Virus genome (UHGV): UHGV-1706396
Reading direction: 5' to 3' (one strand)
DNA from: a virus
Length of the DNA stretch: 20,019 nucleotides
Part shown: piece after piece, positions 1 through 20,019 of the stretch
Numbering within the stretch: the first letter of the stretch is position 1
Layout: the number at the start of each line of letters is the position of its first letter
Translations under genes and position numbers: made by a program
The notes under the pieces: model-generated
Seen by the model: only the letters and a program-made list of their open reading frames with translations
Told to the model about the DNA's origin: nothing
The model's database searches: none

Positions 1-177
1 ATTGAGAAGCGTGAAGCGTTTGTTGTTAAGTTCGAATATAAAGCCAGTTGTGTCATACACACCAACCTGAATCTGCTCATTCGGTAGATCGGTGAGGATG
101 TCAGCTACACACTCATCAGCTAATTTCTGTACGTGTCCGATCTCAAGAGCGATTAGGCTGGAAATAGTGGTTTTCAT
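1..177 (-). CDS. Hypothetical protein, N-terminal part only (gene continues past the left edge of the window)
   Basis: ATG at complement of 175-177, open frame with no stop down to position 1 (MKTTISSLIALEIGHVQKLADECVADILTDLPNEQIQ...). Not in the ORF track because no stop lies inside the window. Weak RBS. Divergent from the HTH gene. Confidence 0.3.
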   Translation of the reverse strand, partial: MKTTISSLIALEIGHVQKLADECVADILTDLPNEQIQVGVYDTTGFIFELNNKRFTLLN

Positions 178-354
178 TCAATCAATCCATTCTAACTTAT
201 ACTATGGTAAGGAATACTACTAAAATTTGTATCAACACTGAATACATCTATATCAGATGCAAGTTAATTTTCTTACCTATTTTGGGCTAGTTTTTCTCCA
301 TGCATGGACCTTTGCTCGGTCTTACAAGTGCCTGCCGAAAAAAATGATAATAGC

Positions 355-397
355 TTTACAACCCTAACCTTTGATGTAATATCGGTAAGCACTTACC
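355..397 (+). promoter_or_regulatory. Sigma70-like promoter with overlapping palindromic operator upstream of the HTH regulator gene
   Basis: TTTACA at 355-360, 16-nt spacer, TAATAT at 377-382; perfect palindrome GGTAAG-CA-CTTACC at 384-397 over the predicted transcription start; start codon at 429. Confidence 0.35.
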
Positions 398-428
398 AGA
401 GAGAATTAAACGCGCAAAGGTTGTAACA

Positions 429-815
429 ATGTCTGACAACAAGATTGAATTTATAGAAAGTCGCTATGCTGCTTTTATCGCAGGGCTGATTGAATCCTCA
501 CCTATGAGTCAGGCCCAAATAGCCAGACTTATTGGTTATAAAAATGCCAACAACCTTTCTTTAATTAAAAGTGGCAAAATTCCTTTGCCTATCGATAAGG
601 TTCGTCCGTTGGCGCTGGCGCTGGGTATTGAGCCAAGTCGTCTTATGATGATGGTGCTGGAAGAACGCCAACCTGAACTCGCAGCATTTTTATACAAAGA
701 AGGCACCGCTCCTCTTAACGAGGACGAAAAACAGGTTCTTGCTGCATATAACGAGCGATTCGGTAAAGAGAAAGGCGCATCACAAAAGGTTGTTGAGGCC
801 ATAAAGTCTCTATGA
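429..815 (+). CDS. Helix-turn-helix DNA-binding protein (Cro/CI-XRE-like phage regulator)
   Basis: 128-aa ORF; HTH-like segment SQAQIARLIGYKNANNLSLIKSGK; AAAGG RBS 8 nt upstream of ATG; 3' end overlaps 3' end of the convergent integrase gene by 6 nt. Confidence 0.6.
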   Translation: MSDNKIEFIESRYAAFIAGLIESSPMSQAQIARLIGYKNANNLSLIKSGKIPLPIDKVRPLALALGIEPSRLMMMVLEERQPELAAFLYKEGTAPLNEDEKQVLAAYNERFGKEKGASQKVVEAIKSL

Positions 816-1913
816 AAAATTTACACGAATAAGCTCTGTTGATAGACGATCTCCCTTGAATTTGTGGTCAATTTCGTCTAAATCCGGTTGCTCTACGATT
901 GATGCGATGTACGTCGAGAAACTTTCTAAGGCGTCTCGCATCTCGTCCATATAATCGTGCCGGTCGTAGACCCGATCTATCCCCTCAAGACTGTGGTTCA
1001 TGATTTTGCGTGATACCTCCTGGCTTATGCCTAATGCTGGGAAGTAACTACGCGCAGTACGGCGCAAATCTCGGGGTGTAAATGGCTCAAGCTCCATCAG
1101 TTCTGGTCTTTCCAGAATACGACGTAATGCCTGGGCTATTGCCACTTTGGACATAGGAAGGTCTTTCCCGATTTTTTTATTCGAAGGCACGAGCCACTGG
1201 CTGTCTTTACCGTATTCGAACAACTCTTCAATGCATGTGCGCATTAATGTGCTTAAAGGCAGCGAATGCTCACGTGCTGACTTGTTTCTCTTGCCTTGAT
1301 TCCAAACTCCACGCTTAAGATTGAACTCACTTTTTTTAGCCCGCAGTACTTCGTCAGGTCGTCTTGCTGATACAAGACACAGTCTGGCCGCCCATTTTGT
1401 ACCAGCGCACACATTGAAGTAGTCCCATATATTCCAGAACACCCATACCTCTGCGTCGGTCAGCTTCCGCTCGCGAGGTGTGGGCTTTGCGCCACCGGCA
1501 ACTTTGTTTAGTGACATATCGTTTAACGGTGACACGTCTATCATCCCCTGGAAGGCGCACCAGCTAAGGAACTGCTTCATCAGAGAGAAAACGCGGCGGC
1601 CCATAACAATTTTGCCATCCAATATTAGAGGGTTGACCAGTTGGTTCACCATGAACCTATTAATGTCACTTACTTTTACATCGGCAATGTGCGGCAAAAC
1701 ATGTATCAAAATACAATGAACAGCGATCTCTGGCCGACGTCTGGTTATCAGCAGAGATAAGCGAGTGAATAACATGAATGCGTCCGAGAATCTCATATCA
1801 TTGCTAACCTGCGAGATCATAACGGCCTGCATTTGAGATGCTCTTTCGAGATACTCAATCGCCTCTTTTGAGGTGTTCTCCGCAGCGCGTGCTCTGTCAA
1901 AGCTATTTTTCAT
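810..1913 (-). CDS. int: Tyrosine-type site-specific recombinase / phage integrase
   Basis: 367-aa ORF; C-terminal catalytic signature of the tyrosine recombinase family (VSARRPDEV ... HSLPLS ... RDLRRTARSY ... HSLEGIDRVYDRHDY, i.e. R..H-x-x-R..Y); GGTGA RBS about 9 nt upstream. Confidence 0.85.
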   Translation of the reverse strand: MKNSFDRARAAENTSKEAIEYLERASQMQAVMISQVSNDMRFSDAFMLFTRLSLLITRRRPEIAVHCILIHVLPHIADVKVSDINRFMVNQLVNPLILDGKIVMGRRVFSLMKQFLSWCAFQGMIDVSPLNDMSLNKVAGGAKPTPRERKLTDAEVWVFWNIWDYFNVCAGTKWAARLCLVSARRPDEVLRAKKSEFNLKRGVWNQGKRNKSAREHSLPLSTLMRTCIEELFEYGKDSQWLVPSNKKIGKDLPMSKVAIAQALRRILERPELMELEPFTPRDLRRTARSYFPALGISQEVSRKIMNHSLEGIDRVYDRHDYMDEMRDALESFSTYIASIVEQPDLDEIDHKFKGDRLSTELIRVNFS

Positions 1914-2011
1914 ATGACAATCACCGAGTTACGCCGATTCACTGTATAAGTAAACAGTATATTAGGCATAGATTCTTATAGGATCAAGAGTAAAAGTAAC
2001 TCATTTTCACT

Positions 2012-2044
2012 AATGATTCCATACATAGTAGGTATGGAATCATT
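2012..2044. promoter_or_regulatory. Perfect 13-bp inverted repeat AATGATTCCATAC-N7-GTATGGAATCATT upstream of int; each arm is a copy of the recurrent ATGTATGGAATCATT motif
   Basis: Arms at 2012-2024 and 2032-2044; lies between the grx stop (2126) and the int start (1913). Confidence 0.4.
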
Positions 2045-2125
2045 TAGACGTTGTTTTTTGAATTTTAAGGGAAACAGGAGTGAGTTTGGTGGGAATAAAA
2101 AAACGGCTCCTGTGAGCCGTTAAAA

Positions 2126-2371
2126 TCAGAGGGTGCTGACGTATGCAGCCAGTTCTGTGTATCCGCCAATCGGCTGGCCATCGATCAGCACCTGGGGGAT
2201 AGTCTCTACCGGTTTACCAACAATTTCACTTAGTTTTTCCTTGTCGATACCGGCAGTGGTGATGTCGATGTACTCATAATCACCGTAGCCATGTCCCTTT
2301 AGTTGCTTCGCCAGCTCGACTGCACGTTTGCAGTATGAGCAGTTATCTCGTCCGTAGATAGTGATCGTCAT
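2126..2371 (-). CDS. grxA: Glutaredoxin 1-like small redox protein (Grx/NrdC-type, probable ribonucleotide reductase reductant)
   Basis: 81-aa ORF with CSYC active-site motif near the N-terminus and a GKPVETIPQVLIDGQPIGGY segment that closely matches the E. coli glutaredoxin 1 pattern as I recall it. Confidence 0.75.
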   Translation of the reverse strand: MTITIYGRDNCSYCKRAVELAKQLKGHGYGDYEYIDITTAGIDKEKLSEIVGKPVETIPQVLIDGQPIGGYTELAAYVSTL

Positions 2372-2439
2372 AACCTAACAAATACCTTTATAAATATTGA
2401 TTCGAACATATCAGACTATACTACAAACAGATTTTTTTG

Positions 2440-2459
2440 ATAAGTATGTAGTAACTTAT
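2440..2459. promoter_or_regulatory. Operator-like palindrome ATAAGT-N8-ACTTAT (copy 1 of 3)
   Basis: gATAAGTatgtagtaACTTATt in the divergent intergenic region between grx (start 2371) and the AT-rich gene (start 2545). Confidence 0.35.
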
Positions 2460-2544
2460 TTATTGACTGGTAAACAATTGAAGTGATTATGACAATAGAT
2501 TACAGTAAGGATTGCCTTGAAATGTACATTTTATAGAGGTTTTA

Positions 2545-3453
2545 ATGATTGGTAAGTTGTCTGATTCTTTGATTGAAAATAAATACAACGAATTTAGAGA
2601 AGAAATATCTTTACTTTTTGACTATTTAAATCAGATAAATGATACAACAAAGAAAAATATAAAACGTCTTCTAAAAGAAGTGGAGTATGCACAGAATCCA
2701 GATACTATTATTAATATTAATGAAACTATTAAGATTAAGTGTGGCACAACGTTAGCTCGCCATTTATGTTCAAACCCATATACAGGTTCAACATTAGAGA
2801 TAGGTAACAGCGCCATTGATTTAGAAGAAAAGATAAGATTGTGTAATGTTTTGAAGAATAAACAATATCAGTGGGTTATTACTGAAGCCTATGAGTTACT
2901 GGAAGACTATATTGAGGCAATATATGTCTATACTGTATGTGTTCGAAATGATTTCTGGTCCTCAAGTAATTTTGGTAAGGTTGAAGATGATGACATTGGG
3001 AAAGGGGAAGTTTATTACAAATTATTAAAAGCAAAAAGTAACCCATCGAAAAAAATAATTAAAATTTTCAGAAATAAAATACCTGGCTTCAAAGAGATAG
3101 AAATAAACAACAAGATTGGTAAAAACTATCGCTTTAACATCAAGCTAATTGAACTACTAAGACATACAATAGTACACAATAGTGGACGATTCAATGATAC
3201 AGAAAAATTTATAAATAAGGTTTTAGATGAATCTGAAATAAACGGTAAGAAAAGAGTTATTGGAGAAAGAGCTGTTAGAAGTTACATTGCTAAAGTGCAA
3301 GAAGATGATATTGTAATGCTCTTAGAAAGACCATCTGAAATTTTTGGTTCTTTTGGTGGTTATTTTAACAGAGCAAAATTTTTACTAAGTGATATTTTAG
3401 AATACTCACTAATCATTAAAGAAGAACTAAAATCATATCTAGGCAATCATTAA
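2545..3453 (+). CDS. AT-rich accessory protein of unknown function with HEPN-like Rx4H motif; candidate abortive-infection / defence protein
   Basis: 302-aa ORF, markedly lower GC than its neighbours (K/N/I-rich); GAGG RBS 6 nt upstream; R206-H211 motif RHTIVH (nt 3160-3177) fits the HEPN Rx4-6H consensus with a polar residue after Arg; opposite strand to flanking genes; own terminator. Confidence 0.55.
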   Translation: MIGKLSDSLIENKYNEFREEISLLFDYLNQINDTTKKNIKRLLKEVEYAQNPDTIININETIKIKCGTTLARHLCSNPYTGSTLEIGNSAIDLEEKIRLCNVLKNKQYQWVITEAYELLEDYIEAIYVYTVCVRNDFWSSSNFGKVEDDDIGKGEVYYKLLKAKSNPSKKIIKIFRNKIPGFKEIEINNKIGKNYRFNIKLIELLRHTIVHNSGRFNDTEKFINKVLDESEINGKKRVIGERAVRSYIAKVQEDDIVMLLERPSEIFGSFGGYFNRAKFLLSDILEYSLIIKEELKSYLGNH

Positions 3454-3454
3454 C

Positions 3455-3486
3455 AAAAAAAGGGGCCGAAGCCCCTTTGAATTTTG
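3455..3486. terminator. Bidirectional rho-independent terminator between the AT-rich gene and the tRNA cluster
   Basis: Hairpin AGGGGC-cgaa-GCCCCT (3461-3476) followed by TTTGAATTTTG on the plus strand and by a 7-T run on the minus strand (the A-run at 3454-3460). Confidence 0.75.
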
Positions 3487-3552
3487 CGCTGAAAAAAGTG
3501 TTGCTAGGATGTTAGCAAGCTATGGTTAAGAACGTCTGCCGTAATTGTCTAT

Positions 3553-3630
3553 CACAGCGTTGAGCGGTCTGGTTTATGTTAGCGGAGTCTTAATCTGGGT
3601 GATTAAAAGGCCAAACCGCTCAACGCTGTG
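3553..3630. repeat. Long inverted repeat (20-bp arms, 19/20 complementary, 38-nt loop) immediately 3' of the tRNA cluster
   Basis: CACAGCGTTGAGCGGTCTGG at 3553-3572 and CCAAACCGCTCAACGCTGTG at 3611-3630; arm sequence related to the repeat at 4901-5022. Confidence 0.6.
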
Positions 3631-3632
3631 TC

Positions 3633-3719
3633 TGGCGGAGAGTAATGGAATCGAACCATCATCGCTTGCGCAATGGGACGGTTTTCAAGACCGCTTGAGC
3701 ACCATGCTCCCTACTCTCC
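3633..3719 (-). tRNA. tRNA-Ser (anticodon TGA), class II with long variable arm
   Basis: Hand fold of the minus strand: acceptor GGAGAGT/ACTCTCC, anticodon stem GCGGT/ACCGT with loop CTTGAAA, T-arm GATGG-TTCGATT-CCATT, encoded CCA. D-arm is atypical (short loop or 3-nt linker). Confidence 0.65.
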
Positions 3720-3905
3720 GGCCGTTGTGGTGGCCGGTACTGAATCTCCGGCATACGGTGCAGCCAATTAGGACTACGGACGATCACCGCTCGCGAAAGG
3801 GAAGGTTTGCGGCCGCATTTCCCTAACATCCAAGAAAGCTATCGCATCAGTCTGCGAATCCACCACAACGGAAAGAGCATTCACGTCTCGCGTGCCACCA
3901 CGAAT

Positions 3906-3929
3906 GGCAACTCAGAGAGTCGAACTCTG
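3906..3929 (-). other. tRNA-like 3' fragment (T-arm plus acceptor 3' strand) without a recognisable 5' half; pseudo-tRNA or possible att core
   Basis: Minus strand reads CAGAG-TTCGACT-CTCTG-AGTTGCC with conserved G53, T54 T55 C56, A58, C61, but no D-arm or anticodon arm could be folded upstream. Confidence 0.3.
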
Positions 3930-4387
3930 AAAATGCTCTTACCTGTTGTGTGCTGTGTCACTCCCTCCGCTATTACCTGGCTTTGCCTCGACCTTTTAGG
4001 TTGCGTCCGATGATAAACAGGGCTGTCGGAAATTTGTCTGTGACACAGCGATAAGAGAACTCGATGCATTTAAGCCAAGCCCCATATGGGAAGTTCTCTT
4101 ATCTGTTGTGCGCTCCGTTTCGTGGAGCTAACGGCGGGTGAACAGGCCGCACCAGGTTGGACATATTTCAGCGTTATGCTGTTGCAAGAGAGCCAAATTG
4201 TGATGGTCGGTGCTGAACTCCGACACAGGGTTGTAGCAAGCCCCGCAAAGCGCGCACTACTGTAGTTGCGGCACATCAGCCTGTGCATTCACCACAATGT
4301 TGAGAACACTGGTTGTCACGCTGCAACGCAACATTTATTCATAGATTGGGATATGACCCCGTTACGCCAATGTTCTCAATATTATGT

Positions 4388-4463
4388 TGGTGCCGGTTAA
4401 CGGACTTGAACCGCTGACCATTCGCTTACAAAGCGACTGCTCTACCAACTGAGCTAAACCGGC
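4388..4463 (-). tRNA. tRNA-Thr (anticodon TGT)
   Basis: 76 nt: acceptor GCCGGTT/AACCGGC, D-stem GCTC/GAGC, anticodon loop TTTGTAA (27-43 pair mismatched), T-arm AGCGG-TTCAAGT-CCGTT, encoded CCA. Confidence 0.8.
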
Positions 4464-4467
4464 AATT

Positions 4468-4554
4468 TGGTGGGGAGTGATGGAGTCGAACCACCCGAGT
4501 CGCAATGACAGTAGATTTACAGTCTACCCCGCTACCCCTACGGACTAACTCCCC
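4468..4554 (-). tRNA. tRNA-Tyr (anticodon GTA), long variable arm
   Basis: 87 nt: acceptor GGGGAGT/ACTCCCC, anticodon arm GTAGA-CTGTAAA-TCTAC, T-arm GGTGG-TTCGACT-CCATC, discriminator A, encoded CCA. Confidence 0.85.
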
Positions 4555-4559
4555 TAAAT

Positions 4560-4634
4560 TGGCGATGGTGGGTGGATTCGAACCACCGACCAGTTGGTTA
4601 ACAGCCAACTGCTCTACCGCTGAGCTACACCATC
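4560..4634 (-). tRNA. tRNA-Asn (anticodon GTT)
   Basis: 75 nt canonical cloverleaf: acceptor GATGGTG/CACCATC, D-stem GCTC/GAGC, anticodon arm GTTGG-CTGTTAA-CCAAC, T-arm GGTGG-TTCGAAT-CCACC, encoded CCA. Confidence 0.9.
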
Positions 4635-4825
4635 AATTCGGCACTGCCAGTATTTATTACTCAACAGTGCCAATCGCGACGGTTTAGTTTCTGCCAGGAA
4701 ACGCACCGCTACTTGCACTTTTCGTTAGTGCCAGACGCTTTCGACTTCGCTCAATAGTAGAAGGCAAACTCTTTAAGTAGATGATGTTTCTGAGGACAGC
4801 ACCTACTTTGTAATTTATACAATGT

Positions 4826-4842
4826 GATGTATGGAATCATTT
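4826..4842. promoter_or_regulatory. Recurrent motif GATGTATGGAATCATTT (copy upstream of the tRNA cluster)
   Basis: 17-mer identical to 5838-5854 and matching both arms of the 2012-2044 palindrome. Confidence 0.35.
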
Positions 4843-4900
4843 GTTGTGAAAACAGGCACCAATGGCAACAGTGGTTAAACCTACACAACTATTCTGTCTT

Positions 4901-5022
4901 CACAACGTTGAGGCCACTACTCCGATTGAATGTTTGCCCAACATGTTACATATCAACGCTCGCCGGTATCTCTGTGAATAGAACCTTAGAATTGATAAAA
5001 ATGTAATGGCCTCAACGTTGTG
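4901..5022. repeat. Perfect 15-bp inverted repeat pair separated by 92 nt, 5' of the tRNA cluster
   Basis: CACAACGTTGAGGCC at 4901-4915 and GGCCTCAACGTTGTG at 5008-5022; arm resembles that of the 3553-3630 repeat (CACARCGTTGAG). Confidence 0.6.
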
Positions 5023-5098
5023 TGCTGGCTAACCATACCAGCCGGGCTACGTCGCCGCTTTTTAACCCAGTATAAACGACATAATTGAACAAAATGAC

Positions 5099-5207
5099 GT
5101 AACAGAATGGGCGGTCAGTGGCTAAGAATCCGGGAGTCATATGGAGTTGAAAATATACCGACCGCCCATTCTGTTACTTCATCGGAGGGAACACTCATGT
5201 TCCCTCC
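5099..5207. repeat. Two adjacent strong hairpins in an ORF-poor region (18-bp perfect stem with 43-nt loop, then a GC-rich 10-bp stem with 4-nt loop)
   Basis: GTAACAGAATGGGCGGTC at 5099-5116 pairs with GACCGCCCATTCTGTTAC at 5160-5177; GGAGGGAACA-ctca-TGTTCCCTCC at 5184-5207. Confidence 0.55.
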
Positions 5208-5382
5208 TGCGTTCTGCAATCACACTCGCTCAGTGTGTCCCATTTCGGTAACGAGGCTGGAAACTGACCTCGCTGGTGTTTGGCTTATTAGGCTACTGCC
5301 AGATAGACTTCTTCGTTTGCACTTGTATTTAAGTTCAAACAGTCGCGTCTCAACGAAAACAAAGTCATCTTATACACAAAAG

Positions 5383-5402
5383 ATAAGTAAGTAAATACTT
5401 AT
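5383..5402. promoter_or_regulatory. Operator-like palindrome ATAAGT-N8-ACTTAT (copy 2 of 3; flanked to a perfect 7-bp inverted repeat)
   Basis: GATAAGT-aagtaaat-ACTTATC at 5382-5403, just 3' of the 5413-5703 gene. Confidence 0.35.
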
Positions 5403-5412
5403 CAATATGTTT

Positions 5413-5703
5413 TTATTCGGTTGTGACTTTTTTGATCAAGGCCACTCTAGGACTAGGTGTTCTTGTAATGGTGGCAGTGAATCGTTTCGCTTGGATAGTA
5501 ATGGTTTCGTTCTCCTTAAGTTGCCCGTAGCGAGTTTCCACCAGGGTGCCAAGACGCCACAGACCATCATCGATACGTTTATGACTAGCAAATTTAATCA
5601 GCAACAGTTTTACGACTAACTGACCTACGTAAAAGGCGAATGCGACTCCGGCCGCTAAGAAATAGGTGACCAACCACCAGTCCCAAGAAGTTAAATTGCT
5701 CAT
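5413..5703 (-). CDS. Small membrane protein (one N-terminal transmembrane helix), unknown function
   Basis: 96-aa ORF with hydrophobic segment WLVTYFLAAGVAFAFYVGQLVV; AAAGG RBS 8 nt upstream; preferred over the overlapping plus-strand ORF 5407-5619, which has no RBS. Confidence 0.45.
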   Translation of the reverse strand: MSNLTSWDWWLVTYFLAAGVAFAFYVGQLVVKLLLIKFASHKRIDDGLWRLGTLVETRYGQLKENETITIQAKRFTATITRTPSPRVALIKKVTTE

Positions 5704-5837
5704 TTTCTAACCTTTGTTTCATGAACTACCCGATACACACGCTTTCCGATGCACAGTGTTTTGGTTTTAAGTTCCTGCTTAATTAAATCACGACAGATGC
5801 CGAAGCCGATAAGGAAGCCACCCATAAAAGCTAATGA

Positions 5838-5854
5838 GATGTATGGAATCATTT
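5838..5854. promoter_or_regulatory. Recurrent motif GATGTATGGAATCATTT (third site)
   Basis: 17-mer identical to 4826-4842; about 135 bp upstream of the 5413-5703 gene start. Confidence 0.35.
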
Positions 5855-6064
5855 TAACACTCCTGATTCTACTAATTGCTGTAGCAATACTTTCCCTTTA
5901 TCAGTTAACTGGTAGTTGGCCGAACACTTCGTTTCAGAAACGTTTGCAACCAACCCTAACCGCTCTAACTTAGCCCGCGTTTTAGGCTTCCAGTACTCAG
6001 GGAACTCTGACCACTTACTGATTTCATGAAGCGTTTCCTTCTCCCGCTTACTTAATACGATCAT
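5849..6064 (-). CDS. Hypothetical small protein (71 aa)
   Basis: ORF with AAGGAG RBS about 8 nt upstream; start lies inside the 3' end of the preceding small ORF. Confidence 0.5.
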   Translation of the reverse strand: MIVLSKREKETLHEISKWSEFPEYWKPKTRAKLERLGLVANVSETKCSANYQLTDKGKVLLQQLVESGVLK

Positions 6065-6227
6065 CCTTAATCTCCTTCACTGTGTGGGTTATTTCTACAA
6101 TGCGATAAATACGACCGCGTCGTTCTATAACACCGCTTTTAATGTAGTCATTGATGCAACTGGACATCACCACAATACCGATTAAAAAACCAACCGCTAA
6201 AAATGCAATCATCCAGCCGAGCATCAT
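6048..6227 (-). CDS. Small membrane protein (59 aa), translationally coupled to the ligase gene; not in the ORF track
   Basis: ATG at complement of 6225-6227 overlaps the ligase TGA stop (AATGATG); GGAG RBS 8 nt upstream; translation MMLGWMIAFLAVGFLIGIVVMSSC... contains one TM helix; stop at 6048-6050. Confidence 0.45.
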   Translation of the reverse strand: MMLGWMIAFLAVGFLIGIVVMSSCINDYIKSGVIERRGRIYRIVEITHTVKEIKDDRIK

Positions 6228-7546
6228 TCTTTATCTCCGATTCGATCTTCTGTATCGCGTAAGCAACGCGGCCATTTCAGTCGTGGGTGGCGTAAGCTGC
6301 CATCCGGCGTTTTCTCGTGACAATGAACCTCGACAATACGACCACGGTACTTCTCTTTGTTGTTCCAGATCTCGTCCAGATATTTATGCTTAATGCCGCT
6401 TGCACGAACAATCACACCGTTTTCAAGTCGAATAACAATTTTTCCAAGCGTGTTGGCAAAACCAGAGTCCGGGTCGCCCGGCTCAAAGTCGATAATTTCA
6501 CCATCTTCTGAATCTTCGTCTTTTAACTTCCACCAGCTGCGGGTACGTTTAAACTCGTAAACAGAGTTCGGATCTTTGCCCATCTCCCCTTCTTCGTTAT
6601 CGTCCAGGCGTTTCATGAAGCGTTCGATGAAGTCTTCGTGGCTATGGATGATGTAGAACGGATGTAGGTGAATGTCTTGCGCGTAGTCTTCACTGCGATC
6701 GTTTTTGAACAACGCCACGAGAATAGCCAGGCGCTCTTTCAGCTTCATACCTGTCTTTGCATACTCTTTGGATTTAGCCTGTGCCCGCCATTCCGGTAGG
6801 AAGAAGTCGAAAACATGATAAATAGCGCCAATTGCCTGCACGTTCTTTTTGCGCAATGCAGATACGGACTGGTTAAATGAACCGGCTGTTCCTTCACCAT
6901 CGAAGAAGATGTGTTTGTGGCCTGAAAGTTTGCCTAATTCGAGCATGGCTGGCTTTAGGTGATCGAGAGACGTGATTGGATTACCAGTACGAGAAAGGAA
7001 GTTCACCTCTTCCTCGTCAACAATAACCTCGCAAATTACTCGCAAACCATCGAGCTTAAGGCTGCCAATCATCGGCCATTTTGCTTTAGGATTTGGCTTG
7101 AAGGGGTATTTGTCGCCTTTTTCTTTATACGGTGACGCCAGCTGCACCTCGAATTTCGGAATGGGATTTTCAAAAACCTTGTTGCATAGGCTAATCCCAA
7201 CGCCAGCTTTCGGATCTTTTAAGAGGAAACGACGGAACACGTCCTGCCCATCGGCGCACATTGACGCCACGATAGACTCAACAGCAGCTATTGCTGCGTT
7301 CCCCGTCAGCTCGCGAGAGGCCAGCTTATTCAGTATATCAATGGCTTTTTCGTCACTTGGGACGGACTCACTAAGCGGCTCTGCCACTTTGTATTTCTTT
7401 ACCCCAAAACGGATGAAAGGGTTGAGCATCAATGAAACCATGCTTTGCTCGAAGTCATCCATGTTGGCCAATGCCTCTTTTTTTGCATTGGTTCCCATAG
7501 TTTTCATTTCGTCCAGCTTATGCTTAAGTGCGATCAACTTTTTCAT
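6224..7546 (-). CDS. ATP-dependent DNA ligase
   Basis: 440-aa ORF with the adenylation motif K-x-D-G in SLKLDGLRV, characteristic of ATP-dependent ligases. Confidence 0.8.
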   Translation of the reverse strand: MKKLIALKHKLDEMKTMGTNAKKEALANMDDFEQSMVSLMLNPFIRFGVKKYKVAEPLSESVPSDEKAIDILNKLASRELTGNAAIAAVESIVASMCADGQDVFRRFLLKDPKAGVGISLCNKVFENPIPKFEVQLASPYKEKGDKYPFKPNPKAKWPMIGSLKLDGLRVICEVIVDEEEVNFLSRTGNPITSLDHLKPAMLELGKLSGHKHIFFDGEGTAGSFNQSVSALRKKNVQAIGAIYHVFDFFLPEWRAQAKSKEYAKTGMKLKERLAILVALFKNDRSEDYAQDIHLHPFYIIHSHEDFIERFMKRLDDNEEGEMGKDPNSVYEFKRTRSWWKLKDEDSEDGEIIDFEPGDPDSGFANTLGKIVIRLENGVIVRASGIKHKYLDEIWNNKEKYRGRIVEVHCHEKTPDGSLRHPRLKWPRCLRDTEDRIGDKE

Positions 7547-8025
7547 TGTTGTTTTGCCTCCATATGTTGATCGATTTGCTCATGTGTTTCTTTTGTTGTT
7601 TCTTCAAGCAACGCCGCATACACGTCAGTGATCGCTGTTTGTGATGTGGTGCTCTTCTTAACCATGCTATTAATCGTTACACTGTCACGTTTTCGTTTTA
7701 TAGTTCTGGCTTGTTTATTCCGTTCTTCAACCTCCTTAATGAGCGCGGTCATATCTTCGAAATACAGAGATTCTCCTTTACGAATCTCTTCAACCATCAT
7801 TTTTAACGCCTTGCATTTGCCTGCTTTGATAGCGGTTGCGCACGACTGGAATGAAGTTCGAGGAAGACGGTTTTCTTTGAAGGCAAGAATGGTGTGCTGG
7901 CAAACGGAGTAGCTGCAATATGCCGACTCACCGTTTATCTTTACTTCCTCACAACGAAGTGAATAACCATTATTTCCTGAAATAGAGGGGATTTTTGACA
8001 AATCAGCTTTCACAACTACCGCCAT
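7543..8025 (-). CDS. Hypothetical protein, Cys-rich N-terminal region (possible zinc-binding)
   Basis: 160-aa ORF with ATG start; stop overlaps the ligase start (ATGA); cysteines in CEEVKINGESAYCSYSVCQH; no SD, but the GTACTTACCTATC motif lies 10 nt upstream. Confidence 0.5.
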   Translation of the reverse strand: MAVVVKADLSKIPSISGNNGYSLRCEEVKINGESAYCSYSVCQHTILAFKENRLPRTSFQSCATAIKAGKCKALKMMVEEIRKGESLYFEDMTALIKEVEERNKQARTIKRKRDSVTINSMVKKSTTSQTAITDVYAALLEETTKETHEQIDQHMEAKQQ

Positions 8026-8034
8026 AAATAATCT

Positions 8035-8048
8035 TGTACTTACCTATC
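8035..8048. promoter_or_regulatory. Recurrent 14-mer TGTACTTACCTATC (identical copy at 17093-17106; near-copy at 12347-12359)
   Basis: Exact 14-mer duplicated 9 kb apart, each upstream of a minus-strand gene start. Confidence 0.35.
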
Positions 8049-8080
8049 GTTATTTGCGTAAAAAACGACGCGCGGAGAGA

Positions 8081-8863
8081 TTACCAACTTCCCCAGCTAA
8101 CCATCTTGCGCTGATTGCTTTCTAAGCGATAGGGGACAAGAAGCTCTGTGACATGATTGGTGGCGTATGATTTAGCCTCTTGCTCTATCATCGGTAATTC
8201 GTTAGCAATCCTGACCATCTTCCCAGCAAATTCCGCCATTACGCCATCACATGCCTTCCCAGCATCAATAACGATATGCACCAGATCCAACTGGCTTTTG
8301 CACATGTCGCAAAGAGACGCATACTCACTCTCTCTGATTACATTTACGGCATCATTAGCCCCTTTATTAAGCAAGACTTCCAACAGGTTTGTCGGGGTAA
8401 CAAAATCGGCTTTAAGTGACAATGTTCTCTCACCTTTTATCGACCGTAAGTACTCTTCGTAGTTTTGCTTGTCTTCCAGCAAAACTAAGCTATGCATAGT
8501 TAGAAGTGATTCCTGAATAGCCTCTTCAATAATACTGTCGTTTGGCGCACAAAAAACGGTATTTGTGTAGATCACTTTTCCATCCATCCATGCACCAACC
8601 TGCACTTTAAGACTGAGCGGGTTTTCTTTGCTAATAAAAACAACTAATGCAGAACGCCGTGCACAAGAAGGTTCACCCCATACGTGTAACTCAACCTTCA
8701 GATAAGGTAGCCCTGGTAGCGGGATCTCAACCAAACGAGTGGCGATATGATCCATTGCCGTTTTTACCGCTTTTTCAATGATGTCTAGTCGATTGCTCTC
8801 GCTGATTTCTAAACCAGTTTTATCAATGATGTCGCAGGCTAATTTCTGAATTTCGTCTTTCAT
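8081..8863 (-). CDS. Hypothetical protein (260 aa)
   Basis: Long ORF with ATG start and AGGAG RBS 7 nt upstream; no recognisable motifs. Confidence 0.55.
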   Translation of the reverse strand: MKDEIQKLACDIIDKTGLEISESNRLDIIEKAVKTAMDHIATRLVEIPLPGLPYLKVELHVWGEPSCARRSALVVFISKENPLSLKVQVGAWMDGKVIYTNTVFCAPNDSIIEEAIQESLLTMHSLVLLEDKQNYEEYLRSIKGERTLSLKADFVTPTNLLEVLLNKGANDAVNVIRESEYASLCDMCKSQLDLVHIVIDAGKACDGVMAEFAGKMVRIANELPMIEQEAKSYATNHVTELLVPYRLESNQRKMVSWGSW

Positions 8864-8904
8864 ACCAACTCCTAGCTAACAGATGAAAGTATTCTTACAG
8901 AAAG

Positions 8905-8924
8905 ATAAGTAATCATCTACTTAT
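8905..8924. promoter_or_regulatory. Operator-like palindrome ATAAGT-N8-ACTTAT (copy 3 of 3)
   Basis: gATAAGT-aatcatct-ACTTATt, about 40 bp upstream of the 8081-8863 gene start and just 3' of the primase stop. Confidence 0.35.
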
Positions 8925-8938
8925 TTTAGCGGCACTTG

Positions 8939-10120
8939 TTACGATAGCGCCTTAATGCCCAAAACCTTGCTTTGCAACTCCAACTGTTTGGTATACGGTT
9001 TTGCCCGATAATAGGCTTTGATAATTTGTTCTGGCGTTGCACCGCCCGGGTCGAGTCCTTCCTCACCCAAACACGCAACTTTGACATTAAGACCGATACT
9101 GGTCAGTCGCCTGGCTGCGGCCATAGTGTTGCGTATAGCTTGCTTTTCACTATCCCACATCATGATCACATTACGTAACCCACGCGCCTTGAGCGTCAGG
9201 AACGCGCCTAACTGATCTTCTGCATCCTGAGTGGTGTTACCAGATAGATGCATCCCGAACGTTCCTATCGGTTCCACGTAATCACGTAATGTTTCTTCAT
9301 CAAAAATAGCTCGTTTAACCCCCATAACATCGAACGCCCCCTCACAGACAACTACAGTCTGTTTGCCGACCGCATTATGGCCGTTGTAGAGAAACTTACC
9401 TGAAGCTGGAAGCTGCATAGGAAAGAGGTAGCGGCGTTCTGCTGTACCGGTAATGTCTCGTCCCTGAAATGTCTTCATTACCCCATCCAGATCGTAAACC
9501 GGTATCAGTATTCGCATATCGAATATCTGTCCTTTAACCTGATCTGTATACGGATCTACATAAGCGTGCTTGCCTTCGACGCAGTATCGTAGGTCAAAAT
9601 ACTTTGCCATTTCAGGCGATATGTTTCGTTCAACCAGATAGTCTGGAAGACGGCCATCTATAGGAAGTTCGTAATGACGAGGGAGTGCAAGTGGTCCCTC
9701 TAACTCGACTGTGCTTGTAAGCACTATCTCTTCTTTCTTTGGTGCCCACCCCTGGGAAAGAAGAGCGTTCTGCACATATTCCTCGAACTGTCGTCGTGAT
9801 TTACCGCTGTAGTGCTTGAGGAAGACCAGCTTATTGAACTGAATCTCTTCGGGATGATCACCAGCGAAGCATTTGCCGACGCCACTGGTCAGATTGAAAT
9901 ATACCTTCCAGTTGGAGCTGCCGCATACCGGACACTCCTTGATATTCACTTCACGACCGCGAGCACTCACGCCTCCACGTCGATAAACGATACCTTCAGT
10001 GTCCAACCATTGTTCAAAATCTAATTCGGTAATTAGCTCTTTCAGCTCGCTCACGATAATTCCACTTTTAACAGGCAATATTGTGACCAACCTAAATGTT
10101 GATATAACATAAAGGCTCAT
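8939..10120 (-). CDS. DNA primase (zinc-ribbon plus TOPRIM, DnaG/T7 gp4 primase-like)
   Basis: Zinc-binding CPVCGSS...CFAGDH; TOPRIM-like VVVCEGAFDVMGV and MMWDSE. Start uncertain: the track start (GTG at 10192) lies inside a hairpin; first ATG is at 10120 with a weak RBS; a GTG at 10054 with GGA upstream is an alternative. Confidence 0.7.
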   Translation of the reverse strand: MSLYVISTFRLVTILPVKSGIIVSELKELITELDFEQWLDTEGIVYRRGGVSARGREVNIKECPVCGSSNWKVYFNLTSGVGKCFAGDHPEEIQFNKLVFLKHYSGKSRRQFEEYVQNALLSQGWAPKKEEIVLTSTVELEGPLALPRHYELPIDGRLPDYLVERNISPEMAKYFDLRYCVEGKHAYVDPYTDQVKGQIFDMRILIPVYDLDGVMKTFQGRDITGTAERRYLFPMQLPASGKFLYNGHNAVGKQTVVVCEGAFDVMGVKRAIFDEETLRDYVEPIGTFGMHLSGNTTQDAEDQLGAFLTLKARGLRNVIMMWDSEKQAIRNTMAAARRLTSIGLNVKVACLGEEGLDPGGATPEQIIKAYYRAKPYTKQLELQSKVLGIKALS

Positions 10121-10171
10121 GTGTTTTTCTTTTGTGGTTTGGCAAAAGAAAAGTTGTTTCACCAATGAATC

Positions 10172-10203
10172 AAGCGTGGAGGTGTTCTCCACGCTTATTT
10201 TTT
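10172..10203 (+). terminator. Hairpin with downstream T-run between the helicase and primase genes (plus-strand intrinsic terminator geometry)
   Basis: AAGCGTGGAG-gtgtt-CTCCACGCTT at 10172-10196 followed by a 6-T run (10198-10203) that overlaps the helicase stop codon. Confidence 0.45.
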
Positions 10204-11542
10204 AGGTAACGTCTAAGATCCGCTCAATGAAGCGCATTTGTTCGAGGTTTTGTTTAACACGAATGCTGATCCCTCCCTGCTGGTTACGCGAACCAGCAAA
10301 GTAGAGACGAGCCTCTCCTTTCGCTTCTTCTTCTTCGGTTTTGTTGATCGTTATTACCAGGTCAGCAATACGTACTTTTTCGATGTTGTCGGCGGCGTGC
10401 ATCATTGTGGCAACTTCTGACGCGCCACCTTCACGGTTTGTCTGCGATGCCGTGATTCCAGCAACGTTATGTTTGTCATAAAGAGCACGTAAATCGGTGT
10501 AGATACTACGAATGTTGGCGCGATCATCACGAAGGTCATAACTGGCACGCATCAAATCTGCGTAGTCGACAACAAGCATGTCAGGCACCATGCCATTGGC
10601 TTTCATACTGTTAAGCATACGGTCCAGATCTGCCGGTGACATACTTCCTGACGGACGCTCAACAACCCACAAACTACCAATCCCCTTAGTGGCTCCCAAC
10701 TCTGCCAACTTACGATGAACTTCATCGCGCCGTTCCACCAGCTTGGACATTTCCGTCTCCGACAATCTTGCATCAAAGCGGTCGGACAAAATGTTGGTGT
10801 GAACCTCCAGCGAGAGATACAGAACATTGTAGCCAGCAAGCGTTGCGTTTATGGAAAACTCACCCATTGCGGTCGATTTACCGGATTTAGCGAACCCCAT
10901 GAAGAGCACCATTTCGCGCTTTGCCCAGCCTTTTTGGTACAGCAACCTATCGAGAAGAGGGAGTCCTGTTGTAATACTGTTTGGTACATACTCCTCTGAA
11001 GCCTCATATTCACGCGCTTTCAATCGCTCACTTGCGGAGGTGTAGTAGTCATAGATTCCGGTCGCTTCGTTCGATCCAATCTGCTGAACCTTGGCCATGA
11101 TTGCCATCGCCCCCTGAAAGTCGCCTTTCTCTTTCAGTTCAGCAGCCTTAATCAGAGCATCATCAAACGCTACGCTTTTTGCGAAGGTTGATACCTGGTC
11201 AACCATGTACGAGGTATCGGACAATTTTTCTGCAAGGATGCGCTTAAACGCAGCAACAACATCGGCGAATAGTTCCTCACGGATAGTCTTATCGCGTTTC
11301 GCACGCTTAAGCATATCCAGAATTGCAGATGAAGAGGGCGCGCTCTTGTACATACGGTAATAGCCCGAAACCATATTAACCAATATGGCATTGGCCGCAT
11401 TGGCAAATTGGCTAGGTACAACAAGATCTCCCGCACGAGTAAGAAACTCGTGATCACGACAAAAATAGGCCGTCAATCTGTTCTGAAAATCTTCATCAAA
11501 CTCTTCGGACAGCCCGCGTCCTGTATGGCAAAGTTCTGTCAT
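10202..11542 (-). CDS. Replicative DNA helicase (DnaB / T7 gp4 helicase-like)
   Basis: 446-aa ORF with Walker A GFAKSGKST in the C-terminal half; adjacent to the primase gene. Confidence 0.8.
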   Translation of the reverse strand: MTELCHTGRGLSEEFDEDFQNRLTAYFCRDHEFLTRAGDLVVPSQFANAANAILVNMVSGYYRMYKSAPSSSAILDMLKRAKRDKTIREELFADVVAAFKRILAEKLSDTSYMVDQVSTFAKSVAFDDALIKAAELKEKGDFQGAMAIMAKVQQIGSNEATGIYDYYTSASERLKAREYEASEEYVPNSITTGLPLLDRLLYQKGWAKREMVLFMGFAKSGKSTAMGEFSINATLAGYNVLYLSLEVHTNILSDRFDARLSETEMSKLVERRDEVHRKLAELGATKGIGSLWVVERPSGSMSPADLDRMLNSMKANGMVPDMLVVDYADLMRASYDLRDDRANIRSIYTDLRALYDKHNVAGITASQTNREGGASEVATMMHAADNIEKVRIADLVITINKTEEEEAKGEARLYFAGSRNQQGGISIRVKQNLEQMRFIERILDVT

Positions 11543-11585
11543 GTGCTTTCCTTTGTTTTTTAAACAAATTGTTTTCTAGTATTAG

Positions 11586-12326
11586 TTAATTAGATAGGGG
11601 ATCAATAAACCGCCGTGCTTCTTCCAGTTCTTCTGGAAAGTGGGCGGAAATAAGGCGCTCTGGAACTATTTCCATTAGCCAGATAGCGGAGAAAATTGCG
11701 CGTATGCGCTTGCTGCGGGGGATGGTGCGTAAACGCTCCAGAATCCACTCAAAATAGCTTTCCTGGATCGGGTTGAACTGCATGTCTCCCATATGCTTAA
11801 AACTAACCAGAGAGTCATCCAGACGGGTTGTTGCGCGTCTGGCTAATTTCTCTTCAAATATCTCAATCAGTTCTGGCTGCCACAAATGCTGTGGGCGAGG
11901 CAGCTTGTCCCACAGACGTCGTGCAGCTGCGGAAAGCACGGTGGAGATAAAGTAGTCGTATGAGCAGCAATAGCGGTCAGCAAACTGGCGTGCTTTCCAT
12001 AGCGACGTTTTATTGGCAGTCGACAACTCCTGATAAGGCAGGCGTTTTAACCCGGTGGTGAACGGAGCTGTTTCAAAGTGTTCACGACCGTGCGTCAGCA
12101 TGATATTTGAGTACTGACGTTTGTATGCCTCCGTAAACAGACAGGTGGCCATAAGAGGATGCATGTCGCGGTAATCAAACCACTTCGTATCGAAGAGTTC
12201 AGCCTCGTCTTTGCAGCGCGACAAACCAATGTTTTCAGCAACCCACTTATCCATAACAGCGGTATTCCACTCTGTCATGAAGTCGTACTGGTCGTTGTCG
12301 ATGGTGTCGAAAAAGATTTGGCTCAT
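11586..12326 (-). CDS. Hypothetical protein next to the helicase (function unknown; a helicase-loader or initiator role is only speculation)
   Basis: Track ORF begins at a GTG (12335); the ATG at 12326 has an AGGTGA RBS about 7 nt upstream and is preferred. No conserved motifs recognised. Confidence 0.5.
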   Translation of the reverse strand: MSQIFFDTIDNDQYDFMTEWNTAVMDKWVAENIGLSRCKDEAELFDTKWFDYRDMHPLMATCLFTEAYKRQYSNIMLTHGREHFETAPFTTGLKRLPYQELSTANKTSLWKARQFADRYCCSYDYFISTVLSAAARRLWDKLPRPQHLWQPELIEIFEEKLARRATTRLDDSLVSFKHMGDMQFNPIQESYFEWILERLRTIPRSKRIRAIFSAIWLMEIVPERLISAHFPEELEEARRFIDPLSN

Positions 12327-12442
12327 GTGGCTCACCTGGTAGGTAGTTACTTACTTATCACAATGAGCGGATGATAGCGACTGGTGGCAGTTTTTGGAAG
12401 TGGAAACGGAAGGGAGTTGTTCTGGTGGTGTCTTTTAAAAGA

Positions 12443-12497
12443 CCTGCTTCCGTATATATTTAATAAGTTACTTATTATTTATATATACAGAAGCAGG
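12443..12497. repeat. Large AT-rich near-palindrome (about 55 bp) in a divergent intergenic region
   Basis: CCTGCTTCCGTATATAT...ATATATACAGAAGCAGG with central palindrome AATAAGT-T-ACTTATT (12462-12476); arms match apart from one substitution and small indels. Confidence 0.6.
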
Positions 12498-12608
12498 CAT
12501 AACTTGTCGTCTTAGACGCCCAGAAGCTCTACACTTTGAGCCTGTTAAATTGATTAAAAACTTATGTGTAAAATAGAACGCATTAGTCAGTAGCTAAGAG
12601 ATGCAATA

Positions 12609-13376
12609 ATGGACGATTTATCGGTATACGCGAGATCATTGGATAAGGCTAAATACTATGTTTACTGTCTCTATGATACAGAAGACAAGATGAAAAGACC
12701 GTTTTACATAGGAAAAGGCAAATCGACTCGTTGTCTCGATCACATCAAGTATCCCGATGACTCTCCCAAATCCATGCGGATCAAAGAACTTTTGGCTAAT
12801 AAAAAATTAGGCATAGATATTCTTCGTCATGGTATGGATGAAACCACAGCCAAACTTGTTGAGGCGACATGCATCGACCTTATGGGGGTCGGAGAGCTTA
12901 CGAATAAGGTACGAGGAAGTGGTTCCATGATGGGCAGAATATCACTGGACGCCTACCATCACTTAGTGCTGCAAGAGGAAACTGAAATTGCTCCTGAGCA
13001 CGCCGGTCTTGCCTTCCTGCTAAACAGCACCTACAAGTCAGGAATGTCCGCTCTGGCATTATATGAAGCTACGCGTGGCGTATGGGCAAAGGTTCCAAGA
13101 GACGAGAATCTCAAATATGCCTACGCTACATATGGTGGGCTGATAATGGAAGTTTATCAGATTGAATGCTGGGTCAAAGCCGGTTCTCAGCAGTACTTTA
13201 CAAGGGATATAGCTCTTGGCCCCGACACAAAACGTTATGAATTTGTTGGCAGAATAGCCGATGAGCATATTAGAAAACTGTATGTAGGCAAATTAATCAA
13301 GAAGCCACCAAGCTACGGTAGCCCTTTTGTGAAGGTTGGGGTGGTTAGGACTGAACATAGTGTTAGCGCGGCATAA
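12609..13376 (+). CDS. GIY-YIG nuclease-domain protein with uncharacterised C-terminal domain (homing-endonuclease-like or defence nuclease)
   Basis: N-terminal YYVYCLYD...PFYIGKGKSTRCLDH matches the GIY-YIG core pattern (compare UvrC VY..YD..YIGKAK..R); lone plus-strand gene with its own terminator. Confidence 0.55.
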   Translation: MDDLSVYARSLDKAKYYVYCLYDTEDKMKRPFYIGKGKSTRCLDHIKYPDDSPKSMRIKELLANKKLGIDILRHGMDETTAKLVEATCIDLMGVGELTNKVRGSGSMMGRISLDAYHHLVLQEETEIAPEHAGLAFLLNSTYKSGMSALALYEATRGVWAKVPRDENLKYAYATYGGLIMEVYQIECWVKAGSQQYFTRDIALGPDTKRYEFVGRIADEHIRKLYVGKLIKKPPSYGSPFVKVGVVRTEHSVSAA

Positions 13377-13392
13377 AGCTGACATTGTACTT

Positions 13393-13430
13393 ATGCATTG
13401 GCGCGTACATTGCGCCAATGCATAATTTTT
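13393..13430 (+). terminator. Rho-independent terminator after the GIY-YIG gene
   Basis: 12-bp perfect stem ATGCATTGGCGC / GCGCCAATGCAT with 7-nt loop, followed by AATTTTT. Confidence 0.7.
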
Positions 13431-13788
13431 AACCTTTCTTCATCAACTCTCGTTTGATTTCATCGGTACGCATCGTGACATCGGCAGCTGTGATCGCCTC
13501 GTTAAGTTTCACGATGTCCTCGATTTCCTGCGGTGACTTCTCTGCCAGATGGAAAATGGCTGCTCGAATCACGTCTGAACGAGTGAACTTCTCGAAGCGA
13601 GGGATGAACTTCATCATCTCCAGCAGTTCGAAGTATTCGTCCTCCAGTGACATTGTGCGGCTTTTAATTTTCTCTTTGCCACGAGTCGGGCGTCCCTGTG
13701 GTCTGAGTGGTTGGCGCAAAGGAGTTGTATTCTTAGCCGGTTCATCAGTCTCTTTGCGCTTTGCTAGGTCACCCATTTTCATGGACAT
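13429..13788 (-). CDS. Small partition protein, ribbon-helix-helix type (ParG/ParB-like centromere-binding protein)
   Basis: 119-aa ORF coupled to parA (TAATG overlap); basic disordered N-terminus then RHH-like segment KSRTMSLEDEYFELLEMM...SDVIRAAIFHL. Confidence 0.5.
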   Translation of the reverse strand: MSMKMGDLAKRKETDEPAKNTTPLRQPLRPQGRPTRGKEKIKSRTMSLEDEYFELLEMMKFIPRFEKFTRSDVIRAAIFHLAEKSPQEIEDIVKLNEAITAADVTMRTDEIKRELMKKG

Positions 13789-14456
13789 TATTCTTCTTCC
13801 TCCAGACTCAACAGATAATCTACAAATTCTTCAAACTCGGCTTCCGCTTTTTTGTCGCGCTCGCTACCGATCATTTCAAAGATAGAACGACCAGACTCTT
13901 CCGCATCATCGTAGACGTTGCGGTTATATAGATTGACTGGCGCAGACTCGATGCCAAACGTCTCAACAATCTCTTTAGCCGCCAGAATGCGAGACACTTG
14001 TGATGGCAAAGCCGGGCACTGGTTCATGACAGCGCGGACCTTCACTTTATCGTTTACATTACGAACATTGTCGATAATAGGATCGATGTCACGCAGAGAT
14101 TTCAAATCACGACGCTTAGGGCGAAGCGGGATAATGATAACGTCGGCCATCAGCATCGCTTGTCGCTGAATTTCGGAGTCAAAGCCACCAGCATCTACCA
14201 CTACAAACTCAGCTCTACCCTGAAGCGATTTTAGGTGCTTAATGATGTCATCCTGAACGTATGCAAAAGGTATCAGCTCAAGGTCTTCGTTCTGTCGACG
14301 GTCTTCACACCAGCTTGTTGTCGTGCGCTGAATATCTATATCAGTGATATAAACCTTCTTCTTCTTTTTGATTTTCAGGCAAACGGCAATTTGCTGGGCA
14401 ACGGTGGATTTGCCAGGCCCGCCCTTTGTGCCGCCAACCACAAAGATCTTGGTCAT
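13788..14456 (-). CDS. parA: ParA/ParF-family partition ATPase (type Ib)
   Basis: 222-aa ORF with deviant Walker A near the N-terminus (GGTKGGPGKST); followed by a small coupled gene. Confidence 0.8.
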   Translation of the reverse strand: MTKIFVVGGTKGGPGKSTVAQQIAVCLKIKKKKKVYITDIDIQRTTTSWCEDRRQNEDLELIPFAYVQDDIIKHLKSLQGRAEFVVVDAGGFDSEIQRQAMLMADVIIIPLRPKRRDLKSLRDIDPIIDNVRNVNDKVKVRAVMNQCPALPSQVSRILAAKEIVETFGIESAPVNLYNRNVYDDAEESGRSIFEMIGSERDKKAEAEFEEFVDYLLSLEEEE

Positions 14457-14679
14457 TGGAGAGTTCCCTTTGCGTCTATTATTATCGTCTGAAACAACTT
14501 GTTTTCTTATATGTGATATAGCCTAAATGCCTACGGCTACGGTGTAAAGGTTAAATGGTAGGTTGTGGTTAACAATTGGCAATCATTGCTTGTATTTGCC
14601 TGTTGAAAAAAGTAACAATGACCTCTATATTACAAGTACGGTGATATGCCGTACACAATTTGATAATGCACACGTAATG

Positions 14680-14689
14680 GGCTATAGCC
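14680..14689. promoter_or_regulatory. Palindrome GGCTATAGCC overlapping a candidate -10 of the toxin-antitoxin promoter (possible autoregulatory operator)
   Basis: TTGATA (14660-14665), 17-nt spacer, TATAGC (14683-14688); nearby GTACGG-N7-CCGTAC inverted repeat at 14636-14654. Confidence 0.3.
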
Positions 14690-14774
14690 TTTTAAAGTAA
14701 TTTTTGAGTCGAAAACTCAGTTTGAACAGAGGAGATTGATGGCCTTCCTACATCACGGCCATCAGGAGGAATAC

Positions 14775-15044
14775 ATGTCAGCACTAAAAAAGCAGCGCAT
14801 CGATTTGAGATTAACCGATGACGATAAAAGCATCATCGAGGAAGCTGCCGCAATGTCTAACCAGAGCATTACTCAGTTTATGGTTAGCAGTGCATCTGAA
14901 CGTGCCGTGAAAGTTATAGAGCAACACCGTAGACTAGTTCTGAATGAAGAATCCTGGAATCTGGTTATGGACGCTTTAAGCAATCCTCCGGCACCGAACG
15001 ACAAGCTGAAACGAGCTGCTGATCGTCTGAAAAGCATGGAGTAG
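14775..15044 (+). CDS. DUF1778-type antitoxin (TacA/AtaR-like) of a GNAT toxin-antitoxin pair
   Basis: Small ORF immediately upstream of the GNAT toxin gene. Start placed at the ATG at 14775, which has an AGGAGG RBS 5 nt upstream, rather than the TTG at 14736. Confidence 0.75.
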   Translation: MSALKKQRIDLRLTDDDKSIIEEAAAMSNQSITQFMVSSASERAVKVIEQHRRLVLNEESWNLVMDALSNPPAPNDKLKRAADRLKSME

Positions 15045-15051
15045 TTTACTC

Positions 15052-15573
15052 GTGGATAATATAAAGATAGAAATTTTCTCTGGAGAGAAAGATTATGATT
15101 TGAATGGTTTTGATTGCGGTGAAGAATCACTAAATGCCTTTTTAACCAACCACTTAAAAAGGCAGCATGAGGGAAAAATTCTTCGCGCTTATATGCTTTG
15201 CACTAAAGAAGACAGACCAAAAGTGTTAGGGTATTACACTTTGTCAGGCAGCTGCTTTGAAAAGGAGTCCTTACCTTCAAGAAGCCAGCAAAAGAAGGTA
15301 CCTTATCGGAATGTTCCAAGTGTTACTTTGGGCAGACTGGCTTTGGACAAATCTCTTCAAGGTCAAGGATTTGGCTCAATGCTTGTAACACACGCTATGC
15401 GTGTTGTGTATAATGCCTCTCTTGCTGTTGGTATTCATGGACTCTTCGTTGAGGCGTTGAATGATAAAGCTAAGGCGTTTTATAAAAGTCTGGGCTTTAT
15501 CCAGTTGATTGGAAACAACGAGCGATCTTTGTTCTATCCAACAAAATCTATCGAAAAATTGTTCGAAGAATAA
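15052..15573 (+). CDS. GNAT-family acetyltransferase toxin (TacT/AtaT-like)
   Basis: 173-aa ORF with GTG start 7 nt after the antitoxin stop; GNAT core VTLGRLALDKSLQGQGFGSMLV; closely resembles my recollection of E. coli AtaT (not verified). Confidence 0.8.
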   Translation: MDNIKIEIFSGEKDYDLNGFDCGEESLNAFLTNHLKRQHEGKILRAYMLCTKEDRPKVLGYYTLSGSCFEKESLPSRSQQKKVPYRNVPSVTLGRLALDKSLQGQGFGSMLVTHAMRVVYNASLAVGIHGLFVEALNDKAKAFYKSLGFIQLIGNNERSLFYPTKSIEKLFEE

Positions 15574-15604
15574 TGTACTCCCCTCAAATGAGGGGAACTT
15601 CGCA

Positions 15605-15820
15605 TCACCAACCGCAAACTCTCTCTCCCATCGTATTGTGAAAAAGGATTTGGCGTTCGGTTTCTTCGGTCATTACATCATTATTGCTGATATAGATAGG
15701 CTCAGCTCCATCGCAGAACAATACGCTGGCGGTTTGTGGTTTAATGACGCACCCACTTATCATACAACTCACGATGAACGGCAGAAGCATCTTTCTGACG
15801 TATTTTATTGCTCGTCTCAT
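15605..15820 (-). CDS. Putative o-spanin (Rz1-like outer-membrane lipoprotein), overlapping the i-spanin 3' end
   Basis: 71-aa ORF with basic n-region, hydrophobic core and lipobox ISGC; overlaps the i-spanin gene in another frame. Confidence 0.45.
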   Translation of the reverse strand: MRRAIKYVRKMLLPFIVSCMISGCVIKPQTASVLFCDGAEPIYISNNDVMTEETERQILFHNTMGERVCGW

Positions 15821-15992
15821 TCACCACTTCCACTGTGCTTTGAAGTCGTTTCCTGTCTTCCTGTTTTGCCTTCTCTTCTATTGCTCGTCGCGCCGCATTT
15901 CCGCCCATCGTGTAAGCGCCGACCAGAACGAAAAGAACGGCAGCCAGCGTAATCAAAGCAACTTTTAGCTTTGTCATCAGGCTGCCTAGCAT
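15741..15992 (-). CDS. Putative i-spanin (Rz-like)
   Basis: 83-aa ORF: N-terminal TM helix LKVALITLAAVLFVLVGAY then a charged periplasmic segment; directly downstream of the endolysin candidate. Confidence 0.5.
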   Translation of the reverse strand: MLGSLMTKLKVALITLAAVLFVLVGAYTMGGNAARRAIEEKAKQEDRKRLQSTVEVVNETSNKIRQKDASAVHRELYDKWVRH

Positions 15993-15993
15993 A

Positions 15994-16713
15994 TTAGACC
16001 ATCCCTTTCTGGTGTCGTCTTACCTGCGACCAGGCAATGAATCCGGCCACAACAATAGTGGCAATGCCGAAGATGATGCGTACTGTATCCCCGCTAGAGA
16101 TATGACCTTGTGCCTTATCCATAGCAGCGGAAACCTGCGGCATAACATCGGCCAGCTGCGCCAGACCAATACCTGCTGTAACAGTTGCGCCTGCAGTTTC
16201 TTTAGTTACAGGAACAGCCTTGACGGTTTTCACCGGCTTAACGACGCCAGCCCGACGCAGACCTTCCTCAATAACTTCTGCCGCATACCAGGTGTTCAGC
16301 GTTTTAAGCGGACCTCGGCCATTCTCGTGGCGAATGATTGCCTCAACCAAAGGTCGAAGGATGTCGTAATCATGCAGATCGATAAGCATGTCTGCGGTTA
16401 CACCAACGGCTTTAGACACCTCATTAATGTAGGCGTCAGTGTTGTTTTCATTCGGCGGTGCCCAACGTTCAATAACTTCACGAATGGTATCGATACTTGA
16501 GCCGTCTTTTGCGCGACGTTTGTCGTGGTAGGTAATTAGAGTCACCGCCAGCGCACGAATCCCCCAAACAGGGTCTTTAAACGTGCAAAAGCGCGGTTCG
16601 TCTGGATTCGCAACCAGACCTTGCCACGGTGATCCTTTATCAAGATTACCGGGGTTATTATTACGAATGCCTCTCGGAGTCTTCATCCTTGATCTCCTGT
16701 TATTGCAGTCCAT
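15994..16713 (-). CDS. Putative endolysin / cell-wall hydrolase with C-terminal hydrophobic segment
   Basis: 239-aa ORF between the holin-like and spanin genes; N-terminal GIRNNNPGNL motif; C-terminal hydrophobic stretch IIFGIATIVVAGFIAW. The enzymatic family was not identified. Confidence 0.45.
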   Translation of the reverse strand: MDCNNRRSRMKTPRGIRNNNPGNLDKGSPWQGLVANPDEPRFCTFKDPVWGIRALAVTLITYHDKRRAKDGSSIDTIREVIERWAPPNENNTDAYINEVSKAVGVTADMLIDLHDYDILRPLVEAIIRHENGRGPLKTLNTWYAAEVIEEGLRRAGVVKPVKTVKAVPVTKETAGATVTAGIGLAQLADVMPQVSAAMDKAQGHISSGDTVRIIFGIATIVVAGFIAWSQVRRHQKGMV

Positions 16714-17023
16714 TTTTTACGCCATACGCGGCTAACCCCAAAAGCAGTGCAGTAATAATGAACGACGTTATTTTAGAAACAATGCCGCCAAAGAACCCAC
16801 TGGAGATGGAATCTAACCGGTTAAGGAGTTTGTCCAGATTGGAGTGTTGAATACTATGTTGCGCCGGGGTCATATCACCAAAGTAGGTTTTCAGCTGATC
16901 ATTGACCTCCTGGCCAATTTCTTCACGTAGCTCTTTACCTAATTTGCCAACAACCTCCCGAGCAACGATCGCGGCAATACGCTCAACTTGCTCTGTTGTA
17001 ACGCCCGCCATCTCGTTCGACAT
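16700..17023 (-). CDS. Holin-like tail-anchored membrane protein
   Basis: Acidic soluble N-terminus and a single C-terminal TM (ITSFIITALLLGLAAYGV). Preferred start is the second ATG (17023) with a GGAGG RBS; the track start at 17035 lacks an RBS. Overlaps the endolysin start by 14 nt. Confidence 0.4.
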   Translation of the reverse strand: MSNEMAGVTTEQVERIAAIVAREVVGKLGKELREEIGQEVNDQLKTYFGDMTPAQHSIQHSNLDKLLNRLDSISSGFFGGIVSKITSFIITALLLGLAAYGVKNGLQ

Positions 17024-17104
17024 GTTTTCCTCCATGAAAAGTCAAATCGGGATGGCGGATTTATATCACATTTCACCCTTTTGTTGTAGGTGTGTACTTA
17101 CCTA

Positions 17105-17338
17105 TCATTCAGCATTGCAACGGACTGATGAGAAAGCACCTACTCCTACCCATCGCCAGTTATAGATGCTACCCGCTTTGTATAAGGTATAGTCGTTCAC
17201 TTTTTTAACAGCATATATGGGTATGACTGTCTCCTGTCCACCAATGATAGCCTCACCATAACATATAGGTGTCGGCAATTTCTGGCAGCCAGTAAGAGAG
17301 AGAACAACAGCTATTGTTAGAAATAATCTTTTCATCAT
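17105..17338 (-). CDS. Small lipoprotein, candidate superinfection-exclusion protein (Cor/Llp-like)
   Basis: 77-aa ORF; signal peptide MMKRLFLTIAVVLSLTGC with lipobox LTGC; sits between the tail-fibre genes and the lysis cassette, the typical Cor/Llp position. Confidence 0.55.
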   Translation of the reverse strand: MMKRLFLTIAVVLSLTGCQKLPTPICYGEAIIGGQETVIPIYAVKKVNDYTLYKAGSIYNWRWVGVGAFSSVRCNAE

Positions 17339-17345
17339 TTACTCA

Positions 17346-17954
17346 TCAGTTATACAGATTTCTATTTATTACCGGTACTCTGCCATTTACGCTAAAACTA
17401 TGGCCGCCATTAAGTTGGTTTACGAATATCGAGCTAACAGTATTTCCATATGCCGCATATCCATAAACCATTGTCATGGCTCCGCCCGGTACTGGAACAG
17501 CGAAAACATTCGCATATGTTGGGATTATCGCTGGTGGGTAATCAAAAACATGCCCTCCAGAGCTGTTCCACTCCGTATTATTAAGAAAGGTAAATGAAAG
17601 TGGGATATTTGCCGTATTATAGATTTCCTCCCCTTGTGCATTGAAAAAACTCATGCCCCAAGTTTCTTTTTTGGCTATACCTTTCGAAAATACGTATATC
17701 GTGGCACTAGAGTCGCTACCCTGACCTCCGAAACTGTAAATCACCTGGTTGTTACGCACTATTCTGTTGGCTATTAATGAAACAGCTTTCGAATAGGCGA
17801 CAAAAATCATCGGTGAACGATCTGGAGATATTTGGGTGTTAAACTCTGTCCCGCCGGACAAAGAAACAACCTGCTTTCTCTGAAAAACGATAGGAGACAA
17901 AGAAGGAGACATCCAGACCTTCCCGTCAGATCGATATATCTTGCTTCCGTACAT
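17346..17954 (-). CDS. Hypothetical tail-fibre-associated protein (202 aa)
   Basis: Gly/Ser-rich ORF coupled to the upstream 84-aa ORF (TAATG overlap), downstream of the tail fibre gene. Confidence 0.5.
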   Translation of the reverse strand: MYGSKIYRSDGKVWMSPSLSPIVFQRKQVVSLSGGTEFNTQISPDRSPMIFVAYSKAVSLIANRIVRNNQVIYSFGGQGSDSSATIYVFSKGIAKKETWGMSFFNAQGEEIYNTANIPLSFTFLNNTEWNSSGGHVFDYPPAIIPTYANVFAVPVPGGAMTMVYGYAAYGNTVSSIFVNQLNGGHSFSVNGRVPVINRNLYN

Positions 17955-18208
17955 TATTTTTGAAAAACCAATATGTTTAAATTGCCACTAGCTCCAGACC
18001 ATGAAATGGTATTTCCAGAAACCGTAAGACTTGTGTATTTCCCATTGGTTACGTCCATTATGTAATAGTCGATTCCCAATCCCGCCTCAACCTCATATGT
18101 TCTACTTCCAGAACCAGAGGGAGTAAAATAATCGAGGTAATAAACAGGGGCCAACGCATCGACCATCTCCTGTCTTGATGGCGACCAAACTTGTGCACCA
18201 TAGCTCAT
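17954..18208 (-). CDS. Hypothetical small protein (84 aa) downstream of the tail fibre
   Basis: ORF with AAGGA RBS 7 nt upstream of ATG. Confidence 0.5.
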   Translation of the reverse strand: MSYGAQVWSPSRQEMVDALAPVYYLDYFTPSGSGSRTYEVEAGLGIDYYIMDVTNGKYTSLTVSGNTISWSGASGNLNILVFQK

Positions 18209-18268
18209 AAATATATCCTTATACTTTTAAGCAGGGGCTGGTTTAGTTCCAGCCCCGATTGAAGTAGT

Positions 18269-20019
18269 TTATTCTTTAGGTGAATTTAACTTCGATTCAA
18301 GTTCCTCAACTCTTTTTGTCAGTTTCTGAATATGGTGAATAAGCGGGACAACCAGACGATCATACATGACACCTTCTGCGACCATCCCATTATCAGACGC
18401 TATACTTGGATCATCTTTGTCTGTAAGAGGACGCCAGTGAACATATTGCGGTGCTATTTCTCCGACTTCTTCTGCAATAAGGCCATAGTGCCCCCAATCT
18501 TTTCGGTCCGTTTCGCATGTAGATCGATACCATACGGGACGTAGTTTCAACACTTCGTCCGCGTACTTGTTCTCTAAAGACTCGATATCAGTTTTATATC
18601 TACGCGATGATGTCGAACGGAAAACCTTGTTATACCCAGCAATAGGGCTAACAAACATATTAGGGCTATCCGTAGTAGTCATGATGTCATAAATATACAA
18701 GTCGTAGCACGACACCATGTAAAACGCACCATCTAGATTCCCATTTTCCAACGCTCGTTTAGAAACATAATCGTTGAGTTTAGTATTTACTTCCCCAATG
18801 GTGTAAGCACCTAAATCCAGTGCGGTTAATGTAATATTCTTACTACCGTCAAACGCTACGCCGTTAATTGTACGTGCTGTTTGCAACTTGGTTGCTGTTG
18901 CAGCATTACCAGTAGTGTTCTGATTACCGGTCGTATTCACACCAGGTAAGTTAATATTGGCTGTACCGTTAAAACTAACACCACCGATAGTACGAGCCGT
19001 TTGTAACTTCGTGGCTGACGCCGCGTTTCCTGTTGTGTTCTGATTACCAGTCGTATTAACACCAGGCAAGTTAATATTCGCAGTACCATCAAAGCTCACA
19101 CCGCCGATAGTTCTTGCCGTCTGTAGTTTTGTAGCTGTAGCAGCATTACCCGTTGTGTTCTGATTACCGGTGGCATTGACACCTGGAATTGAGTCTTTGG
19201 ACGTATAAACTTGCGCCCACTCTGACCAACTAGCTGTATCAGTATCTCGTCGCGAACGTACATGTACAGGTGCATGAGCGCCACTTGTACCGCTCCAACC
19301 TATGAACAACTCGCCTTCACCAACGGCTGTTGCCCCCTTAAGATGAAGCACATTCCCGTAAGTCGAAGGATAGCCGTTGTTATATGCCTCGTACATCTGC
19401 AATCCAGTAGCAGCACCTTGCGTTGTGCCTGTGAGCGCAGTAACGCGTCCTCTGGACGTAATTGTTGGTATCGAAATATTCGCAGAGCCGTTAAACGACA
19501 CTCCGTTAATAGTTCTCGCAGTTTGCAACTTGGTCGCTGTAGCCGCGTTACCGGTAGTGTTCTGATTACCAGCAGCATTAACTCCAGGAAGATTAATGTT
19601 CGCAGTGCCATCGAAGCTAACACCACCGATGGTTCTTGCTGTCTGCAATTTAGTAGCTGTAGCAGCATTACCTGTGGTGCTTTGGTTGCCAGCTTTGTTA
19701 ACTCCGGGCAAGTCGATGTTGGCAGTTCCGTTAAATGAAACGCCACCAATCGTTCTTGCCGTTTGAAGTTTTGTAGCGGTTGCGGCATTACCAGTAGTGC
19801 TCTGATTGCCTGCCGTGTTTACACCAGGCAAATTTATGTTCGCAGATCCATCGAAGGCCACGCCACCGATAGTTCTTGCAGTCTGCAATTTCGTGGCGGT
19901 ACTCGCATTGCCATTCAATGAACCAGTTAATCCACCTGTAACTGACAACGGACCTGAAACCGTCCCTCCGGTTGTTGGCAGTGCTCCAATATCTGATGGT
20001 GTAGGTTTCTGATGTGAGC
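18269..20019 (-). CDS. Tail fibre protein, C-terminal part (gene continues beyond the right edge), with tandem fibre repeats and a C-terminal intramolecular chaperone-like domain
   Basis: The frame stays open from 19948 to the window end, so the track start (TTG) is an artefact. Repeats of ...GNQNTTGNAATATKLQTARTIGGVSFDGTANINLPGVN...; C-terminal ~130 aa (SRRYKTDIESLENKYADEVL...) resembles the autoproteolytic chaperone domain of phage tail fibres and endosialidases. Confidence 0.85.
   Translation of the reverse strand, partial: SHQKPTPSDIGALPTTGGTVSGPLSVTGGLTGSLNGNASTATKLQTARTIGGVAFDGSANINLPGVNTAGNQSTTGNAATATKLQTARTIGGVSFNGTANIDLPGVNKAGNQSTTGNAATATKLQTARTIGGVSFDGTANINLPGVNAAGNQNTTGNAATATKLQTARTINGVSFNGSANISIPTITSRGRVTALTGTTQGAATGLQMYEAYNNGYPSTYGNVLHLKGATAVGEGELFIGWSGTSGAHAPVHVRSRRDTDTASWSEWAQVYTSKDSIPGVNATGNQNTTGNAATATKLQTARTIGGVSFDGTANINLPGVNTTGNQNTTGNAASATKLQTARTIGGVSFNGTANINLPGVNTTGNQNTTGNAATATKLQTARTINGVAFDGSKNITLTALDLGAYTIGEVNTKLNDYVSKRALENGNLDGAFYMVSCYDLYIYDIMTTTDSPNMFVSPIAGYNKVFRSTSSRRYKTDIESLENKYADEVLKLRPVWYRSTCETDRKDWGHYGLIAEEVGEIAPQYVHWRPLTDKDDPSIASDNGMVAEGVMYDRLVVPLIHHIQKLTKRVEELESKLNSPKE
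18838..19213. repeat. Tandem ~96-bp coding repeats inside the tail fibre gene (second repeat block)
   Basis: Three to four imperfect in-frame 32-codon units encoding the TATKLQTARTI motif. Confidence 0.7.
19456..20019. repeat. Tandem ~96-bp coding repeats inside the tail fibre gene (first repeat block, runs to the window edge)
   Basis: At least five imperfect in-frame repeat units; the two blocks are separated by a non-repetitive domain. Confidence 0.7.

Follow-up and report, generated by a model that had tools for sequence, protein, structure and literature searches.

The 33-bp element at positions 2012-2044 of the 20,019-nt viral DNA analysed here (the window), which is part of an SSU5/pSLy3-type phage-plasmid, is most likely a candidate lox/dif-like site of the neighbouring tyrosine recombinase Int, with the 17-mers located further along as conserved lone half-sites. 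For this explanation as a whole, an Int site module with solitary copies of the Int arm, we estimate a probability of about 0.65. The features concerned are as follows.

429-815, plus strand: HTH protein with a weak HTH_19 match, convergent with int; a rival candidate binder.
810-1913, minus strand: tyrosine recombinase "int", 367 aa; the proposed binder and recombining enzyme.
2012-2024: left arm (13 bp, AATGATTCCATAC) of the core palindrome.
2025-2031: asymmetric 7-bp spacer (ATAGTAG), where crossover is presumed to occur.
2032-2044: right 13-bp arm, GTATGGAATCATT.
2045-2070, plus strand: flank conserved on one side only, distal to int.
2102-2121, minus strand: intrinsic terminator of the glutaredoxin gene.
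4826-4842, plus strand: solitary half-site T (core 4829-4841), non-coding, upstream of tRNA-Asn.
5700-5852, minus strand: gene for a 50-aa membrane protein (MIPYISLAF...), with the M site forming its first five codons.
5838-5854, plus strand: solitary half-site M (core 5841-5853), at the start codon of ORF 5700-5852 and the stop of ORF 5849-6064.

Recurrence of the motif, the starting point of the original prediction, was examined in the window. The 13-mer GTATGGAATCATT occurred exactly four times (2012-2024 on the minus strand, 2032-2044 on the plus strand, 4829-4841 and 5841-5853), and the 17-mer GATGTATGGAATCATTT was found twice on the plus strand, at the two places claimed for it (4826-4842 and 5838-5854), with identity between the two copies extending to 21 of 22 bases. 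Allowing up to three mismatches, the 17-mer gave four matches against 0.05 expected, and none of 100 shuffles reached four, so the recurrence is indeed not due to chance. The distances of the motif upstream of the int gene start (about 100 bp; 99 bp exactly) and upstream of tRNA-Asn (192 bp) had also been given correctly. Other details needed revision. The inverted repeat had been called perfect, but its perfect arms span 13 bp around a non-palindromic 7-bp spacer, and 16-nt arms contain one mismatch. Both arms do carry the motif core as the 13-mer, whereas the full 15-mer ATGTATGGAATCATT is present in the left arm only, the right arm reading AGGTATGGAATCATT instead. The copy at 5838-5854 is not intergenic as described, since the start codon of the minus-strand ORF 5700-5852 (ATG, 5850-5852) lies within it. 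Phage Cyrano (108 kb), the closest annotated relative, contains exactly five perfect 13-mers, clustered within 9.2 kb, and no copies with one or two mismatches were found in its 108-kb genome. The SSU5 genome contains three solitary sites only.

We surveyed the co-occurrence of palindrome and recombinase with aligned int homologues as query, taking one genome per species. All 29 sampled homologue loci, on plasmids as well as phage-plasmids, had a 13-7-13 palindrome upstream of int, at a distance of 45-195 bp. Retrieval through cobS instead gave perfect arms in every int-positive locus, and where SSU5-like loci had been retrieved by queries other than the motif, all int-positive ones had an exact left arm. 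In IMG/VR, int adjoined the palindrome in 79 of 80 loci, the last one being cut at its end. Clade A, in which int is 57-100% identical, has the arm AATGATTCCATAC. In clade B (int 44-52% identical; Pantoea, Rahnella, Erwinia, Hafnia, Xenorhabdus and Providencia) the arm is TGACTCCAGAC, with two changes mirrored in both arms, and loci L113-115 and L194 are intermediates. The only neighbour conserved at all palindrome loci was int; the HTH gene was not. These results show that palindrome and int form a two-part module conserved across Enterobacterales plasmids. Because the two are co-located in all 29 loci, the arms shift symmetrically and int is the only conserved neighbour, the palindrome is probably the recombinase's own lox/dif-like core recombination site; its 13-7-13 design, too, matches a recombinase core site.

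The spacer was 7 nt long in all loci examined, and its sequences fell into about ten classes (for example ATAGTAG, TTAATAG, CTTACAA, TATATAA and CTAAAGA) with a YT...AR pattern at the outer positions. BLAST homology with many relatives stops at 2044-2046. The adjoining flank consists of a short G/C-rich stretch, a T-run and then a hexamer, A[AT]T[CT]T[GA], at +16/17, which reads ATTTTA at 2062-2067 here. Of 68 distinct flanks, drawn from both recombinase clades, about 38 have this hexamer at offset 16-17, the sequence around it being unalignable; judged from its sequence, the flank is a possible accessory element. The glutaredoxin terminator stands between the palindrome and upstream transcription.

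Int is a two-domain tyrosine recombinase that lacks an arm-binding domain and keeps its catalytic residues (R185, K211, R284, H307 and Y316). It matched Pfam PF00589 and PF22022, with no match to the arm-binding domain PF13356, and its AlphaFold2 model (pLDDT 86) matched the core-binding and catalytic domains of lambda Int as well as XerH, IntI and Cre. Throughout the clade, the HxxR box has Arg in place of its first His, which we counted against a recombinase site. Expression data for the LF82 lysogen (PMC9928086 supplement) place int and the HTH gene well above the flanking replication genes, which are silent. One Int monomer would occupy each arm, with strands exchanged over the 7-bp spacer in the manner of loxP, FRT or dif.

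The module resembles Cre/loxP of P1, Dre/rox, Vika/vox, Nigri/nox, Panto/pox and the YR series, in which one tyrosine recombinase, lacking an arm-binding domain, acts on a target beside its own gene, with 13-bp inverted arms and a short asymmetric spacer (PMC10250229). Those systems other than Cre/loxP were found by palindrome searches, and when palindromes of this kind (13-15-bp arms, no more than 1 kb from a tyrosine recombinase gene) were tested, about 50% of cases gave working targets (PMC10250229). As with Cre/loxP of P1, the carrier is a plasmid prophage. The spacer, however, is shorter, at 7 bp instead of 8, the arms share no sequence similarity with loxP, and loxP has no counterpart of the conserved one-sided flank and distant solitary half-sites. 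The enzyme also differs, in that Int derives from P4-like integrases, and Foldseek comparison with Cre chains gave E of about 8e-3 at about 10% identity, the best match being lambda Int 75-356. Cre on the plasmid prophage P1 resolves dimers. Resolution of replicon dimers is also the task of XerS/difSL, XerH/difH and archaeal XerA/dif, where the recombinase gene likewise lies beside its own dif-like inverted repeat, and XerH and XerA were among the structural matches of the Int model. Single-recombinase Xer systems act on chromosomes and need FtsK, and their sites have about 11-bp arms and a 6-bp spacer, in contrast to the site here, which is borne by plasmids and phage-plasmids.

In addition to T and M, a third solitary copy, D, is located about 250 nt into dnaE (codons ~84-88), just outside the window. 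The three copies lie 2.8, 3.8 and about 6 kb from the palindrome and are oriented toward it in all lineages. The sequence GTATGGAATCAT was invariant over about 18 distinct lineage variants per solitary site, with varying flanks; twelve bases are fixed at three loci in lineages about 25% apart in DNA, and adjacent bases and codons vary freely. At T, direct reading revealed no partner arm at 6-8 bp and no conserved ORF, the SSU5 version reading MIPYIQ-stop. M and D overlap coding sequence. D lies in a hypervariable DnaE loop, yet all of its synonymous positions are frozen. The ORF at M matches PHROG 6302 (E = 8e-37), appears among the annotated CDSs of phages Cyrano and SSU5, and overlaps with its start the TGA stop of the upstream ORF 5849-6064 (an ATGA overlap within an operon). 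Plus-strand ORFs beginning MYGII, which had been considered as possible peptides, are not the relevant reading; the minus-strand MIPYI start is real, at 5838-5854 only. In L189 the M site has decayed to GTATGGGATCAA, with TTG as the start codon and the peptide kept, so conservation of M is explained in part by MIPYI coding. D is absent from L189 and L192. In these two loci the variant GTATGGAATCACA is found in the T site as well as in both arms of the palindrome, a shared change that may have arisen once in evolution or by gene conversion. The palindrome is present in type-B phage-plasmids, which lack the solitary sites, and the half-sites are therefore not intrinsic to the palindrome-int module. 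Genomes lacking int (SSU5, L163) still retain solitary sites; the loss looks recent, because their dnaE regions barely differ from those of int-positive relatives.

Extra single copies of a tyrosine recombinase's binding motif beside a core palindrome have a parallel in TnpI/IRS of Tn4430, where they serve as accessory sites. The TnpI repeats lie within a 116-bp site, unlike the kilobase distances here, and our adjacent conserved flank does not resemble an arm. XerD binds solitary sites at the Bacillus subtilis XDS for SMC unloading, and MrpR/YopR and SroF of SPbeta-like phages are repressors of tyrosine-recombinase fold that bind solitary sites. These are precedents for solitary-site binding without recombination, the homology shown being that of a common fold; the SroF structure ranked 43 among the fold matches of Int, which, compared with these repressors, keeps its catalytic residues. 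In anatomy the solitary sites resemble Rci/sfx shufflon sites, which have one conserved arm and a 7-bp spacer, the other arm not being conserved, and which invert the DNA between them. Unlike at sfx, no deletion, inversion or hybrid junctions between motif sites were found in about 170 loci. We see an even chance that T, M and D are solitary arm copies that each bind a single Int monomer and are selected at the DNA level. Our guess would be that they are accessory, architectural or regulatory elements and not recombination sites.

The original prediction had proposed sites for a phage-encoded regulator or a phage promoter. Recognition by a protein encoded on the phage-plasmid is likely, but the evidence favours Int over the HTH protein or a promoter. 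It is quite unlikely that the copies are operators of a phage-encoded transcription regulator such as the HTH protein, or a phage promoter, for int, the tRNA cluster and the small-gene operon. The palindrome does lie immediately upstream of a plausible int promoter (TTGATC-18-TAATAT, minus strand, 1987-1958), and every SSU5-like phage-plasmid, whatever its arm type, has alongside int a convergent HTH gene with a fairly conserved putative recognition helix. This gene, however, belongs to the module in phage-plasmids only: on Pantoea, Rahnella and Chimaeribacter plasmids no HTH gene was found beside int, and the palindrome persists with int where it is absent, its arms co-varying with the int clades. 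For an HTH operator, 13-bp arms around an invariant 7-bp spacer would be unusually long; none of the motif copies is overlapped by a sigma-70-like hexamer pair; two solitary copies lie in coding sequence; and L189 has its T-like site downstream of the tRNA, not upstream. The five Cyrano copies, all within 9 kb and with no degenerate copies besides, do not fit a promoter class or regulon; we read the motif as neither a promoter nor a genome-wide operator. The HTH protein, being present in all SSU5-like phage-plasmids, is a candidate binder of the solitary sites. It is doubtful that only the palindrome is functional and the solitary copies are relics, whether scars of Int-mediated or homologous exchange, products of gene conversion or, for M, a consequence of MIPYI coding. 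Absence of a partner arm and accessory flank would suit relics, as would the type-B phage-plasmids that manage without such sites, the decay of M and the missing D; arm exchange with the palindrome alone would account for the shared CACA variant. The twelve invariant bases amid freely varying neighbours, the frozen synonymous positions of D and the conserved palindrome-facing orientation argue against relics.

An RNA-level element, in which the palindrome is a transcribed hairpin and the solitary copies pair in antisense (dnaE against MIPYI mRNA and the tRNA leader), is very improbable. The 13-bp stem and 7-nt loop have a folding energy of -17.8 to -19.3 kcal/mol on either strand (z = -3.2, -4.7), the dnaE and MIPYI copies of Cyrano share 20 nt in inverted orientation, and a T-to-C change in SSU5 would keep a G-U pair. 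Nevertheless, the stem sequence itself is frozen over 57-100% int identity without G-U-type asymmetries, the loop is strictly 7 nt, no U-run directly follows the stem, the Rahnella site sits between divergent genes, and the 20-nt identity is lost in sister lineages; the match to recombinase-linked palindrome arms would be a coincidence. That the palindrome is an attP, through which int inserts the phage-plasmid or an island into the chromosome or a tRNA gene, is hardly credible, even though Int is closest to P4/CP4-57-type integrases (at most 34% identity), which act in this way, and the module adjoins the tRNA cluster. In 5,426 complete E. coli genomes, 282 palindrome places were found, always intact, and none of the 282 was chromosomal. 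The palindrome stands whole beside int in every locus, never split into attL and attR; PF13356 is absent, and the window revealed no arm-type repeats or duplicated tRNA 3' ends.

In PLSDB, the palindrome was present on 924 plasmids, one copy each, of which 891 were non-mobilizable. These lifestyle data (plasmid-borne, single copy, int on in the lysogen) fit plasmid maintenance. As the putative core site of Int, the palindrome would then act with it in resolving plasmid multimers and stabilising the low-copy plasmid prophage, a function for which we judge the odds to be balanced. Exchange of DNA among related elements in the same cell, and autoregulation of int, may be further functions of the module.

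The segment from 1900 to 6300 matched Escherichia phage CMS-2020a at 98%, as it did Cyrano, the phage that is the plasmid prophage pLF82, and Salmonella phage SSU5 at 77%; over 1,300 plasmids from E. coli, Klebsiella, Salmonella, Enterobacter and Yersinia also matched. The window therefore belongs to a phage-plasmid of the SSU5 supergroup, and within it to the Escherichia (pSLy3-like) type, in the nomenclature of PMC11652158. Genes between 1 and 8000 lie predominantly on the minus strand, and the main features, in order of falling coordinate, are as follows:

6224-7546, minus strand, ligase gene, followed by small ORFs
3633-4634, four tRNA genes, between the small ORFs and a variable stretch
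2126-2371, glutaredoxin gene, between the variable stretch and int
810-1913, minus strand, tyrosine recombinase gene (int), last of the series
429-815, plus strand, helix-turn-helix (HTH) gene, convergent with int

Elsewhere in the window, four copies of a ~300-nt unit, 65-74% identical and in a 120-bp register, occupy 18833-19894 within a long minus-strand ORF (18269-19948), which is probably a tail-fibre gene, judging from synteny with Cyrano.

The original prediction had reported identical 17-mers at 4826-4842 and 5838-5854, and both were found to be exact. Its claim that chance is unlikely also held: the 17-mer with up to three mismatches gave 4 matches where 0.05 were expected. The 13-mer GTATGGAATCATT has four exact copies in the window. 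The observation itself is therefore real, with two factual corrections. The element at 2012-2044 had been called a perfect palindrome; it consists of perfect 13-bp arms around a 7-bp non-palindromic spacer, ATAGTAG. The sites had also been called intergenic, which fits the non-coding copy at 4826 (site T), whereas the copy at 5838 (site M) spans the start codon of the MIPYI gene (5700-5852, minus strand; 50 aa; PHROG 6302), annotated in Cyrano and SSU5. The result is an ATGA junction, in which this start codon shares bases with the stop of ORF 5849-6064. Coding identity through two plus-strand ORFs starting MYGII had been considered beforehand as an explanation, but these ORFs are not conserved, and the minus-strand MIPYI reading is real at 5838 only. 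The corresponding peptide ORF at 4826 is unconserved; in SSU5 it reads MIPYIQ-stop, and the sequence diverges downstream with indels that are not multiples of three. The MIPYI gene and a second small membrane-protein gene at 6048-6227 (minus strand) look paralogous. Both products have an N-terminal transmembrane segment followed by C..D.IK......R.YR.VE.T, and the two genes lie in one operon, flanking the 71-aa putative winged-helix ORF 5849-6064.

The motif is sparse in the complete Cyrano genome (108 kb): there are exactly five perfect 13-mers, no copies with one or two mismatches, and three-mismatch matches at chance level. The five copies span 9.2 kb and comprise M, T, the two palindrome arms, and a site D that lies ~253 nt inside dnaE, just left of the window. 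M and T are oriented as the near palindrome arm and D as the other arm, so that all three face the palindrome, an orientation kept in every lineage examined. SSU5 has neither int nor the palindrome and retains M, T and D only.

The palindrome lies 99 bp from int, and its 13-7-13 layout falls within that of Cre/loxP-type targets, which have two inverted arms of 11-15 bp, a spacer of 6-8 bp and a position near the recombinase gene. We determined how regularly the two occur together by two censuses. A pattern search of IMG/VR for both arms with any 7-nt spacer returned 80 loci, with about ten classes of spacer; int adjoined the palindrome in 79 of them, at 59-100% amino acid identity. Against ascertainment bias, the second census used the int protein alignment as the query, with one genome per species, and a 13-7-13 palindrome was present 45-195 bp upstream of int in all 29 loci. 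Members of clade A (int 57-100% identical), which include Yersinia pestis pMT1, Kluyvera and Buttiauxella as well as Chimaeribacter contigs devoid of phage genes, have arms AATGATTCCATAC. Those of clade B (47-52% identical), from Pantoea, Rahnella, Erwinia and Hafnia on contigs mostly of 100-700 kb, have arms (T/A)(G/A)TGACTCCAGAC, with the same two core changes mirrored in both arms. Arms of intermediate sequence occur in three loci (L113-115). Every spacer is 7 nt long and has the pattern YT...AR at its outer positions. Retrieval by cobS gave the same picture for SSU5-like elements, and Xenorhabdus and Providencia phage-plasmids (int 44-46% identical) carry type-B palindromes in the same place. 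Clustering of neighbouring ORFs showed int to be the sole gene conserved beside the palindrome. The arms co-vary with the recombinase clades, an indirect sign that the recombinase probably binds the arms and recombines two such sites.

Several further observations concern the arms. On a 71-kb Photorhabdus contig (L194), an int homologue of 48% identity adjoins a palindrome at 9907-9939 that is degenerate, with 10 of 13 positions matched; its arms, TCTGACTCCAGAT and GTCTGGAATCAAA, are hybrids. This smaller replicon has Rep3 and ParA genes near int. The site may be an evolutionary intermediate or a decaying one. In Klebsiella-type lineages the invariant Int peptide (D/G)VWNQG is encoded as GATGTATGGAATCAAGG (L088 at 8107; L147-L162 some 600 nt from the start of int), so that int itself contains 14 nt that match the target arm. 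The window has a weaker version, CTTGATTCCAAAC, with 3 mismatches to the arm, at 1296-1310. This arm-like stretch is probably a coding coincidence. GANTC, the CcrM-type methylation motif, is present as GAATC or GAGTC in the arms of the window palindrome and of clade B, and SSU5-like phage-plasmids encode adenine methyltransferases. Its presence in both arm types may be coincidental.

Int (367 aa) matched PF00589 (Phage_integrase) above the cutoff with E = 4.7e-10, and the integrase central domain PF22022 weakly. Its AlphaFold2 model (pLDDT 86.4), in which the N-terminus is helical, matched lambda Int over its core-binding and catalytic domains, with further matches to Tn1549 Int, XerH, XerA, IntI and Cre; the Foldseek probability was 1.00 for lambda Int, Tn1549 Int, XerH, IntI and Cre. 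The profile match and the predicted two-domain C-clamp fold together place Int in the tyrosine recombinase superfamily. Of the catalytic set R-K-H-R-H/W-Y, R185, K211, R284, H307 and Y316 are conserved across 39 aligned sequences; the entire clade, like one outgroup integrase, has Arg281 in place of the first His of the HxxR box. Int differs from the Cre family proper: a profile search of PDB sequences gave no Cre match, Cre aligned by Foldseek at ~10% identity (E ~8e-3), and the Cre site is 34 bp with an 8-bp spacer, whereas the spacer here is 7 bp. The nearest outgroup relatives are P4/CP4-57-type integrases, at most 34% identical, which possess the arm-binding domain PF13356 that is absent from Int; simple Cre/loxP-type recombinases likewise have no such N-terminal domain and need no arm-type sites. 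The family is derived from P4-like integrases. No characterisation of it was found in the literature searched.

We then considered what the module does. A PLSDB search with a Pantoea family member found 927 places in 924 plasmid records, one copy each, including 330-560-kb Pantoea plasmids, a 616-kb Rahnella plasmid and pMT1; 891 of these 924 plasmids are non-mobilizable. A set of 5,426 complete E. coli genomes contained the region of int and the palindrome at 282 places, of which not one was chromosomal. The palindrome was intact in all loci examined and was never found split. In published RNA-seq of LF82 (PMC9928086), the int and HTH genes of Cyrano reached log2(fpkm+5) of 5.6-10.4 (int alone, 5.6-10.3), compared with 2.3-6 for the flanking ligase, cobS, cobT and dnaE genes; MIPYI was likewise near the floor. 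The single-copy plasmid location, the intact palindrome and the LF82 expression favour a maintenance function over integration. A P4-type integrase with its attP was rejected on the absence of PF13356, of chromosomal copies and of split palindromes. Cre/loxP provides multimer resolution in P1. The module here has the properties sought for that task, being plasmid-borne, single-copy, unrecombined at its site and expressed during maintenance. The best-supported reading is a recombinase and target that together form a self-contained module, akin to Cre/loxP or to a single Xer with its dif site, in which the 13-bp arms would flank a 7-bp crossover spacer, and which probably serves multimer resolution. 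Earlier searches for recombinase targets reasoned in the same way, from palindromes within 1 kb of the gene, and about half of the predictions were validated; those searches were restricted to Cre-type proteins and 8-bp spacers (PMC10250229).

Readings of the motif as a regulatory element account for the data less well. The original prediction of a regulator-binding site or promoter element was only partly right. Promoter scanning of 1-8000 gave 6 sigma-70-like sites, all of them clear of the motif copies. Five clustered copies in 108 kb of Cyrano, two of them within genes and all solitary ones oriented to the palindrome, do not have the distribution of a promoter class or a regulon. The HTH gene beside int offers a candidate repressor with the palindrome as its operator. 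However, the HTH protein had no tblastn match in the Chimaeribacter, Pantoea or Rahnella loci, direct inspection of one Rahnella and one Chimaeribacter locus showed no HTH gene convergent with int, and loci L092-L116 carry the palindrome, yet no HTH homologue or conserved small neighbour. The operator reading fails on this lack of co-occurrence, a verdict limited to the palindrome; the HTH protein might still bind the solitary sites. A terminator scan found none overlapping the motifs, and the palindrome hairpin has no directly following U-run. Likeness to a Fur box, Ter, dif or loxP was weak, as compared by eye only, and was dropped. Neither the 13-mer nor a resolution site for SSU5-like elements was found in the literature searched.

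BLAST homology between relatives ends at 2044-2046, at the outer edge of the palindrome, with a variable cargo region beyond. The first ~25 nt on this side, away from int, are constrained: a short G/C-rich stretch and a T-run are followed by a hexamer, A[AT]T[CT]T[GA], at offset 16-17 in ~38 of 68 distinct flanks from both clades (ATTTTA at 2062-2067 in the window). This one-sided flank may be an accessory sequence. A hypervariable hotspot for cargo genes fills the interval 2045-4560, which separates the palindrome from the tRNA cluster. Inserts in relatives carry YafO toxin, IS3, Gp49, Acb2/Tad1-like, Tad2-like and PhoH-like genes, and the distance from palindrome to T ranges from 1.6 to 6.7 kb; the window's insert is an AT-rich 302-aa ORF (2545-3453, PHROG 35492) with a weak match to an anti-restriction nuclease. 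The tRNA-Ser/tRNA-Thr spacer (3720-4403) has no credible ORF. Within it, 4096-4403 shares ~92% identity with upl-plp of phage P1, and segments beside the tRNAs have matches in P7 and D6; P1-like and SSU5-like phage-plasmids may accordingly have exchanged DNA in this tRNA region. Long hairpins lie at 3553-3630, 4901-5022 and 5094-5182, their arms 20-26 nt in length and 92-95% complementary. Two of the three have the common stem CACA(A/G)CGTTGAG, and SSU5 keeps the stem of the one at 4901-5022 with a variable loop. In this 560-bp non-coding stretch, which lies upstream of the tRNAs, the hairpins may represent structured RNAs or else mobile elements of the hairpin type. Rfam gave only tRNAs, plus sub-threshold tmRNA-like matches, which fall at 5237-5412 (minus strand) in the same stretch (permuted tmRNA, 22.7 bits, E = 0.44; beta-tmRNA, 17.3 bits, E = 0.083); ARAGORN found no tmRNA there.

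The two 17-mers in the window are solitary copies of the recombinase arm. In hand-checked lists of lineage variants, GTATGGAATCAT was invariant over ~18 distinct variants per site, while the flanks vary. D lies within a hypervariable DnaE loop (AKES-MR/GG/KG-CMESL-ER/VR), with every one of its synonymous positions frozen; type-B phage-plasmids and the Klebsiella lineages L189 and L192 have this loop but not the motif. D as the true dnaE start (MESL...) was ruled out by the conservation of 84 residues upstream. In L189, M has decayed to GTATGGGATCAA with a TTG start codon and the peptide is retained; coding partly explains the conservation of M. The two 17-mers are demonstrably under selection as DNA. 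No partner arm, even degenerate, lies 6-8 bp from T, M or D, and the accessory flank is likewise absent from all three. L189 and L192 have the variant GTATGGAATCACA as both arms of the palindrome and the identical 13-mer at the T-like site; for L191 and L193, the arm ends are CATT or CATC, and the T-like site ends in CATT. These shared variants tie T to the palindrome/Int system, via common recognition or arm exchange. Among ~170 loci there was no deletion, inversion or hybrid junction (palindrome with T, palindrome with M, or D with M). No mosaic breakpoints were seen at solitary sites, and the lineage switch of L176 lies off-site at ~2374. Genomes without int retain the solitary sites, and since the sequence around these hardly differs from that in int-positive relatives, the loss of int appears recent.

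We infer that Int binds the solitary sites as well. A second job for the recombinase, with single Int monomers on three oriented conserved half-sites besides the lox-like site, is a tentative proposal that we regard as rather doubtful. Bound monomers might have an organising or repressing role in the plasmid prophage, acting on its early-replication and tRNA region. Alternatively, they might turn the palindrome-T interval into an Int-serviced cargo bay, a hotspot (1.6-6.7 kb; defence, toxin-antitoxin and tRNA genes) exchanged between related phage-plasmids. Solitary recombinase sites have precedents, which serve here as leads, in XerD at XDS sites and the recombinase-fold repressors of SPbeta and its kin, which parallel the former option, and in TnpI accessory repeats and the one-armed sfx sites of Rci.

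Phage-plasmids of the SSU5, pSLy3, pKpn and pMT1 types, whose cargo includes resistance and defence genes, commonly occur in E. coli, Klebsiella, Salmonella and Yersinia pestis; to our knowledge, the plasmid maintenance of these types is poorly described. A so-far unannotated 'integrase' is now assigned a likely function and a precise 33-bp target. The analysis also delimits a family of ~110 protein clusters: these recombinases lack the arm domain, descend from P4-type integrases and reside on large Enterobacterales plasmids, and they have two target types that are orthogonal by nature and a wide choice of spacers. Should they be active, they would be new tools with a 7-bp spacer, outside the published Cre-type searches with 8-bp spacers. 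With D, the coding sequence of an essential polymerase contains a half-site in which the synonymous positions are frozen, and the solitary half-sites may reveal a non-recombination role of a recombinase, or the mechanism behind the adjacent cargo hotspot.

Follow-up and report, generated by a model that had tools for sequence, protein, structure and literature searches.

The window (the whole 20,019-nt stretch of DNA analysed) is part of an SSU5-like phage-plasmid of E. coli. Seven sites were found in it, all non-coding, and a single 22-bp palindromic consensus, GATARGTAAGTACTTACYTATC, with a tandem NAGT-NAGT in each half, was fitted by every one of them. Exact matches to ATAAGT-N8-ACTTAT were present at 2440-2459, 5383-5402 and 8905-8924 and were absent from all 100 dinucleotide-preserving shuffles of the window. 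TGTACTTACCTATC had exact copies at 8035-8048 and 17093-17106; near-matches occupied 12346-12359 and, in minus-strand orientation, 5382-5395. The coordinates and sequences of the three palindromes and of TGTACTTACCTATC, first given by a reading of the sequence only (the sequence-only reading), were all verified. In all, 7/7 sites lie in the ~17% of the window that is non-coding (P ~4e-6). The view, in that reading, of the direct copies as a distinct though related motif was not supported. On the strand of the genes (minus), the 'direct' copies read GATAGGTAAGTACA or GATAAGTAAGTAAC, the left arm of GATARGTAAGTACTTACYTATC, and are followed by degenerate right arms (18/22 for the full site at 17085-17106, 19/22 at 12338-12359 and 17/22 at 8027-8048). 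The direct copies are the better-kept arm of one palindrome family and not a second motif. No published description of this motif was found in the literature.

A predicted XRE-family HTH gene (429-815, plus strand) codes for a 128-aa protein with 98% identity to the 'putative repressor' CYRAN_45 of Cyrano. Its predicted promoter comprises TTTACA (355-360), a 16-nt spacer and TAATAT (377-382), and the seventh, weaker site, TATCGGTAAGCACTTACCAGAG (380-401; 15/22; core palindrome GGTAAGCACTTACC at 384-397), lies directly 3' of this -10 and overlaps the predicted transcription start. It is a putative autoregulatory operator of the HTH gene, with counterparts in Cyrano (42602), pHCM2 (L055:6952), Klebsiella pJN2-26 (90498) and L057 (9953). 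Between a divergent glutaredoxin gene (2371 to 2126) and a 302-aa ORF (from 2545) lies GATAAGTATGTAGTAACTTATT (2439-2460; 18/22), overlapping the -35 (TTATCA, 2443 to 2438) of a minus-strand promoter-like site and adjoining TTGACT (2463-2468) of a plus-strand one. The top-scoring site of the window, GATAAGTAAGTAAATACTTATC (5382-5403; 20/22), is located 10 nt past the stop (5413) of a 96-aa gene and upstream of a non-coding and tRNA region on the minus strand, and has orthologues in Cyrano (38251), SSU5 (41772) and pJN2-26 (83365). The minus-strand site GATAGGTAAGTACAAGATTATT (8027-8048), with a perfect left arm, lies 2 nt from the ATG (8025) of a 160-aa gene and has orthologues in Cyrano (35606) and pJN2-26 (80737). 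GATAAGTAATCATCTACTTATT (8904-8925; 17/22) is located between the primase stop (8939) and a 260-aa gene (ATG 8863) and is followed on the minus strand by a conserved extended -10-like element, TGTAAGAAT (8899 to 8891); a five-genome alignment (A2) revealed that the palindrome and the TGTAAGAAT block were kept while their flanks had diverged. Also on the minus strand, GATAAGTAAGTAACTACCTACC (12338-12359) abuts the Shine-Dalgarno and ATG (12326) of a 246-aa gene at the head of the helicase-primase operon, with orthologues in Cyrano (31295), SSU5 (33599) and pJN2-26 (74982), and GATAGGTAAGTACACACCTACA (17085-17106) overlaps the stop codon of a 77-aa gene, 49 nt 5' of the holin ATG (17035), with a conserved TGATATAAA (17068 to 17060) downstream in a four-genome alignment (A3). 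Two of the downstream genes had been described as lacking a clear Shine-Dalgarno; this applied to the 160-aa gene, with none before ATG 8025, and not to the 246-aa gene (AGGTGAG) or the holin gene (GGAGG). The 260-aa gene has AGGAG.

The motif was strongly enriched in the window, where six 22-mers scored at least 17/22 against 0.01 expected, and in complete relatives, where 22-mers scoring at least 16/22 numbered 25 in Cyrano (~1.0 expected), 27 in SSU5 (0.5) and 28 in pJN2-26 (0.2). Each of these three genomes carried ~22-28 sites with at most 1 expected, an enrichment over shuffles of 25-fold to >100-fold. A total of 21 of 22 distinct Cyrano sites were intergenic in a genome that is 87% coding (P ~6e-18), and tallied with the Cyrano sites, 27/81 intergenic gaps held one. 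Sites were carried by the structural, lysis, replication and nucleotide-metabolism operons and were sparse across 85-105 kb of Cyrano, the plasmid-maintenance and accessory regions. In Cyrano, seven of the 22 sites stop 1-17 nt short of the following start codon, abutting its ribosome-binding site, and four lie upstream of terminator-like hairpins. Restricted to the window, the sequence-only reading missed this scale: the ~25 sites form a genome-wide set that is conserved throughout the SSU5 supergroup.

Elements of E. coli, Salmonella and Klebsiella that are 76-81% identical have kept the sites at orthologous gaps while the flanks diverged around them. More distant relatives in Acinetobacter, Cupriavidus and Pararhizobium displayed the same architecture with altered bases, e.g., ATCAGTCAGTACTGACTGAT. 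Two Acinetobacter phage-plasmids carried different variants (ATCAGTCAGTACTGACTGAT and TATTAGTAAGCACTTACTAATA), and a C-type motif was common to the Acinetobacter, Cupriavidus and Pararhizobium elements. Because the variants differ between two Acinetobacter elements while the C-type spans three genera, the binder is expected to be element-encoded. A symmetric protein of the element itself fits this pattern, since the motif variant tracks the phage-plasmid lineage and not the host. Phage SSU5 has a pHCM2-like genome in which a ~7.5 kb deletion, flanked by sequence of 95.5-97% identity, removes the HTH gene and the integrase. All of its sites were retained and had not decayed, so that lytic growth may possibly depend on them.

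The candidate binder is the 429-815 protein. Pfam matches to HTH_19, HTH_37 and HTH_3 were weak (E 0.0015-0.035, all below the gathering score) and a PDB sequence search with the protein returned no detectable relative. Its AlphaFold2 model (pLDDT 73.5) consisted of a five-helix XRE core and three C-terminal helices, with a predicted recognition helix at residues 41-47 (NNLSLIK), and Foldseek matched the model to C.BclI, C.AhdI, HigA, Stl and the 434 repressor (E ~1e-2; target-normalised TM-score up to 0.8). On 996 plasmids an HTH homologue and an integrase occurred as a pair. Transcription of the HTH gene reaches 10-fold above background in the Cyrano lysogen (PMC9928086), and the genes transcribed in that lysogen are mostly without sites.

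At least one site was located upstream of the XRE-HTH gene in 8/9 lineages examined (the window at 380, pHCM2, pJN2-26, K. quasipneumoniae, L057, Acinetobacter types 1 and 2, and Cupriavidus), a co-occurrence that is partly built in by sampling as the lineages were found by homology to the HTH protein. In Pararhizobium a site directly follows the HTH gene. A-type lineages have Leu at residue 45 of the recognition helix, the three C-type ones Met and the T-type one Phe, a pattern that does not track overall sequence similarity. Set as a prospective test on E. coli lineage P0032 (locus L057), the correlation held in part: this HTH protein has Phe, yet its motif is a modified A-type (ATAWGTAAAT half-sites) and not T-type. 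The co-variation of residue 45 with motif type is therefore suggestive, and does not amount to a code.

The reading we favour, to which we assign a probability of about 0.5, is that the sites would be dispersed operators and roadblock sites of the element's own plasmid-prophage repressor, silencing the phage genes. Most probably this repressor is the product of the XRE-family HTH gene at 429-815, for which we infer both the binding and the repression. As a symmetric dimer or higher oligomer it would bind the 22-bp palindromes at ~25 sites in the narrow spaces that separate lytic genes, of the early (replication, nucleotide metabolism) and the late (structural, lysis) class alike. On a promoter, as for the 260-aa, glutaredoxin and holin genes, the bound protein would occlude RNA polymerase; within an operon it would block the elongating polymerase, and such a roadblock may insulate lytic genes from read-through off constitutive promoters of plasmid and accessory (moron) genes. 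Negative autoregulation would come from the weak site located where transcription of the HTH gene is predicted to start. Sites 1-17 nt before start codons or 5' of terminators rule out a promoter-only role and fit a roadblock. The earlier suggestion that the direct copies are promoter elements was likewise unsupported, given that no -35 or -10 was found at a fixed distance from the motif and that several sites lie inside operons, 1-17 nt from the next start or 5' of an intrinsic terminator.

Lytic promoters that depend on an activator form the chief alternative, though an unlikely one, in which a phage-encoded factor on the palindrome would recruit host RNA polymerase to promoters with a -10 and no -35, as modelled on the Lpa late promoters of P1 (a -10 and a 9-bp inverted repeat; PMC10695390) and the MotA middle promoters of T4. 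At some sites an extended -10-like element lies downstream, so that the palindrome is centred at about -31 or -42, which would suit an activator too, and the elements at two window sites (TGTAAGAAT and TGATATAAA) are conserved, with no conserved -35 adjoining the sites. This distance to the conserved -10 is, however, variable (~-31 vs ~-42), and no positional peak of promoter score relative to the motif was seen. TANNNT, often TATCAT, was present at motif positions 19-24 in 44/73 sites on the forward strand, and the downstream edge of Acinetobacter type-1 sites, in gene direction, often runs into TATACT, TATTAT, TACAAT or TATAAT; TANNNT was nevertheless also found in 38/73 on the reverse strand, making it part of the palindrome and not a directional element. 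An activator would also account for sites marking lytic genes, for their retention in the lytic phage SSU5 and for the lysogen-expressed genes without sites. Against it, the 1-17 nt left by 7/22 Cyrano sites would leave the Shine-Dalgarno 5' of the point where the transcript begins, other sites come before terminators or sit within operons (e.g., at the terminase-portal junction), one element covers early and late genes alike, and the sigma-like factor of Acinetobacter-type relatives is absent from the SSU5 group while both groups carry the motif.

Sites for a structural or segregation protein, either centromere-like or ParB-type as in phage N15 and KorB of plasmid RK2, or organisers of packaging or recombination, are very unlikely. 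More than 20 palindromic sites are spread around the replicon, and, in Cyrano (105106) as in the Acinetobacter element (75794), one lies in the divergent promoter region 5' of the two conserved ParB_N genes; CYRAN_119 and CYRAN_120, however, match ParB_N only, with no HTH domain detected. The sites are also placed at gene boundaries and outside coding sequence, a restriction that segregation would not impose, and are sparse in the very 85-105 kb of Cyrano given to plasmid maintenance and accessory genes. Their steady partner is instead the HTH gene promoter, with its upstream site in 8/9 lineages.

An intercistronic mRNA hairpin for processing, stability or translational control, possibly bound by an element-encoded FljA-like or Hfq-like protein, seems scarcely probable on the evidence of the arms. 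Both arms were conserved across 73 sites, but at all 11 mirrored position pairs the Watson-Crick counts equalled the expectation under independence, with no compensatory arm-to-arm covariation. At pair 5/18, for example, we counted 16 G-C, 18 A-T, 13 G-T and 16 A-C, and A-C mismatches were as common as independence predicts. Such covariation-free symmetry points to duplex DNA bound by a symmetric protein and not to an RNA hairpin, and the dimeric DNA-binding protein proposed from the palindromic form gains support from arms that decay independently. Sites just past stop codons or beside ribosome-binding sites would suit an RNA element, and perfect copies could fold into a 9-bp stem; many sites, though, have one arm too degenerate to pair, and others lie in divergent promoter regions. 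The better-kept arm was upstream at three window sites and downstream at three, with no strand or orientation bias, and an Rfam search matched no family. Cyrano does encode an FljA-family protein (PF03614, E 1e-80), and proteins of this type are reported to prevent translation of fliC mRNA (PMC2652032). A selfish or neutral repeat (REP-like or a miniature transposon) or chance similarity is hardly credible: the sites are short, AT-rich, palindromic and intergenic like REP elements, but copies at orthologous positions in 76-81% identical genomes effectively refute such a repeat, far more distant relatives show co-ordinated base change, and exact 20-mers in IMG/VR were confined to SSU5-like contigs, with enrichment of 25-fold to >100-fold.

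The dispersed sites have a close parallel in the gp71 operators or 'stoperators' of mycobacteriophage L5 (cluster A), with >20 copies of one short site genome-wide, at promoters and in short intergenic spaces of early and late operons. The L5 sites are proposed to block both initiation and elongation, keeping the prophage silent (PMC9283540). The lytic mycobacteriophage D29 is reported to be a deletion derivative of a temperate parent, with its repressor lost (PMC5712189), which parallels the loss of the HTH gene from SSU5. The palindrome family is L5-stoperator-like in copy number and placement and unlike L5 in symmetry: L5 sites are 13-bp, asymmetric, monomer-bound and in one orientation, whereas those described here are 22-bp palindromes. 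The candidate binder, whose role is predicted, is an unrelated protein of predicted XRE type, and the setting is a plasmid-prophage of Proteobacteria. Phages T1 and Stevie also carry 22-bp repeats, in 16-20 copies and mostly intergenic, that their authors compared with L5 stoperators (PMC4319613). These too are siphoviruses of enterobacteria, although their repeats are asymmetric, run in one direction, have another sequence (VWATAGCAYKWWTTGYTAAAAV) and belong to strictly lytic phages.

Phage P1, another enterobacterial plasmid-prophage of ~100 kb, has numerous transcription units and keeps its early genes under one primary repressor, C1. The C1 operators are 17-bp and asymmetric. P1 has separate early and late systems, whereas here one motif covers both; Lpa acts at a fixed distance from the -10, a fixed spacing not clearly seen here, and the confinement of Lpa-type sites to late operons is not matched by sites that also precede replication and nucleotide-metabolism genes. 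The XRE/Cro-CI repressors to which the predicted fold was matched (434 repressor, restriction-modification controller C-proteins, HigA, SaPI Stl) likewise have palindromic operators, one of them at the regulator's own promoter, but they act at one to few operators compared to ~25 over 100 kb here, and the 22-bp site described here, with tandem NAGT repeats per half, exceeds theirs in length.

A wider reading, which we hold tentatively and at somewhat less than even odds, is that this could be an ancient genome-wide silencing system common to the phage-plasmid superfamily of the SSU5, pHCM2, pKpn, pMT1 and Acinetobacter types, spanning Alpha-, Beta- and Gammaproteobacteria. One small XRE repressor may act through ~25 palindromic NAGT-NAGT operators, both at promoters and, within operons, as a symmetric roadblock that works in either orientation, and the A-, C- and T-type operators may evolve together with the recognition helix and mark out immunity groups. 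If true, this superfamily silencing would be the first stoperator-like system outside actinobacteriophages, and binding of a dimer to a palindrome would set its mechanism apart from that of L5.

The window had an identity of 97% with Escherichia phage CMS-2020a, of 96.6% with phage Cyrano and of about 81% with Salmonella phage SSU5. Cyrano is pLF82, an SSU5-like phage-plasmid in E. coli LF82, and its annotation supplied the gene names used here. The window encodes an XRE-type helix-turn-helix (HTH) 'putative repressor' (429-815, plus strand), an integrase (810-1913, minus strand), a glutaredoxin (2126-2371, minus strand), four tRNA genes (3633-4634, minus strand) and a minus-strand run consisting of DNA ligase, a 160-aa gene, a 260-aa gene, primase, helicase and a 246-aa gene, together with ParA, a toxin-antitoxin pair, a lysis cassette with a holin gene (16700-17035) and the start of a tail fibre gene. 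Two plus-strand ORFs that Cyrano lacks at the corresponding places look like inserted accessory (moron) genes: the 255-aa product of 12609-13376 contains a LEM-3-like GIY-YIG nuclease domain (E 5.5e-7), and 2545-3453 encodes 302 aa in a segment of 35% GC and had no match in Pfam. Four long stem-loops are present in or around the tRNA cluster (3553-3630, 4290-4389, 4901-5022, 5094-5182), none of which reached the gathering score in Rfam; three of the four have the arms CACANCGTTGAG...CTCAACGNTGTG in common (20-26 nt, 83-95% complementary). The tail fibre gene contains direct repeats with a 120-nt period (18833-19894), with four 300-nt copies of 65-74% identity and 21-nt GTAGCAGCATTACC... units, and this region resembles the S tail fibre gene of phage P1 (about 80% similarity).

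The sequence-only reading had proposed two motif families, an ATAAGT-N8-ACTTAT palindrome and a direct motif, TGTACTTACCTATC. Both sets of sites were real: the three palindromes were recovered at 2440-2459, 5383-5402 and 8905-8924 (0 in 100 shuffles), and the direct motif was present as exact copies at 8035 and 17093 and in near-copy form at 12346 and 5382. The division into two families was not upheld, as all six sites fit a single 22-bp palindrome, GATARGTAAGTACTTACYTATC, which they match at 17-20 of 22 positions. On the minus strand, the strand of most genes here, the 'direct' copies read GATAGGTAAGTACA and GATAAGTAAGTAAC; they share the left arm of the 5382 palindrome GATAAGTAAGTAAA, and the right arm is degenerate in each, for example ATAGGT-N8-ACCTAC at 17106->17085. 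A seventh, weaker copy was located at 380-401 (15/22, core GGTAAGCACTTACC). Six 22-mers in the window scored at least 17 compared to 0.01 expected, and all seven sites were non-coding (P about 4e-6). The 160-aa gene (start at 8025) begins 2 nt past its site (8027-8048) with no Shine-Dalgarno sequence, its Klebsiella orthologue having 9 extra nt, including AGAGAA, ahead of the ATG; a 59-aa gene (Cyrano 59420) begins immediately where its site ends, in three of three genomes.

Two further repeats were observed in the window. An AT-rich, near-perfect palindrome of 52 bp (12446-12497; CTGCTTCCGTATATATTTAATAAGT-T-ACTTATTATTTATATATACAGAAGCAG, centre ATAAGT-T-ACTTAT) separates the GIY-YIG ORF from the helicase operon, with an equivalent in Cyrano at about 31,160-31,215 and a second similar palindrome at about 78,085-78,140; it may serve as an origin, as a bidirectional terminator or as a special operator. 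The short repeat ATGTATGGAATCATT(T) is present in three copies (2009-2026 as reverse complement, 4827-4844 and 5833-5854) that are 18/18 to 21/22 identical, asymmetric and unrelated to the 22-bp palindrome family.

A scan of the complete Cyrano genome identified 25 sequence windows matching at least 16 of 22 positions, compared to about 1.0 in Markov shuffles. These represented 22 distinct sites, 21 of them intergenic in a genome that is 87% coding (P about 6e-18), and 27 of the 81 intergenic gaps held a copy of at least 15/22. Among the structural and lysis genes, sites were located at the terminase/portal junction, 3' of the major capsid gene, 5' of the major tail gene, between tail genes, and ahead of the tail fibre and holin genes. 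Sites were also found ahead of replication operons, a gp32-like SSB gene, sbcD, nrdA, thyX and a methylase gene, with one in the divergent UvsW/ParB promoter region, and they were rare among the small accessory genes at 85-105 kb. SSU5 contained 27 matching windows (0.5 expected) and the Klebsiella phage pJN2-26 contained 28 (0.2 expected), including one perfect 22/22 copy, with the same consensus as Cyrano and in orthologous gaps. When two regions of the window were aligned over four or five genomes, the palindrome was conserved and its flanks were divergent. Exact 20-mers were found in IMG/VR in SSU5-like contigs only, in an exact-match search that is uninformative on other phage families. 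We found no description of the motif or of lysogeny control in the literature on SSU5-like elements, including the Salmonella plasmid pHCM2.

As the reading with the best support, we interpret these sites as a putative regulon of dispersed operators for a plasmid-prophage repressor, placed both at promoters and as roadblocks within operons, and assign this reading a probability of roughly 50%. Binding by the HTH protein, and repression by it, we infer. A bound protein could block either initiation at an adjacent promoter or elongation from upstream. The main alternative, which we consider unlikely, is that the sites are activator-dependent promoter elements bound by a phage factor that recruits RNA polymerase. 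A conserved extended -10-like element, TGTAAGAAT, was found 4 nt past the site at 8904-8925 and another, TGATATAAA, 17 nt past the holin site, and at both the palindrome overlaps or abuts the -35 region, a position that fits occlusion and, taken alone, would fit activation too. Seven of the 22 Cyrano sites stop 1-17 nt short of a start codon whose ribosome-binding site they abut, and 12338-12359 and 8027-8048 are cases of such closeness in the window; the site at the terminase-portal junction overlaps the stop codon of the upstream gene, and four sites lie upstream of terminator-like hairpins. Sites so close to start codons, stop codons and terminators cannot act as promoters.

Phage SSU5 also bears on the choice between repressor and activator. 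SSU5 corresponds to pHCM2 minus about 7.5 kb, with flanks 95.5-97% identical on both sides (SSU5 42642-42673 against 6505-14041 of the pHCM2 locus L055). The missing segment contains the XRE-HTH gene, integrase, grx, a gp49-family gene and phoH. The phage genome has no HTH protein homologue, and all sites were retained. Being absent from SSU5, the HTH protein, if it is the binder, is not needed for lytic growth, as expected of a repressor but not of an activator. This deletion is a likely reason for the lytic behavior of SSU5. A comparable case is the lytic mycobacteriophage D29, reported to be a deletion derivative of a temperate parent (PMC5712189).

The suggestion that the 'direct' copies are promoter elements fared poorly, with no -35 or -10 element at a fixed distance from the sites. 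A -35/-10 weight-matrix scan of the aligned flanks of 25, 73 and 104 sites revealed no positional peak indicating a fixed promoter architecture, and no single offset was common to more than 14 of 104 sites. At motif positions 19-24, TANNNT was present at 44 of 73 sites on one strand and 38 of 73 on the other, and because these frequencies are about equal it belongs to an extended palindrome.

The HTH gene is preceded in the window by a good sigma-70 promoter (TTTACA 355-360, 16-nt spacer, TAATAT 377-382) followed directly by the site at 380-401, which by this position covers the predicted transcription start. The same arrangement of promoter then site was found in pHCM2, pJN2-26 and L057, a locus of E. 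coli lineage P0032. One to three sites were present upstream of the HTH gene in both Acinetobacter types, Cupriavidus and K. quasipneumoniae, and just downstream of it in Pararhizobium. In the Cyrano lysogen the HTH gene is among the few transcribed, 10-fold above background (PMC9928086). An AlphaFold2 model of the protein (pLDDT 73.5) predicted a five-helix XRE core with a recognition helix at 41-47 and three C-terminal helices, and its best structural matches were dimeric operator-binding proteins (C.BclI, C.AhdI, HigA, Stl and 434 repressor).

Homologues of the HTH protein were found on 996 plasmids, nearly always adjacent to an integrase, with identities falling from 98-100% (E. coli) through 66% (Salmonella, Citrobacter and Enterobacter), 64% (Y. 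pestis) and 57% (Klebsiella) to 38-48% (Acinetobacter). An Acinetobacter phage-plasmid contained 31 windows (about 28 sites) of ATCAGTCAGTACTGACTGAT compared to 0.5 expected, a C-type motif with unchanged architecture in which A is replaced by C at two positions per half-site. The C-type was also present in a Cupriavidus element (61% GC) and a Pararhizobium element, a second Acinetobacter type had the motif TATTAGTAAGCACTTACTAATA, and a K. quasipneumoniae element retained the A-type. Since the variant tracks the element and not the host, the binder is encoded by the element, and the palindrome family is old. Residue 45 of the recognition helix was Leu where the motif is A-type (three lineages), Met where it is C-type (three lineages) and Phe in the one T-type lineage, a pattern that runs across the overall similarity of the proteins. 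This one-residue code held in seven lineages and was rejected on the eighth, a prospective test in P0032, where an HTH protein with Phe accompanied modified A-type sites (ATAWGTAAAT) and not T-type sites. The helix and the motif both vary, without any simple code.

Other candidate binders were rejected. A sigma factor of the element itself was undetectable in Cyrano, SSU5 and pJN2-26, all of which bear the motif; a sigma-70-family factor does adjoin a MoxR/CobS-like ATPase in the phage-plasmids of both Acinetobacter types, Cupriavidus and Pararhizobium (loci L053:1004-1669, L056:24542-25177 and L054 about 15239-15673, and Acinetobacter type-1 plasmid 19412-20080). ParB-like proteins have a ParB_N domain only, and the 70-aa gene divergent from the HTH gene has an acidic product and is also deleted in SSU5. 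The FljA-like CYRAN_114 was dismissed because the motif acts as duplex DNA and no site precedes the CYRAN_114 gene. This protein (Cyrano 100780-101301), annotated 'transcriptional regulator', is a full-length member of the FljA family (PF03614, E 1e-80) that also bears a faint resemblance to Hfq/LSM. Proteins of the FljA type reportedly block translation of fliC mRNA (PMC2652032), and CYRAN_114 is probably an accessory (moron) gene silencing host flagellin. Hfq-annotated genes adjoin the helicase in the Acinetobacter and Cupriavidus relatives.

An RNA hairpin was rejected on a negative covariation test and the lack of any matching family in an Rfam search. Over 11 mirrored position pairs tabulated across 73 sites, Watson-Crick pair counts equalled the expectation for independently varying arms (for example, at the R/Y pair: G-C 16, A-T 18, G-T 13, A-C 16), and many sites had one arm too degraded for pairing. 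Judged from the sequences, the absence of covariation and of Rfam matches together with the degraded arms is the signature of a symmetric protein recognizing each half-site on duplex DNA.

Among known systems the nearest is that of the mycobacteriophage L5 repressor, its operators and its stoperators (PMC9283540), the latter being dispersed sites proposed to block elongation. The asymmetry, single orientation and monomer binding that define the L5 system are not features of the palindrome family, which would therefore be a variant and not a member of that type. Phage P1 is a partial analogy in two ways, through C1 with dispersed operators and through Lpa, whose inverted repeat is present at 11 late promoters (PMC10695390). 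Phages T1 and Stevie have 22-bp intergenic repeats that are asymmetric and unexplained (PMC4319613). SSU5-like elements are the largest known set of related enterobacterial phage-plasmids (PMC7969092), and pHCM2 of S. Typhi belongs to the set, as do relatives of pMT1 of Y. pestis; antibiotic-resistance genes have been reported on phage-plasmids (PMC9600943). The operator consensus and candidate repressor make the lysis-lysogeny switch directly testable, along with immunity groups predicted from motif type and the reason SSU5 acts as a lytic phage. Should the intra-operon sites prove to block elongation, the stoperator principle would reach Gram-negative hosts, with a symmetric site, and the pair would offer a compact, portable repressor-operator system for synthetic biology.

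Follow-up and report, generated by a model that had tools for sequence, protein, structure and literature searches.

The DNA analyzed here (the window) is a stretch of 20,019 nucleotides from UHGV virus genome UHGV-1706396, and one of its genes, the 302-aa open reading frame ORF302, is cargo in an accessory-gene hotspot with the order int, grx, variable gene, tRNA cluster. Our preferred reading is that this phage-plasmid cargo encodes an HEPN-family endoribonuclease for abortive infection or exclusion. We give this reading, in which we infer the RNase activity, dimerization, the trigger and the role in defense, somewhat better than an even chance. The evidence comes from the exchange of the gene among related elements, from three residues that are invariant across a large protein family, from a predicted structure and from the genomic neighborhoods of the family.

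The ORF302 cassette and its insertion site

Over its first 8 kb the window is 97.9% identical across 92% to Escherichia phage CMS-2020a (CP053388), and its further relatives by sequence are phage Cyrano and Salmonella phage SSU5. The window belongs to an SSU5-like phage-plasmid of E. coli. The features of the region are collected in Table 1.

Table 1. Positions of ORF302, its protein modules and the surrounding features (window coordinates, except for the YafO slots, which are those of the relatives named)
Feature	Position	Strand	Remarks
int	810-1913	-	
int|grx slot	2047-2125		empty in the window
grx (glutaredoxin)	2126-2371	-	
Mobile cassette	2372-3455		1,084 bp; delimited against phage Cyrano
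Divergent intergenic region	2372-2544		cassette-borne; conserved boxes, promoter-like sites on both strands, SD
Promoter-like sites	2443-2415 and 2555-2528	-	
Inverted repeat	2419-2428 / 2444-2453		9/10 complementary
Promoter-like site	2463-2490	+	
SD-like AGAGG	2535-2539		5 nt 5' of the ATG
ORF302	2545-3453	+	302 aa
Variable N-terminal module	2545-2820	+	residues 1-92; helix 2-50 plus beta-hairpin 69-91 (model)
Long helix	2821-2943	+	residues 93-133; NKQYQW...EAYExFED motif, E117 invariant
Insert of short helices	2944-3126	+	residues 134-194; between two core helices
Rx4H motif, R206-H207-T-I-V-H211	3160-3177	+	C-terminal end of helix 195-212
GC-rich hairpin terminator	3459-3478		can serve both strands; phage-plasmid backbone, outside the cassette
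tRNA-Ser	3633-3719	-	
tRNA-Thr, tRNA-Tyr, tRNA-Asn	4388-4634	-	
YafO slot, relative L052	2287-3315		
YafO slot, relative L003	4497-5452		
YafO slot, relative L002	2274-3311		

A first-pass annotation, made from the sequence alone, had described ORF302 as a gene of unusually low GC, rich in K, N and I and lying on the opposite strand between grx/int and the tRNA cluster, and each of these points was confirmed. The GC content of the gene is 0.290 (GC3, 0.228), compared with 0.453 in the remainder of the window; the gene lies within the lowest-GC stretch of the window's GC profile (z about -3.9). Its protein is enriched in I (11.9%), K (10.6%), L, E and N (8.6%). Because int, grx and all four tRNA genes are on the minus strand, ORF302 runs opposite to its neighbors.

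Comparison with phage Cyrano delimited the cassette: homology ends at position 2371, the start codon of grx, and resumes at 3456, and in the same slot Cyrano has a gene of the gp49/gp66 family (PF13876, Phage_gp49_66). ORF302 is found at this position in phage-plasmids of E. coli, Citrobacter and Klebsiella. In the E. coli element L003 the flanks are 98-99.6% identical to those of the window, but the cassette has just 77.6% identity at the DNA level and 60% at the protein level; in Klebsiella elements the slot holds a 38%-identical allele. Between the window and CP053388, omega of ORF302 was 0.45, a value from small counts (11 nonsynonymous and 6 synonymous changes), as compared to 0.015-0.12 for the backbone (integrase, 0.015; ligase, 0.074). 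By this measure ORF302 changes faster at the protein level than the backbone does.

Among 5,426 complete E. coli genomes, 30 had the gene, in each case on a plasmid of ~108-120 kb, and 242 had the backbone ligase, so that ~12% of these elements carry ORF302. In PLSDB it was present on 58 plasmids (29 from Escherichia, 27 from Klebsiella, and one each from Citrobacter and Pseudomonas), and where these copies are annotated they are called "hypothetical protein." This distribution bears on one alternative, that the protein is an offensive or counter-defense RNase of lytic growth that shuts off host mRNA or destroys host immune RNAs. Such a role would agree with a phage-borne, divergently transcribed and AT-rich gene that keeps its position in the phage-plasmids of three genera. 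However, a gene that only ~12% of the related E. coli elements carry is dispensable, and most of its family resides on bacterial chromosomes with no phage genes, in some cases within defense islands; we regard this alternative as improbable.

Other positions in the same region also differ among the relatives. The slot between int and grx holds a YafO-toxin gene with an upstream partner of ~200 aa in three relatives (Table 1), and a 184-aa unknown ORF in Cyrano. In CP054387 (L051) one 637-aa gene (2317-4230), with DUF1737, SASA (sialate acetylesterase-like) and DUF6645 domains, replaces the whole interval from int to tRNA-Ser, grx included. A previous study reported diverse defense systems in SSU5-group phage-plasmids, with insertions near tRNA loci (bioRxiv 10.1101/2025.09.12.675607).

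The gene adjoins the tRNA-Ser/Thr/Tyr/Asn genes in all phage-plasmid alleles, as would be expected of a tRNA-processing or tRNA-repair enzyme tied to the phage tRNA cluster. On the other hand, a tRNA gene lies within 10 kb in only 2 of 34 family loci outside the phage-plasmids, of the relatives without the gene, Cyrano retains three of the tRNAs and L051 all four, a Klebsiella element with a homologue has just two, and insertions are known to concentrate at the tRNA locus of SSU5-like elements. With the adjacency confined to phage-plasmids and uncorrelated with the tRNA set, we rejected a tRNA-processing role, to which we assign very little probability.

Two observations concern the tRNA genes themselves. 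The window from tRNA-Ser to tRNA-Thr (3610-4403) is 91-95% identical to the upl/plp region of the P1, P7 and D6 phage-plasmids, which suggests that SSU5-like and P1-like elements exchange sequence at the tRNA locus. In addition, the best Rfam model for tRNA-Ser(UGA), at 3636-3720 on the minus strand, was tRNA-Sec, with a score of 46.6 bits against a gathering threshold of 47; the most likely explanation for this score is the long variable arm.

The cassette brings its own upstream region. The ribosome-binding site that had been claimed for ORF302 is present as the SD-like AGAGG, which is conserved in the E. coli alleles. Two boxes, GACTATAC.A.AAA and TAAGTA.GTAG, are kept in four phage-plasmid alleles, including the 38%-identical allele from Klebsiella. 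Promoter-like matches in the region were not above chance (4 found, as compared to 6.1 expected from shuffled sequences). An operator-like palindrome had also been proposed here, and this proposal is not supported in that form: what is present is a weak inverted repeat (z -1.7) whose arms are the conserved boxes in all four alleles, with no covariation between the arms across these alleles, and whose left arm coincides with the -10 of the minus-strand promoter-like site facing grx.

The bidirectional terminator attributed to the gene is a hairpin that is indeed stable on both strands (-14.3 kcal/mol on the plus strand, z -2.7; -16.7 kcal/mol on the minus strand, z -3.3), but it lies outside the cassette, and a terminator of the gene's own is not supported. 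The hairpin is part of the backbone, because homology to Cyrano, which is without ORF302, resumes at 3456, and its better U-tract is on the minus strand.

A protein family with three invariant residues

The first-pass annotation could not place ORF302 in a named defense family, and our searches agree with this. The protein matched nothing in Pfam, NCBIfam or PADLOC-DB v2.0.0, even at E<=10, and PADLOC models applied across 115 family members returned nothing recurrent. In PHROGs, phrog_35492 ("unknown function") matched ORF302 over its full length (1-302 of 302, E 2.6e-204). This entry is the same family as catalogued from phage genomes; it carries no annotation and names the cluster only.

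A word-indexed search recovered only seven close clusters, all on enterobacterial contigs of ~100-110 kb. With an exhaustive profile search, we found 399 representatives of 50%-identity clusters at E<=1e-3, 305 of them at E<=1e-10, and with few exceptions these are proteins of full length (285-330 aa). Every named member is annotated as "hypothetical protein"; the hosts of these members are Clostridia, Flavobacterium, Sulfurimonas, Lonsdalea, Burkholderiales, Desulfobacterales, Treponema, Leptospirales and Nitrospira. A literature search on the phrog_35492 identifier and on SSU5 defense genes found no earlier description of ORF302. Since no curated model covers the family and no description of it was found, we count it as new as a family.

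When 115 members were aligned (~25% identity), no more than three columns proved invariant: E117, R206 and H211. At position 207, 112 members have H and the other three have N, and V210 and G214 are conserved at 99%. The residues conserved at >=90% are N105, Q107, Y108, W110, Y116, Y127, W138, E186, N189, V210 and G214, and the most conserved segments are helices 93-133 and 195-212. Residues 1-92 are the least conserved part of the protein, with 1.0-1.25 bits per column as compared to 2.4-2.6 in the core helices. Against the cluster representative P0001, which is ~96% identical to ORF302, 9 of 13 differences fall in the insert at residues 134-194.

These data change the weight of a motif that had been singled out from the sequence, the RHTIVH at residues 206-211, which was said to fit the HEPN active-site pattern. 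The motif is the sole Rx4-6H of the protein, and none of the 115 members lacks its R206 or H211. Taken alone, however, it is close to chance: an Rx4-6H occurred in 43% of composition-matched shuffles and the stricter R[NDH]x3-5H in 7.6%. Its significance therefore derives only from its invariance across the family.

Shortened or disrupted alleles were also seen. P0005 and P0006 are versions of 172-173 aa, one family copy in CP012114.1 (42849-43752) is broken into three pieces, and copies on 111,123-bp plasmids of K. pneumoniae cover residues 67-299 only. Such alleles hint at a fitness cost or at decay.

Predicted structure and the probable HEPN assignment

An AlphaFold model of ORF302 built on a 39-sequence alignment had a pLDDT of 87.6 and a pTM of 0.85; a model from six sequences was discarded (pLDDT 48.9). 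In the retained model, the variable N-terminal module precedes the core, and it may serve in sensing, specificity or dimerization. DSSP placed a helix at residues 195-212, a loop at 213-218 and a helix at 219-229. Further helices follow, the last of which is a long C-terminal helix (276-301).

HEPN domains have been defined by an Rx4-6H motif that ends helix 3 and runs into the next loop, by a polar N, D or H directly after the R, by a conserved acidic residue in helix 2, and by frequent inserts between helices 2 and 3 (PMC3710099). As far as sequence and predicted secondary structure go, the arrangement of ORF302 agrees with these features. The core of the model is a four-helix up-down bundle like that of solved HEPN domains. 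All 115 family members have the motif with a polar residue after the R, and in the model it lies at the end of helix 3, leading into the loop before helix 4. We propose that helix 93-133 corresponds to HEPN helix 2 and supplies the conserved acidic residue, E117; this residue lies in the long helix before the insert, but outside the usual Ex3[KR] context. The Rx4H motif, R206-H211, is the predicted catalytic site of a metal-independent RNase.

Direct comparisons with known families did not identify an HEPN relative. The profile searches and the Foldseek search that the first-pass annotation had put forward as checks were both negative. Foldseek with the model against the PDB and viral structures (BFVD) returned long-helix noise only, Pfam scans of the family and subclade consensus sequences matched no HEPN model, PADLOC gave no match to the ORF302 protein, and hhalign gave probabilities <1% both for a HepT/DUF86 alignment and for the AbiV protein encoded next to a family gene, including in a local run with the core only. 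The starting point for the DUF86/HepT alignment was a HepT of locus L027. As Foldseek, the Pfam consensus scans and hhalign were all negative, the HEPN assignment draws on the fold and the motif only.

Some individual members gave faint matches, and these lean toward HEPN families. DUF3644, an HEPN family, was the commonest weak Pfam match (four members), and HEPN, EcoEI_R_C and Csx1/Csm6 were each matched weakly by one member (Pfam, PADLOC). These HEPN-type matches are scattered over single members at E about 0.003-0.007, and none is significant.

A sequence search of the PDB with profiles of 6 and of 115 sequences returned only the flavin-dependent halogenase CmlS (3i3l, E 0.002). The match pairs positions 80-169 of the family profile, around E117, with residues 350-435 of the halogenase. 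It is without the motif region, and we treated it as a chance match.

It could be speculated that ORF302 is a non-catalytic helical protein, such as a regulator, an adaptor or a structural protein, in which the conserved R, H and E bind a ligand or stabilize the fold and the likeness to HEPN is that of any generic four-helix bundle. We think this unlikely. Assignment to the HEPN superfamily, on the other hand, we consider likely, and ORF302 probably represents a new family within it.

Genomic context, proposed role and known HEPN systems

Low GC is a property of the family and not of ORF302 alone. The family gene had a lower GC content than its host contig in all 32 loci compared (L017-L049 and L006), whatever the GC of the host, with a gap of up to 0.29 (for example, 0.32 compared with 0.61). 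Among the 168 neighbors in these loci (three genes on each side), no protein family was shared. The ORF302 family therefore has no partner gene and is standalone.

This result also bears on the possibility that ORF302 is an HEPN-like RNase toxin that serves the phage-plasmid itself, by addiction (post-segregational killing) or as a selfish toxin, with an antidote that is unlinked, an RNA or intramolecular. In none of the 32 loci was there a conserved adjacent candidate antitoxin gene of the kind expected of a toxin-antitoxin system. Next to ORF302 itself we found no tandem repeats and no Rfam match to a known non-coding or antitoxin RNA. Most family members, moreover, are chromosomal and not plasmid-borne. 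We consider an addiction or selfish toxin unlikely. A standalone and constitutively expressed RNase toxin would require some mechanism of control, of which the analysis gave no sign, and this counts against the defense reading of ORF302.

Several neighborhoods point toward defense. Two defense islands of the Flavobacterium type hold the family gene together with SIR2-Piwi (SIR2-pAgo), an AAA_15/21 ATPase, nSTAND3 and PLDc, and in both an HEPN_AbiV gene is directly downstream of the family gene. Integrases adjoin the family gene in some loci and toxin-antitoxin genes or SymE in others, and one family gene lies between an MmeI fragment and Bro-N. Scans of the neighbors also identified PtuA/GajA-like ATPases, PDC-S15, FRG domains, a C5 methylase and a P2 tail gene. 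Most neighbors, however, are ordinary genes, and several family loci are among housekeeping genes.

The two islands, which are otherwise different, share a trio made up of the family gene, HEPN_AbiV and a 295-aa unknown gene (L006, 8001-10559; L054, 9001-11581). A motif scan also located typical HepT/DUF86 toxins near the family gene in two loci, at a distance of about 8 kb in L027 (18010-18387, minus strand) and 1 kb in L043 (11754-12386, plus strand).

Taken together, the hotspot cassette, the defense islands, the integrase and toxin-antitoxin neighbors and the low GC in every host make a role for ORF302 in defense by abortive infection plausible from context. Single-HEPN enzymes complete their active site across a homodimer. 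By analogy with these, two copies of ORF302 would probably dimerize. In the four-helix HEPN-like core that follows the N-terminal helix and beta-hairpin, E117 of helix 2 and the R206-H207-x3-H211 that ends helix 3 would make up the site of a metal-independent endoribonuclease, to be completed in the dimer. The enzyme would probably stay inactive until the cell is infected by another phage or mobile element, with the variable N-terminal module acting as the sensor or as a dimerization element. Once activated, it would cut cellular RNA (tRNA, rRNA or mRNA) and abort the infection, an outcome that would protect the lysogen population and exclude competitors of the phage-plasmid.

A more far-reaching version, which we put forward tentatively and would not expect to hold in full, is that the family forms a new broad clade of single-gene HEPN abortive-infection RNases whose hypervariable N-terminal module senses phages directly, and whose diverged alleles are swapped at the SSU5-like hotspot to exclude competitors. 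In its boldest form the enzyme would be an anticodon nuclease, and the phage tRNAs (Ser-UGA, Thr-UGU, Tyr-GUA and Asn-GUU) would buffer the element's own translation.

ORF302 is a credible candidate for a new single-gene anti-phage (abortive-infection) factor. If validated, an unannotated family of about 400 clusters at 50% identity, spread over Proteobacteria, Bacteroidota, Spirochaetes, Nitrospira and Clostridia, would join the single-gene HEPN immune effectors and would give defense-finding tools a model that they now lack. It would also document an int, grx, variable gene, tRNA hotspot with swapped toxin and defense cassettes in SSU5-like phage-plasmids that are clinically common in E. coli and Klebsiella. 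Standalone HEPN abortive-infection proteins on mobile elements are already well established, so that conceptually the gain is modest; the value of the finding lies in annotation and in a tractable, putatively new sensor module.

Among the closest known HEPN systems are the HepT/DUF86 toxins of MntA-HepT (PF01934), for example SO_3166 (PDB 5YEP) and 7AE2. ORF302 showed no profile similarity to them, as noted for hhalign above. HepT proteins are ~125-140 aa long and always paired with an MNT antitoxin, whereas ORF302 has 302 aa and no partner gene, an additional N-terminal module and a large insert between helices 2 and 3. The HepT motif is RX4HXY, and ORF302 is without the HxY extension.

The standalone HEPN proteins of abortive infection and defense, namely Abi_2 (AbiD/AbiF), AbiJ, AbiU2, AbiV, ApeA, HEC-08 (DUF3644) and BxaP (DUF4145), are also among the closest known systems. 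They have in common with ORF302 the single-gene architecture and, with the exception of AbiV, an HEPN core with Rx4-6H, which ORF302 likewise has by prediction. They are found in defense islands, mobile elements or prophages, settings that some loci of the ORF302 family share. None of the Abi, ApeA, HEC-08 or BxaP models (Pfam, PADLOC) was significant for ORF302 or for the family consensus, and hhalign with the AbiV protein was null for the family. HEC-08 has C-terminal zinc ribbons, which ORF302 does not have. Its domain, DUF3644, is the one most often matched weakly in the ORF302 family. Only the ORF302 family has the NKQYQW...EAYExFED motif and the module formed by the N-terminal helix and hairpin. 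HEC-08 and BxaP are both validated single-gene HEPN defense systems, and in HEC-08 the H of the motif is essential for defense.

Follow-up and report, generated by a model that had tools for sequence, protein, structure and literature searches.

RNase III processing stems are known from the stalks of rrn operons, from T7 early RNA and from the metY-nusA leader. 5′-terminal stem-loops of the ompA type stabilise mRNA, and the 3′ external transcribed spacer of a tRNA transcript can itself be an RNA species, as with 3′ETS-leuZ of E. coli. The tRNA cluster of phage T4 includes the stable RNAs C and D (species 1 and 2), which are structured non-tRNAs of unknown function. The locus described here resembles the T4 cluster in having structured non-tRNA elements among phage tRNA genes, with co-transcription predicted in this case; unlike those of the virulent T4, its elements belong to a hairpin family with a repeated grammar that is spread over temperate phages, and sequence similarity to the T4 RNAs is not expected.

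The window, a stretch of 20,019 nucleotides of the viral genome UHGV-1706396, is that of an SSU5-like E. coli phage-plasmid. Its tRNA region is a non-coding stretch of about 1.9 kb with all four tRNA genes on the minus strand, and is ended by an intrinsic terminator at 3478-3459 (minus strand), one of the terminator-like sites that a terminator scan located on that strand. The flanking genes and this terminator share one strand. Promoter prediction for sigma-70 gave no consensus site on the minus strand of the tRNA region; by eye, a weak candidate promoter can be discerned (-35 TTTACT at 5395-5390, -10 TAAGAT at 5372-5367). The features of the region, read along the minus strand, are the following:

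4901-5022, minus strand: hairpin C, 5′-CACAACGUUGAGGCCAUUAC (82 nt) GUAGUGGCCUCAACGUUGUG-3′, with a 20-bp stem extendable to 23 bp
4843-4906, minus strand: follow-on helix, in which GUUGUGAAGACAG (4906-4894) pairs with CUGUUUUCACAAC (4855-4843)
4560-4634, minus strand: tRNA-Asn(GUU)
4468-4554, minus strand: tRNA-Tyr(GUA)
4388-4463, minus strand: tRNA-Thr(UGU)
4290-4389, minus strand: hairpin D, beginning at the CCA of tRNA-Thr, 3′ arm CUCAACAUUGUG
4196-4302, minus strand: tRNA-sized domain after hairpin D, closing stem UUGUGGUG/CAUCACAA
4044-4110, minus strand: hairpin E, CACAACAGAUAAGAGAACU (30 nt) AGUUCUCUUAUCGCUGUG
3864-3950, minus strand: hairpin F, CACAACAGGUAAGAGCAUU (50 nt) AAUGCUCUUUCCGUUGUG, with a T-arm-like CAGAGUUCGACUCUCUG in the loop
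3722-3871, minus strand: tRNA-shaped domain after hairpin F, closed by CCGUUGUGGUGG/CCACCACAACGG
3633-3719, minus strand: tRNA-Ser(UGA)
3553-3630, minus strand: hairpin G, CACAGCGUUGAGCGGUUUGG (38 nt) CCAGACCGCUCAACGCUGUG, its first nucleotide 2 nt past the CCA of tRNA-Ser
3459-3630, minus strand: conserved terminal unit of about 170 nt, in which hairpin G is followed by a single-stranded linker, then a small hairpin (UUGCUA..UAGCAA), then a U-run and finally the terminator at 3478-3459

A preliminary description of the sequence had noted two long inverted repeats around a tRNA cluster, and both are present, at 3553-3630 and 4901-5022. The arms of hairpin G (3553-3572 and 3611-3630) are 20 nt long, 95% complementary and 38 nt apart, as had been described. 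Those of hairpin C (4901-4920 and 5003-5022) contain the perfect 15-bp core that was reported; if one mismatch is allowed, the pairing continues to 20 nt, which leaves a loop of 82 nt and not 92 nt. The single stem mismatch in each hairpin is a G·U pair on the minus strand. Predicted folding energies are -46.7 kcal/mol for hairpin C (z -6.7) and -40.1 kcal/mol for hairpin G (z -9.7), and for neither were any of 200 shuffled sequences as good. The cluster itself, given as 3633-4634, does hold four tRNAs but is not contiguous: tRNA-Asn, tRNA-Tyr and tRNA-Thr (4388-4634) are only 4-5 nt from their neighbours, whereas 668 nt separate tRNA-Thr from tRNA-Ser. The repeats flank this block at different distances, hairpin G adjoining tRNA-Ser and hairpin C lying 266 nt upstream of tRNA-Asn. 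Neither has a U-run after its stem and their loops are 38-82 nt, so that the statement that they are not ordinary terminators holds. Hairpin C is overlapped by the follow-on helix: the GUUGUG of its 3′ arm is also part of that helix, which terminates in a second CACAAC.

Temperate enterobacterial phages have, in their tRNA regions, an unannotated family of hairpins to which both repeats belong. Their shared core, CACARCGTTGAG, allowing at most one mismatch, has five matches in the window where 0.15 are expected by chance, and none of 100 shuffled sequences reached five. The fifth match, at 4293 (CACAATGTTGAG), is part of the hairpin adjoining tRNA-Thr. Hairpins C and G are not the sole members, because the gap between tRNA-Ser and tRNA-Thr holds three more (3864-3950, 4044-4110 and 4290-4389) with the same base, 5′-CACARY...RYUGUG-3′, and loops that are free to vary. 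The stem is 19-20 bp in 51 of 79 hairpins (range 17-24) and the loops are 29-79 nt. Related hairpins occur in P1-like phages, with the P1 module inside the ban operon, and in the Q-holin leader of lambdoid and P22-like prophages; in CUS-3 the module is on the coding strand of the late-operon leader, with Q on one side and the holin gene on the other. The repeats of the preliminary description are therefore not a special pair but part of a larger family that is interspersed among tRNAs and extends to other types of phage. In the collections searched, copies are confined to phage tRNA regions and late-leader regions; a scan of genome contigs yielded two Kluyvera loci only. No hairpin of the family is annotated as such, and literature searches that covered boundary sequences, sRNAs of prophages, tRNA genes of Stx phages and phage-plasmid hotspots found nothing. 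With the covariance models of Rfam 15, only the tRNAs passed threshold and no hairpin was matched even at E-values up to 10. The Pas sRNAs of lambdoid prophages, which occupy the same Q-holin interval, are different elements, since they carry terminators and are almost never found on plasmids.

Two of the internal hairpins, D and F, are followed by domains of tRNA-like size. The arms of hairpin D are 83% complementary, with six G·U pairs, and its fold is predicted at -34.8 kcal/mol in the sense orientation versus -25.3 kcal/mol in antisense. The domain that follows has a 5-bp arm with the loop GGCUGA (4271-4286) and another 5-bp arm, GUCGG-AGUUCAGCA-CCGAC. Hairpin E is found directly 3′ of tRNA-Thr in P7 and Ro157c2YLVW, and the arm class of hairpin F recurs in more than 120 viral contigs. 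The domain after hairpin F, whose 5′ strand overlaps the 3′ arm of that hairpin, ends 2 nt before tRNA-Ser. In the domains after hairpins D and F, the closing stem, the D-like arm and the T-like arm co-vary (for the arms of the domain after hairpin D, across 124 and 104 instances), and neither domain is called as tRNA by ARAGORN or by the Rfam tRNA model. It is conceivable, though doubtful, that the hairpins and the tRNA-sized domains after them constitute an undescribed, widespread class of phage non-coding RNA modules, which would be exchanged at the conserved arms between temperate phages of the P1-like, SSU5-like and lambdoid/P22-like groups. Such modules would be more than spacers, serving either to punctuate processing in the manner of tRNAs or to decoy host defences that target tRNAs.

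Comparison with relatives indicates that pairing in the stems of the two repeats is maintained. The preliminary description had proposed a search of related genomes and covariance analysis across homologues as checks: the repeats are kept in related genomes, and the stems of hairpins C and G persist across Escherichia, Salmonella, Klebsiella, Kluyvera and other relatives by way of compensatory changes. The hairpin C stem is 98.1% paired among 24 distinct variants, with changes on both sides at three pairs (positions 12, 13 and 19), and the hairpin G stem is 97.2% paired with two such pairs; both values are far above those of slid controls. Read from the alignment, the follow-on helix has a compensatory version in SSU5, AAAGCAGG/CCUGGUUU. 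Non-Watson-Crick pairs in the two stems are mostly G·U on the tRNA strand. In hairpin C the ratio of G·U to A·C on that strand is 27:4, the A·C pairs being four singletons, and one stem (locus L044) has four G·U pairs; in hairpin G, a U·G pair at stem position 17 is present in 14 of 16 aligned variants. Among distinct hairpins in tRNA trailers, 35 of 46 are predicted to be more stable on the tRNA strand, with a margin of 4-11 kcal/mol for types D, E and F; within the hairpin G group, 11 variants fold slightly better in antisense. The start of a trailer hairpin ranges from 2 nt inside the CCA to 2 nt past it, whether the tRNA is specific for asparagine, threonine, serine or histidine. In an independent set of viral contigs, 64 tRNAs within 1.5 kb of a hairpin are on its sense strand and none is on the opposite strand.

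The repeats are tentatively explained as stem-loops that act in cis at the RNA level, either in the processing of a precursor or in the protection of RNA ends, with arms that double as seams for the swapping of modules. The sequence comparisons show that the hairpins exist, are conserved, co-vary, are strand-biased and co-oriented with tRNAs, and coincide with modular breakpoints. Among the three possibilities that had been listed, namely processing or termination structures, small-RNA genes and recombination sites, RNA processing or structure fits best (by the G·U asymmetry, the co-orientation with tRNAs and the stems of about 20 bp), although ordinary termination does not. Hairpins C and G would be the first and last members of a transcribed stem-loop family that punctuates a long minus-strand tRNA operon; we infer that the region is transcribed as a single unit, and likewise which nucleases take part and that the stems stabilise RNA. 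Each hairpin would be positioned within about 2 nt of a tRNA CCA or, like hairpin C, upstream in the operon leader. With the hairpin in that position, excision of the tRNAs by RNase P or RNase E would leave a downstream fragment that starts with a stable stem and is thereby shielded from decay that depends on the 5′ end. This arrangement is like that of the ompA stabilisers in having a stable stem with at most two unpaired 5′ nucleotides expected once the upstream tRNA is cut off, but the stems here are much longer and the 5′ ends are predicted ones.

The duplexes, of about two turns, may also be entry sites for RNase III. The stem lengths (20-23 bp in hairpin C and 20 bp in hairpin G, on the strand predicted to be transcribed) agree with an RNase III substrate duplex of about 20 bp, and as in known RNase III stems, the hairpins flank stable RNAs in a long predicted precursor and conserve pairing, not the loop. 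In contrast to such stems, hairpins C and G are local and form no long-range stalk, and they have a conserved CACAAC/GUUGUG base that is dispensable for RNase III. Long-range pairing into an rRNA-like stalk, with hairpin C contributing its 5′ arm and hairpin G its 3′ arm, was rejected because the two elements do not co-vary: in the Salmonella/Kluyvera type, hairpin C remains CACAACGTTGAGG while hairpin G becomes CACAGCGCTGAACGG with its own internal compensation.

Several observations count against the stem-loop reading, among them the lack of a predicted sigma-70 promoter, the four A·C singletons in hairpin C stems and the slightly better antisense fold of some hairpin G variants. The conservation of arm sequence also exceeds what a purely structural role would need. 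One arm class, GGTAAGRG, is near-identical around at least 12 unrelated loops, which points either to a sequence-specific partner or to recombinational homogenisation. The covariation, drawn from sequences that are related to one another, is modest. "Compensatory" changes would arise as well if the two arms of a palindrome in DNA underwent gene conversion, and a hairpin folded from one DNA strand would have the same strand bias and co-orientation.

Hairpin G is distinguished by the terminal unit that it heads, which is intact in 33 distinct variants across genera irrespective of the upstream feature (tRNA-Ser, tRNA-Asn, tRNA-His or an orf). Like 3′ETS-leuZ, the unit begins right after the last tRNA and stops at the intrinsic terminator of the operon, at 3459, as is to be expected of a tRNA 3′ trailer; 3′ processing of the tRNA would therefore release a discrete RNA, and hairpin G, linker and terminator would together make up a stable RNA, some 170 nt long, from the end of the transcript. 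It has no sequence relation to 3′ETS-leuZ, is longer, is headed by a 20-bp stem, and its release is a prediction. The suggestion of small-RNA genes is thus plausible for the 3′ element, being one conserved unit with a terminator. A reading in which hairpin G with its terminator, and possibly hairpin C, are genes for trans-acting sRNAs, with loop motifs (GACUCCGC in hairpin G, CACAGAG and AUGUUGGG in hairpin C) that pair with targets or bind a protein, draws on the typical sRNA build of the unit (5′ hairpin, linker, U-run and intrinsic terminator) and its conservation across genera, on the hairpin G loop motif, which is invariant in all aligned variants and complementary to a ribosome-binding-site-like sequence containing GGAG, and on the several motifs and the single orientation retained in the hairpin C loop across genera. 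It is nevertheless unlikely: the window has no site complementary to the hairpin G loop motif (GCGGAGTC) elsewhere, Rfam has no match, and the internal members, with unrelated loops and a fixed spacing from the CCA, are left unexplained. For hairpin G, the trans-acting sRNA reading is compatible with the cis-acting stem-loop explanation and does not exclude it.

The loop and flanks of hairpin C bear on two further proposals. Two relatives (loci L010 and L081) lack hairpin C and have an empty site, CACG-CAACGTTG-TGG, whereas elsewhere the hairpin is flanked by CAACGTTG as an 8-bp direct repeat. Together with terminal inverted repeats, lengths of 67-122 bp and intergenic location, this might be taken to mean that the hairpins are selfish miniature palindromes (like MITE, REP or ERIC) inserted around tRNA genes and functionless for the phage. 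Such an origin is very improbable, as the five copies in the window share only 6-12 nt, the collections searched do not contain many near-identical dispersed copies, hairpins C and G each have orthologues at a fixed position in several genera and their pairing is under purifying selection, and the orientation relative to tRNAs is strict (64:0). The 8-bp "duplication" is not diagnostic of a MITE because the octamer is palindromic and itself within the stem; slippage deletion accounts for the empty site equally well as target-site duplication. In another relative (locus L058), the only one among the loci compared, the loop is inverted, and the plus-strand loop contains an extended -10-like TGATAAAAT, features from which an invertible promoter switch that flips between the arms of hairpin C and turns tRNA expression on and off could be imagined. 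That proposal is hardly credible, since different genera keep the loop motifs in the same orientation, and it was largely refuted by a search of the 211 complete E. coli genomes that have the element with a synthetic inverted-loop query (match defined as at least 80% of the query): 210 have the orientation of the window and none has the inverted construct.

Between hairpins C and G, the composition of the locus is fluid. In 68 related loci, the two hairpins are constant bookends around zero to four tRNAs, in agreement with the variable tRNA content that had been anticipated. The interval is highly mosaic, homology breakpoints cluster at hairpin arms and tRNA ends, and the gain or loss of modules breaks at CACAAC motifs and at the arms of hairpins; direct copies of CACAAC lie on either side of each spacer, and inverted GTTGTG forms an imperfect hairpin of 60-120 nt. 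In Cyrano, the Thr-Ser spacer has shrunk to ACACAATT by deletion between two CACAAC copies. The conserved arms are thus seams at which tRNA modules swap: being alike in otherwise unrelated modules and phages, they provide short homologies for gain, loss, exchange and occasional inversion. The further idea that the repeats are recombination sites delimiting a mobile tRNA cassette is borne out as to the breaks at arms and CACAAC motifs, but not as to a dedicated recombinase, a site of integron type or hairpin C as a boundary, for hairpin C is no junction of the variable region.

In its full form, that idea holds that the hairpins act at the DNA level as folded-strand or palindromic sites, similar to attC, at which a recombinase inserts, excises and inverts tRNA and non-coding cassettes. 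Apart from the mosaic architecture and the Cyrano deletion, it would account for the precise loss and the flipped loop of hairpin C and for conserved arms around unrelated loops, and a tyrosine recombinase gene (367 aa, 810-1913) lies 1.6 kb from the tRNA region. As in integrons, the hairpins are imperfect, 67-122 nt long (57-141 nt for attC), with variable centres and conserved ends; direct copies of the outer core flank modules in a cassette-plus-attC topology, and the content of the array varies. Unlike integrons, the locus has no IntI: the recombinase has a weak, sub-threshold match to a generic integrase domain (33.7 bits, where the cut-off is 434), and no IntI model matches it. The ends (A)CACAAC and GTTGTG(A/G) break the Y and R positions of RYYYAAC/GTTRRRY, and the modules are tRNAs and non-coding RNAs. 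The same hairpins are shared by P1-like and lambdoid phages with unrelated recombinases, and no recombinase is known to be common to the SSU5-like, P1-like and lambdoid groups. Hairpins of the D, E and F types make poor DNA palindromes because each has 3-6 G·U pairs and bulges, inversion is absent from the 211 complete E. coli genomes, and rare microhomology or slippage across a palindrome can explain every event seen. A DNA-level recombination site is accordingly considered improbable. The "boundary sequences" (bsq) of lambdoid and P22-like phages such as CUS-3 are similar to the hairpins in being short, conserved, non-coding and located at module junctions. They are proposed DNA recombination linkers, whereas the evidence on the hairpins points to RNA structure, and the CUS-3 hairpin module, between bsq4 and bsq3 in the Q-holin interval, is not itself a bsq feature.

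The tRNA islands of phages are usually annotated as tRNAs separated by "junk", but the spacers here follow a strict and conserved grammar (tRNA-CCA, 20-bp hairpin, tRNA-sized domain, CACAAC, next tRNA) that is common to three unrelated groups of temperate enterobacterial phages; one version alone occurs in hundreds of E. coli genomes, in none of which it is annotated. Should the cis-acting stem-loops be processing or stability signals, they would explain how tRNAs are cut from long phage transcripts while the RNA downstream is spared. A second role as recombination seams would explain the rapid turnover of tRNA repertoires, with a bearing on codon supply and on escape from tRNA-cleaving defences. 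The P1 "upl" and "plp" CDS annotations may merit re-examination; hairpin D has 92% identity to the P1 region annotated as upl/plp.

The SSU5-like E. coli phage-plasmids p009_B, phage CMS-2020a and phage Cyrano are 96-98% identical to the window, in which a minus-strand gene block including DNA ligase is followed downstream by a non-coding stretch with four tRNA genes. The preliminary description had these genes bracketed by two related inverted repeats. Both repeats are present where it placed them, and the core that their arms were said to share (CACARCGTTGAG) has five matches in the window versus 0.15 expected; but they are not a lone pair, as the interval from tRNA-Ser to tRNA-Thr contains three further hairpins built on the same base.

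Features of the tRNA region (window coordinates)
~5410 to 3459, minus strand: non-coding stretch of ~1.9 kb with tRNA-Ser, tRNA-Thr, tRNA-Tyr and tRNA-Asn, all four on the minus strand
5022-4901, minus strand: hairpin C, 20-bp stem on the tRNA strand, -46.7 kcal/mol, z -6.7
4389-4290, minus strand: hairpin D, between tRNA-Ser and tRNA-Thr
4196-4302, minus strand: tRNA-sized, cloverleaf-like domain after a hairpin
4110-4044, minus strand: hairpin E, between tRNA-Ser and tRNA-Thr
3950-3864, minus strand: hairpin F, between tRNA-Ser and tRNA-Thr
3722-3871, minus strand: tRNA-sized, cloverleaf-like domain after a hairpin
3630-3553, minus strand: hairpin G, 20-bp stem on the tRNA strand, -40.1 kcal/mol, z -9.7
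3478-3459, minus strand: intrinsic terminator ending the non-coding stretch

The five hairpins have the base 5'-CACARY...RYUGUG-3' in common. The pattern CACA[AG][CT]G has nine plus-strand matches across the 20-kb window, five of them inside 3553-4901. Across the family, 51 of 79 stems are 19-20 bp long and loops span 29-79 nt. Near-canonical T-arm sequences (GGGTTCGAATCCC, GAGTTCGACTCTC) occur in some loops (the P1 hairpin after tRNA-Thr in loci L002/L004, locus L096, and window 3900-3925), which hints that the family may have originated from tRNA genes. The tRNA-Ser(UGA) gene (3633-3719, minus strand) scores 46.6 bits against Rfam tRNA-Sec, just below the threshold of 47, and has no gathering-level match to the general Rfam tRNA model; the D6 record remarks that the amino acid of its tRNA was not called by tRNAscan.

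Several lines of evidence favour a structure formed in RNA, from the tRNA strand. On that strand the lone DNA-level mismatch in each of the C and G repeats becomes a G.U pair, and the non-Watson-Crick pairs of C stems comprise 27 G.U and 4 A.C, one variant (locus L044) having four G.U pairs within a single C stem. Of distinct hairpins directly 3' of a tRNA, 35/46 fold more stably as the tRNA strand than as its complement, and the strands of types D, E and F differ by 4-11 kcal/mol because of the 3-6 G.U pairs held, a bias that a DNA hairpin folded from a single strand would also give. Among independent viral contigs retrieved by the arm pattern, every tRNA within 1.5 kb of a hairpin lies on the hairpin's sense strand (64/64, none opposite). 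Types D, E and F are poor DNA palindromes, D being just 83% complementary. That the hairpins are selfish palindromic elements is very improbable.

Relatives were sampled as 80 IMG/VR loci and two Kluyvera loci, fetched via the neighbouring ligase gene, together with annotated phage records, and hairpins C and G were recovered in many distinct versions. Hairpin C (24 versions) is kept by nearly all relatives covering its site, with 98.1% of alignment cells paired. Compensatory changes occur at its stem positions 12, 13 and 19, and hairpin G (20-22 versions) shows a double compensatory change (CGUUGAGCGG/CCGCUCAACG to CGCUGAACGG/CCGUUCAGCG), a pattern that gene conversion between palindrome arms can imitate. 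Of 16 aligned variants, 14 keep a U.G pair at position 17 of the G stem; the loop motif GACUCCGC does not vary.

The placement of the hairpins follows a grammar. Any tRNA that lacks a second tRNA within the next 2-5 nt has a hairpin starting from 2 nt inside to 2 nt beyond its CCA, and (CAC)CACAAC stands 4-6 nt upstream of tRNA-Ser in every case. The 3' hairpin arm (GUUGUG) is usually followed by GUGAAU, a 5-bp arm (loop GRCUGA), a variable centre, a second 5-bp arm (loop AGWUCAGNR) and finally CAYCACAA; this last element pairs back with GUUGUGGUG. Both small arms co-vary, the first as GCACA/UGUGC, GCGCA/UGCGC, UCGCA/UGCGA and ACGCA/UGCGU, the second as GUCGG/CCGAC, GCCGG/CCGGC, ACCGG/CCGGU, GUUGG/CCAAC and GCAGG/CCUGC. 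These post-hairpin domains, with D-like and T-like arms, are tRNA-sized (median 99 nt), and both ARAGORN and the Rfam tRNA model fail to recognise them. Possible identities are tRNA mimics and RNase P substrates.

We tentatively read the hairpins, with confidence a little short of even, as cis-acting RNA stem-loops punctuating the tRNA operon, and class them with the structured elements that serve processing or stability in polycistronic stable-RNA transcripts. With a hairpin at the CCA, excision of the tRNA would leave a downstream RNA that begins with a stable stem, whose two-turn length would suit RNase III. Hairpin G would head a released 3'-trailer RNA; together with a linker, a small hairpin, a U-run and the terminator it forms a conserved unit of ~170 nt, retained whether the upstream neighbour is tRNA-Ser, tRNA-Asn, a His-anticodon variant or an ORF. 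That the hairpins, chiefly G, are trans-acting sRNAs is unlikely, and compatible with the cis-acting model.

The tRNA content between C and G varies in the 68 SSU5-like loci from no intact tRNA to four, with the two hairpins as constant bookends 240 to 1417 nt apart; the full arrangement of the window is rare (loci L001 and L025 only).

tRNA content between hairpins C and G (68 loci)
Asn-Tyr-Thr-Ser: 30
Asn: 22
Asn-Ser: 10
Asn-Thr-Ser: 4
His variant: 1
No intact tRNA: 1

Homology between the window and its relatives breaks off at positions clustered at hairpin arms and tRNA ends (4382, 4369, 4310, 4111, 4104, 4097, 4044, 3879, 3870, 3729 and 3610; 4096, 4044 and 3610 against P1, P7, D6 and RCS47). 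P7 has the same modules reordered, with hairpin E directly 3' of tRNA-Thr. In Cyrano the Thr-Ser spacer is reduced to ACACAATT, as expected for a deletion between two flanking CACAAC copies, and in two Klebsiella-type loci hairpin C is missing, probably through deletion between the 8-bp palindrome found in both arms, leaving CACG-CAACGTTG-TGG. Under the cis-acting model, module exchange would use the conserved arms as microhomology, a by-product. That model accounts incompletely for the strong sequence conservation of the arms, which in the GGTAAGRG class are near-identical around at least 12 unrelated loops, and so leaves room for a sequence-specific partner. Recombination sites resembling attC are an unlikely alternative, as IntI is absent, the cores do not match, and no recombinase is known to be common to the phage groups.

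One locus, L058, carries the C loop in inverted orientation. An invertible switch was rejected as scarcely credible: among 211 complete E. coli genomes, 210 match the orientation of the window, and no genome matches its inverse. In locus L088 ARAGORN assigns tRNA-His to the gene in the tRNA-Asn position, whose leader and trailer are of Asn type; this suggests an anticodon change. Just after tRNA-Asn, L079 and L056 have tRNA-Thr-like genes with the anticodon arm replaced by ~75 nt, and L078 has an acceptor/T-arm pair ~200 nt apart; candidate explanations are tRNAs that are interrupted or carry an intron, and tRNA-like RNAs.

Beyond these relatives, the arm pattern CACAAC(N)GGTAAGRGYAT matched more than 120 viral contigs, many ~40 kb long; the G-type hairpin is essentially confined to SSU5-like contigs. 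In P22-like CUS-3 the module is a hairpin and tRNA-sized domain (locus L212, 2640-2852) without a tRNA, directly after the tR' terminator in the Q-holin interval, between annotated 'boundary sequences' bsq4 and bsq3. Of 5426 complete E. coli genomes, 338 have this version, many matches spanning the hairpin alone; it is annotated in none of them. No description of the hairpin elements was found in Rfam, RefSeq/GenBank annotation or the searchable literature. P1 has the homologous region within its ban operon, annotated on the opposite strand as CDSs upl and plp. These CDSs (locus L002, 2479-3048) cover precisely the hairpin D homologue and the domain behind it, plp overlapping even tRNA-Thr, and may be mis-annotated non-coding RNA.

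Between the terminator, which is bidirectional, and the glutaredoxin gene is a 302-aa ORF of very low G+C (about 28-31%; 2545-3453, plus strand); an NCBIfam search with it gave no match. Relatives have different cargo here or none at all, which suggests a variable slot for accessory genes adjoining the variable tRNA region.

Upstream of hairpin C, ~200 nt of non-coding sequence (5210-5412, minus strand), starting with the palindrome TAAGTATTTACTTA, is nearly invariant from E. coli to Klebsiella and Salmonella relatives, in which the flanking genes are merely 72-80% identical. It gives weak tmRNA-like Rfam matches (E 0.01-0.05, far under threshold); the promoter/operator of the operon or a further RNA may lie within it. 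Also upstream of hairpin C are a further long inverted repeat, of a different sequence family (5094-5182; 26-nt arms, 92% complementary, 37-nt loop) and, adjoining it, a G+C-rich 10-bp hairpin (5184-5209), in place of which Salmonella and Klebsiella relatives have other sequence.

Follow-up and report, generated by a model that had tools for sequence, protein, structure and literature searches.

What is encoded in the ORF-poor gap of about 670 bp (positions 3720–4387) that separates tRNA-Ser from tRNA-Thr in the viral genome UHGV-1706396? The stretch of DNA analyzed here (20,019 nt, referred to as the window) represents a phage-plasmid of the P1/D6/Cyrano-like kind of E. coli. In agreement with the first-pass annotation, made from the sequence alone, the gap was found to carry only short overlapping ORFs on both strands, their sizes being 44–93 aa. 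The T-arm with an acceptor-like strand reported there (CAGAG-TTCGACT-CTCTG-AGTTGCC) was located on the minus strand at 3929→3906, precisely where described, and the perfect 12-bp inverted repeat was confirmed (GATAAGAGAACT at 4050–4061 and AGTTCTCTTATC at 4092–4103, enclosing CCCATATGGG). The hairpin GCCGG-N10-CCGGC is also real, but its position had been given as 3731–3750, 2 nt away from the true one (3733–3752). Such structures had been tentatively ascribed to a decayed tRNA, to the tRNA-derived core of an integrase attachment site, or to unannotated structured RNAs. Only the last of these three options holds, and the gap very probably consists of conserved structured RNA cassettes.

The features of the cluster, in their order on the minus strand (Asn-Tyr-Thr, then H0-C1-X0-H1-M-H2-C2 within the gap, then Ser, a hairpin and a terminator), are as follows:

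4560–4634, minus strand: tRNA-Asn (ARAGORN; Rfam tRNA model, 75.5 bits)
4468–4554, minus strand: tRNA-Tyr (ARAGORN; Rfam tRNA model, 41.9 bits)
4388–4463, minus strand: tRNA-Thr (ARAGORN; Rfam tRNA model, 69 bits)
4293–4387, minus strand: H0, long-stem module (MFE fold, z = −5.08)
4196–4299, minus strand: C1, tRNA-shaped scaffold RNA (covariance model R1, 72.9 bits, E = 5e-15)
4112–4195, minus strand: X0, spacer with two small covarying hairpins (comparison with L005, L006, L012, L174, L213 and L260)
4044–4110, minus strand: H1, the 12-bp inverted repeat as a long-stem module (z = −3.85; family covariation)
3951–4043, minus strand: M, spacer bounded by GUGUCAC...GUGACAC (z = −0.10, no significant structure of its own)
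3864–3950, minus strand: H2, long-stem module with a permuted tRNA-like cloverleaf inside (z = −3.66; homologues)
3723–3870, minus strand: C2, second C scaffold (covariance model R1, 69.3 bits, E = 4e-14)
3633–3719, minus strand: tRNA-Ser(UGA) (ARAGORN)
3553–3630, minus strand: H-like long hairpin (CACAGCGUUGAGCGGU...ACCGCUCAACGCUGUG) directly 3′ of tRNA-Ser (read from the sequence)
3459–3478, minus strand: strong intrinsic terminator (AAAGGGGCUUCGGCCCCUUU + U7), end of the RNA-gene cluster (terminator scan)

Since this terminator is located approximately 155 nt beyond tRNA-Ser, a minus-strand scan identified no promoter-like site within the gap, and the homologous tRNAs of P1 and P7 belong to the ban operon (C1-controlled in these phages), the simplest reading is that the gap is part of a single tRNA-carrying transcript, forming one transcription unit with the tRNA-Asn, tRNA-Tyr and tRNA-Thr located upstream on the minus strand. 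The G+C content of the gap is 50–54%, compared to 26–45% in its flanks. Folding of the whole gap against shuffled sequences gave z = −3.7 for the minus strand and z = −1.8 for the plus strand, and single regions gave −5.1 (4290–4387), −3.9 (4036–4114), −3.7 (3860–3956; unrounded values in the list above) and −2.2 (3722–3871). Taken alone, C1 (4196–4300; z only −1.4) and X0 (z = −0.4) are not significantly stable.

The possibility that a complete canonical tRNA had been overlooked in the gap was not borne out, as ARAGORN called only the four flanking tRNAs and neither it nor the Rfam tRNA model (RF00005) detected a cloverleaf in the gap, even at E≤10. ARAGORN made no tmRNA call there either. 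A search of Rfam 15 identified no credible family in the gap at the gathering threshold or at E≤10, the lone weak listing (mir-883, 20.6 bits versus a cut-off of 85) being noise, and C has no match in Rfam 15, nine related loci likewise giving no family under the same settings.

The C modules share a scaffold that reads, on the minus strands of homologous pieces, 5′-GUGGUG-AAU-GCGCA-GGCUGA-UGCGC ... variable ... AA-GCCGG-AGAUCAGCA-CCGGC-CACCAC, with a total size of ~62–220 nt. The 5′ GUGGUG pairs with the 3′ CACCAC, a first 5-bp hairpin follows 3 nt after the closing strand, a second 5-bp hairpin is stacked flush on the closing stem, and a 5-bp helix joins the loops of the two hairpins (GCUGA/UCAGC). 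This layout is tRNA-like (closing stem, first hairpin after 3 nt, last hairpin flush, paired loops for the elbow), and a hypervariable insert occupies the place of the anticodon arm; among the matches listed, the insert ranges from 11 nt (L099, in which the module is 62 nt long) to more than 150 nt. The closing stem of 6–8 bp and the flush 5-bp hairpin together make a stack of 11–13 bp, with the paired loops as a cap. Despite this layout, tRNA models reject the C modules.

C1 is composed of the closing stem, the hairpin GCACA-GGCUGA-UGUGC, the variable insert, the hairpin UCGGA..CCGAC and CAUCAC; its P1 homologue (L001:3101–3204) is antisense inside upl/plp. C2 ends with the hairpin at 3733–3752, which is its 3′ hairpin, and is followed almost immediately by tRNA-Ser. 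The loops of C2 covary (ACUGA/UCAGU), and homologues of this module are present in a Jedunavirus (L004) and in P7 (L002:3114–3261).

Covariation supports the predicted C fold. Model R1, built on a MAFFT alignment of 31 C copies, detects exactly two copies in the window (C1 and C2), and its three helices were also predicted by RNAalifold from the unfitted MAFFT alignment. In 99 hits, 97.3% of the cells are paired and 16 of the 23 pairs change on both sides; slid controls pair in 25–41%, and none of 500 shuffles was as good. Shuffle tests of this kind, including that for H1 below, overstate independence, since the sequences are related. The members were collected by exact-word patterns, so that variation of the scaffold is under-sampled. 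The loop-loop helix is absent from R1. Scans aimed at loop variants identified the compensated forms GCCGA/UCGGC, GUCGA/UCGAC and ACUGA/UCAGU, in at least seven lineages, as well as a G·U variant; uncompensated forms occur in three lineages (GAUGA/UCAGC in two, GCUUA/UCAGC in one). Within the C helices 56 G·U pairs were counted versus 7 A·C, which indicates that selection on C acts on the minus-strand RNA. A hammerhead-like CUGAUG in the first hairpin was ruled out as a ribozyme-type motif, since this segment covaries as a helix.

The H modules are formed by a stem of ~18–20 bp, with conserved flanks (CACAAC-A-GG-U-AAGAGCA / UGCUCUU-U-CC-GUUGUG) placed around a variable cargo; the stem consensus across loci is CACAAC-A-GG-U-AAGAGCAUU ... 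AGUGCUCUU-U-CC-GUUGUG. The 14 nt preceding GUGGUG can pair with a strand located 40–160 nt upstream in 63 of the 85 distinct C copies. Between loci, the stem covaries and the interiors are unrelated: the cargo can be a conserved small hairpin, as in H1, a permuted tRNA-like cloverleaf, as in H2, or, in another genome, a real tRNA. Beginning immediately 3′ of the tRNA-Thr CCA, H0 is closed by UUGAGAACAUUGG/CCAGUGUUCUCAA, a stem whose 3′ strand continues into the GUGGUG of C1. An H0-type module is also placed 5′ of C in P1, L013, L058 and L059.

H1 has a conserved interior, UCCC-AUAU-GGGG-CUUGGCUUAAAUGCA, in which UCCC..GGGGCUUGGCUUAAAUGCA is invariant in the family. The 15-mer used to collect this family gives chance matches, which were filtered by context, leaving ~40 distinct members; the stem of the family covaries (0/500 shuffles as good), and in P7-like phages the module often begins directly after the CCA end of tRNA-Thr. 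The adjacent spacer X0 contains the hairpins GCGG..CCGC (GCAG..CUGC in L006) and CUCC-ACGAAAC-GGAG (4113–4127), the latter recurring immediately 5′ of H modules in other phages.

In H2, the closing stem encloses, in order, the T arm CAGAG-UUCGACU-CUCUG (3913–3929), the 7-bp hairpin GUUGCCA-UUCG-UGGUGGC, in which the acceptor-like strand pairs downstream across a UUCG loop, and the hairpin CACG-CGAGA-CGUG. No 5′ acceptor strand, D arm or anticodon arm precedes the T arm, which is the first hairpin of the module. Homologues with compensatory changes were identified in an Agtrevirus (L007; AAGAG/CUCUU and AUG/CAU) and in contig L009 (AGGG/CCCU), and the T-loop UUCGA(C/U)U is invariant; an exact-pattern scan of viral contigs for modules of the H2 type returned one near-identical contig only. 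Elsewhere, the H slot is occupied by a tRNA-like insert with canonical D and T arms (L118) or, in Massilia, by a real tRNA-Gly with H flanks that extend its acceptor stem, and in L260 a cloverleaf sits within a C insert.

Each H shares 3–9 nt of its 3′ strand with the 5′ strand of the C that follows; H and C stems may therefore be alternative rather than simultaneous folds, the middle junction word pairing either upstream (closing H) or downstream (closing C). Junction words mark every module border, with CACAAC(A/G)G as the 5′ word, GUUGUGGUG as the middle word and CCACCACAAC as the 3′ word. In BLAST analysis, plasmid NZ_CP048306.1 was the best match over the gap as a whole (100% coverage, 96.4% identity), and matches to the gap are split into pieces with breakpoints on the junction motifs. 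P1 has only 4096–4379 in common with the gap, P7 and D6 match other parts of it, and Cyrano lacks the gap, with only ACACAAUU between tRNA-Thr and tRNA-Ser. Single pieces of ~80–150 nt recur in unrelated phages with 75–83% identity, namely in Agtrevirus beside the tRNA cluster, in lambdoid phages of Klebsiella and Cronobacter downstream of Q, and in Jedunavirus beside an HNH gene; in every case their orientation is that of local transcription and of the tRNAs. Since the number of H-C units between tRNA-Thr and tRNA-Ser is 0 in Cyrano, one in L058 and L013, and at least two in the window and P7, this junction appears to be a site at which phages acquire and lose such units.

The distribution of the C modules was examined more widely. 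An exact-word scan with the 5′ part of C found at least 120 viral contigs, with at least 100 distinct sequences. One 160-nt variant matches 1,587 of the 5,426 complete E. coli genomes (~30%), with at least 80% of the query covered in 818 of them (15%); this unannotated variant is located, for example, between the e14-type repressor gene ymfK and yfdP. In addition to the copy described above, P1 contains a divergent one, C′ (L001:2818–2943), P7 contains two C copies, and the Qin prophage of K-12 carries C′ between dicF and dicB (33.7 bits) and a weak second copy between Q and the lysis genes. An exact C 25-mer was detected in 51 bacterial species representatives, all with the full-length module. 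These are mostly Enterobacterales; the others comprise six Janthinobacterium loci, Massilia, Undibacterium, Xenophilus, Aeromonas and Marinobacterium, and the remaining carriers are MAGs labelled Moraxellaceae, Lysobacterales and Geobacteraceae.

The modules travel with tRNAs, sRNAs and small genes. Of 171 loci, 28 have tRNAs within 1 kb of C on the same strand, and no locus has one on the opposite strand within this distance. A −10-like hexamer is placed 7–15 nt 5′ of G1 in 9 of the 29 C copies without an upstream H (0–2 at control offsets). Other copies end immediately 5′ of the SD and ATG of small genes, or of an intrinsic terminator.

An H-type stem is also present in the K-12 Qin prophage, 5′ of dicF (L129:9173–9258; z = −3.1). 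In K-12, RNase III is reported to make the 5′ end of a 190-nt DicF precursor (10.1101/2023.04.14.536235). Counting 190 nt back from the dicF terminator leads to ~L129:9246, a position in the 3′ strand of the H-type stem that is given by our own arithmetic and is not a published base. This reported DicF end, placed by calculation, is the sole experimental anchor for the idea that H stems could be RNase III sites.

RNase III stems such as those of the 16S/23S rRNA precursors, the T7 early mRNA and the DicF precursor resemble the H modules in being stems of about two turns with internal loops that flank an RNA for release. The H flanks differ in being conserved, portable and reused around unrelated cargo in many phages, and their cleavage is putative. 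The c4 antisense RNA of P1/P7 (RF01695) and the CI RNA of P4 are phage RNase P substrates of tRNA-like shape. They share with C a small size, a location inside longer operon transcripts, paired ends and a hairpin stacked on the stem; C is distinguished from them by its Watson-Crick loop-loop “elbow” and hypervariable insert, for which no cis target was found, and covariance models of C4 and of the other phage RNAs in Rfam 15 gave no match in the window or in nine related loci. YrlA, with its tRNA-like domain on a stem, is similar to H2 (stem, T arm, closed acceptor-like hairpin, D-like hairpin and stem, in permuted order), but its model (RF02553) matched neither H2 nor C at E≤10, in the window or in nine related loci, the weak match in the window (15 bits) falling on true tRNAs only. 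A Ro/Rsr partner for H2 was dropped from consideration, since no TROVE domain was detected by a Pfam scan of ten large ORFs of the window, whose domains are those of integrase, ligase, primase, helicase, GIY-YIG and S74 peptidase. The permuted tmRNA model gave only sub-threshold matches in related loci (26 bits versus a cut-off of 47), on H modules bearing a T arm.

In T4-type PeSL cassettes and integron attC sites, short conserved flanks surround variable cargo. The modules of the gap are built in the same way, with flanks that fall on mosaic breakpoints, and unoccupied sites occur as well; the modules differ in showing selection on RNA pairing (G·U bias, loop-loop covariation), and the sequences (G/C)CACAAC ... 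GTTGTGG depart from the attC R″/R′ boxes RYYYAAC ... GTTRRRY, with T at an R and G at a Y. GOLLD/ROOL and species 1 and 2 of the T4 tRNA cluster are likewise structured ncRNAs of unknown function beside phage tRNA genes, but the present modules have no Rfam match and are small, repeated and shuffled rather than one large RNA. Several single candidates were rejected: for the put RNA of HK022, a loose regular expression found no C-like scaffold in the right half of that phage (bases 20,000–40,751); the M3 RNA of phi80 is annotated as an oop homologue, and R1 finds nothing in phi80; and the published fragment and probe of PasA, the one member of the Pas sRNAs PasA–D (Storz/Margalit) covered by the comparison, are unrelated to H or C. 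Scaffold words searched as sequence returned no description in the literature searched, beyond which one may exist. In comparison with known tRNA-like and processing RNA elements, the distinctive traits are the Watson-Crick “elbow”, the free cargo and the cassette-like shuffling.

On balance, we consider it somewhat probable that portable structured ncRNA cassettes are arranged in tandem in the gap, are co-transcribed with the tRNAs and have a role in processing or stabilizing the transcript. The specific assignment of functions, with H as RNase III stems and C as a mimic of the tRNA top half, is proposed tentatively and may well prove incorrect. Under this proposal, the H stems would be cut by RNase III, freeing both the cargo and its neighbors, and C would be released by RNase P, a putative role suggested by its geometry, or would start at its own promoter. 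The paired 5′ end of C might then make the RNA itself stable or provide a downstream message with a stable 5′ end, and H and C together would punctuate and stabilize long phage transcripts with tRNAs, sRNAs and small genes. The shared short junction (CACAAC/GUUGUGGUG) would allow whole units to be gained, lost and swapped among phages.

A bolder form of this reading, possible although doubtful, is that C represents an undescribed class of tRNA-shaped phage RNA, with a 5-bp loop-loop elbow and free cargo, which plugs into RNase P or another tRNA-handling enzyme and, with H, makes up a cassette exchange system. Free cargo, which in one instance is an entire tRNA, would have taken the place of the anticodon arm, conservation of the scaffold bases across Gamma- and Betaproteobacteria would reflect a universal host machine as partner, and temperate and virulent phages would trade tRNAs, sRNAs and small genes via C/H cassettes.

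Several other explanations have to be weighed against the processing cassettes. It is very unlikely that the hairpins are pseudogene debris of a once larger tRNA cluster: the T-loop-like sequence and 7-nt acceptor-like strand of the fragment, the tRNA complements that differ among relatives, and the real or near-real tRNAs in H slots elsewhere would suit such decay, but the tRNA searches of the gap were empty and the C scaffold is conserved far beyond the level of a pseudogene. Moreover, a long closing stem encloses three hairpins, of which the T arm comes first, and this non-tRNA arrangement is kept with compensatory changes in distant phages. Since it is maintained in Agtrevirus phages and contig L009, the supposed tRNA 3′ fragment is best regarded as an integral, selected part of H2, neither debris nor an attachment core. 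A tRNA ancestry of the H cargo is nevertheless plausible, because this slot is occupied in Massilia by a genuine tRNA-Gly and at other loci by tRNA-like inserts that have D and T arms. It is hardly credible that the fragment represents an integrase attachment core of tRNA origin. The window does carry a tyrosine integrase gene (810–1913), but a 46-nt query around the fragment (3′ end ...CAGAGTTCGACTCTCTGAGTTGCCA), compared with 5,426 E. coli genomes, matched three plasmids only and no chromosomal tRNA, leaving an attachment-site origin unsupported, and the fragment lies within a conserved folded module. Coding on the plus strand, where the P1 annotation has Upl and a putative lipoprotein, Plp, is extremely unlikely. 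P1 upl and plp overlie H0 and C1, with plp running antisense through trnT, and the window has homologous plus-strand ORFs of 59 aa (4086–4265) and 44 aa (4266–4400), the latter a truncated plp. However, the substitutions are spread over the codon positions without third-position excess (22/49/46 in upl, 82/101/99 in plp), the homologues differ by indels of 3, 6, 7 and 19 nt, including frameshifting ones, and no gene is annotated at this region in P7. The two ORFs of P1 are most probably artefacts. When upl, plp and trnT were knocked down by CRISPRi in P1, no plaque defect resulted (PMC10695390).

Two further alternatives accept the conserved modules and differ as to what they do. One is that C and H are trans-acting effectors, either tRNA-mimic decoys or sponges for a host factor (a tRNA-binding enzyme, a defence nuclease or RNase P) or regulatory sRNAs specified by the insert. 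The identity of the 25-nt 5′ scaffold from Enterobacterales to Janthinobacterium, Massilia, Aeromonas and others, next to unrelated inserts, which points to a conserved binding partner, the promoter-like and terminator-like signals of some C copies, and the invariant T-loop of H2 all agree with such a role; nonetheless, we regard it as rather unlikely, given the 62-nt copy nearly devoid of insert (L099), the many C copies in 5′ leaders directly 5′ of an SD and ATG, and the antisense matches of the insert within the surrounding ~10 kb, which equal the shuffled expectation (8.9 versus 8.9 nt) and led us to reject a cis-antisense role of the insert. The other alternative, that the elements are DNA-level recombination or homing sites moving cassettes of tRNAs and small genes (cf. 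attC, T4 PeSL and homing-endonuclease targets), is improbable. Homology does break at CACAAC/GTTGTG junctions, Cyrano presents an “empty site” with a single junction motif where relatives carry 0, 1 or at least 2 units, and one copy adjoins an HNH endonuclease gene. Yet the helices contain eight times as many G·U as A·C pairs, the loop-loop helix covaries, the orientation is always that of the neighboring tRNAs, and GTTGTGG does not fit the attC core GTTRRRY. A DNA-level role can, however, coexist with an RNA function.

If the reading of the gap as RNA cassettes is correct, DNA that is very common in enterobacterial prophages and phage-plasmids would constitute a structured RNA family that annotation pipelines miss or call protein. 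This family would include members in P1, P7 and the Qin prophage of K-12, the P1 copies seemingly having been annotated as two proteins. The minimal 62-nt fold, which tolerates any insert, could serve as an RNA expression scaffold. The modules would also provide a testable handle on how transcripts mixing tRNAs, sRNAs (DicF) and small toxic genes (dicB) are cut and stabilized, and would bear on the question of how tRNA genes move between phages.

In the phage Cyrano (L003), the spacer between tRNA-Thr and tRNA-Ser consists solely of ACACAAUU (3266-3275), which constitutes one junction motif, the short word found at module borders. This junction looks like an empty site for H-C cassettes.

In P1 (L001, NC_005856), the hairpin module H0 and the tRNA-shaped module C1 are overlain antisense by the annotated genes upl and plp (2979-3548; window 4086-4400, plus strand), the latter of which also crosses trnT antisense. 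The pattern of substitutions and indels indicates that both genes are non-coding.

In Massilia sp. TS11 (L249, about 4485-4666), the H slot (cargo site) is filled by a genuine tRNA-Gly, with a C module immediately after it and tRNA-Pro next, and in locus L260 (3706-3878) a C module has a tRNA-like cloverleaf within its variable insert. In two Janthinobacterium loci (L271 and L272), ARAGORN reports tRNAs 138-164 nt past the C module; their anticodon loops are unusual, and the program gives them no amino-acid identity (tRNA-???). Sequences resembling tRNAs and ending in GCCA are present in L270, L274, L280 and L291.

A conserved element, CCCACUGCCUGGGACCCUUCGGCCAGAGAGCCGACAUUGCCUUACCCUCAUC, is found 5-60 nt downstream of many C modules (loci L009, L043, L048, L068, L072, L080 and L086).

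At the 3' end of the window RNA cluster, the following features were identified, the first directly 3' of tRNA-Ser and the other two beyond it:

3553-3630, minus strand, further long H-like hairpin (CACAGCGUUGAGCGGU...ACCGCUCAACGCUGUG)
3491-3518, minus strand, weak terminator-like hairpin
3459-3478, minus strand, strong terminator

A permissive Rfam search files tRNA-Ser(UGA) (3636-3720, minus strand) under tRNA-Sec, not tRNA (46.6 bits versus a cut-off of 47), probably owing to its long variable arm.

Four sizeable window ORFs have no Pfam match:

2545-3453, plus strand
7543-8025, minus strand
8081-8863, minus strand
11586-12335, minus strand

The first (302 aa) adjoins the RNA cluster and is located in a stretch whose G+C content (26-34%) is far below that of its surroundings.

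Related modules are located in the dicF-dicB region of the E. coli K-12 Qin prophage (L129):

9173-9258, H-type stem upstream of dicF
9454-9583, divergent C' module occupying the dicF-dicB spacer, immediately before the dicB start codon

RNase III generates the 5' end of the DicF precursor, which is 190 nt long (10.1101/2023.04.14.536235); by our own arithmetic, this end would fall at the Qin H-type stem.

What the first reader, a model, noticed from the sequence alone, without database searches (positions are those of the whole stretch)
12443..13430. Stand-alone GIY-YIG nuclease gene behind a 55-bp AT-rich palindrome
A lone plus-strand gene with its own terminator is inserted between the replication block and the partition locus, which is the typical layout of free-standing homing endonucleases. 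Its N-terminus carries the GIY-YIG core (VYCLYD...YIGKGK...R...H); the roughly 150-aa C-terminal domain is unrecognised. Directly upstream is a near-perfect 55-bp palindrome (12443-12497) with a central AATAAGT-T-ACTTATT core; it could be an operator, a cleavage target, or an origin element, given the adjacent helicase and primase.
Basis: partly seen in the sequence, partly recalled or inferred. Interest (0 to 1): 0.6.

Follow-up and report, generated by a model that had tools for sequence, protein, structure and literature searches.

The report
Defence nuclease cargo beside backbone palindrome
The gene belongs to a known family of bacterial immune nucleases that cut phage DNA carrying modified bases and sits in a swap-in slot for defence genes on an SSU5-type phage-plasmid; the palindrome beside it is not part of the gene but one of three copies of a conserved, apparently undescribed backbone signal.

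Summary
Both observations are real. ORF 12609-13376 (+, 255 aa) has a GIY-YIG core and its own terminator. Positions 12443-12497 form a 55-bp near-palindrome.

The 931-bp cassette 12498-13428 is one allele of a multi-allelic defence slot between the parB-like gene and the palindrome. Other alleles are PD-T7-5, DUF2971/PDC-S31, KAP/PDC-S49, a 357-aa unknown, and empty. PD-T4-3 in SSU5 phage-plasmids has already been reported.

The palindrome is independent of the gene. It was present in 78 of 78 relatives chosen by a neighbouring protein. It occurs in 799 PLSDB plasmids, against 136 that carry the cassette. There are three syntenic copies per genome, at operon boundaries, with flanking mirror-image boxes.

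Its sequence is conserved, not just its pairing, so a protein-recognised boundary element (insulator/terminator/operator) is my best guess. A centromere or lytic origin is not excluded.

The parts
12609..13376 (+). PD-T4-3/CMoRE-family gene, 255 aa: predicted modification-dependent (type IV) GIY-YIG restriction nuclease
12642..12920 (+). [quoted passage not shown] Y33-I-G35), R41, H45, E85, N99
12981..13337 (+). C-terminal domain (about aa 125-243), homologous to the CMoRE modification-sensing domain
13391..13425 (+). Intrinsic terminator of the nuclease gene; it abuts the stop codon of the convergent parB-like gene
   Evidence: 15-pair stem, 7 GC pairs, 5-nt loop, tail TTTTTAACCT.
12498..13428 (+). 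931-bp exchangeable cassette (leader, ORF, terminator) filling the cargo slot between the parB-like stop codon and the palindrome
   Evidence: DNA homology to relatives stops at the palindrome edge. Slot lengths in relatives are 33, 829, 934, 1066, 1242, 1262, 1771, 1939 and 2030 bp. The cassette is in 136 PLSDB records at 95% identity or more.
12443..12497 (.). Core of the backbone palindrome (site 1 of three per genome): arms CCTGCTTCYGTATATA around an all-A/T centre
   Evidence: Three syntenic copies per genome. Present in 78 of 78 protein-selected relatives, 103-122 nt before the 249-aa gene. Present in 799 PLSDB records.
12420..12525 (.). Composite element: the core plus mirror-image flanking boxes TTCTGG (12420-12425) and CCAGAA (12520-12525). 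The consensus at other copies is GGTCTGGGAG ... CTCCCAGACC.
   Evidence: Oriented alignment of 95 instances. The boxes pair in the RNA fold, -42.5 kcal/mol, z = -5.4. CTCCCAGAC occurs almost only beside the palindromes in SSU5 and CMS-2020a.
11586..12335 (-). 249-aa conserved gene of unknown function (phrog_2500), first gene of the helicase-primase block. This is the gene the palindrome is always upstream of.
13429..14456 (-). parA (13788-14456) and small parB-like gene (13429-13788, phrog_5111): the other conserved anchor of the slot
   Evidence: Pfam ParA/MipZ families. PHROG matches. The parB-like protein is 97-100% conserved across relatives.

Best explanation
The window is part of an SSU5-type phage-plasmid, a temperate phage kept as a plasmid.

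The gene. ORF 12609-13376 encodes a divergent member (about 25-28% identity to the crystallised enzymes) of the PD-T4-3/CMoRE family of single-protein type IV restriction endonucleases. By inference from characterised family members, the C-terminal domain recognises modified bases in invading phage DNA. These are 5-hydroxymethyl- or glucosyl-hydroxymethyl-cytosine of T-even phages; one homologue also acts on Mu's modified adenine. The N-terminal GIY-YIG domain then cuts that DNA, while the unmodified host and plasmid DNA are spared. The lysogen and its phage-plasmid are thereby protected from T4-like phages.

The cassette. The gene is a self-contained 931-bp cassette with its own leader and terminator. 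It is one allele of a defence-gene hotspot between two conserved anchors: the stop codon of the parB-like gene and the palindrome. Alleles are most likely swapped by homologous recombination in those anchors.

The palindrome. It is not an operator, target or origin for this gene. It is site 1 of three syntenic copies of a roughly 105-bp composite backbone element. Each copy has a GGTCTGG-type box, the arm CCTGCTTCYGTATATA, an A/T centre, the mirror arm and a CCAGACC-type box. Each copy sits 23-33 nt after the last gene of one co-directional gene block and 103-122 nt before the first gene of the next.

My best guess for its function (inferred, about 40%) is a boundary element recognised by a sequence-specific protein. 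At site 1 it would separate the lysogen-expressed par-plus-cargo unit from the lytic helicase-primase operon. Its hairpin plus U-tract would give terminator activity in the direction of transcription.
For: Identity of the element:
- 97% identity to Escherichia phage CMS-2020a, Cyrano and PhiR41_1, and 81% to SSU5.

Gene family:
- PADLOC PD-T4-3 1.3e-23 over aa 11-231.
- phmmer to PDB 9U7U/9U75 2e-15 over aa 12-230.
- Foldseek: the top four hits are the four PD-T4-3 structures, E 7e-12 to 1e-10, probability 1.00.
- The GIYxY-YIG tyrosines, R41, E85 and N99 are invariant in 29 homologues.
- Published biochemistry, structures and phage assays of the family: PMC12923530 and PMC12366544.
- PD-T4-3 already reported in E. 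coli/Shigella SSU5 phage-plasmids: bioRxiv 10.1101/2025.09.12.675607.

Hotspot:
- The slot is empty (33 bp) in L014 and L038. Elsewhere it holds PD-T7-5 (1.5e-139), DUF2971/PDC-S31 (7.6e-34), KAP NTPase/PDC-S49 (2e-21), membrane-protein pairs or a 357-aa unknown.
- Among 72 protein-selected relatives: GIY-YIG 25, 357-aa unknown 16, DUF2971 11, KAP 6, PD-T7-5 4, membrane proteins 4, parB-like gene only 6.

Palindrome independent of the gene:
- Three copies in SSU5 and in CMS-2020a.
- The 96 IMG/VR instances fall into 32, 31 and 32 at three syntenic sites, plus one unclassified.
- Present in 78 of 78 relatives.
- 799 PLSDB records carry the palindrome, against 136 with the cassette.
- It is retained in Y. 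pestis pMT1, which lacks this whole region.
- No palindrome lies upstream of chromosomal homologues of the gene.

Sequence-specific recognition:
- Arm positions 1-3, 7 and 10-12 are invariant in both arms of 35 distinct cores.
- There are no compensatory changes, and position 9 varies independently in the two arms.
- The arm ends are kept in a relative whose neighbouring proteins are only 64-67% identical.

Terminator-like features:
- The RNA hairpin on the transcribed strand.
- A conserved TCTTTT tract after site 1.
- No sigma-70-like promoter between the palindrome and the 249-aa gene at the tool's threshold.
Against: The gene:
- No experiment on this subfamily. Identity to the characterised enzymes is only 25-28%.
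- The acidic autoinhibitory loop is 5 residues shorter, with two rather than four consecutive acidic residues.
- One tetramer-interface residue differs: C88 in place of L96.
- Substrate specificity could therefore differ.
- The global TM-score to 9U75 is only 0.38-0.40, because the predicted domain orientation differs and the linker is of low confidence.

The palindrome:
- Nothing shows which protein binds it, if any.
- The U-tract is weak at site 2.
- Spacing between the arms varies by 2-5 bp, and the core is inverted in one lineage (L091). This fits several models.
- The multi-box, A/T-centred architecture would suit a centromere or an origin equally well.
- The sample of instances was partly ascertained by an exact match to one arm. 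The protein-selected sample removes that bias for site 1 only.
Confidence: 0.8

Rival explanations
1. The gene is a free-standing GIY-YIG homing endonuclease (Seg / I-TevI-like). It spreads by cutting the cognate site in genomes that lack it, and the palindrome may be its target or operator.
Against: The C-terminal half is homologous to the CMoRE modified-base sensor. Pfam found no other domain. The slot holds many unrelated cargos and is a defence hotspot. Homologues are common as single genes in bacterial chromosomes. The palindrome is independent of the gene.
Confidence: 0.04
2. The palindrome copies are dispersed centromeres. The small, highly conserved parB-like protein, or the two ParB-N-domain proteins encoded near site 2, bind them so that the ParA ATPase can segregate the 100-kb plasmid. 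This would resemble the four IR centromere sites of phage-plasmid N15.
For: In the empty-slot allele the element lies 33 bp after the parB-like gene, the position of parS/sopC in P1 and F. The parB-like protein is unusually conserved at 97-100%. The element has a multi-box symmetric architecture with an A/T centre. The three copies are spread round the circle. N15 uses IR1-4 as centromere sites (PMC7205306; that these sites are dispersed is from my own knowledge of Ravin & Lane 1999).
Against: Sites 2 and 3 have the same 'after a stop codon, about 110 nt before the next gene' geometry, which suggests transcriptional punctuation. The region upstream of parA has its own GGCTATA-type repeats, the usual place for a type Ib centromere/operator. 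pMT1 keeps site 2 although it lacks this par system and uses a P1-type ParAB. In L136 the parB-like protein has diverged to 67% identity while the arm ends are unchanged.
Confidence: 0.17
3. The palindromes are origins of lytic DNA replication. Inverted initiator-binding sites flank an easily melted A/T centre, the layout of herpesvirus oriS/oriL. They would be served by the adjacent helicase-primase-polymerase genes.
For: The all-A/T centre of 19-35 bp lies between conserved inverted arms. Site 1 sits at the head of the helicase-primase block, whose first gene (249 aa) has unknown function. There is strong hairpin/cruciform potential. Several origins per genome are known in other large phages (own knowledge).
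Against: Sites 2 and 3 are next to packaging and miscellaneous genes, not replication genes. Cumulative GC and AT skews run monotonically through all three sites; this is weak evidence, because gene orientation dominates skew here. There is no iteron array.
Confidence: 0.13
4. The palindromes act purely at the RNA level, as long hairpins in polycistronic transcripts. They could be intrinsic terminators, RNase III processing sites or 3'-end stabilisers. No dedicated DNA-binding protein would be involved.
For: All copies lie between co-directional genes, 23-33 nt after a stop codon. The hairpin is very stable. A U-tract follows sites 1 and 3. A stem of about 25 bp would suit RNase III (own knowledge).
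Against: The sequence itself is conserved across three paralogous sites, several genera and a 64%-identity relative, with no compensatory substitutions. There is no consistent G.U versus C.A strand bias: site 1 favours the transcribed strand, site 3 the opposite strand. The core is inverted in one lineage with no change of flanks. No Rfam family matches.
Confidence: 0.2

Closest known systems
PD-T4-3 / CMoRE (Cytosine Modification Restriction Endonuclease; PDB 9U7U, 9U75; Vassallo et al. 2022 screen; PMC12923530)
   Same: Single gene of about 250 aa. N-terminal GIY-YIG domain with the extra tyrosine (GIYxY-YIG) and conserved catalytic Arg, Glu and Asn. Homologous C-terminal sensing domain. Carried on mobile elements. 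Already detected in SSU5-group phage-plasmids by DefenseFinder.
   Different: Only 25-28% identical to the solved enzymes. The acidic lid loop is 5 residues shorter, with 2 rather than 4 consecutive acidic residues. Interface residue L96 is Cys here. Activity and specificity of this subfamily (phrog_5356) are untested.
Free-standing GIY-YIG homing endonucleases of phages (I-TevI, T4 Seg proteins)
   Different: No sequence-specific DNA-binding module. The C-terminal domain is a modified-base sensor. The slot is shared with unrelated defence genes. Homologues are widespread in bacterial chromosomes.
Defence-gene hotspots of temperate phages and satellites (for example the P2/P4 hotspots; own knowledge)
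   Same: A fixed position between conserved backbone genes holds alternative, unrelated anti-phage genes, including an empty state. The cargo lies in or next to a lysogen-expressed unit.
   Different: Here the slot lies between a plasmid-partition operon and a conserved palindrome on a phage-plasmid. No integrase or attachment site is involved, and the boundaries are the parB-like stop codon and the palindrome edge.
Dispersed IR centromere sites (IR1-4) of phage-plasmid N15
   Same: Several copies of a conserved palindrome on a phage-plasmid, outside the par operon.
   Different: The N15 sites are short (about 16-bp) SopB sites of a type Ia system. This element is 55-105 bp, A/T-centred and multi-box. 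It sits at operon junctions, and binding by any Par protein is untested.
Intrinsic (Rho-independent) terminators
   Same: A hairpin followed by a U-rich tract in the direction of transcription at sites 1 and 3, placed just after a stop codon.
   Different: The stem is about 25 bp and A/T-rich rather than 5-14 bp and GC-rich. The same sequence is kept at three sites and across genera. The U-tract is weak at site 2. There are extra flanking boxes.

Membership tests
PD-T4-3 / CMoRE type IV restriction endonuclease | Single polypeptide of about 250 aa: N-terminal GIY-YIG domain plus the family-specific C-terminal sensing domain | tested here: met
   [not shown]
PD-T4-3 / CMoRE type IV restriction endonuclease | GIYxY-YIG motif (a third tyrosine between the two canonical ones) | tested here: met
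   Y17-V18-Y19 ... Y33-I34-G35 align to CMoRE Y17/Y19/Y31. They are invariant in 29 homologues. The motif definition is from PMC12923530.
PD-T4-3 / CMoRE type IV restriction endonuclease | Catalytic Arg and Glu (plus the GIY-YIG Asn) | tested here: met
   R41, E85 and N99 are aligned and invariant.
PD-T4-3 / CMoRE type IV restriction endonuclease | Inserted, negatively charged autoinhibitory loop between helices 2 and 3 (four consecutive acidic residues; present in 'most' members) | tested here: inconclusive
   A loop is present at aa 47-55 (KYPDDSPKS). It is 5 residues shorter than in 9u7u/9u75 and has only two adjacent acidic residues. Homologues show D/E-rich variants such as TDEDEK and EDDDAR.
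PD-T4-3 / CMoRE type IV restriction endonuclease | Tetramer needed for function (interface V92/L96) | tested here: inconclusive
   V92 aligns to V84, which is conserved. L96 aligns to C88, which is invariant Cys in this subfamily. The oligomeric state was not modelled.
PD-T4-3 / CMoRE type IV restriction endonuclease | Cuts 5hmC/5ghmC DNA and protects against T-even phages without abortive infection | not testable with these tools
   Known only for other members (PMC12923530, PMC12366544).
Free-standing GIY-YIG homing endonuclease | Catalytic domain joined to a sequence-specific DNA-binding module (zinc finger, helix-turn-helix, NUMOD/IENR-type) | tested here: not met
   Pfam finds only PF22945. 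The C-terminal half is the CMoRE sensor domain. The PHROG homing-endonuclease match has E 0.28.
Free-standing GIY-YIG homing endonuclease | Insertion polymorphism of that one gene at a conserved site whose empty form is the cleavage target | tested here: not met
   The site is polymorphic but multi-allelic, with at least eight unrelated cargos. Cleavage of the empty site could not be tested.
Intrinsic terminator (feature 13391-13425) | GC-rich stem-loop directly followed by a T-run | tested here: met
   15 pairs, 7 GC pairs, 5-nt loop, TTTTTAACCT.
Intrinsic terminator (palindrome, minus strand) | Short GC-rich stem-loop directly followed by a T-run | tested here: inconclusive
   A long A/T-rich hairpin whose base (CCUGCUUC/GAAGCAGG) is followed by UCUUUU at site 1. 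The consensus scan did not call it. The tract is weak at site 2.
Structured RNA with conserved pairing (any Rfam family) | Match to a curated model, or compensatory base changes | tested here: not met
   Rfam at gathering thresholds finds only three tRNAs in the window. There are no compensatory changes in the arms, and position 9 varies independently in the two arms.
Plasmid centromere (parS-like) | Bound by the cognate ParB, and stabilises a plasmid in cis | not testable with these tools
   Only indirect evidence for and against.
LexA (SOS) box CTGT-N8-ACAG | Two half-sites with fixed 8-bp spacing | tested here: not met
   CTGTATAT and ATATACAG-like halves exist, but they are about 39 bp apart. 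The first T is C in many copies (CCG/CGG).

The most novel reading that the evidence does not exclude
The palindrome would be one of three copies of an apparently undescribed cis-element, recognised by a sequence-specific protein, that is universal in SSU5-supergroup phage-plasmids (about 800 sequenced plasmids, including Y. pestis pMT1). It would divide the genome into three domains and fix the boundary of a defence-gene hotspot. It could be a master operator/insulator, a dispersed centromere or a lytic origin. Separately, this divergent CMoRE subfamily could sense a DNA modification other than hmC/ghmC.
Probability: 0.5. Interest if true: 0.55.

Novelty: new member of a known kind. Interest (0 to 1): 0.35.

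Why it matters
The gene. It adds a divergent, untested subfamily to the CMoRE/PD-T4-3 type IV restriction enzymes. It shows that, on SSU5-type phage-plasmids of E. coli, this enzyme is one interchangeable allele of a defined defence slot next to the partition genes. That bears on which lysogens resist T4-like therapeutic phages. The presence of PD-T4-3 in these elements has already been reported, so this part is confirmation and refinement.

The palindrome. This is the more open item. It is a highly conserved, three-copy composite element found in hundreds of clinically relevant plasmids. These come from E. coli, Klebsiella, Salmonella and Enterobacter, and include Y. pestis pMT1. None of the full-text searches turned up a description of it. 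Finding what binds it could expose how these phage-plasmids separate lysogenic from lytic gene expression, how they segregate, or where lytic replication starts. It would also give a precise landmark for engineering or typing the hotspot.

Tried and rejected
- Homing endonuclease: rejected, as set out above.
- Palindrome as operator or target of the nuclease gene: rejected on distribution.
- Rfam scan of the window: only three tRNAs.
- Covariation and strand-asymmetry test of the hairpin: no compensatory changes and no consistent G.U bias. A purely structural RNA is therefore not favoured.
- GC/AT skew across whole SSU5 and CMS-2020a genomes: monotonic, with no inflection at the three sites. 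This is uninformative for origins because nearly all genes share one orientation.
- Flanking CTCCCAGAC box as a general promoter motif: rejected, since it occurs almost only beside the palindromes.
- Concerted evolution of the centres within a genome: not consistent. Contig 154997 combines a Salmonella-type site 1 with an E. coli-type site 2.
- LexA-box resemblance: wrong spacing.
- IHF consensus, sigma-54 -24/-12 and integron attC ends: checked by eye only, and none fits.
- Consensus scan: no sigma-70-like promoter at the tool's threshold, either upstream of the nuclease ORF or between the palindrome and the 249-aa gene. The best candidate for the nuclease gene by eye is TTAAAT (12545-12550), an 18-nt spacer, then TAAAAT (12569-12574). 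It is weak.
- NCBIfam gave no hit for the nuclease.
- Pfam gave nothing for the parB-like and 249-aa proteins.
- Literature searches for SSU5 with 'palindrome', 'inverted repeat' or 'repressor, operator' found no description of the element. One 2026 preprint on an SSU5/pHCM2-type phage-plasmid could not be opened.
Full report
1. WHAT IS IN THE SEQUENCE

The window is 97% identical to Escherichia phages CMS-2020a, Cyrano and PhiR41_1, and 81% identical to Salmonella phage SSU5. It is therefore a piece of an SSU5-type phage-plasmid.

The reported ORF is real: 12609-13376, + strand, 255 aa. Its motifs are YYVYCLYD...FYIGKGK...R41...H45...E85...N99. Pfam PF22945 (LEM-3-like GIY-YIG) passes its curated cut-off, 30.1 against 27 bits.

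A clean intrinsic terminator follows at 13391-13425, with 15 pairs and then TTTTTAACCT.

The palindrome is also real. The outer arms 12443-12459 / 12481-12497 are 94% complementary. The inner arms 12453-12468 / 12470-12485 are 88% complementary. It is far beyond chance, with 0.02 expected matches of the arm. As single-stranded DNA it folds at -12.9 kcal/mol, z = -8.1.

The neighbours on the minus strand are these:
- a 249-aa gene of unknown function at 11586-12335 (phrog_2500);
- a DnaB-like helicase at 10202-11542;
- a primase at 8939-10192;
- on the other side, a small parB-like gene at 13429-13788 (phrog_5111) and parA at 13788-14456.

2. THE GENE IS A PD-T4-3 / CMoRE-FAMILY DEFENCE NUCLEASE, NOT A HOMING ENDONUCLEASE

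The PADLOC model for the defence system PD-T4-3 matches aa 11-231 with E = 1.3e-23. A sequence search of the PDB finds only 9U7U/9U7Z and 9U75/9U8D, at E = 2e-15 over aa 12-230. That covers both halves of the protein.

The 9U7U/9U75 structures belong to CMoRE (PMC12923530). CMoRE has these properties:
- It is a single-protein type IV restriction enzyme that binds and degrades DNA containing 5hmC or glucosyl-5hmC.
- It recognises a consensus CN11/N9G with two modified sites.
- It protects E. coli about 10^5-fold against T2, T4 and T6, without abortive infection.

A Capnocytophaga homologue, 48% identical to the original PD-T4-3, also degrades Mu DNA, which carries a modified adenine (PMC12366544).

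In the window's protein, Y17-V-Y19, Y33, R41, E85 and N99 align to the CMoRE catalytic residues. All are invariant in 29 homologues. The acidic loop is present but 5 residues shorter, with two adjacent acidic residues instead of four. One interface residue (L96) is Cys. Identity to the solved enzymes is 25-28%.

I therefore file it as a divergent family member. The mechanism is inferred by homology, and the substrate range is uncertain.

The exact protein is already in NCBI as [quoted passage not shown]. There are 288 homologues with E < 1e-5, many on megabase-size chromosomal contigs. Two chromosomal examples are stand-alone genes in variable regions, with no palindrome upstream. One is in Providencia a few genes from mutS; the other is in Shewanella. 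A 2025 preprint already lists PD-T4-3 among the defence systems of E. coli/Shigella SSU5-group phage-plasmids.

The features that define a homing endonuclease were tested and not met. There is no sequence-specific DNA-binding module, the site is not a simple presence/absence polymorphism of one gene, and the distribution is not restricted to phages.

3. THE GENE SITS IN A MULTI-ALLELIC DEFENCE SLOT

DNA similarity between the window and other SSU5-like phages covers 12330-12497 and stops at the right edge of the palindrome.

I oriented relatives by their conserved genes and measured the distance from the end of the parB-like gene to the palindrome. The values are 33 bp (empty slot, two contigs), 829, 934 (this cassette), 1066, 1242, 1262, 1771, 1939 (SSU5 itself) and 2030 bp.

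The alternative cargos include:
- PD-T7-5 (1.5e-139);
- DUF2971 proteins matching PDC-S31 (7.6e-34);
- a KAP-family P-loop protein matching PDC-S49 (2e-21; Pfam KAP_NTPase);
- pairs of membrane proteins;
- a 357-aa protein with no match in PADLOC or Pfam.

In 72 contigs chosen only because they encode the 249-aa neighbour, the slot held: GIY-YIG 25 (95-100% identical, always antiparallel to the backbone), the 357-aa gene 16, DUF2971 11, KAP 6, PD-T7-5 4, membrane proteins 4, and the parB-like gene only 6.

In PLSDB the 931-bp cassette 12498-13428 occurs in 136 plasmids, 134 of them Escherichia, at 95% identity or more.

The whole inter-anchor sequence is replaced from allele to allele, and I saw no repeats or recombinase sites at the junctions. 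Exchange by homologous recombination in the conserved anchors is therefore the most economical mechanism. This step is an inference.

4. THE PALINDROME BELONGS TO THE BACKBONE, NOT TO THE GENE

A 65-bp query finds 2-5 places in every SSU5-like phage record. Both-strand hits to a palindrome can count twice. In Klebsiella phage ST13-OXA48phi12.3 a 94.6%-identical copy lies upstream of the small-terminase gene, with unrelated flanks.

Whole-genome mapping gives three copies:

| Genome | Site 1 | Site 2 | Site 3 |
|---|---|---|---|
| SSU5 | 33458-33518, between cargo gene SSU5_037 and SSU5_038-helicase-primase | 103262 to 19, between SSU5_130 and the small terminase | 78303-78361, between DNA methyltransferase SSU5_088 and SSU5_089 |
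| CMS-2020a | 28806-28860 | 61526-61580 (identical over 55 bp) | 91622-91677 |

A scan of IMG/VR with one arm returned 96 paired instances. They fall into exactly these three syntenic classes (32, 31 and 32), plus one unclassified.

In the sample chosen by protein, and so unbiased with respect to the palindrome, 78 of 78 loci with enough upstream DNA carry it, 103-122 nt before the 249-aa gene.

PLSDB holds it in 799 plasmids: Klebsiella 313, Escherichia 237, Enterobacter 91, Yersinia 62, Salmonella 49 and others. Y. pestis pMT1 has lost the helicase-primase region, this par system and sites 1 and 3. It still keeps site 2.

The palindrome therefore cannot be an operator, target or origin dedicated to the GIY-YIG gene.

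5. ANATOMY OF THE ELEMENT, AND WHAT IT ARGUES FOR

All copies lie between co-directional genes, 23-33 nt after the upstream stop codon and about 105-120 nt before the next start.

The core arms CCTGCTTCYGTATATA are nearly invariant. The 19-35 bp centre is pure A/T and differs between the three sites. Total length varies from 52 to 57 bp through (TA)n changes.

About 13 nt outside the core lie mirror-image boxes with consensus GGTCTGGGAG ... CTCCCAGACC. In the window they are TTCTGG 12420-12425 and CCAGAA 12520-12525. A further CCAGAA box lies downstream. CTCCCAGAC occurs almost only next to the palindromes.

On the transcribed (minus) strand, the RNA of 12400-12540 folds into one long interrupted hairpin, -42.5 kcal/mol, z = -5.4. 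At site 1 it is followed by a conserved UCUUUU tract. The tract is present at site 3 and weak at site 2.

Several observations argue against a purely structural role:
- Among 35 distinct cores there is not one compensatory double change in the arms.
- The only variable pair (position 9: TG 18, CG 9, CA 5, TA 3) shows no association between the two sides.
- The G.U versus C.A bias points in opposite directions at sites 1 and 3.
- A relative whose ParA, parB-like and 249-aa proteins are only 64-67% identical still has CCTGCTTCT...AGAAGCAGG.
- One lineage (L091) carries the core inverted relative to its flanks.

Together these say that the sequence itself is under constraint, symmetrically, at the DNA level. 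That points to recognition by a protein.

The consensus scan finds no sigma-70-like promoter between the palindrome and the 249-aa gene.

My preferred reading, at about 40%, is a protein-recognised boundary element. It would insulate or terminate the lysogen-expressed par-plus-cargo unit from the lytic replication operon, and likewise at the two other module junctions. This would also explain why new cargo accumulates just upstream of it.

The rivals that remain open are these:
- A dispersed centromere (about 17%), by analogy with N15 IR1-4. Against it: there are candidate repeats upstream of parA, and pMT1 retains site 2 without this par system.
- Lytic origins (about 13%). The skew analysis is uninformative.
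- A purely RNA-level terminator or processing site (about 20%).

None of the literature searches found a description of the element. Subscription-journal papers on SSU5, pHCM2 and pMT1 could not be searched.

6. VERDICT

GIY-YIG nuclease: yes. Inserted stand-alone cassette: yes. Homing endonuclease: no. Palindrome functionally tied to the gene: no.

The gene is a new, divergent member of a known and recently characterised defence family, in a context that has already been reported. That makes it ordinary for a specialist.

The added value is the definition of the hotspot and the recognition that the palindrome is a universal, three-copy, apparently undescribed cis-element of the SSU5 supergroup. 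Overall interest is 0.35.

Noticed in passing
SSU5 RefSeq NC_018843: 103262-103299 joined to 1-19 (loci L008/L006): The linear SSU5 reference record is cut almost at the centre of palindrome site 2, just upstream of the small-terminase gene. Several IMG/VR contigs also end at or near a palindrome copy. This is probably an assembly break at a long hairpin rather than a physical genome end, but I did not check.
   Followed up: partly
[not shown]
   Followed up: partly
Relatives L096, L039, L018 (slot between the parB-like gene and the palindrome); same position as window 12498-13428: The second most common allele of the slot (16 of 72 contigs) is a 357-aa protein on the opposite strand, with no PADLOC or Pfam match. 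It is a candidate uncharacterised defence gene by position.
   Followed up: partly
L091 (IMG/VR 2617271087_000005), site 1: The 55-bp core is inverted relative to its conserved flanks in the lineage that carries the KAP-NTPase cargo. The core can apparently flip or be exchanged between copies.
   Followed up: no
window 14736-15573 (+): TacA-like antitoxin (PF08681, 1.9e-26) followed by a GNAT acetyltransferase toxin. Cyrano annotates the homologue as a KacT acetyltransferase-type toxin. The pair lies directly upstream of parA on the opposite strand.
   Followed up: no
window 14500-14700: The region upstream of parA carries repeated GGCTATA-type boxes: AGGCTATAGCCC, AGGCTATATCAC and TGTAATATAG. 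This is a plausible operator/centromere for the type Ib partition system.
   Followed up: partly
window 4391-4634 (-): Three tRNA genes in a row (Rfam tRNA, 41.9-75.5 bits). Cyrano annotates them as Ser, Thr and Asn. This segment is also about 91-95% identical to P1/P7/D6-type and other E. coli phages.
   Followed up: no
window 5094-5182 and 3553-3630: Two other long inverted repeats: 26-nt arms, 92% complementary, 37 nt apart; and 20-nt arms, 95% complementary, 38 nt apart. They are unrelated in sequence to the palindrome studied here.
   Followed up: no
window 12498-12530 versus site 3 of E. coli-type relatives: The cargo-side flank of the GIY-YIG allele (AGCTTCTGGGCGTCT...) resembles the upstream box of site 3 (GTTCTGGCGTCT...) more than it resembles the empty-slot flank. 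This hints at past recombination between element copies.
   Followed up: no

Follow-up and report, generated by a model that had tools for sequence, protein, structure and literature searches.

A partition operon and an AtaT/KacT-type toxin-antitoxin pair in the probable maintenance region of an SSU5-like phage-plasmid

The window analysed here, the whole 20,019-nt stretch of viral DNA from UHGV virus genome UHGV-1706396, very probably contains the plasmid-maintenance region of a phage-plasmid of the SSU5/pHCM2 type, a temperate siphovirus that E. coli cells carry as a circular plasmid at low copy number. The region comprises four open reading frames (Table 1), parA and a 119-aa partner being divergent from an antitoxin and a toxin gene, which is the layout given in a preliminary description of this DNA (a par operon divergent from a DUF1778/GNAT pair). 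One flank holds replication genes (DnaB-like helicase, primase, ligase), the other a holin/endolysin/Rz/Rz1 cassette annotated in phage Cyrano, and an integrase gene and four tRNAs lie within the window, so that the earlier placement of the maintenance modules between phage replication genes and a lysis cassette, in an element with integrase and tRNAs, was borne out.

Identity of the element was established from its relatives. The region matched circular, non-mobilizable E. coli and E. albertii plasmids (~105–120 kb, replicon type rep_cluster_488) at 96–98% identity, and the window matched Escherichia phage Cyrano (pLF82) and phage CMS-2020a at about 96–97%, and Salmonella phage SSU5 at 81–86% with gene order in common; near-identical plasmid records of the Cyrano/SSU5 type number in the hundreds. 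Among 5,426 complete E. coli genomes, 264 (~5%) carried an SSU5-type phage-plasmid, and the 265 copies of the par region found in them were all on plasmids (265/265, 0 chromosomal), against the chromosomal integration considered in the preliminary description. No rep gene was found in the 20-kb window, and the extrachromosomal state is read from the relatives, on whose replicon a RepB-family initiator is encoded elsewhere, where the preliminary description had suggested looking for one. Taken with the identity to SSU5 and Cyrano, these observations uphold the earlier proposal of an SSU5/pHCM2-like extrachromosomal prophage. Cyrano, a published phage-plasmid, is present at ~5.5 copies per cell and forms virions, and its lysogen transcribes the par and toxin-antitoxin genes (PMC9928086); virion production is on record for SSU5 too. 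The virion-related content of the window was limited to lysis and tail-fibre genes. Decayed E. albertii derivatives (62–64 kb) retained RepB, par and the toxin-antitoxin pair, and in one of these plasmids (63.8 kb) the 50 kb that were examined carried no annotated virion gene.

Gene order in Cyrano follows that of the window, with tail fibre, lysis cassette, KacT-type toxin-antitoxin pair, parA and small ORF in sequence, and helicase, primase, ligase, tRNAs and integrase in the same order on the other side. The two differ between the small ORF and the helicase side, where the window has a PD-T4-3-like GIY-YIG gene and Cyrano a different ORF, and in their tRNAs, four in the window against three annotated in the corresponding part of Cyrano; SSU5 lacks the toxin-antitoxin pair, and two unrelated ORFs occupy its slot. 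An Rfam search of the window returned only tRNAs, and a "second place" reported in related plasmids turned out to be just a self-complementary terminator hairpin and was discarded. The earlier reading is correct but ordinary: annotation and publications already cover the genes of SSU5-like phage-plasmids and what they mean, so it adds no new biology. Published work nevertheless ties SSU5-type phage-plasmids to resistant lineages of Shigella and Salmonella Typhi, and this link, together with their presence in ~5% of complete E. coli genomes, makes it worth knowing what retains phage-plasmids in cells.

Table 1. Features of the par and toxin-antitoxin region, in window coordinates
Feature	Position	Strand	Remarks
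Terminator	13391..13425	+	Perfect 14-bp-arm hairpin, then T-run; between PD-T4-3-like gene and par operon
ParA partner, 119 aa	13429..13788	-	Alternative start 13782; presumed centromere-binding adaptor
parA	13788..14456	-	222-aa small Walker-type partition ATPase without N-terminal HTH extension (type Ib-like)
Conserved par control block	14457..14563	-	Best candidate for par promoter, operator and possibly centromere
13-bp palindrome AAACAACTTGTTT (AAACAA-N-TTGTTT)	14492..14504	.	Between inferred parA promoter and ribosome-binding site
Inferred parA promoter	14520..14548	-	TTTACA (14548-14543), 17-nt spacer, TAGGCT (14525-14520); read from sequence
Promoter-like site, toxin-antitoxin operon	14603..14631	+	TTGAAA-17-TATATT, 10/12 consensus
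Toxin-antitoxin operator GTACGG-N7-CCGTAC = GTACGGTGATATGCCGTAC	14636..14654	.	Predicted from KacAT operator match
Palindrome GGCTATAGCC	14680..14689	.	In toxin-antitoxin leader
Antitoxin, 89 aa	14775..15044	+	DUF1778/TacA family, AtaR/KacA type; in-frame alternative starts TTG 14736, ATG 14739
GNAT acetyltransferase toxin, 173 aa	15052..15573	+	AtaT/KacT type; Pfam GNAT families, PDB matches
Terminator-like hairpin	15577..15598	-	End of minus-strand lysis operon, just before toxin gene

ParA carries the deviant Walker A motif KGGPGKS at residues 11–17, matches the Pfam families MipZ (8e-14), AAA_31, CbiA and ParA, and has ParF of TP228 (4dzz) as its best PDB match (2e-10, residues 9–198). In size and motif it falls among type Ib ATPases (about 190–310 aa, deviant Walker A, no HTH), and the likeness to type Ib systems (ParF-ParG-parH of TP228; delta-omega of pSM19035; par2 of pB171) extends from this small HTH-less ParA to a small partner, encoded downstream, whose N-terminus is basic and flexible, and to control DNA upstream of parA. 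It departs from them in three respects: neither in sequence nor in fold could the partner be matched to ParG or omega, a conserved ~100-bp block with two TAGGC boxes takes the place of iterated tetramer or heptamer boxes, and the parA promoter also bears an element-wide palindrome.

The partner is translationally coupled to parA, its start codon overlapping the parA stop codon (TAATG), and the two genes were adjacent in every relative, synteny holding in 18/18 related loci down to 35% identity. At the level of genes, a small downstream partner in the parA operon is thus present as in type Ib, centromere binding by its product being presumed. The protein consists of a disordered basic N-terminus with a conserved MGDLAKR peptide, followed by a helical C-terminal domain. 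Searches of Pfam and the PDB with the single sequence and with a profile gave nothing usable, a profile search run exhaustively across 1.84 billion proteins turned up just 18 relatives, none of them connecting the partner to a named family, and a confident structure model yielded no fold match. Alignment by hhalign likewise gave negative results with CopG, Arc, Mnt, ParG, omega and the antitoxin of the window, the sole signal being the N-terminus of NikR (P=0.0016). A ribbon-helix-helix (RHH) fold of the partner is tentative. The "small RHH protein" of the preliminary description stands as a small ParA-coupled ORF for which RHH is a label, the Pfam and PDB sequence searches of the window protein having come back empty.

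Other functions for both par proteins were weighed. That the ATPase is a MinD/MipZ/Soj-type positioning or regulatory protein with no part in partitioning the element is suggested by its top Pfam family, by the MipZ name carried in some RefSeq records, and by ~40%-identical homologues on large Alteromonadales contigs and one complete chromosome, but we regard it as improbable, since the best solved match along its full length is the plasmid partition ATPase ParF, whereas the structural match to MipZ covers the N-terminal half only. Moreover, all placeable relatives at ≥50% identity lay on plasmid records or phage-plasmid-like contigs (mostly ~50–110 kb, some loci being short metagenome contigs) and were accompanied by the same small gene for the partner, and the Alteromonadales homologues (5 of 34 loci checked) also had a small partner, in 3/5 with an RHH_1 match just below threshold. 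The chromosomal MinD/Soj-type alternative named in the preliminary description does not agree with these results. For the small ORF, annotation of its Cyrano counterpart (CYRAN_29) as a RelE/ParE toxin would make it a toxin rather than a partition protein, which is extremely improbable: no ParE/RelE family match was found for it even at E<=10 and no PDB match, its gene is coupled in translation to parA in all relatives, no cognate antitoxin gene is present, and a disordered basic N-terminus joined to an all-helical domain is unlike the RelE fold. At least one reference genome wrongly names the partner a toxin.

Upstream of parA, the DNA from ~14488 to 14563 was nearly invariant among E. coli, Salmonella SSU5, Klebsiella pJN2-26, Kluyvera and Buttiauxella elements, while par coding DNA across the same elements was only ~80% identical, and homology with SSU5 broke off abruptly at ~14563. 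The candidate par control or centromere DNA is accordingly placed at 14457-14563, rather than at the palindromes named earlier. Within this block, the spacer of the putative parA promoter contains CCGTAGCCGTAG (14542-14531), and a TAGGC-N3-TAGGC motif begins at 14521; TTTACA-N17-TAGGCT was kept in a 67%-identical locus, L016, also with two TAGGC boxes 8 bp apart. The motif occurred once in a 110-kb relative, on which no TAGGC-box cluster was found anywhere, and with a single 8-bp-spaced pair the idea of TAGGC boxes as centromere units was set aside as weak. No repeat array was detected in 13300-15700, where short two-copy families occurred at chance level only, so that a centromere of iterated short repeats next to the operon, as in type Ib, was not found. 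No description of SSU5 operators or centromere was found in the searchable literature.

The interval between parA and the antitoxin gene measures 279 bp if the antitoxin starts at TTG 14736 and 318 bp if it starts at ATG 14775. The intergenic region given earlier (14457-14735) thus has the right size only with the TTG start, whereas PGAP (which calls a 270-nt antitoxin gene in relatives), alignment with KacA/AtaR and an AGGAGG ribosome-binding site favour ATG 14775.

Both proteins of the toxin-antitoxin pair are close full-length homologues of AtaR-AtaT (E. coli O157:H7) and KacA-KacT (Klebsiella pneumoniae). The antitoxin matched Pfam TacA1 (E=1.9e-26) and, over its full length, KacA (5zgn, 1.3e-41) and AtaR (6ajm, 7e-41), with R8, D10 and R12 identical to the DNA-reading residues of KacA, and the toxin matched AtaT (6gts, 1.4e-79) and KacT (5zgn, 4.8e-75), also at full length, with the acetyl-CoA motif QGQGFG at 103 and Y144 aligned with the catalytic Tyr of KacT (Y145). 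The likeness includes operator half-sites and their spacing just after the -10 box. GTACGG-N7-CCGTAC (0.03 expected per window) lies 5 nt past the -10-like box, the TTGAAA and TATATT hexamers being kept in the 89%-identical module of L054, and agrees with the crystallised KacAT operator AAATGTACGGTTATTAACCGTACATGA (PMC6698736) in its half-sites and in the 7-nt length of its spacer. It was also present upstream of chromosomal ataRT (O157:H7), in L054 and in Kluyvera locus L014, with identical arms and differing spacers. The pair here, on a phage-plasmid and adjoining par, differs from O157 ataRT, which is chromosomal between livJ and panM, in its leader of ~120 nt, which contains GGCTATAGCC and a further in-frame start upstream, both lacking there, and DNA identity to the chromosomal genes was only ~66%. 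GGCTATAGCC was kept in L054 and absent from the O157 ataRT and Kluyvera leaders; a perfect 10-bp palindrome in ~300 bp has a chance expectation of ~0.3 by our own estimate and is therefore unremarkable. The predicted fold of the leader RNA was not more stable than that of shuffled sequences (z=-0.40).

The usual place of a type Ib centromere is upstream of parA, and the two palindromes named in the preliminary description as "centromere or operators" do fall in that shared intergenic region, but it is very unlikely that they are the partition centromere, as both lie in the cargo half beyond ~14563, where homology to relatives that have par and lack the toxin-antitoxin pair ends. GTACGG-N7-CCGTAC travels with ataRT/kacAT even on chromosomes without par and is predicted to be the toxin-antitoxin operator, not a centromere, and GGCTATAGCC was found only with this toxin-antitoxin variant; the operator half of the earlier suggestion therefore holds for GTACGG-N7-CCGTAC, and the centromere half does not. 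The pair itself was absent from SSU5, PhiR41_1 and Klebsiella relatives and is therefore dispensable for maintenance, and the end of SSU5 homology at ~14563 marks it as swappable cargo, acquired separately from par. Whether it serves mainly as anti-phage (abortive-infection) or competition cargo instead of as an addiction device, roles that are compatible, was considered, and a mainly defensive role is possible but the less probable of the two. The slot is variable, with unrelated genes in SSU5, PhiR41_1 and pJN2-26 (whose ORFs gave no Pfam or PADLOC match), a PD-T4-3-type defence gene lies on the other flank of par, ApeA/HEPN and Abi_2 genes flank par in a distant relative, and the Cyrano authors class the pair among lysogen-expressed morons (PMC9928086). 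Against this, neither toxin nor antitoxin matched any PADLOC model, the pair adjoins par and is retained alongside RepB and par in decayed E. albertii plasmids, which fits maintenance, and the family members studied so far have been characterised as growth-arrest modules.

For partition, we propose that the partner binds the nearly invariant DNA upstream of parA (14457-14563), a block that would also contain the par promoter, and that its conserved basic N-terminus (MGDLAKR and tail) may stimulate the ParA ATPase, by which copies of the element would be moved into both daughter cells. GNAT toxins of the AtaT/KacT family acetylate charged tRNA (initiator Met-tRNA for AtaT) and so stop translation, and the antitoxin neutralises the toxin in a toxin-antitoxin4-toxin hexamer with one toxin at each end. 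In the mode established for the family, the antitoxin would repress its operon at GTACGG-N7-CCGTAC, a site spanning the start of transcription. The antitoxin being the labile member of the pair, cells losing the element would be arrested in growth, a post-segregational addiction that may back up partition. No partition or addiction assays for SSU5-type par or toxin-antitoxin genes were found in the searchable literature.

The 13-bp palindrome at parA, assigned to a putative operator family found near promoters across the element, was kept in every close relative and recurs in the window at 11562-11574, 5' of the helicase gene. In a relative (NZ_CP023851), 18 sites were found at <=1 mismatch, against 0.36 expected, most of them 10–60 nt 5' of an ATG and after a GATAAT-like box, and the promoters of the helicase gene, of nrdB and of an operon in the packaging region are among the ~18 that bear the palindrome. 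No description of the AAACAA-N-TTGTTT palindrome was found in the searchable literature. The par operon could be wired into an element-wide regulon in which the partner binds the dispersed palindromes and acts as global regulator and distributed centromere at once, which would make it a phage counterpart of omega (pSM19035) or KorB (RK2); we consider this reading unlikely, and the sites are more likely targets of a separate phage repressor or activator than of the partner. The HTH protein at 429-815 and the small regulator at 5849-6064 are candidates for the protein that binds them. A common promoter-proximal palindrome hints at simple shared control of plasmid-state genes.

The four ORFs were found in the window in the layout of the preliminary description, with a par operon, in which the parA stop codon overlaps the start of the partner ORF (TAATG), lying divergently from a toxin-antitoxin pair. 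The surroundings were also as described, with a DnaB-like helicase, primase and ligase on one flank, holin, endolysin, Rz, Rz1 and then a tail fibre (by the Cyrano annotation) on the opposite flank, and an integrase and four tRNAs also in the window. ATG 14775 is most likely the antitoxin start: it fits the AGGAGG ribosome-binding site, PGAP chooses it in relatives, and the alignment to KacA then runs from residue 1. The divergent intergenic region would accordingly be 318 bp, against 279 bp with an upstream start. An in-frame TTG/ATG lies 12–13 codons 5' of the probable start (window 14736–14777), within an 8-bp stem (GATGGCC...GGCCATC) that ends at the AGGAGG site and is not significant by folding energy, and is possibly an alternative start or a means of translational control.

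Features of the par region and its flanks, in window coordinates unless a relative's locus is named
Feature	Position	Strand	Remarks
GIY-YIG (LEM-3-like) ORF, 255 aa	12609–13376	+	PADLOC match to PD-T4-3, E=1.3e-23, nearly whole profile
ParA partner ORF, 119 aa	13429–13788	-	No Pfam match
parA, 222 aa	13788–14456	-	Pfam MipZ, AAA_31, CbiA, ParA
TTTACA-N17-TAGGCT	First in block ~14488–14563	parA strand	Plausible parA promoter; retained in 67%-identical relative
CCGTAGCCGTAG		parA strand	Within N17 spacer of candidate promoter
TAGGC-N3-TAGGC		parA strand	After spacer element, before palindrome
Palindrome AAACAAGTTGTTT	14492–14504	parA strand	Between TAGGC-N3-TAGGC and ribosome-binding site
parA ribosome-binding site		parA strand	Last element of block
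Toxin-antitoxin operator GTACGGTGATATGCCGTAC	14636–14654		6-bp arms identical to KacAT operator, same 7-nt spacer
Palindrome GGCTATAGCC	14680–14689		In long toxin-antitoxin leader; retained only in closest variant
DUF1778/TacA antitoxin	Start most likely ATG 14775	+	ORF 5' of toxin; Pfam TacA1 E=1.9e-26
GNAT acetyltransferase toxin	15052–15573	+	Pfam GNAT families
parA–lysis cassette slot	~14564–15600; L003 3678–4834; L004 3820–4995; L005 3846–4403		Cargo hot spot; L003–L005 are loci of relatives without the pair

Many circular, non-mobilizable plasmids of ~105–120 kb from E. coli and E. albertii share 96–98% identity with both the 2.4-kb region and the window as a whole; Escherichia phages Cyrano and CMS-2020a are similarly close, and Salmonella phage SSU5 is at 81–86% identity. 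Among 5,426 complete E. coli genomes, 265 copies of the par region were counted in 264 genomes, all plasmid-borne and 0 chromosomal. A search for a plasmid rep gene, as previously proposed, found a RepB-family initiator on the close relative NZ_CP023851 (110,452 bp, circular, rep_cluster_488), ~19 kb from the position corresponding to the window start. Cyrano (pLF82) has been published as an SSU5-like phage-plasmid that is kept at ~5.5 copies per cell, forms siphovirus particles and, in the lysogen, transcribes the small ORF as well as the KacT-type toxin and its antitoxin (PMC9928086), and the SSU5 supergroup has been well described as a family of phage-plasmids (PMC7969092). On account of these matches, the initiator and the publications, the interpretation as an SSU5/pHCM2-like phage-plasmid is supported, and the feature had been known and annotated before; neither a single-copy chromosomal location with att sites nor a chromosomal MinD/Soj-type ParA was found. 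The observation itself was confirmed, with corrections to the palindrome roles, the RHH fold of the partner and the toxin-antitoxin pair, which is cargo.

The 2.4-kb region finds its best matches in half-size E. albertii plasmids, namely NZ_CP034165 (63.8 kb) and six records like it of 62–64 kb. NZ_CP034165, the one examined, retains RepB, par, the toxin-antitoxin pair and replication genes, bears IS elements, hdeAB and a shortened dnaE, and has no annotated virion genes in the 50 kb of 63.8 kb examined; these plasmids appear to be decayed phage-plasmids. The window tRNAs (Ser, Thr, Tyr, Asn) number four, where the Cyrano annotation has three in the corresponding part (positions concerned, 3633–4634 and 2545–3453); the tRNA stretch is 94–95% identical to unrelated phages (vB_EcoM-Ro157c2YLVW, P7), and the adjoining 302-aa ORF has no family match, relatives carrying other genes at that site.

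The description of a type Ib-like ParA stood: the protein lacks an HTH extension, and its Walker A motif, KGGPGKS, is of the deviant form; among solved structures the type Ib prototype, ParF of TP228, is its best relative over nearly the full length, with MipZ matching the N-terminal half only. The 119-aa ORF was concluded to be the ParA partner. Its family is very small: one database has 25 clusters of it, and a second, of 1.84 billion proteins, has 18 representatives. The ORF follows parA in 18/18 loci with ParA of at least 50% identity, including Morganella, Xenorhabdus and metagenomic relatives. Family members share an N-terminal MGDLAKR, a variable linker, a basic tract (RPQGRPTRGK), KSRTMSxEDE and four helices with the signature FTRSDVIRAAI. 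The proposed RHH fold is less firm: RHH_1 fell at the expected place, below threshold, in 2/17 members, and the partner profile matched the small partners of ~40%-identical Alteromonadales ParA homologues in beta-alpha-alpha register (P=0.0013), of which 3/5 have RHH_1 just below threshold and most start MxLxDLKK. Fold searches gave no match for the partner even with a model core of pLDDT >90, a monomer model being a poor test of an intertwined dimer. Weak as the sequence-level signals are, they point one way, towards RHH. The ~40%-identical homologues (L020–L053; Colwellia, Thalassotalea, Shewanella and others; match ~3001–3606) are found on large contigs, one of them a complete 4.2-Mb chromosome, with a small ORF directly downstream in 5/5 loci checked, suggesting a wider ParA-adaptor family. 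In Cyrano the partner (CYRAN_29, L001 8999–9358, equivalent to window 13429–13788) is labelled 'RelE/ParE putative toxin', which no search supports, and is counted as a toxin moron (PMC9928086).

Upstream of parA, ~14488 to 14563 hardly varies between E. coli, Klebsiella, Kluyvera and Buttiauxella, with adjacent coding DNA ~80% identical, and this block is the leading candidate for both the par operator and the centromere. The repeat array of type Ib systems is absent: parH and omega sites are arrays of iterated boxes, whereas none like them was found at the par region or elsewhere on the 110-kb relative. The palindrome GTACGG-N7-CCGTAC had been offered as centromere or operator, and only the latter role held. 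As its arms and spacer length match the KacAT crystal operator, AAATGTACGGTTATTAACCGTACATGA (PMC6698736), and the same arms, with other spacers, lie 5' of chromosomal ataRT (O157:H7), an 89%-identical module (L054) and a Kluyvera phage-plasmid module, it is assigned as the toxin-antitoxin operator; it starts 5 nt past a promoter-like site, TTGAAA-17-TATATT. The leader palindrome is not unusual by chance, and folding of the leader revealed no special RNA structure. Instead of the GGCTATAGCC stretch, the leader of Kluyvera sp. STS39-E (L014 ~2560–2720) has short tandem repeats of GAAAACT/GAAAATC units between operator and antitoxin start.

The toxin matched AtaT (6gts, E=1.4e-79) and KacT (5zgn, 4.8e-75) over its full length, with Y144, the counterpart of KacT Y145, and the acetyl-CoA motif QGQGFG, and the antitoxin matched KacA (1.3e-41) and AtaR (7e-41), retaining R8, D10 and R12, with which KacA was shown to read its operator. 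Toxins of this family acetylate charged tRNA, and the antitoxin neutralises them in a toxin-antitoxin4-toxin hexamer, with one toxin per end, and represses transcription with conditional cooperativity. Through such a pair the host would become addicted to the element.

SSU5, PhiR41_1 and Klebsiella relatives align only with window 13431 to ~14563, past which each has different ORFs before the lysis cassette. Where the window has the AtaRT/KacAT-type pair, SSU5 carries two unrelated ORFs, PhiR41_1 another two and Klebsiella pJN2-26 a single one; Pfam and PADLOC match none of them. By this comparison the pair is cargo. The match to PD-T4-3, a single-gene anti-phage defence, lies on the opposite flank of par and is absent at that position in SSU5, and in a distant relative par is flanked by ApeA/HEPN and Abi_2 genes. 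This makes the par operon a conserved island with a cargo slot on each side.

The 13-bp palindrome at parA, AAACAA-N-TTGTTT, has a second window copy at 11562–11574, 5' of the helicase gene, and NZ_CP023851 has 18 sites with at most 1 mismatch against 0.36 expected (7335, 19749, 30426, 33356, 63686, 63711, 72828, 73592, 74495, 74979, 76161, 77774, 77825, 87553, 90460, 91174, 91903 and 102123). Most lie 10–60 nt 5' of a start codon, gene-oriented, after a GATAAT-like box, often with TCT directly following (printed strand), and precede genes including parA, helicase, nrdB and a packaging-region operon. Relatives keep the palindrome at parA and the helicase gene, but the Morganella/Xenorhabdus group, which is more distant, lacks it. 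The palindrome looks like a promoter-proximal operator shared across the element, and no description of it was found in the searchable literature. Between two palindrome-bearing promoter copies, NZ_CP023851 carries full-length metG (methionine-tRNA ligase) and apbC, ordinarily chromosomal genes, at 77922–81213 (L006 23622–26913).

Follow-up and report, generated by a model that had tools for sequence, protein, structure and literature searches.

The cassette and its origin

Do the minus-strand genes at 15605-17035 of the window (the whole 20,019-nt stretch of viral genome UHGV-1706396) form a lysis cassette, and, if so, how would an endolysin anchored by its C terminus reach the murein, and with what partner? 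Four minus-strand open reading frames (ORFs) occupy this interval, namely 17035..16700 (111 aa), 16713..15994 (239 aa), 15992..15741 (83 aa), and 15820..15605 (71 aa). Each of the four proteins matched a PHROG family (E between 1e-24 and 1e-88), and all four genes are conserved in related phage-plasmids, which argues that they are real genes rather than chance ORFs; in Pfam, none of the four proteins matched a significant family. The window shares 97.5% DNA identity with Escherichia phage Cyrano, whose record labels the same four genes Holin, Endolysin, Rz, and Rz1, and 82% with Salmonella phage SSU5, whose record carries holin (putative), endolysin, and spanin labels on these genes. The gene order proposed in the first-pass annotation, a holin-like gene followed by endolysin, i-spanin, and overlapping o-spanin genes, is thus that of a lysis cassette by both the PHROG matches and the Cyrano and SSU5 annotations. 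Moreover, hydropathy analysis bore out the unusual topology described there, in which a small C-terminally anchored protein accompanies an endolysin with a C-terminal segment instead of an N-terminal signal-arrest-release (SAR) segment.

In our best explanation, which we consider probable as a whole, an SSU5-like temperate phage-plasmid carries its late lysis cassette at 15577-17068 (minus strand), and this cassette operates by the mechanism set out below. No second endolysin was annotated within the first 100 kb of the 103-kb SSU5 genome, and none was detected among 25 window ORFs scanned (16 against Pfam and 17 against PHROGs), so that a canonical endolysin elsewhere, which the first-pass annotation had named as grounds for abandoning its reading, was found in neither place.

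An Enc34/M4Lys-type endolysin, predicted to be a glycosidase

The second gene and its enzyme domain are as follows:
15994..16686, minus strand: gene 2, 230-aa Enc34/M4Lys-type endolysin (PDB 7q47, E=1.5e-54; phrog_873 'endolysin', E=1e-88)
16237..16686, minus strand: catalytic domain of the PHA02564 family, residues 1-150, an all-helical relative of the lysozyme alpha-lobe

While the gene 2 ORF encodes 239 aa from its first ATG (16713), the likely start is the second ATG (16686), which gives 230 aa; AGGAG lies 7 nt upstream of this codon, and both the 693-nt endolysin coding sequence in Cyrano and SSU5 and the 230-aa homologue clusters agree with it. The profile search proposed earlier for the 239-aa protein returned phrog_873 and no significant Pfam family, and the phmmer match to PDB 7Q47 spanned residues 10-160 of the 239-aa form. 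The GIRNNNPGNL motif (residues 15-24 of that form), for which the first-pass annotation could name no family, belongs to PHA02564, the family of Enc34 ORF39 (PDB 7Q47).

The catalytic domain contains the GIRNNNPGN motif together with Trp75, Tyr86, and Glu121 (230-aa numbering; Glu121 codon, 16324-16326). These three residues align opposite Enc34 Trp79, Tyr95, and Glu131, respectively, and all three are invariant in 34 homologues; in Enc34, Glu131 is catalytic, and Tyr95 and Trp79 position the substrate (PMC8943055). An AF2 model of the protein reached a pLDDT of ~84-97 over most of the catalytic domain, and its Foldseek comparison with 7q47_B gave E=1e-15, a target-normalised TM-score of 0.82, and 59% identity. 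The gene 2 product thereby resembles the Enc34, M4Lys, and Siskin enzymes in having the same Glu/Tyr/Trp in a catalytic domain that is 58-59% identical to the one crystallised; across the entire protein, it shares 56% identity with the endolysin of the chi-like phage FSL SP-088. We conclude that gene 2 encodes an Enc34/M4Lys-type endolysin, predicted from its sequence to be a glycosidase; M4Lys itself has N-acetylglucosaminidase activity (PMC7143992). A structural family lacking hydrolase activity, the other finding that would have spoken against the original reading, was not what emerged, since the family is one of proven peptidoglycan hydrolases (PMC8943055; PMC7143992).

A conserved C-terminal membrane module

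The C-terminal part of the endolysin contains two elements:
16117..16197, minus strand: proximal C-terminal helix, residues 164-190, weakly hydrophobic (mean Kyte-Doolittle value, 0.94)
15997..16083, minus strand: distal strong transmembrane (TM) helix, residues 202-222 (Kyte-Doolittle maximum, 2.07), with the basic tail RRHQKGMV

The hydrophobic stretch noted earlier at the endolysin C terminus is present, but it is not a single stretch; it is part of a conserved module consisting of a helix, a TM segment, and a basic tail. Strong TM character is confined to residues 208-231 of the 239-aa form, and a SAR domain is absent, the first 30 residues containing no hydrophobic window above 1.1. The proximal helix is 52% Gly/Ala/Ser/Thr, and its charges sum to about -2; from this composition, it may have an amphipathic or SAR-like character. 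Five of its residues (A167, G174, Q177, P183, and A188) are invariant in the 34 homologues, as are P159, T161, and E163 of the PVTKET motif that precedes it. Along the protein, the charge runs from +2 in the linker through -2 in the proximal helix and ~0 in the loop to +2 in the tail (family mean of the tail, +2.2), an order that fits an N-in/C-in hairpin.

In a tblastn search, the last 81 aa of gene 2 matched 166 phage records, with identities of 52% to M4Lys of BSPM4, 52% to Chi, and 49% to Enc34; the endolysin thus shares with Enc34 and M4Lys a homologous two-helix membrane module (49-52% identity). Mean column identity was 0.66 across the C-terminal 85 residues versus 0.71 across the enzyme domain, and this near-equal conservation, together with the invariant P159, T161, and E163, argues for a specific function of the module beyond anchoring. 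C-terminal TM forms of this endolysin class were likewise seen in prophages of the Stenotrophomonas/Lysobacter group and in others assigned to Pasteurellaceae, Alcaligenaceae, Alphaproteobacteria, and Bdellovibrionales.

Gene 1 encodes a small C-terminally anchored protein

Upstream of the endolysin gene lie the following:
16700..17023, minus strand: gene 1, 107-aa membrane protein with a C-terminal anchor (phrog_5093, E=8e-69)
16715..16798, minus strand: its single C-terminal TM helix, approximately residues 76-103, followed by 4-8 residues
16844..16858, minus strand: HxxxH, His56 to His60, within YFGDMTxxQHxxQHxxLDKLL in the soluble part directly before the TM helix

From the upstream ATG (17035), the gene 1 ORF encodes 111 aa; the second ATG (17023), giving 107 aa, is the likely start, with GGAGG at 17033-17029, 5 nt upstream, and with agreement from the 324-nt coding sequence in Cyrano and SSU5. 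A dual-start holin/antiholin arrangement (MEENM-SNEM) was considered and rejected, as the upstream ATG lies within a conserved Shine-Dalgarno sequence, cATGGAGG; a Providencia relative has a stop codon after this ATG, and another relative has ACG in its place.

The protein matched phrog_5093 over 107 of 107 profile positions. Its residues 1-84 are acidic (14 D/E versus 8 K/R; pI 4.7), and its only strongly hydrophobic stretch is C-terminal, with 19-residue Kyte-Doolittle windows exceeding 1.6 when they begin at residues 80-89 in the 111-aa numbering (maximum, 2.02). Charge counts and hydropathy therefore agree with the earlier description of the putative holin as an acidic soluble N-terminal domain followed by a single C-terminal TM segment. 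Among 39 divergent relatives (20-56% identity), all of which match phrog_5093, the position of the C-terminal TM segment is kept, with a mean of 9.8 residues beyond the TM core, and the only invariant columns are G49, H56, and H60; the gene 1 protein itself shows the FGxM..H...H motif and then the single C-terminal TM segment. Pfam gave no match for the gene 1 protein and no consistent match for the 39 relatives. When 1.84 billion representative proteins were searched with a profile, there were 60 hits, mostly of ~95-145 aa with one C-terminal TM segment. The AF2 model of the 107-aa protein was of low confidence (pLDDT 46.6), and the positive-inside signal of the family was a weak difference (K+R of 2.15 in the N-flank versus 1.21 in the C-tail).

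With one TM segment at its extreme C terminus and only 4-8 residues beyond, the gene 1 protein does not have a canonical holin layout when compared with (i) class I holins, with three TM segments, (ii) class II holins, with two, (iii) T4 T, with one TM segment and a large periplasmic C-terminal domain, and (iv) the 'class IV' layout proposed for Chi and Siskin, with an N-terminal TM segment, N-out/C-in. Nor did it show homology to the three-TM holin of D3112 or to gp35 of chi-like phages. Its closest known analogue, in architecture only, is the 110-aa N4 gp63, a C-terminally anchored 'class III' pinholin shown experimentally to be such (PMC12642591; bioRxiv 10.1101/2025.11.12.688109). Both are ~110 aa long, are encoded upstream of an endolysin, and begin with an extended helical domain that is predicted to face the cytoplasm; both also place the TM segment similarly (residues 76-103 of 107 here versus 76-100 of 110 in gp63), with very few residues after it. 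Homology between phrog_5093 and gp63 was not detected by hmmsearch (not significant), hhalign (probability 0.7%), or blastp (no match). Furthermore, N4 combines gp63 with a SAR endolysin and the two-TM regulator gp62, whereas the present cassette encodes no separate two-TM protein, and its endolysin bears a membrane module at the C terminus. The gene 1 product is a probable holin, pinholin, or lysis-timing protein; as 'the holin' it is putative, by position only.

phrog_5093 in distant lysis cassettes

Contexts of distant phrog_5093 members were obtained through exact-protein look-ups, scans of viral and metagenome contigs having returned almost only SSU5-like elements. In six independent contigs, the gene immediately after the phrog_5093 member encodes a different type of endolysin (Peptidase_M15-like in five and GH24 in one), which supports a lysis role for the family. 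The two genes overlap by 1-4 nt in all five of these contigs with called genes, and a candidate inner-membrane spanin comes next in three of the six, with a PHROG spanin match shown for one. Their endolysins are soluble and are accompanied by a second protein with two TM helices, which could be the true holin there. This two-TM protein showed no homology to N4 gp62, nor did the endolysin C-terminal module of gene 2 to the separate two-TM protein of the other phrog_5093 cassettes (hhalign probability <=0.1% in both comparisons). phrog_5093, which carries no function label in PHROGs, is an unstudied, C-terminally anchored family that heads lysis cassettes with three endolysin types.

We put forward only tentatively a broader reading, in which phrog_5093 would represent an unrecognised, widespread N-in/C-out class of holin or timing protein whose HxxxH serves in sensing or oligomerisation, and which always works with a second, two-helix membrane element; that element would be separate in some cassettes and fused to the endolysin in SSU5-like elements and many other prophages. 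If true, the 'TM endolysin' would be a holin-partner fusion, and the gene pair would show how a C-terminally anchored endolysin reaches the murein.

Spanins

The remaining two genes are as follows:
15741..15992, minus strand: i-spanin, 83 aa (phrog_1026 'Rz-like spanin', E=4e-24; Rz spanin in Cyrano)
15605..15820, minus strand: o-spanin lipoprotein, 71-aa precursor (phrog_1275 'Rz-like spanin', E=1e-24)

The i-spanin has an N-terminal TM segment within residues 1-34 and a short charged periplasmic domain, and the o-spanin precursor opens with a basic n-region, followed by a hydrophobic core and then the lipobox ISG|C, whose cysteine is Cys24; the mature form has 48 aa. Since the two genes share 80 nt in different frames, with the o-spanin gene beginning within the i-spanin gene and extending beyond its end, the first-pass wording 'embedded or overlapping' holds for the overlap and not for the embedding. 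By these sequence features, the pair is a two-component spanin of overlapped architecture; the SSU5 o-spanin has been placed in the Chi/Enc34 family (PMC6139136).

Proposed mechanism and alternatives

In gene 2, a basic linker joins the predicted PHA02564 glycosidase domain to the C-terminal membrane module. In the mechanism that we favor, (i) the enzyme would build up at the inner membrane, retained by this module, with its catalytic domain held away from the murein, most likely in the cytoplasm in an N-in/C-in hairpin; (ii) the module would be needed for lysis and, on overexpression, would be enough for it without holin or Sec, as has been shown for homologues; (iii) the gene 1 protein, predicted to lie N-in/C-out with its acidic helical domain in the cytoplasm and its TM segment at the C terminus, would set the timing, either by making a lethal membrane lesion or pinhole or by regulating the membrane module of the endolysin; and (iv) once the murein is cut, the i-spanin/o-spanin pair would disrupt the outer membrane, as suggested by family membership. 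For all SSU5-like lysis genes, the functions proposed at every step are carried over from 49-56% identical homologues or from analogues. M4Lys alone lyses E. coli, its TM domain is required, and azide has no blocking effect (PMC7143992); with Enc34, full-length protein is toxic, and cells with a permeabilised outer membrane are lysed by the catalytic domain (PMC8943055). For topology, the Siskin authors predicted N-in/C-in and the M4Lys authors a periplasmic N terminus (PMC7143992), and the Enc34 authors themselves raise the question of how a C-terminally anchored enzyme crosses the inner membrane (PMC8943055). In chi-like phages, the small membrane protein encoded upstream was not lytic alone and was dispensable for M4Lys lysis (PMC7143992), and the partner may therefore be a regulator rather than a holin.

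Gene 2 might instead be, in effect, a holin-endolysin fusion that lyses unaided, with gene 1 slowing or tuning it as an antiholin or a regulator of lysis and forming no hole, a reading that we regard as possible but doubtful. Lysis by M4Lys alone would fit it, as would the bacteriostatic effect of the M4Lys TM by itself, the slightly slower lysis when the upstream membrane protein is co-expressed with M4Lys (PMC7143992), and the layout of the module, which resembles a class II holin or pinholin (weak first helix, strong second TM segment, basic tail). Moreover, a small protein with a single C-terminal TM segment precedes 17 of 53 TM-bearing versus 2 of 31 TM-less endolysin genes in a crude neighbour survey (Fisher p=0.007, ignoring phylogeny). 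However, phrog_5093 also heads cassettes with soluble endolysins, which have no TM module to regulate; its conserved first position with a 1-4 nt endolysin overlap is the typical holin position; and N4 gp63, the only tested protein of gene 1 architecture, is a pinholin (PMC12642591). The small single-TM proteins of the survey fall into at least six unrelated sequence groups. The anchored proteins upstream of TM endolysins in Alphaproteobacteria, Alcaligenaceae, and others proved by hmmsearch not to be phrog_5093 and are analogues.

It is unlikely, in our estimation, that the endolysin is exported, its distal TM segment acting as a reverse signal-anchor (N-out/C-in) that tethers an inactive periplasmic enzyme until gene 1 depolarisation frees or activates it, in a mirror image of the SAR-endolysin/pinholin system. 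While the basic tail beyond the TM segment suits a cytoplasmic C terminus, the basic (+2) linker ahead of the proximal helix disfavors export; and while Phobius and Phyre2 place the M4Lys N terminus in the periplasm, azide did not stop M4Lys lysis (PMC7143992). The Enc34 authors speculated on SAR-like tethering with a pinholin, yet no known pathway moves a folded, hydrophilic N-terminal domain of ~160 residues without a signal peptide (PMC8943055). The pinholin identity of the gene 1 analogue N4 gp63 (PMC12642591) would also suit export, as would the unrelated GH24 endolysin LysAP of Acidovorax phage AP1, which has a C-terminal TM segment needed for localisation and reportedly uses Sec (PMC8879335).

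It is highly improbable that gene 2 encodes, instead of an endolysin, a murein hydrolase associated with the virion and used in ejection. The catalytic domain does form the N terminus of proteins of the internal virion, the core, and the tape measure (phrog_7182, phrog_2276, and phrog_992; PDB 9vvp Gp29; and T7-like 'internal virion protein with endolysin domain' records), and the provisional name of the family is 'virion protein'. However, the gene 2 product is small and stand-alone, has the membrane module of M4Lys and Enc34, and is encoded away from the structural module, with the holin-like gene on one side and the spanin genes on the other; moreover, no other endolysin is annotated in the first 100 kb of SSU5, and homologues lyse from within (PMC7143992).

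Relation to known systems

As in chi-like phages, the endolysin gene in the favored lysis-cassette reading lies between a small membrane protein gene and an overlapped spanin pair, and the o-spanin family is common to both. Unlike the virulent chi-like phages (~59 kb), the present element is a phage-plasmid of ~108 kb, and its upstream partner is unrelated, with a C-terminal TM segment here and an N-terminal one in chi-like phages. The cassette also parallels SAR endolysin/pinholin systems (phage 21 R21/S21-68 and P1 Lyz) in having a membrane-tethered enzyme, a presumed small membrane-protein trigger, and, in the proximal helix, the Gly/Ala/Ser/Thr richness of SAR domains; holin-free lysis on overexpression is likewise common to SAR systems and the Enc34/M4Lys-type class (PMC8943055). 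Unlike SAR endolysins, the gene 2 protein has a C-terminal anchor, which precludes anchor-driven Sec export of the catalytic domain, and a different catalytic fold. It shares a C-terminal TM segment with LysAP, where this segment is required for lysis, but LysAP differs in its unrelated catalysis, its single-TM anchor, and its reported Sec-dependent export (PMC8879335).

The unusual cassette described in the first-pass annotation is real, but the non-canonical mechanism suggested for it is not new, having been reported for 49-56% identical homologues; it was published for Siskin in 2019, M4Lys in 2020 (PMC7143992), and Enc34 in 2022 (PMC8943055). The cassette is non-canonical yet largely described before. 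Three modest points are added here, and they do not overturn current models: the Enc34/M4Lys-type class extends beyond chi-like phages and supplies the endolysin of medically relevant SSU5/pHCM2-type phage-plasmids; conservation of its C-terminal module comes close to that of the active-site domain; and the partner comes from an unstudied C-terminally anchored family. Enc34 and M4Lys are under engineering as enzybiotics against Gram-negative bacteria.

Boundaries of the cassette

Two elements flank the four genes:
17060..17068, minus strand: candidate extended -10-like element TGATATAAA, read from the sequence, 37 nt upstream of the start codon
15577..15598, minus strand: hairpin terminator ending the cassette, a 9-bp stem with 5 G-C pairs, then a T-rich tail

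A sigma-70 consensus scan that required a -35 hexamer found no promoter. TGATATAAA might possibly act as the cassette promoter; ATATAAA or TATAAA occurs at an equal distance in SSU5, Cyrano, and a Xenorhabdus relative. At the other end, the hairpin lies between the lysis cassette and a convergent toxin gene.

Organization of the lysis cassette

Four consecutive minus-strand ORFs occupy positions 15605-17035 in the ORF listing:
17035..16700, minus strand, holin-like ORF, 111 aa
16713..15994, minus strand, endolysin ORF, 239 aa
15992..15741, minus strand, i-spanin ORF, 83 aa
15820..15605, minus strand, o-spanin ORF, 71 aa

The first-pass annotation had read these ORFs as a lysis cassette of unusual membrane topology, and this topology is real, with a C-terminally anchored small protein encoded ahead of an endolysin that carries a C-terminal TM. 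The cassette is non-canonical; its endolysin class is published, and near-identical GenBank records already carry annotations for it. At the nucleotide level the window shares 97.5% identity with Escherichia phage Cyrano and 82% with Salmonella phage SSU5, both SSU5/pHCM2-type phage-plasmids of ~105-110 kb, in which the four genes are labelled Holin, Endolysin, Rz spanin, and Rz1 spanin (Cyrano) or putative holin, endolysin, and Rz-like spanins (SSU5).

All four ORFs were confirmed, but the first two are probably shorter than first taken, encoding 107 and 230 aa. GGAGG (17033-17029) lies 5 nt before ATG 17023 in the holin-like gene, and AGGAG lies 7 nt before ATG 16686 in the endolysin gene; the resulting lengths are those annotated in Cyrano and SSU5, as well as in hundreds of database homologs. 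ATG 17035 sits inside a conserved cATGGAGG Shine-Dalgarno element, a stop codon comes directly after it in a Providencia relative, and another relative has ACG in its place; we therefore rejected it as a conserved dual start. The cassette ends in a terminator hairpin at 15598-15577. An extended -10-like element, TGATATAAA (17060-17068, minus strand), precedes the start codon of the holin-like gene by 37 nt and is possibly a late promoter without a -35 hexamer; TATAAA is kept at the same distance from this start in SSU5, Cyrano, and the Xenorhabdus relative.

Identity of the endolysin

The endolysin had no match in a Pfam scan. It belongs to phrog_873 'endolysin' (1e-88, PHROGs) and, in a PDB sequence search, matched 7Q47, the catalytic domain of the Hafnia phage Enc34 endolysin, with E=1.5e-54. 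Its GIRNNNPGN segment, which the first-pass annotation could not assign to a family, is the N-terminal signature of PHA02564 (provisional; also 'virion protein / structural protein P5'). An AlphaFold model, built from an input alignment of 34 homologs, showed a pLDDT of ~84-97 over most of the enzyme domain and a target-normalized TM-score of 0.82 against 7Q47. In the same 34 homologs, G6, R8, N11, P12, G13, and N14 of the signature are invariant, as are E121, Y86, and W75, which align with Enc34 Glu131 (catalytic), Tyr95, and Trp79 (both placing the substrate), respectively (PMC8943055).

The PHA02564 domain also occurs (i) alone, as the endolysin of D3112-like phages, adjoining a classical three-TM holin, and (ii) N-terminally in internal virion, core, and tape-measure proteins. 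A match to a structural or virion family devoid of peptidoglycan-hydrolase activity had been proposed as evidence against an endolysin; the domain is indeed common to virion proteins, but it is a proven murein hydrolase, and the lysis-cassette context together with the membrane module places the 239-aa ORF in the endolysin subgroup. As for a canonical endolysin elsewhere, none is annotated in SSU5 positions 1-100,000, and a scan of 25 window ORFs (Pfam, PHROGs) revealed none.

The full-length protein is 56% identical to a chi-like endolysin, and its last 81 residues alone matched 166 phage records, with identities of 52% to BSPM4 M4Lys, 52% to Chi, and 49% to Enc34; both halves are therefore homologous to studied proteins. 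This C-terminal module comprises (i) a basic linker with a PVTKET motif, in which P159, T161, and E163 are invariant; (ii) a weakly hydrophobic helix, residues 164-190, with a mean KD of 0.94, 52% Gly/Ala/Ser/Thr, and a charge of ~-2; (iii) a short loop with SSG; and (iv) a strong TM, residues 202-222, with a KD maximum of 2.07, followed by a basic tail of ~+2. The mean column identity of the C-terminal part is 0.66 versus 0.71 for the enzyme domain, which argues for a role of the module beyond anchoring.

Bai et al. (2020) found that M4Lys by itself lyses E. coli, that this lysis is insensitive to azide and depends on the C-terminal TM, which alone is bacteriostatic, and that the truncated enzyme cleaves murein as an N-acetylglucosaminidase; the membrane protein encoded upstream was not lytic and was dispensable (PMC7143992). 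Cernooka et al. (2022) described the structure and activity of the Enc34 catalytic domain and the toxicity of the full-length protein (PMC8943055). A C-terminal TM is also described for the unrelated GH24 endolysin of phage AP1 (PMC8879335). The window enzyme thus belongs to a published, structurally characterized class, and its topology, although unusual, had already been described.

The holin-like protein and phrog_5093

The holin-like protein is the less well-understood component of the cassette. It had no match in a Pfam scan and belongs to phrog_5093, labelled 'unknown function', which among GenBank phages is found in only 12 records, all SSU5-like. A word-indexed search returned only relatives of at least 59% identity, and a profile search of 1.84 billion representative proteins gave 60 matches at E<=1e-3, most of them ~95-145 aa long with one C-terminal TM. 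We aligned 39 of these matches (20-56% identity to the window protein), all of which match phrog_5093. The sole invariant residues, G49, H56, and H60, lie in the motif YFGDMTxxQHxxQHxRLDKLLxxxDxxSxxFWG, and the TM comes next.

In all six independent contigs obtained by context look-ups of distant phrog_5093 members, the member immediately precedes a different type of endolysin, with a 1-4 nt overlap of the two genes in 5/5 contigs with called genes. Five of these endolysins are Peptidase_M15-like and one is a GH24 lysozyme; each is soluble and lacks both a SAR segment and a C-terminal TM. Behind the endolysin, five contigs encode a small membrane protein (a conserved two-TM protein in four), and an N-terminal-TM protein occupies the i-spanin position in three, one of which matches a PHROG spanin family. 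The fixed first position in front of interchangeable endolysin modules supports well, by association, a role of phrog_5093 in lysis, whichever membrane protein makes the hole.

The closest precedent is N4 gp63, a 110-aa, C-terminally anchored protein with a cytoplasmic N-terminal helical domain, which is experimentally a pinholin and is paired with the two-TM regulator gp62 (2025 preprint, PMC12642591). The gp63 TM (residues 76-100) matches the TM position of the window protein near-exactly, but the two proteins share no detectable sequence homology. The two-TM protein of the distant cassettes (~72-90 aa; …TQTWLTIFVTTIYN…KDYIFAVGPINTMV…; comparison loci L170 3255-3473, L323 832-1059, L325 3746-4018, and L326 3833-4105) had no PHROG or Pfam match; candidate roles for it are those of a holin or of a partner analogous, but not homologous, to gp62. 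In RefSeq and phrog_7686 the chi-like putative holin gp35 of Salmonella phage FSL SP-088 (L003 2150-2488; 112 aa, TM at residues 20-42) carries the label 'Rz-like spanin', probably an annotation error, since the genome papers treat it as a holin.

Survey of PHA02564 endolysin neighborhoods

We surveyed 80 fetched loci with catalytic-domain relatives, plus six earlier loci, using a simple ORF and hydropathy script. A C-terminal TM was scored in 53 of the 86 homologs, by fixed thresholds that miss TM helices and leave the chi-like endolysin itself under the cut-off. The assigned hosts of TM-bearing homologs include Pasteurellaceae, Alcaligenaceae, many Alphaproteobacteria, Bdellovibrionales, Stenotrophomonas, and Lysobacter, so the class extends well beyond 'Chivirus and some relatives'. 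Small proteins (<=160 aa) with one C-terminal TM precede 17/53 TM-bearing versus 2/31 TM-less homologs (Fisher p=0.007, uncorrected for phylogeny), a suggestive association. The 17 proteins form six sequence groups, with no matches among the groups or to phrog_5093. In prophages assigned to Alphaproteobacteria, Bdellovibrionales, and Alcaligenaceae, the gene just ahead of a TM-bearing PHA02564 endolysin can encode an 89-118-aa protein from one of at least four mutually unrelated families, each with an N-terminal part resembling a coiled coil and one TM at the C-terminus (upstream genes of L021, L025, L030, L036, L039, L047, and L054; L046, L048-L050; L008 2205-2504; L058).

Proposed mechanism

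By analogy with its homologs, the window endolysin would be muralytic and, on overexpression, would cause TM-dependent lysis without holin or Sec. We infer that its C-terminal module holds it at the inner membrane with the catalytic domain in the cytoplasm; an N-in/C-in hairpin would fit because the linker and tail are basic and the loop is neutral to acidic. The gene-1 protein, N-in/C-out, would time the loss of membrane integrity and thereby give the enzyme access to murein, and the spanins would act last, completing lysis. There are two main alternatives. In one, an exported enzyme is tethered in the periplasm and freed by a pinholin; the Enc34 authors, who stated the translocation mechanism to be unknown, speculated on SAR-like tethering with a pinholin (PMC8943055). 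In the other, the endolysin is a self-sufficient holin-endolysin fusion, with gene 1 as antiholin. Family-level features that could guide experiments are the invariant HxxxH, the occurrence alongside three types of endolysin, and the C-terminally anchored partners that recur.

Spanins and flanking genes

The i-spanin has an N-terminal TM, the o-spanin has a lipobox (ISG|C24), and their genes overlap by 80 nt. The pair is very short (i-spanin periplasmic part, ~55 aa; mature o-spanin, 48 aa); lambda Rz/Rz1 are much longer. In a published spanin census, the SSU5 o-spanin falls within the Chi/Enc34 family (PMC6139136). In place of the three small genes found at 17105-18208 in the window, the Providencia and Xenorhabdus relatives (L005, L006) have two to three unidentified genes after the endolysin; in the Providencia relative these genes separate the endolysin from a candidate spanin.

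The rest of the window fits an SSU5/pHCM2-type backbone, with a tyrosine recombinase, glutaredoxin, four tRNAs, DNA ligase, primase, DnaB-like helicase, ParA, a ParE/RelE-like toxin gene (so annotated in Cyrano), and a TacA/GNAT-toxin pair, and with Cor, two small PHROG-labelled membrane proteins, and a tail fiber on the other side of the cassette:
810-1913, minus strand, tyrosine-recombinase/integrase-like gene (phrog_1)
3633-4634, minus strand, tRNA genes Ser-TGA, Thr-TGT, Tyr-GTA, and Asn-GTT in an otherwise ORF-poor stretch
12609-13376, plus strand, LEM-3-like GIY-YIG nuclease-domain protein (PF22945, E=5.5e-07; also phrog_5356)
14736-15573, plus strand, TacA-like antitoxin (PF08681, E=2e-26) and GNAT acetyltransferase toxin (KacT-type in Cyrano)
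17105-18208, minus strand, three small genes between tail fiber and cassette: Cor superinfection-exclusion lipoprotein (phrog_1119), phrog_425 'membrane associated protein', and phrog_557 'outer membrane protein'
18269-19948, minus strand, tail-fiber ORF with many tandem ~44-aa units (…GNAATATKLQTARTIGGVSFDGTANINLPGVN…) and a C-terminal Peptidase_S74 intramolecular chaperone domain

The phrog_1 gene and the GIY-YIG protein lie in the phage-plasmid replication and partition region, and in the region matching the tRNA cluster the SSU5 record annotates tRNA-Asn only. The TacA/GNAT pair, convergent with the cassette and sharing the hairpin at 15577-15598 with it, is present in Cyrano, and SSU5 has other genes at that position. 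The three-gene set at 17105-18208 is the SSU5 arrangement and is absent in Cyrano, whose nucleotide similarity to the window ends at ~17106 and whose tail fiber differs.

Follow-up and report, generated by a model that had tools for sequence, protein, structure and literature searches.

The mechanism by which a small phage lipoprotein closes an outer-membrane receptor has been solved for Llp of phage T5, which acts on FhuA; the authors of the FhuA-Llp structure described a Cys11-Cys58 disulphide that constrains the termini of Llp and is common to Cor proteins (PMC9586334). A three-gene cor cassette has been described in the phages T1, HK022, N15, ES18 and phi80, all of which are FhuA-dependent, and in the BASEL collection FhuA is used by every one of the 10 phages that carry the complete cassette (PMC13164509). 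In small siphoviruses, a dedicated receptor-binding protein and its cognate exclusion lipoprotein are thought to be the products of the locus downstream of gpJ (PMC8594841). Structural work has demonstrated such an arrangement for LptD and Rtp45 of phage Rtp (PDB 9RPS), a small lipoprotein that follows the same logic; it is encoded beside the receptor-binding locus and attaches on the periplasmic face to the receptor that its own phage uses (PMC12685063). In a recent large screen, receptor-specific families at this locus were defined by more than 30% identity (10.64898/2026.04.02.716166).

We analyzed one 20,019-nucleotide stretch of viral DNA, referred to here as the window. By nucleotide comparison, the window is part of an SSU5-like phage-plasmid of E. 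coli; it shares 96-97% identity with the Escherichia phages CMS-2020a, Cyrano and PhiR41_1, and 81% identity with Salmonella phage SSU5. The segment 17036-18300 recurs with 98.5-99.2% identity on plasmids of E. coli, E. albertii and E. fergusonii, which are mostly 109-113 kb in size; on the ∼110-kb plasmids that carry the segment, PGAP annotation reads 'cor: phage exclusion lipoprotein Cor'. Of 5,426 complete E. coli genomes, 170 contain a match to the segment, all on plasmids and none on the chromosome, and the match covers at least 80% of the segment in 66. Near-identical (at least 95%) full-length copies of the cassette are present in about 66 of the 5,426 genomes, always on plasmids.

Several other genes of the window were also noted. 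The minus strand holds a cluster of four tRNA genes at 3633-3719 and 4388-4634 (Ser-tga, Thr-tgt, Tyr-gta and Asn-gtt); the DNA around this cluster matches tRNA regions in P7, D6 and a Ro157c2YLVW-type phage with ∼94-95% identity. In the interval from the ParA partition gene to the lysis cassette there is a toxin-antitoxin pair (14736-15044 and 15052-15573, plus strand), for which the Cyrano annotation alone supplies the names antitoxin and KacT-type acetyltransferase toxin. Another gene beside ParA (13429-13788, minus strand) is RelE/ParE-like, a name taken from a relative's annotation only.

The gene under study, cor, is a real open reading frame on the minus strand. Its 77-residue product has the sequence MMKRLFLTIAVVLSLTGCQKLPTPICYGEAIIGGQETVIPIYAVKKVNDYTLYKAGSIYNWRWVGVGAFSSVRCNAE; the stop codon is TGA (17105-17107), and translation could alternatively start at the second Met codon, at 17335. 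The frame is not a chance one, since family HMMs match its product with E-values of 2e-30 and 6e-23, and matches are present in 193 phage records by tblastn. The precursor begins with the predicted lipoprotein signal peptide MMKRLFLTIAVVLSLTG, which is followed directly by the cysteine to be lipidated. Its n-region is basic (K3, R4), the hydrophobic core is ∼10 residues in length, and the lipobox L15-T16-G17-C18 occupies positions 17285-17296; the +2 residue is Gln, not Asp. Together with the invariance of Cys18 in 78 homologues, these features bear out the lipoprotein signal (LTGC) that had been claimed by a sequence-only reading of this DNA. The Pfam model LPAM_1 gave a weak, sub-threshold match to residues 2-19 (17.3 bits, cutoff 20). 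Pfam holds no Cor family, and this sub-threshold match was all that it returned for the cor product; in a PADLOC scan, cor was unmatched.

Judged by sequence models and alignments, the product is a member of the well-known Cor family, whose phage lipoproteins act on the inner side of the outer membrane to shut the entry receptor of their own phage. The NCBIfam equivalog NF047972 ('phage exclusion lipoprotein Cor') scored 80.7 bits against a cutoff of 31, with residues 2-75 aligned to profile positions 1-77/78, and PHROG 1119 ('Cor superinfection exclusion protein') matched the protein with an E-value of 2.3e-30. When 50,697 phage records were searched by tblastn, the 193 had matches covering at least 80% of Cor, and nearly all of these were annotated as Cor or superinfection exclusion. 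The identity to the window Cor is 56-59% for SSU5 (SSU5_025), 55-58% for Stx-converting phages, 47% for HK75 and mEp lambdoids, about 42-43% for N15 gene 24, and 27-34% for T1-like and Dhillonvirus phages. In a large protein collection, a single-sequence query returned 4 matches, and a profile of 7 Cor proteins returned 216 relatives, many of them named Cor. A family alignment of 78 sequences shows C18, C26 and C74 as invariant, and G33, G34, A55, G56, F59, V64 and F69 as near-invariant. The window protein has the marks of the family: a size of ∼75-80 residues with a lipobox Cys, two further conserved cysteines, and the final position in its cassette. The Cor/Llp-like identity proposed from the letters alone thus stands: the protein passes NF047972 and PHROG 1119, aligns over its full length with N15 gene 24 and the HK/mEp Cor proteins, and closes a three-gene cassette. 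The identification itself is not novel. Because a protein 100% identical to it is already named 'phage exclusion lipoprotein Cor' in public annotation (WP_000977750.1; PGAP, plasmid pS2-S1K81-2), naming it adds nothing new; the protein, its name, its family and its likely mechanism are all public.

Table 1. Features of the cor region, sites of the repeated core, and related gene pairs in other genomes (positions refer to the window unless a locus number is given)
Feature	Position	Strand	Basis or content
cor, precursor of Cor-family exclusion lipoprotein, 77 aa	17105..17338	minus	ORF list and family models
Predicted signal peptide (aa 1-17) and codon of lipidated Cys18 (17285-17287)	17285..17338	minus	read from sequence
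202-aa protein, middle gene of cor cassette	17346..17954	minus	PHROG 425 (legacy 'membrane associated protein'), E 4.5e-49
84-aa protein, first gene of cor cassette	17954..18208	minus	PHROG 557 (legacy 'outer membrane protein'), E 1.3e-24
Lateral tail fibre gene, 3' part	18269..20019	minus	Pfam Peptidase_S74 E 3.6e-9, tail fibre PHROGs, 120-nt repeats
Holin	16700-17023	minus	
Endolysin	15994-16713	minus	PHROG 873
Rz	15741-15992	minus	PHROGs 1026 and 1275 (with Rz1)
Rz1 lipoprotein, overlapping Rz	15605-15820		PHROGs 1026 and 1275 (with Rz)
Boundary element outside cor	17087..17106	minus	motif GATAGGTAAGTA (17095-17106) and imperfect inverted repeat TAGGTAAGTACACACCTA (17087-17104)
Extended -10-like element TGATATAAA	17060..17068	minus	invariant in window, Cyrano, SSU5 and pS2
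Core GATARGTAAGTA	5382-5393	plus	intergenic
Core GATARGTAAGTA	8037-8048	minus	intergenic
Core GATARGTAAGTA	12348-12359	minus	intergenic
Core GATARGTAAGTA	17095-17106	minus	intergenic
Core GATARGTAAGTA, 1 mismatch	2439-2450	plus	intergenic
Group-B pair without cor, CMS-2020a	L008 4717-5615		beside DUF4942 gene
Group-B pair without cor, Cyrano	L012 3125-4023		beside DUF4942 gene
Same group-B allele, JenP1 (lytic Nonagvirus)	L011 4444-5342		beside J; 76-83% protein identity

The gene order on the minus strand is tail fibre, 84-aa gene, 202-aa gene, cor, holin, endolysin and Rz/Rz1 (Table 1), which agrees with the earlier placing of the ORF between tail fibre genes and a lysis cassette. The tail fibre frame is open to 20017 and runs beyond the end of the window; it contains 40-aa repeats and a C-terminal S74 intramolecular chaperone. 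Within this gene, 18833-19894 (minus strand) holds four copies of a 300-nt unit with a 120-nt (40-aa) period and the repeat GNQxTTGNAATATKLQTARTIGGVSFDG, and parts of the repeats are 80-83% identical to P1 tail fibre DNA. The 202-aa protein is ∼73-75% identical to SSU5_024 and 22-24% identical to N15 gp23 and T1 ST31; the 84-aa protein is 69% identical to SSU5_023 and 26-32% identical to N15 gp22 and T1 ST32. No strongly hydrophobic segment was found in the 202-aa protein (maximum Kyte-Doolittle 19-residue mean 1.24), and no hydrophobic segment in the 84-aa protein (maximum mean 0.54). On the other side of cor, the endolysin and the 107-aa 'holin' form an unusual lysis pair: the former has a strongly hydrophobic C-terminal segment (aa 213-231), the latter a single hydrophobic segment near its C-terminus, and neither is matched by any Pfam or NCBIfam family.

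The order PHROG 557, PHROG 425, cor is also found in N15 (gp22/gp23), T1 (ST32/ST31), HK75 (gp21/gp22) and SSU5. Like the window protein, the Cor proteins of N15 (gene 24), HK022/HK75/mEp and phi80 fit the family model, are 77-78 residues in size, have the lipobox and the three invariant cysteines, and are encoded by the cassette-final gene in the tail region. However, the N15/HK-type proteins are only 42-47% identical to the window Cor, in which the linker after the lipid-bearing Cys is 3 residues shorter, and their partner proteins are only 22-32% identical to the window partners. Different from the N15/HK-type cassette, which follows J, the window cassette follows the lateral tail fibre gene and lies directly upstream of the putative lysis promoter; it likewise follows the fibre in pS2. 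The gap before cor is 7 nt in the window versus ∼110 nt in N15 and HK75. SSU5 is the closest characterized genome: it is a phage-plasmid of the same type, its cassette likewise precedes the holin gene, and its partner allele is that of the window (69-75% identity), but it has an extra tail fibre adhesin gene, a fibre of a different type, and a Cor that differs to the extent given above. T1 Cor belongs to the same family and has the same cassette partners by PHROG, whereas its identity is 28% and its gene lies on the strand opposite to the tail genes.

We predicted the structure of Cor with AlphaFold2 on the family alignment (mean pLDDT 87.8). In the model, a signal-peptide helix is followed by a small β-rich domain. 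The mature domain is 60 residues in size, and its two non-lipid cysteines, Cys26 and Cys74, correspond to mature positions 9 and 57. A Foldseek search of the model against the PDB gave nothing significant; among predicted viral structures (BFVD), the best matches were a Dhillonvirus Cor and lipoproteins of T5-like phages. T5 Llp (PDB 8A60, 7QJF) is 15% identical to the window Cor, a similarity that is not detectable by sequence, and a profile of 7 Cor sequences, run against all PDB sequences at E-values up to 10, did not retrieve it. The predicted models therefore support, with moderate strength, a three-dimensional fold shared by Cor and Llp, and the link is at the fold level only, since the sequence profile misses Llp and the PDB search was non-significant. 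The same fold-level conclusion was reached for other Cor proteins (PMC13164509; 10.64898/2026.03.26.714494). The surroundings of the two genes differ as well: the llp gene adjoins that of the receptor-binding protein pb5, which is unrelated to the proteins beside the window cor. The neighbours of the latter are the PHROG 425 and PHROG 557 proteins and the fibre with its S74 chaperone, and none is of the pb5 type. Between Rtp45 and the window Cor, we found neither a sequence nor a fold relation, and the target of Rtp45 is not a TonB-dependent transporter.

The reading that we favour, with a probability of roughly 80%, is that Cor works in the manner of Llp and blocks, from the periplasm, the outer-membrane receptor used by the phage. 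Within this analysis it is based on the family membership, the lipobox, the conserved cysteines, the Llp-like predicted fold and the synteny of the cassette, and from these we infer the localisation, the disulphide, the phenotype, the binding to a receptor and which receptor this is. The precursor would be exported by Sec and lipidated on Cys18, with signal peptidase II cutting between Gly17 and Cys18. In E. coli, Asp at +2 is the inner-membrane retention signal of Lol sorting; because the +2 residue of Cor is Gln and this signal is missing, the mature protein is predicted to sit in the outer membrane, facing the periplasm. A Cys26-Cys74 disulphide would probably tie the ends of the small β-rich domain. 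Cor would then bind the terminal receptor, an outer-membrane protein, from the periplasmic side, and an allosteric change on the extracellular side would lock the receptor, so that the receptor-binding protein of the phage could not use it. A carrier or infected cell would be expected to be closed to the same phage and to other users of that receptor, and progeny would be expected not to be wasted on cell debris.

The timing of expression can be approached from the gene spacing. The stop codon of the 202-aa gene and the ATG of cor are separated by the 7 nt noted above, and in a scan for promoters and terminators no convincing promoter could be assigned to cor, nor was the gene followed by a terminator; shuffled sequence yielded more promoter-like sites than the real one. 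Owing to the short gap and the lack of a recognizable promoter of its own, it is plausible that cor is co-transcribed with the tail genes and thus expressed late. If so, protection of progeny from debris would be favoured as its role over exclusion in the prophage state.

Which receptor Cor would block is a separate question. By family precedent, FhuA is the default, and we put it at about an even chance; the two partner proteins are of a divergent allele, which makes the target uncertain. Global pairwise identities divide the partner pairs into three allele groups. Within group A (N15, HK75, T1) the pair proteins are 54-76% identical, within group B (Cyrano/CMS-2020a, JenP1, Stx phage phi367) 60-83%, and within group C (window, SSU5) 69-73%; between the groups the identity drops to 21-38%. 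The window partners are only 22-32% identical to the N15, HK75 and T1 alleles. It is accordingly possible, although we hold it short of even, that this Cor variant is matched to the SSU5-type partner allele and that the receptor it blocks is not FhuA but, for instance, LptD, BtuB or some further TonB-dependent transporter. The distance between group C and the FhuA-linked group favours such a target, and the identity of the 202-aa protein to its N15, HK75 and T1 counterparts is below the 30% that bounds receptor-specific families. Precedents exist, too: Cor/Llp-like lipoproteins are also present in BtuB-using phages (PMC13164509), and an analogous lipoprotein blocks LptD (PMC12685063). The nearest non-SSU5 relatives of the 202-aa protein (29-31%) include those of the warwickviruses JLBYU07 and JLBYU19, for which the isolators reported that FhuA is not the sole receptor (PMC10373560). 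On the side of FhuA, the window Cor is 43-47% identical to the N15 and HK75 proteins; T1 Cor is only 36% identical to the same proteins, yet acts on FhuA, and the BASEL phages with the full cassette use FhuA without exception (PMC13164509). For SSU5 itself, the only reported requirement is the LPS core (PMC4138488). On the terminal receptor of SSU5-like E. coli phage-plasmids such as Cyrano and PhiR41_1, our search of the literature yielded no report.

Relatives differ in where the partner pair lies. We examined six SSU5-like genomes, with pS2 standing in for the incomplete window, and each contains exactly one pair. It is located at the tail locus with cor in pS2 and SSU5, and at a distant locus without cor, beside a DUF4942 gene, in Cyrano, PhiR41_1 and both CMS-2020a genomes, where it is of group B and ∼50 kb away; cor accompanies the tail-locus allele only. 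A second pair was found nowhere in SSU5 or in the complete plasmid pS2. Between J and the putative holin promoter, Cyrano has only a P1 S-like fibre, and CMS-2020a has at the tail locus a fibre and a glycine-rich, adhesin-like ORF (read from the translation), with no cassette; the absence of the tail-locus cassette from Cyrano, PhiR41_1 and the second CMS-2020a genome was deduced from nucleotide matches only. That all six genomes have a single pair is consistent with a required structural function, probably in receptor binding. The alleles of the pair proteins resemble each other at the N-terminus, where ∼20 residues are conserved, which would fit a common docking site on J. The C-terminus of J was considered as a marker of cassette presence and rejected: over its last 253 residues, the J of pS2, where the cassette is present, and that of Cyrano, where it is absent, share 99.6% identity. 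One tentative extension, which we rather doubt, is that the SSU5-type Cor blocks, as its cognate target, a non-FhuA receptor defined by the third allele group of this module, the module possibly being a receptor-binding attachment on the J tail tip.

Related genes were also noted in Stx phages. The group-B pair of the SSU5-like genomes is 60-65% identical to the pair next to lom in Stx phages. In addition, short-tailed Stx-converting phages, such as vB_EcoP_phi367 (L007 5486-5713), carry a Cor-like gene whose product is 55-58% identical to the window Cor; it is located directly after a tail fibre adhesin gene, apart from their PHROG 557/PHROG 425 pair.

The sequence-only reading had also reported an exact copy of a motif overlapping the 3' end of cor. 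The copy is there: TGTACTTACCTATC occurs exactly at 17093-17106 and at 8035-8048. It is, however, no feature of cor but belongs to the putative lysis promoter region. The 14-mer as a feature or terminator of cor was rejected, as its overlap with the gene is limited to the two final bases (GA) of the stop codon, and the site is kept in Cyrano, which lacks the cassette. One repeated 14-mer in 20 kb is near chance (we estimate about one pair), and another exact 14-mer pair (D8) is present. The 12-nt core of the motif is a different matter, with 4 exact copies and 1 copy with a single mismatch in the window versus 0.1 expected; the 112-kb pS2 has 4 exact copies, with an estimated chance expectation of ∼0.03. 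Several copies form halves of inverted repeats, and 5382-5403 is a near-perfect palindrome. Near cor, the motif is the left half of the inverted repeat, whose SSU5 equivalent is the perfect palindrome GTAGGTAAGCGCTTACCTAC. When the window was aligned with Cyrano, SSU5 and pS2, the homology to the cassette-less Cyrano started exactly at the motif. The motif lies ∼42 bp upstream of the invariant -10-like element, a putative promoter element of the holin gene and lysis operon, and the holin start follows a GGAGG ribosome-binding site. In view of the over-represented core, the inverted repeat, the position upstream of this element and the start of the Cyrano homology, the motif is most likely a binding site at the putative lysis promoter for a regulator of the phage-plasmid. 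It also most likely marks the edge of the exchangeable cassette.

This boundary bears on the idea that cor encodes a lysis accessory lipoprotein of the adjacent cassette, for example an outer-membrane spanin subunit or a lysis regulator, as the place of a small lipoprotein gene directly upstream of the holin gene might suggest. We regard it as very improbable: the lysis cassette has its own Rz and overlapping Rz1 lipoprotein (15605-15992), Cor was matched by no lysis family and did not come out as an Rz1-like spanin, and between cor and the holin gene lies a promoter-like region that Cyrano, which has no cor there, retains along with the whole lysis cassette. Equally slight is the chance that the product is a component of the virion or of tail assembly, expressed along with the tail fibre and the two proteins encoded upstream, as the 7-nt gap and the missing promoter would allow, for a Sec-exported, lipid-anchored protein cannot enter a virion assembled in the cytoplasm, T1 cor lies on the opposite strand, and Cor-family members, in the work of Uc-Mass (2004) and Arguijo-Hernandez (2018), reportedly act when expressed on their own.

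With Cor read as an Llp-like receptor blocker, carriers of this phage-plasmid may resist phages with the same terminal receptor. Should FhuA be the target, they may also show altered uptake of ferrichrome, albomycin and colicin M. This would be of relevance to the choice of phages for therapy against strains carrying the cassette. The point of some remaining value is the receptor targeted by the SSU5-type allele. If the tentative third-allele extension were true, phage-plasmids would swap the specificity for their terminal receptor by exchanging a small module, and one allele alone would bring along an exclusion lipoprotein.
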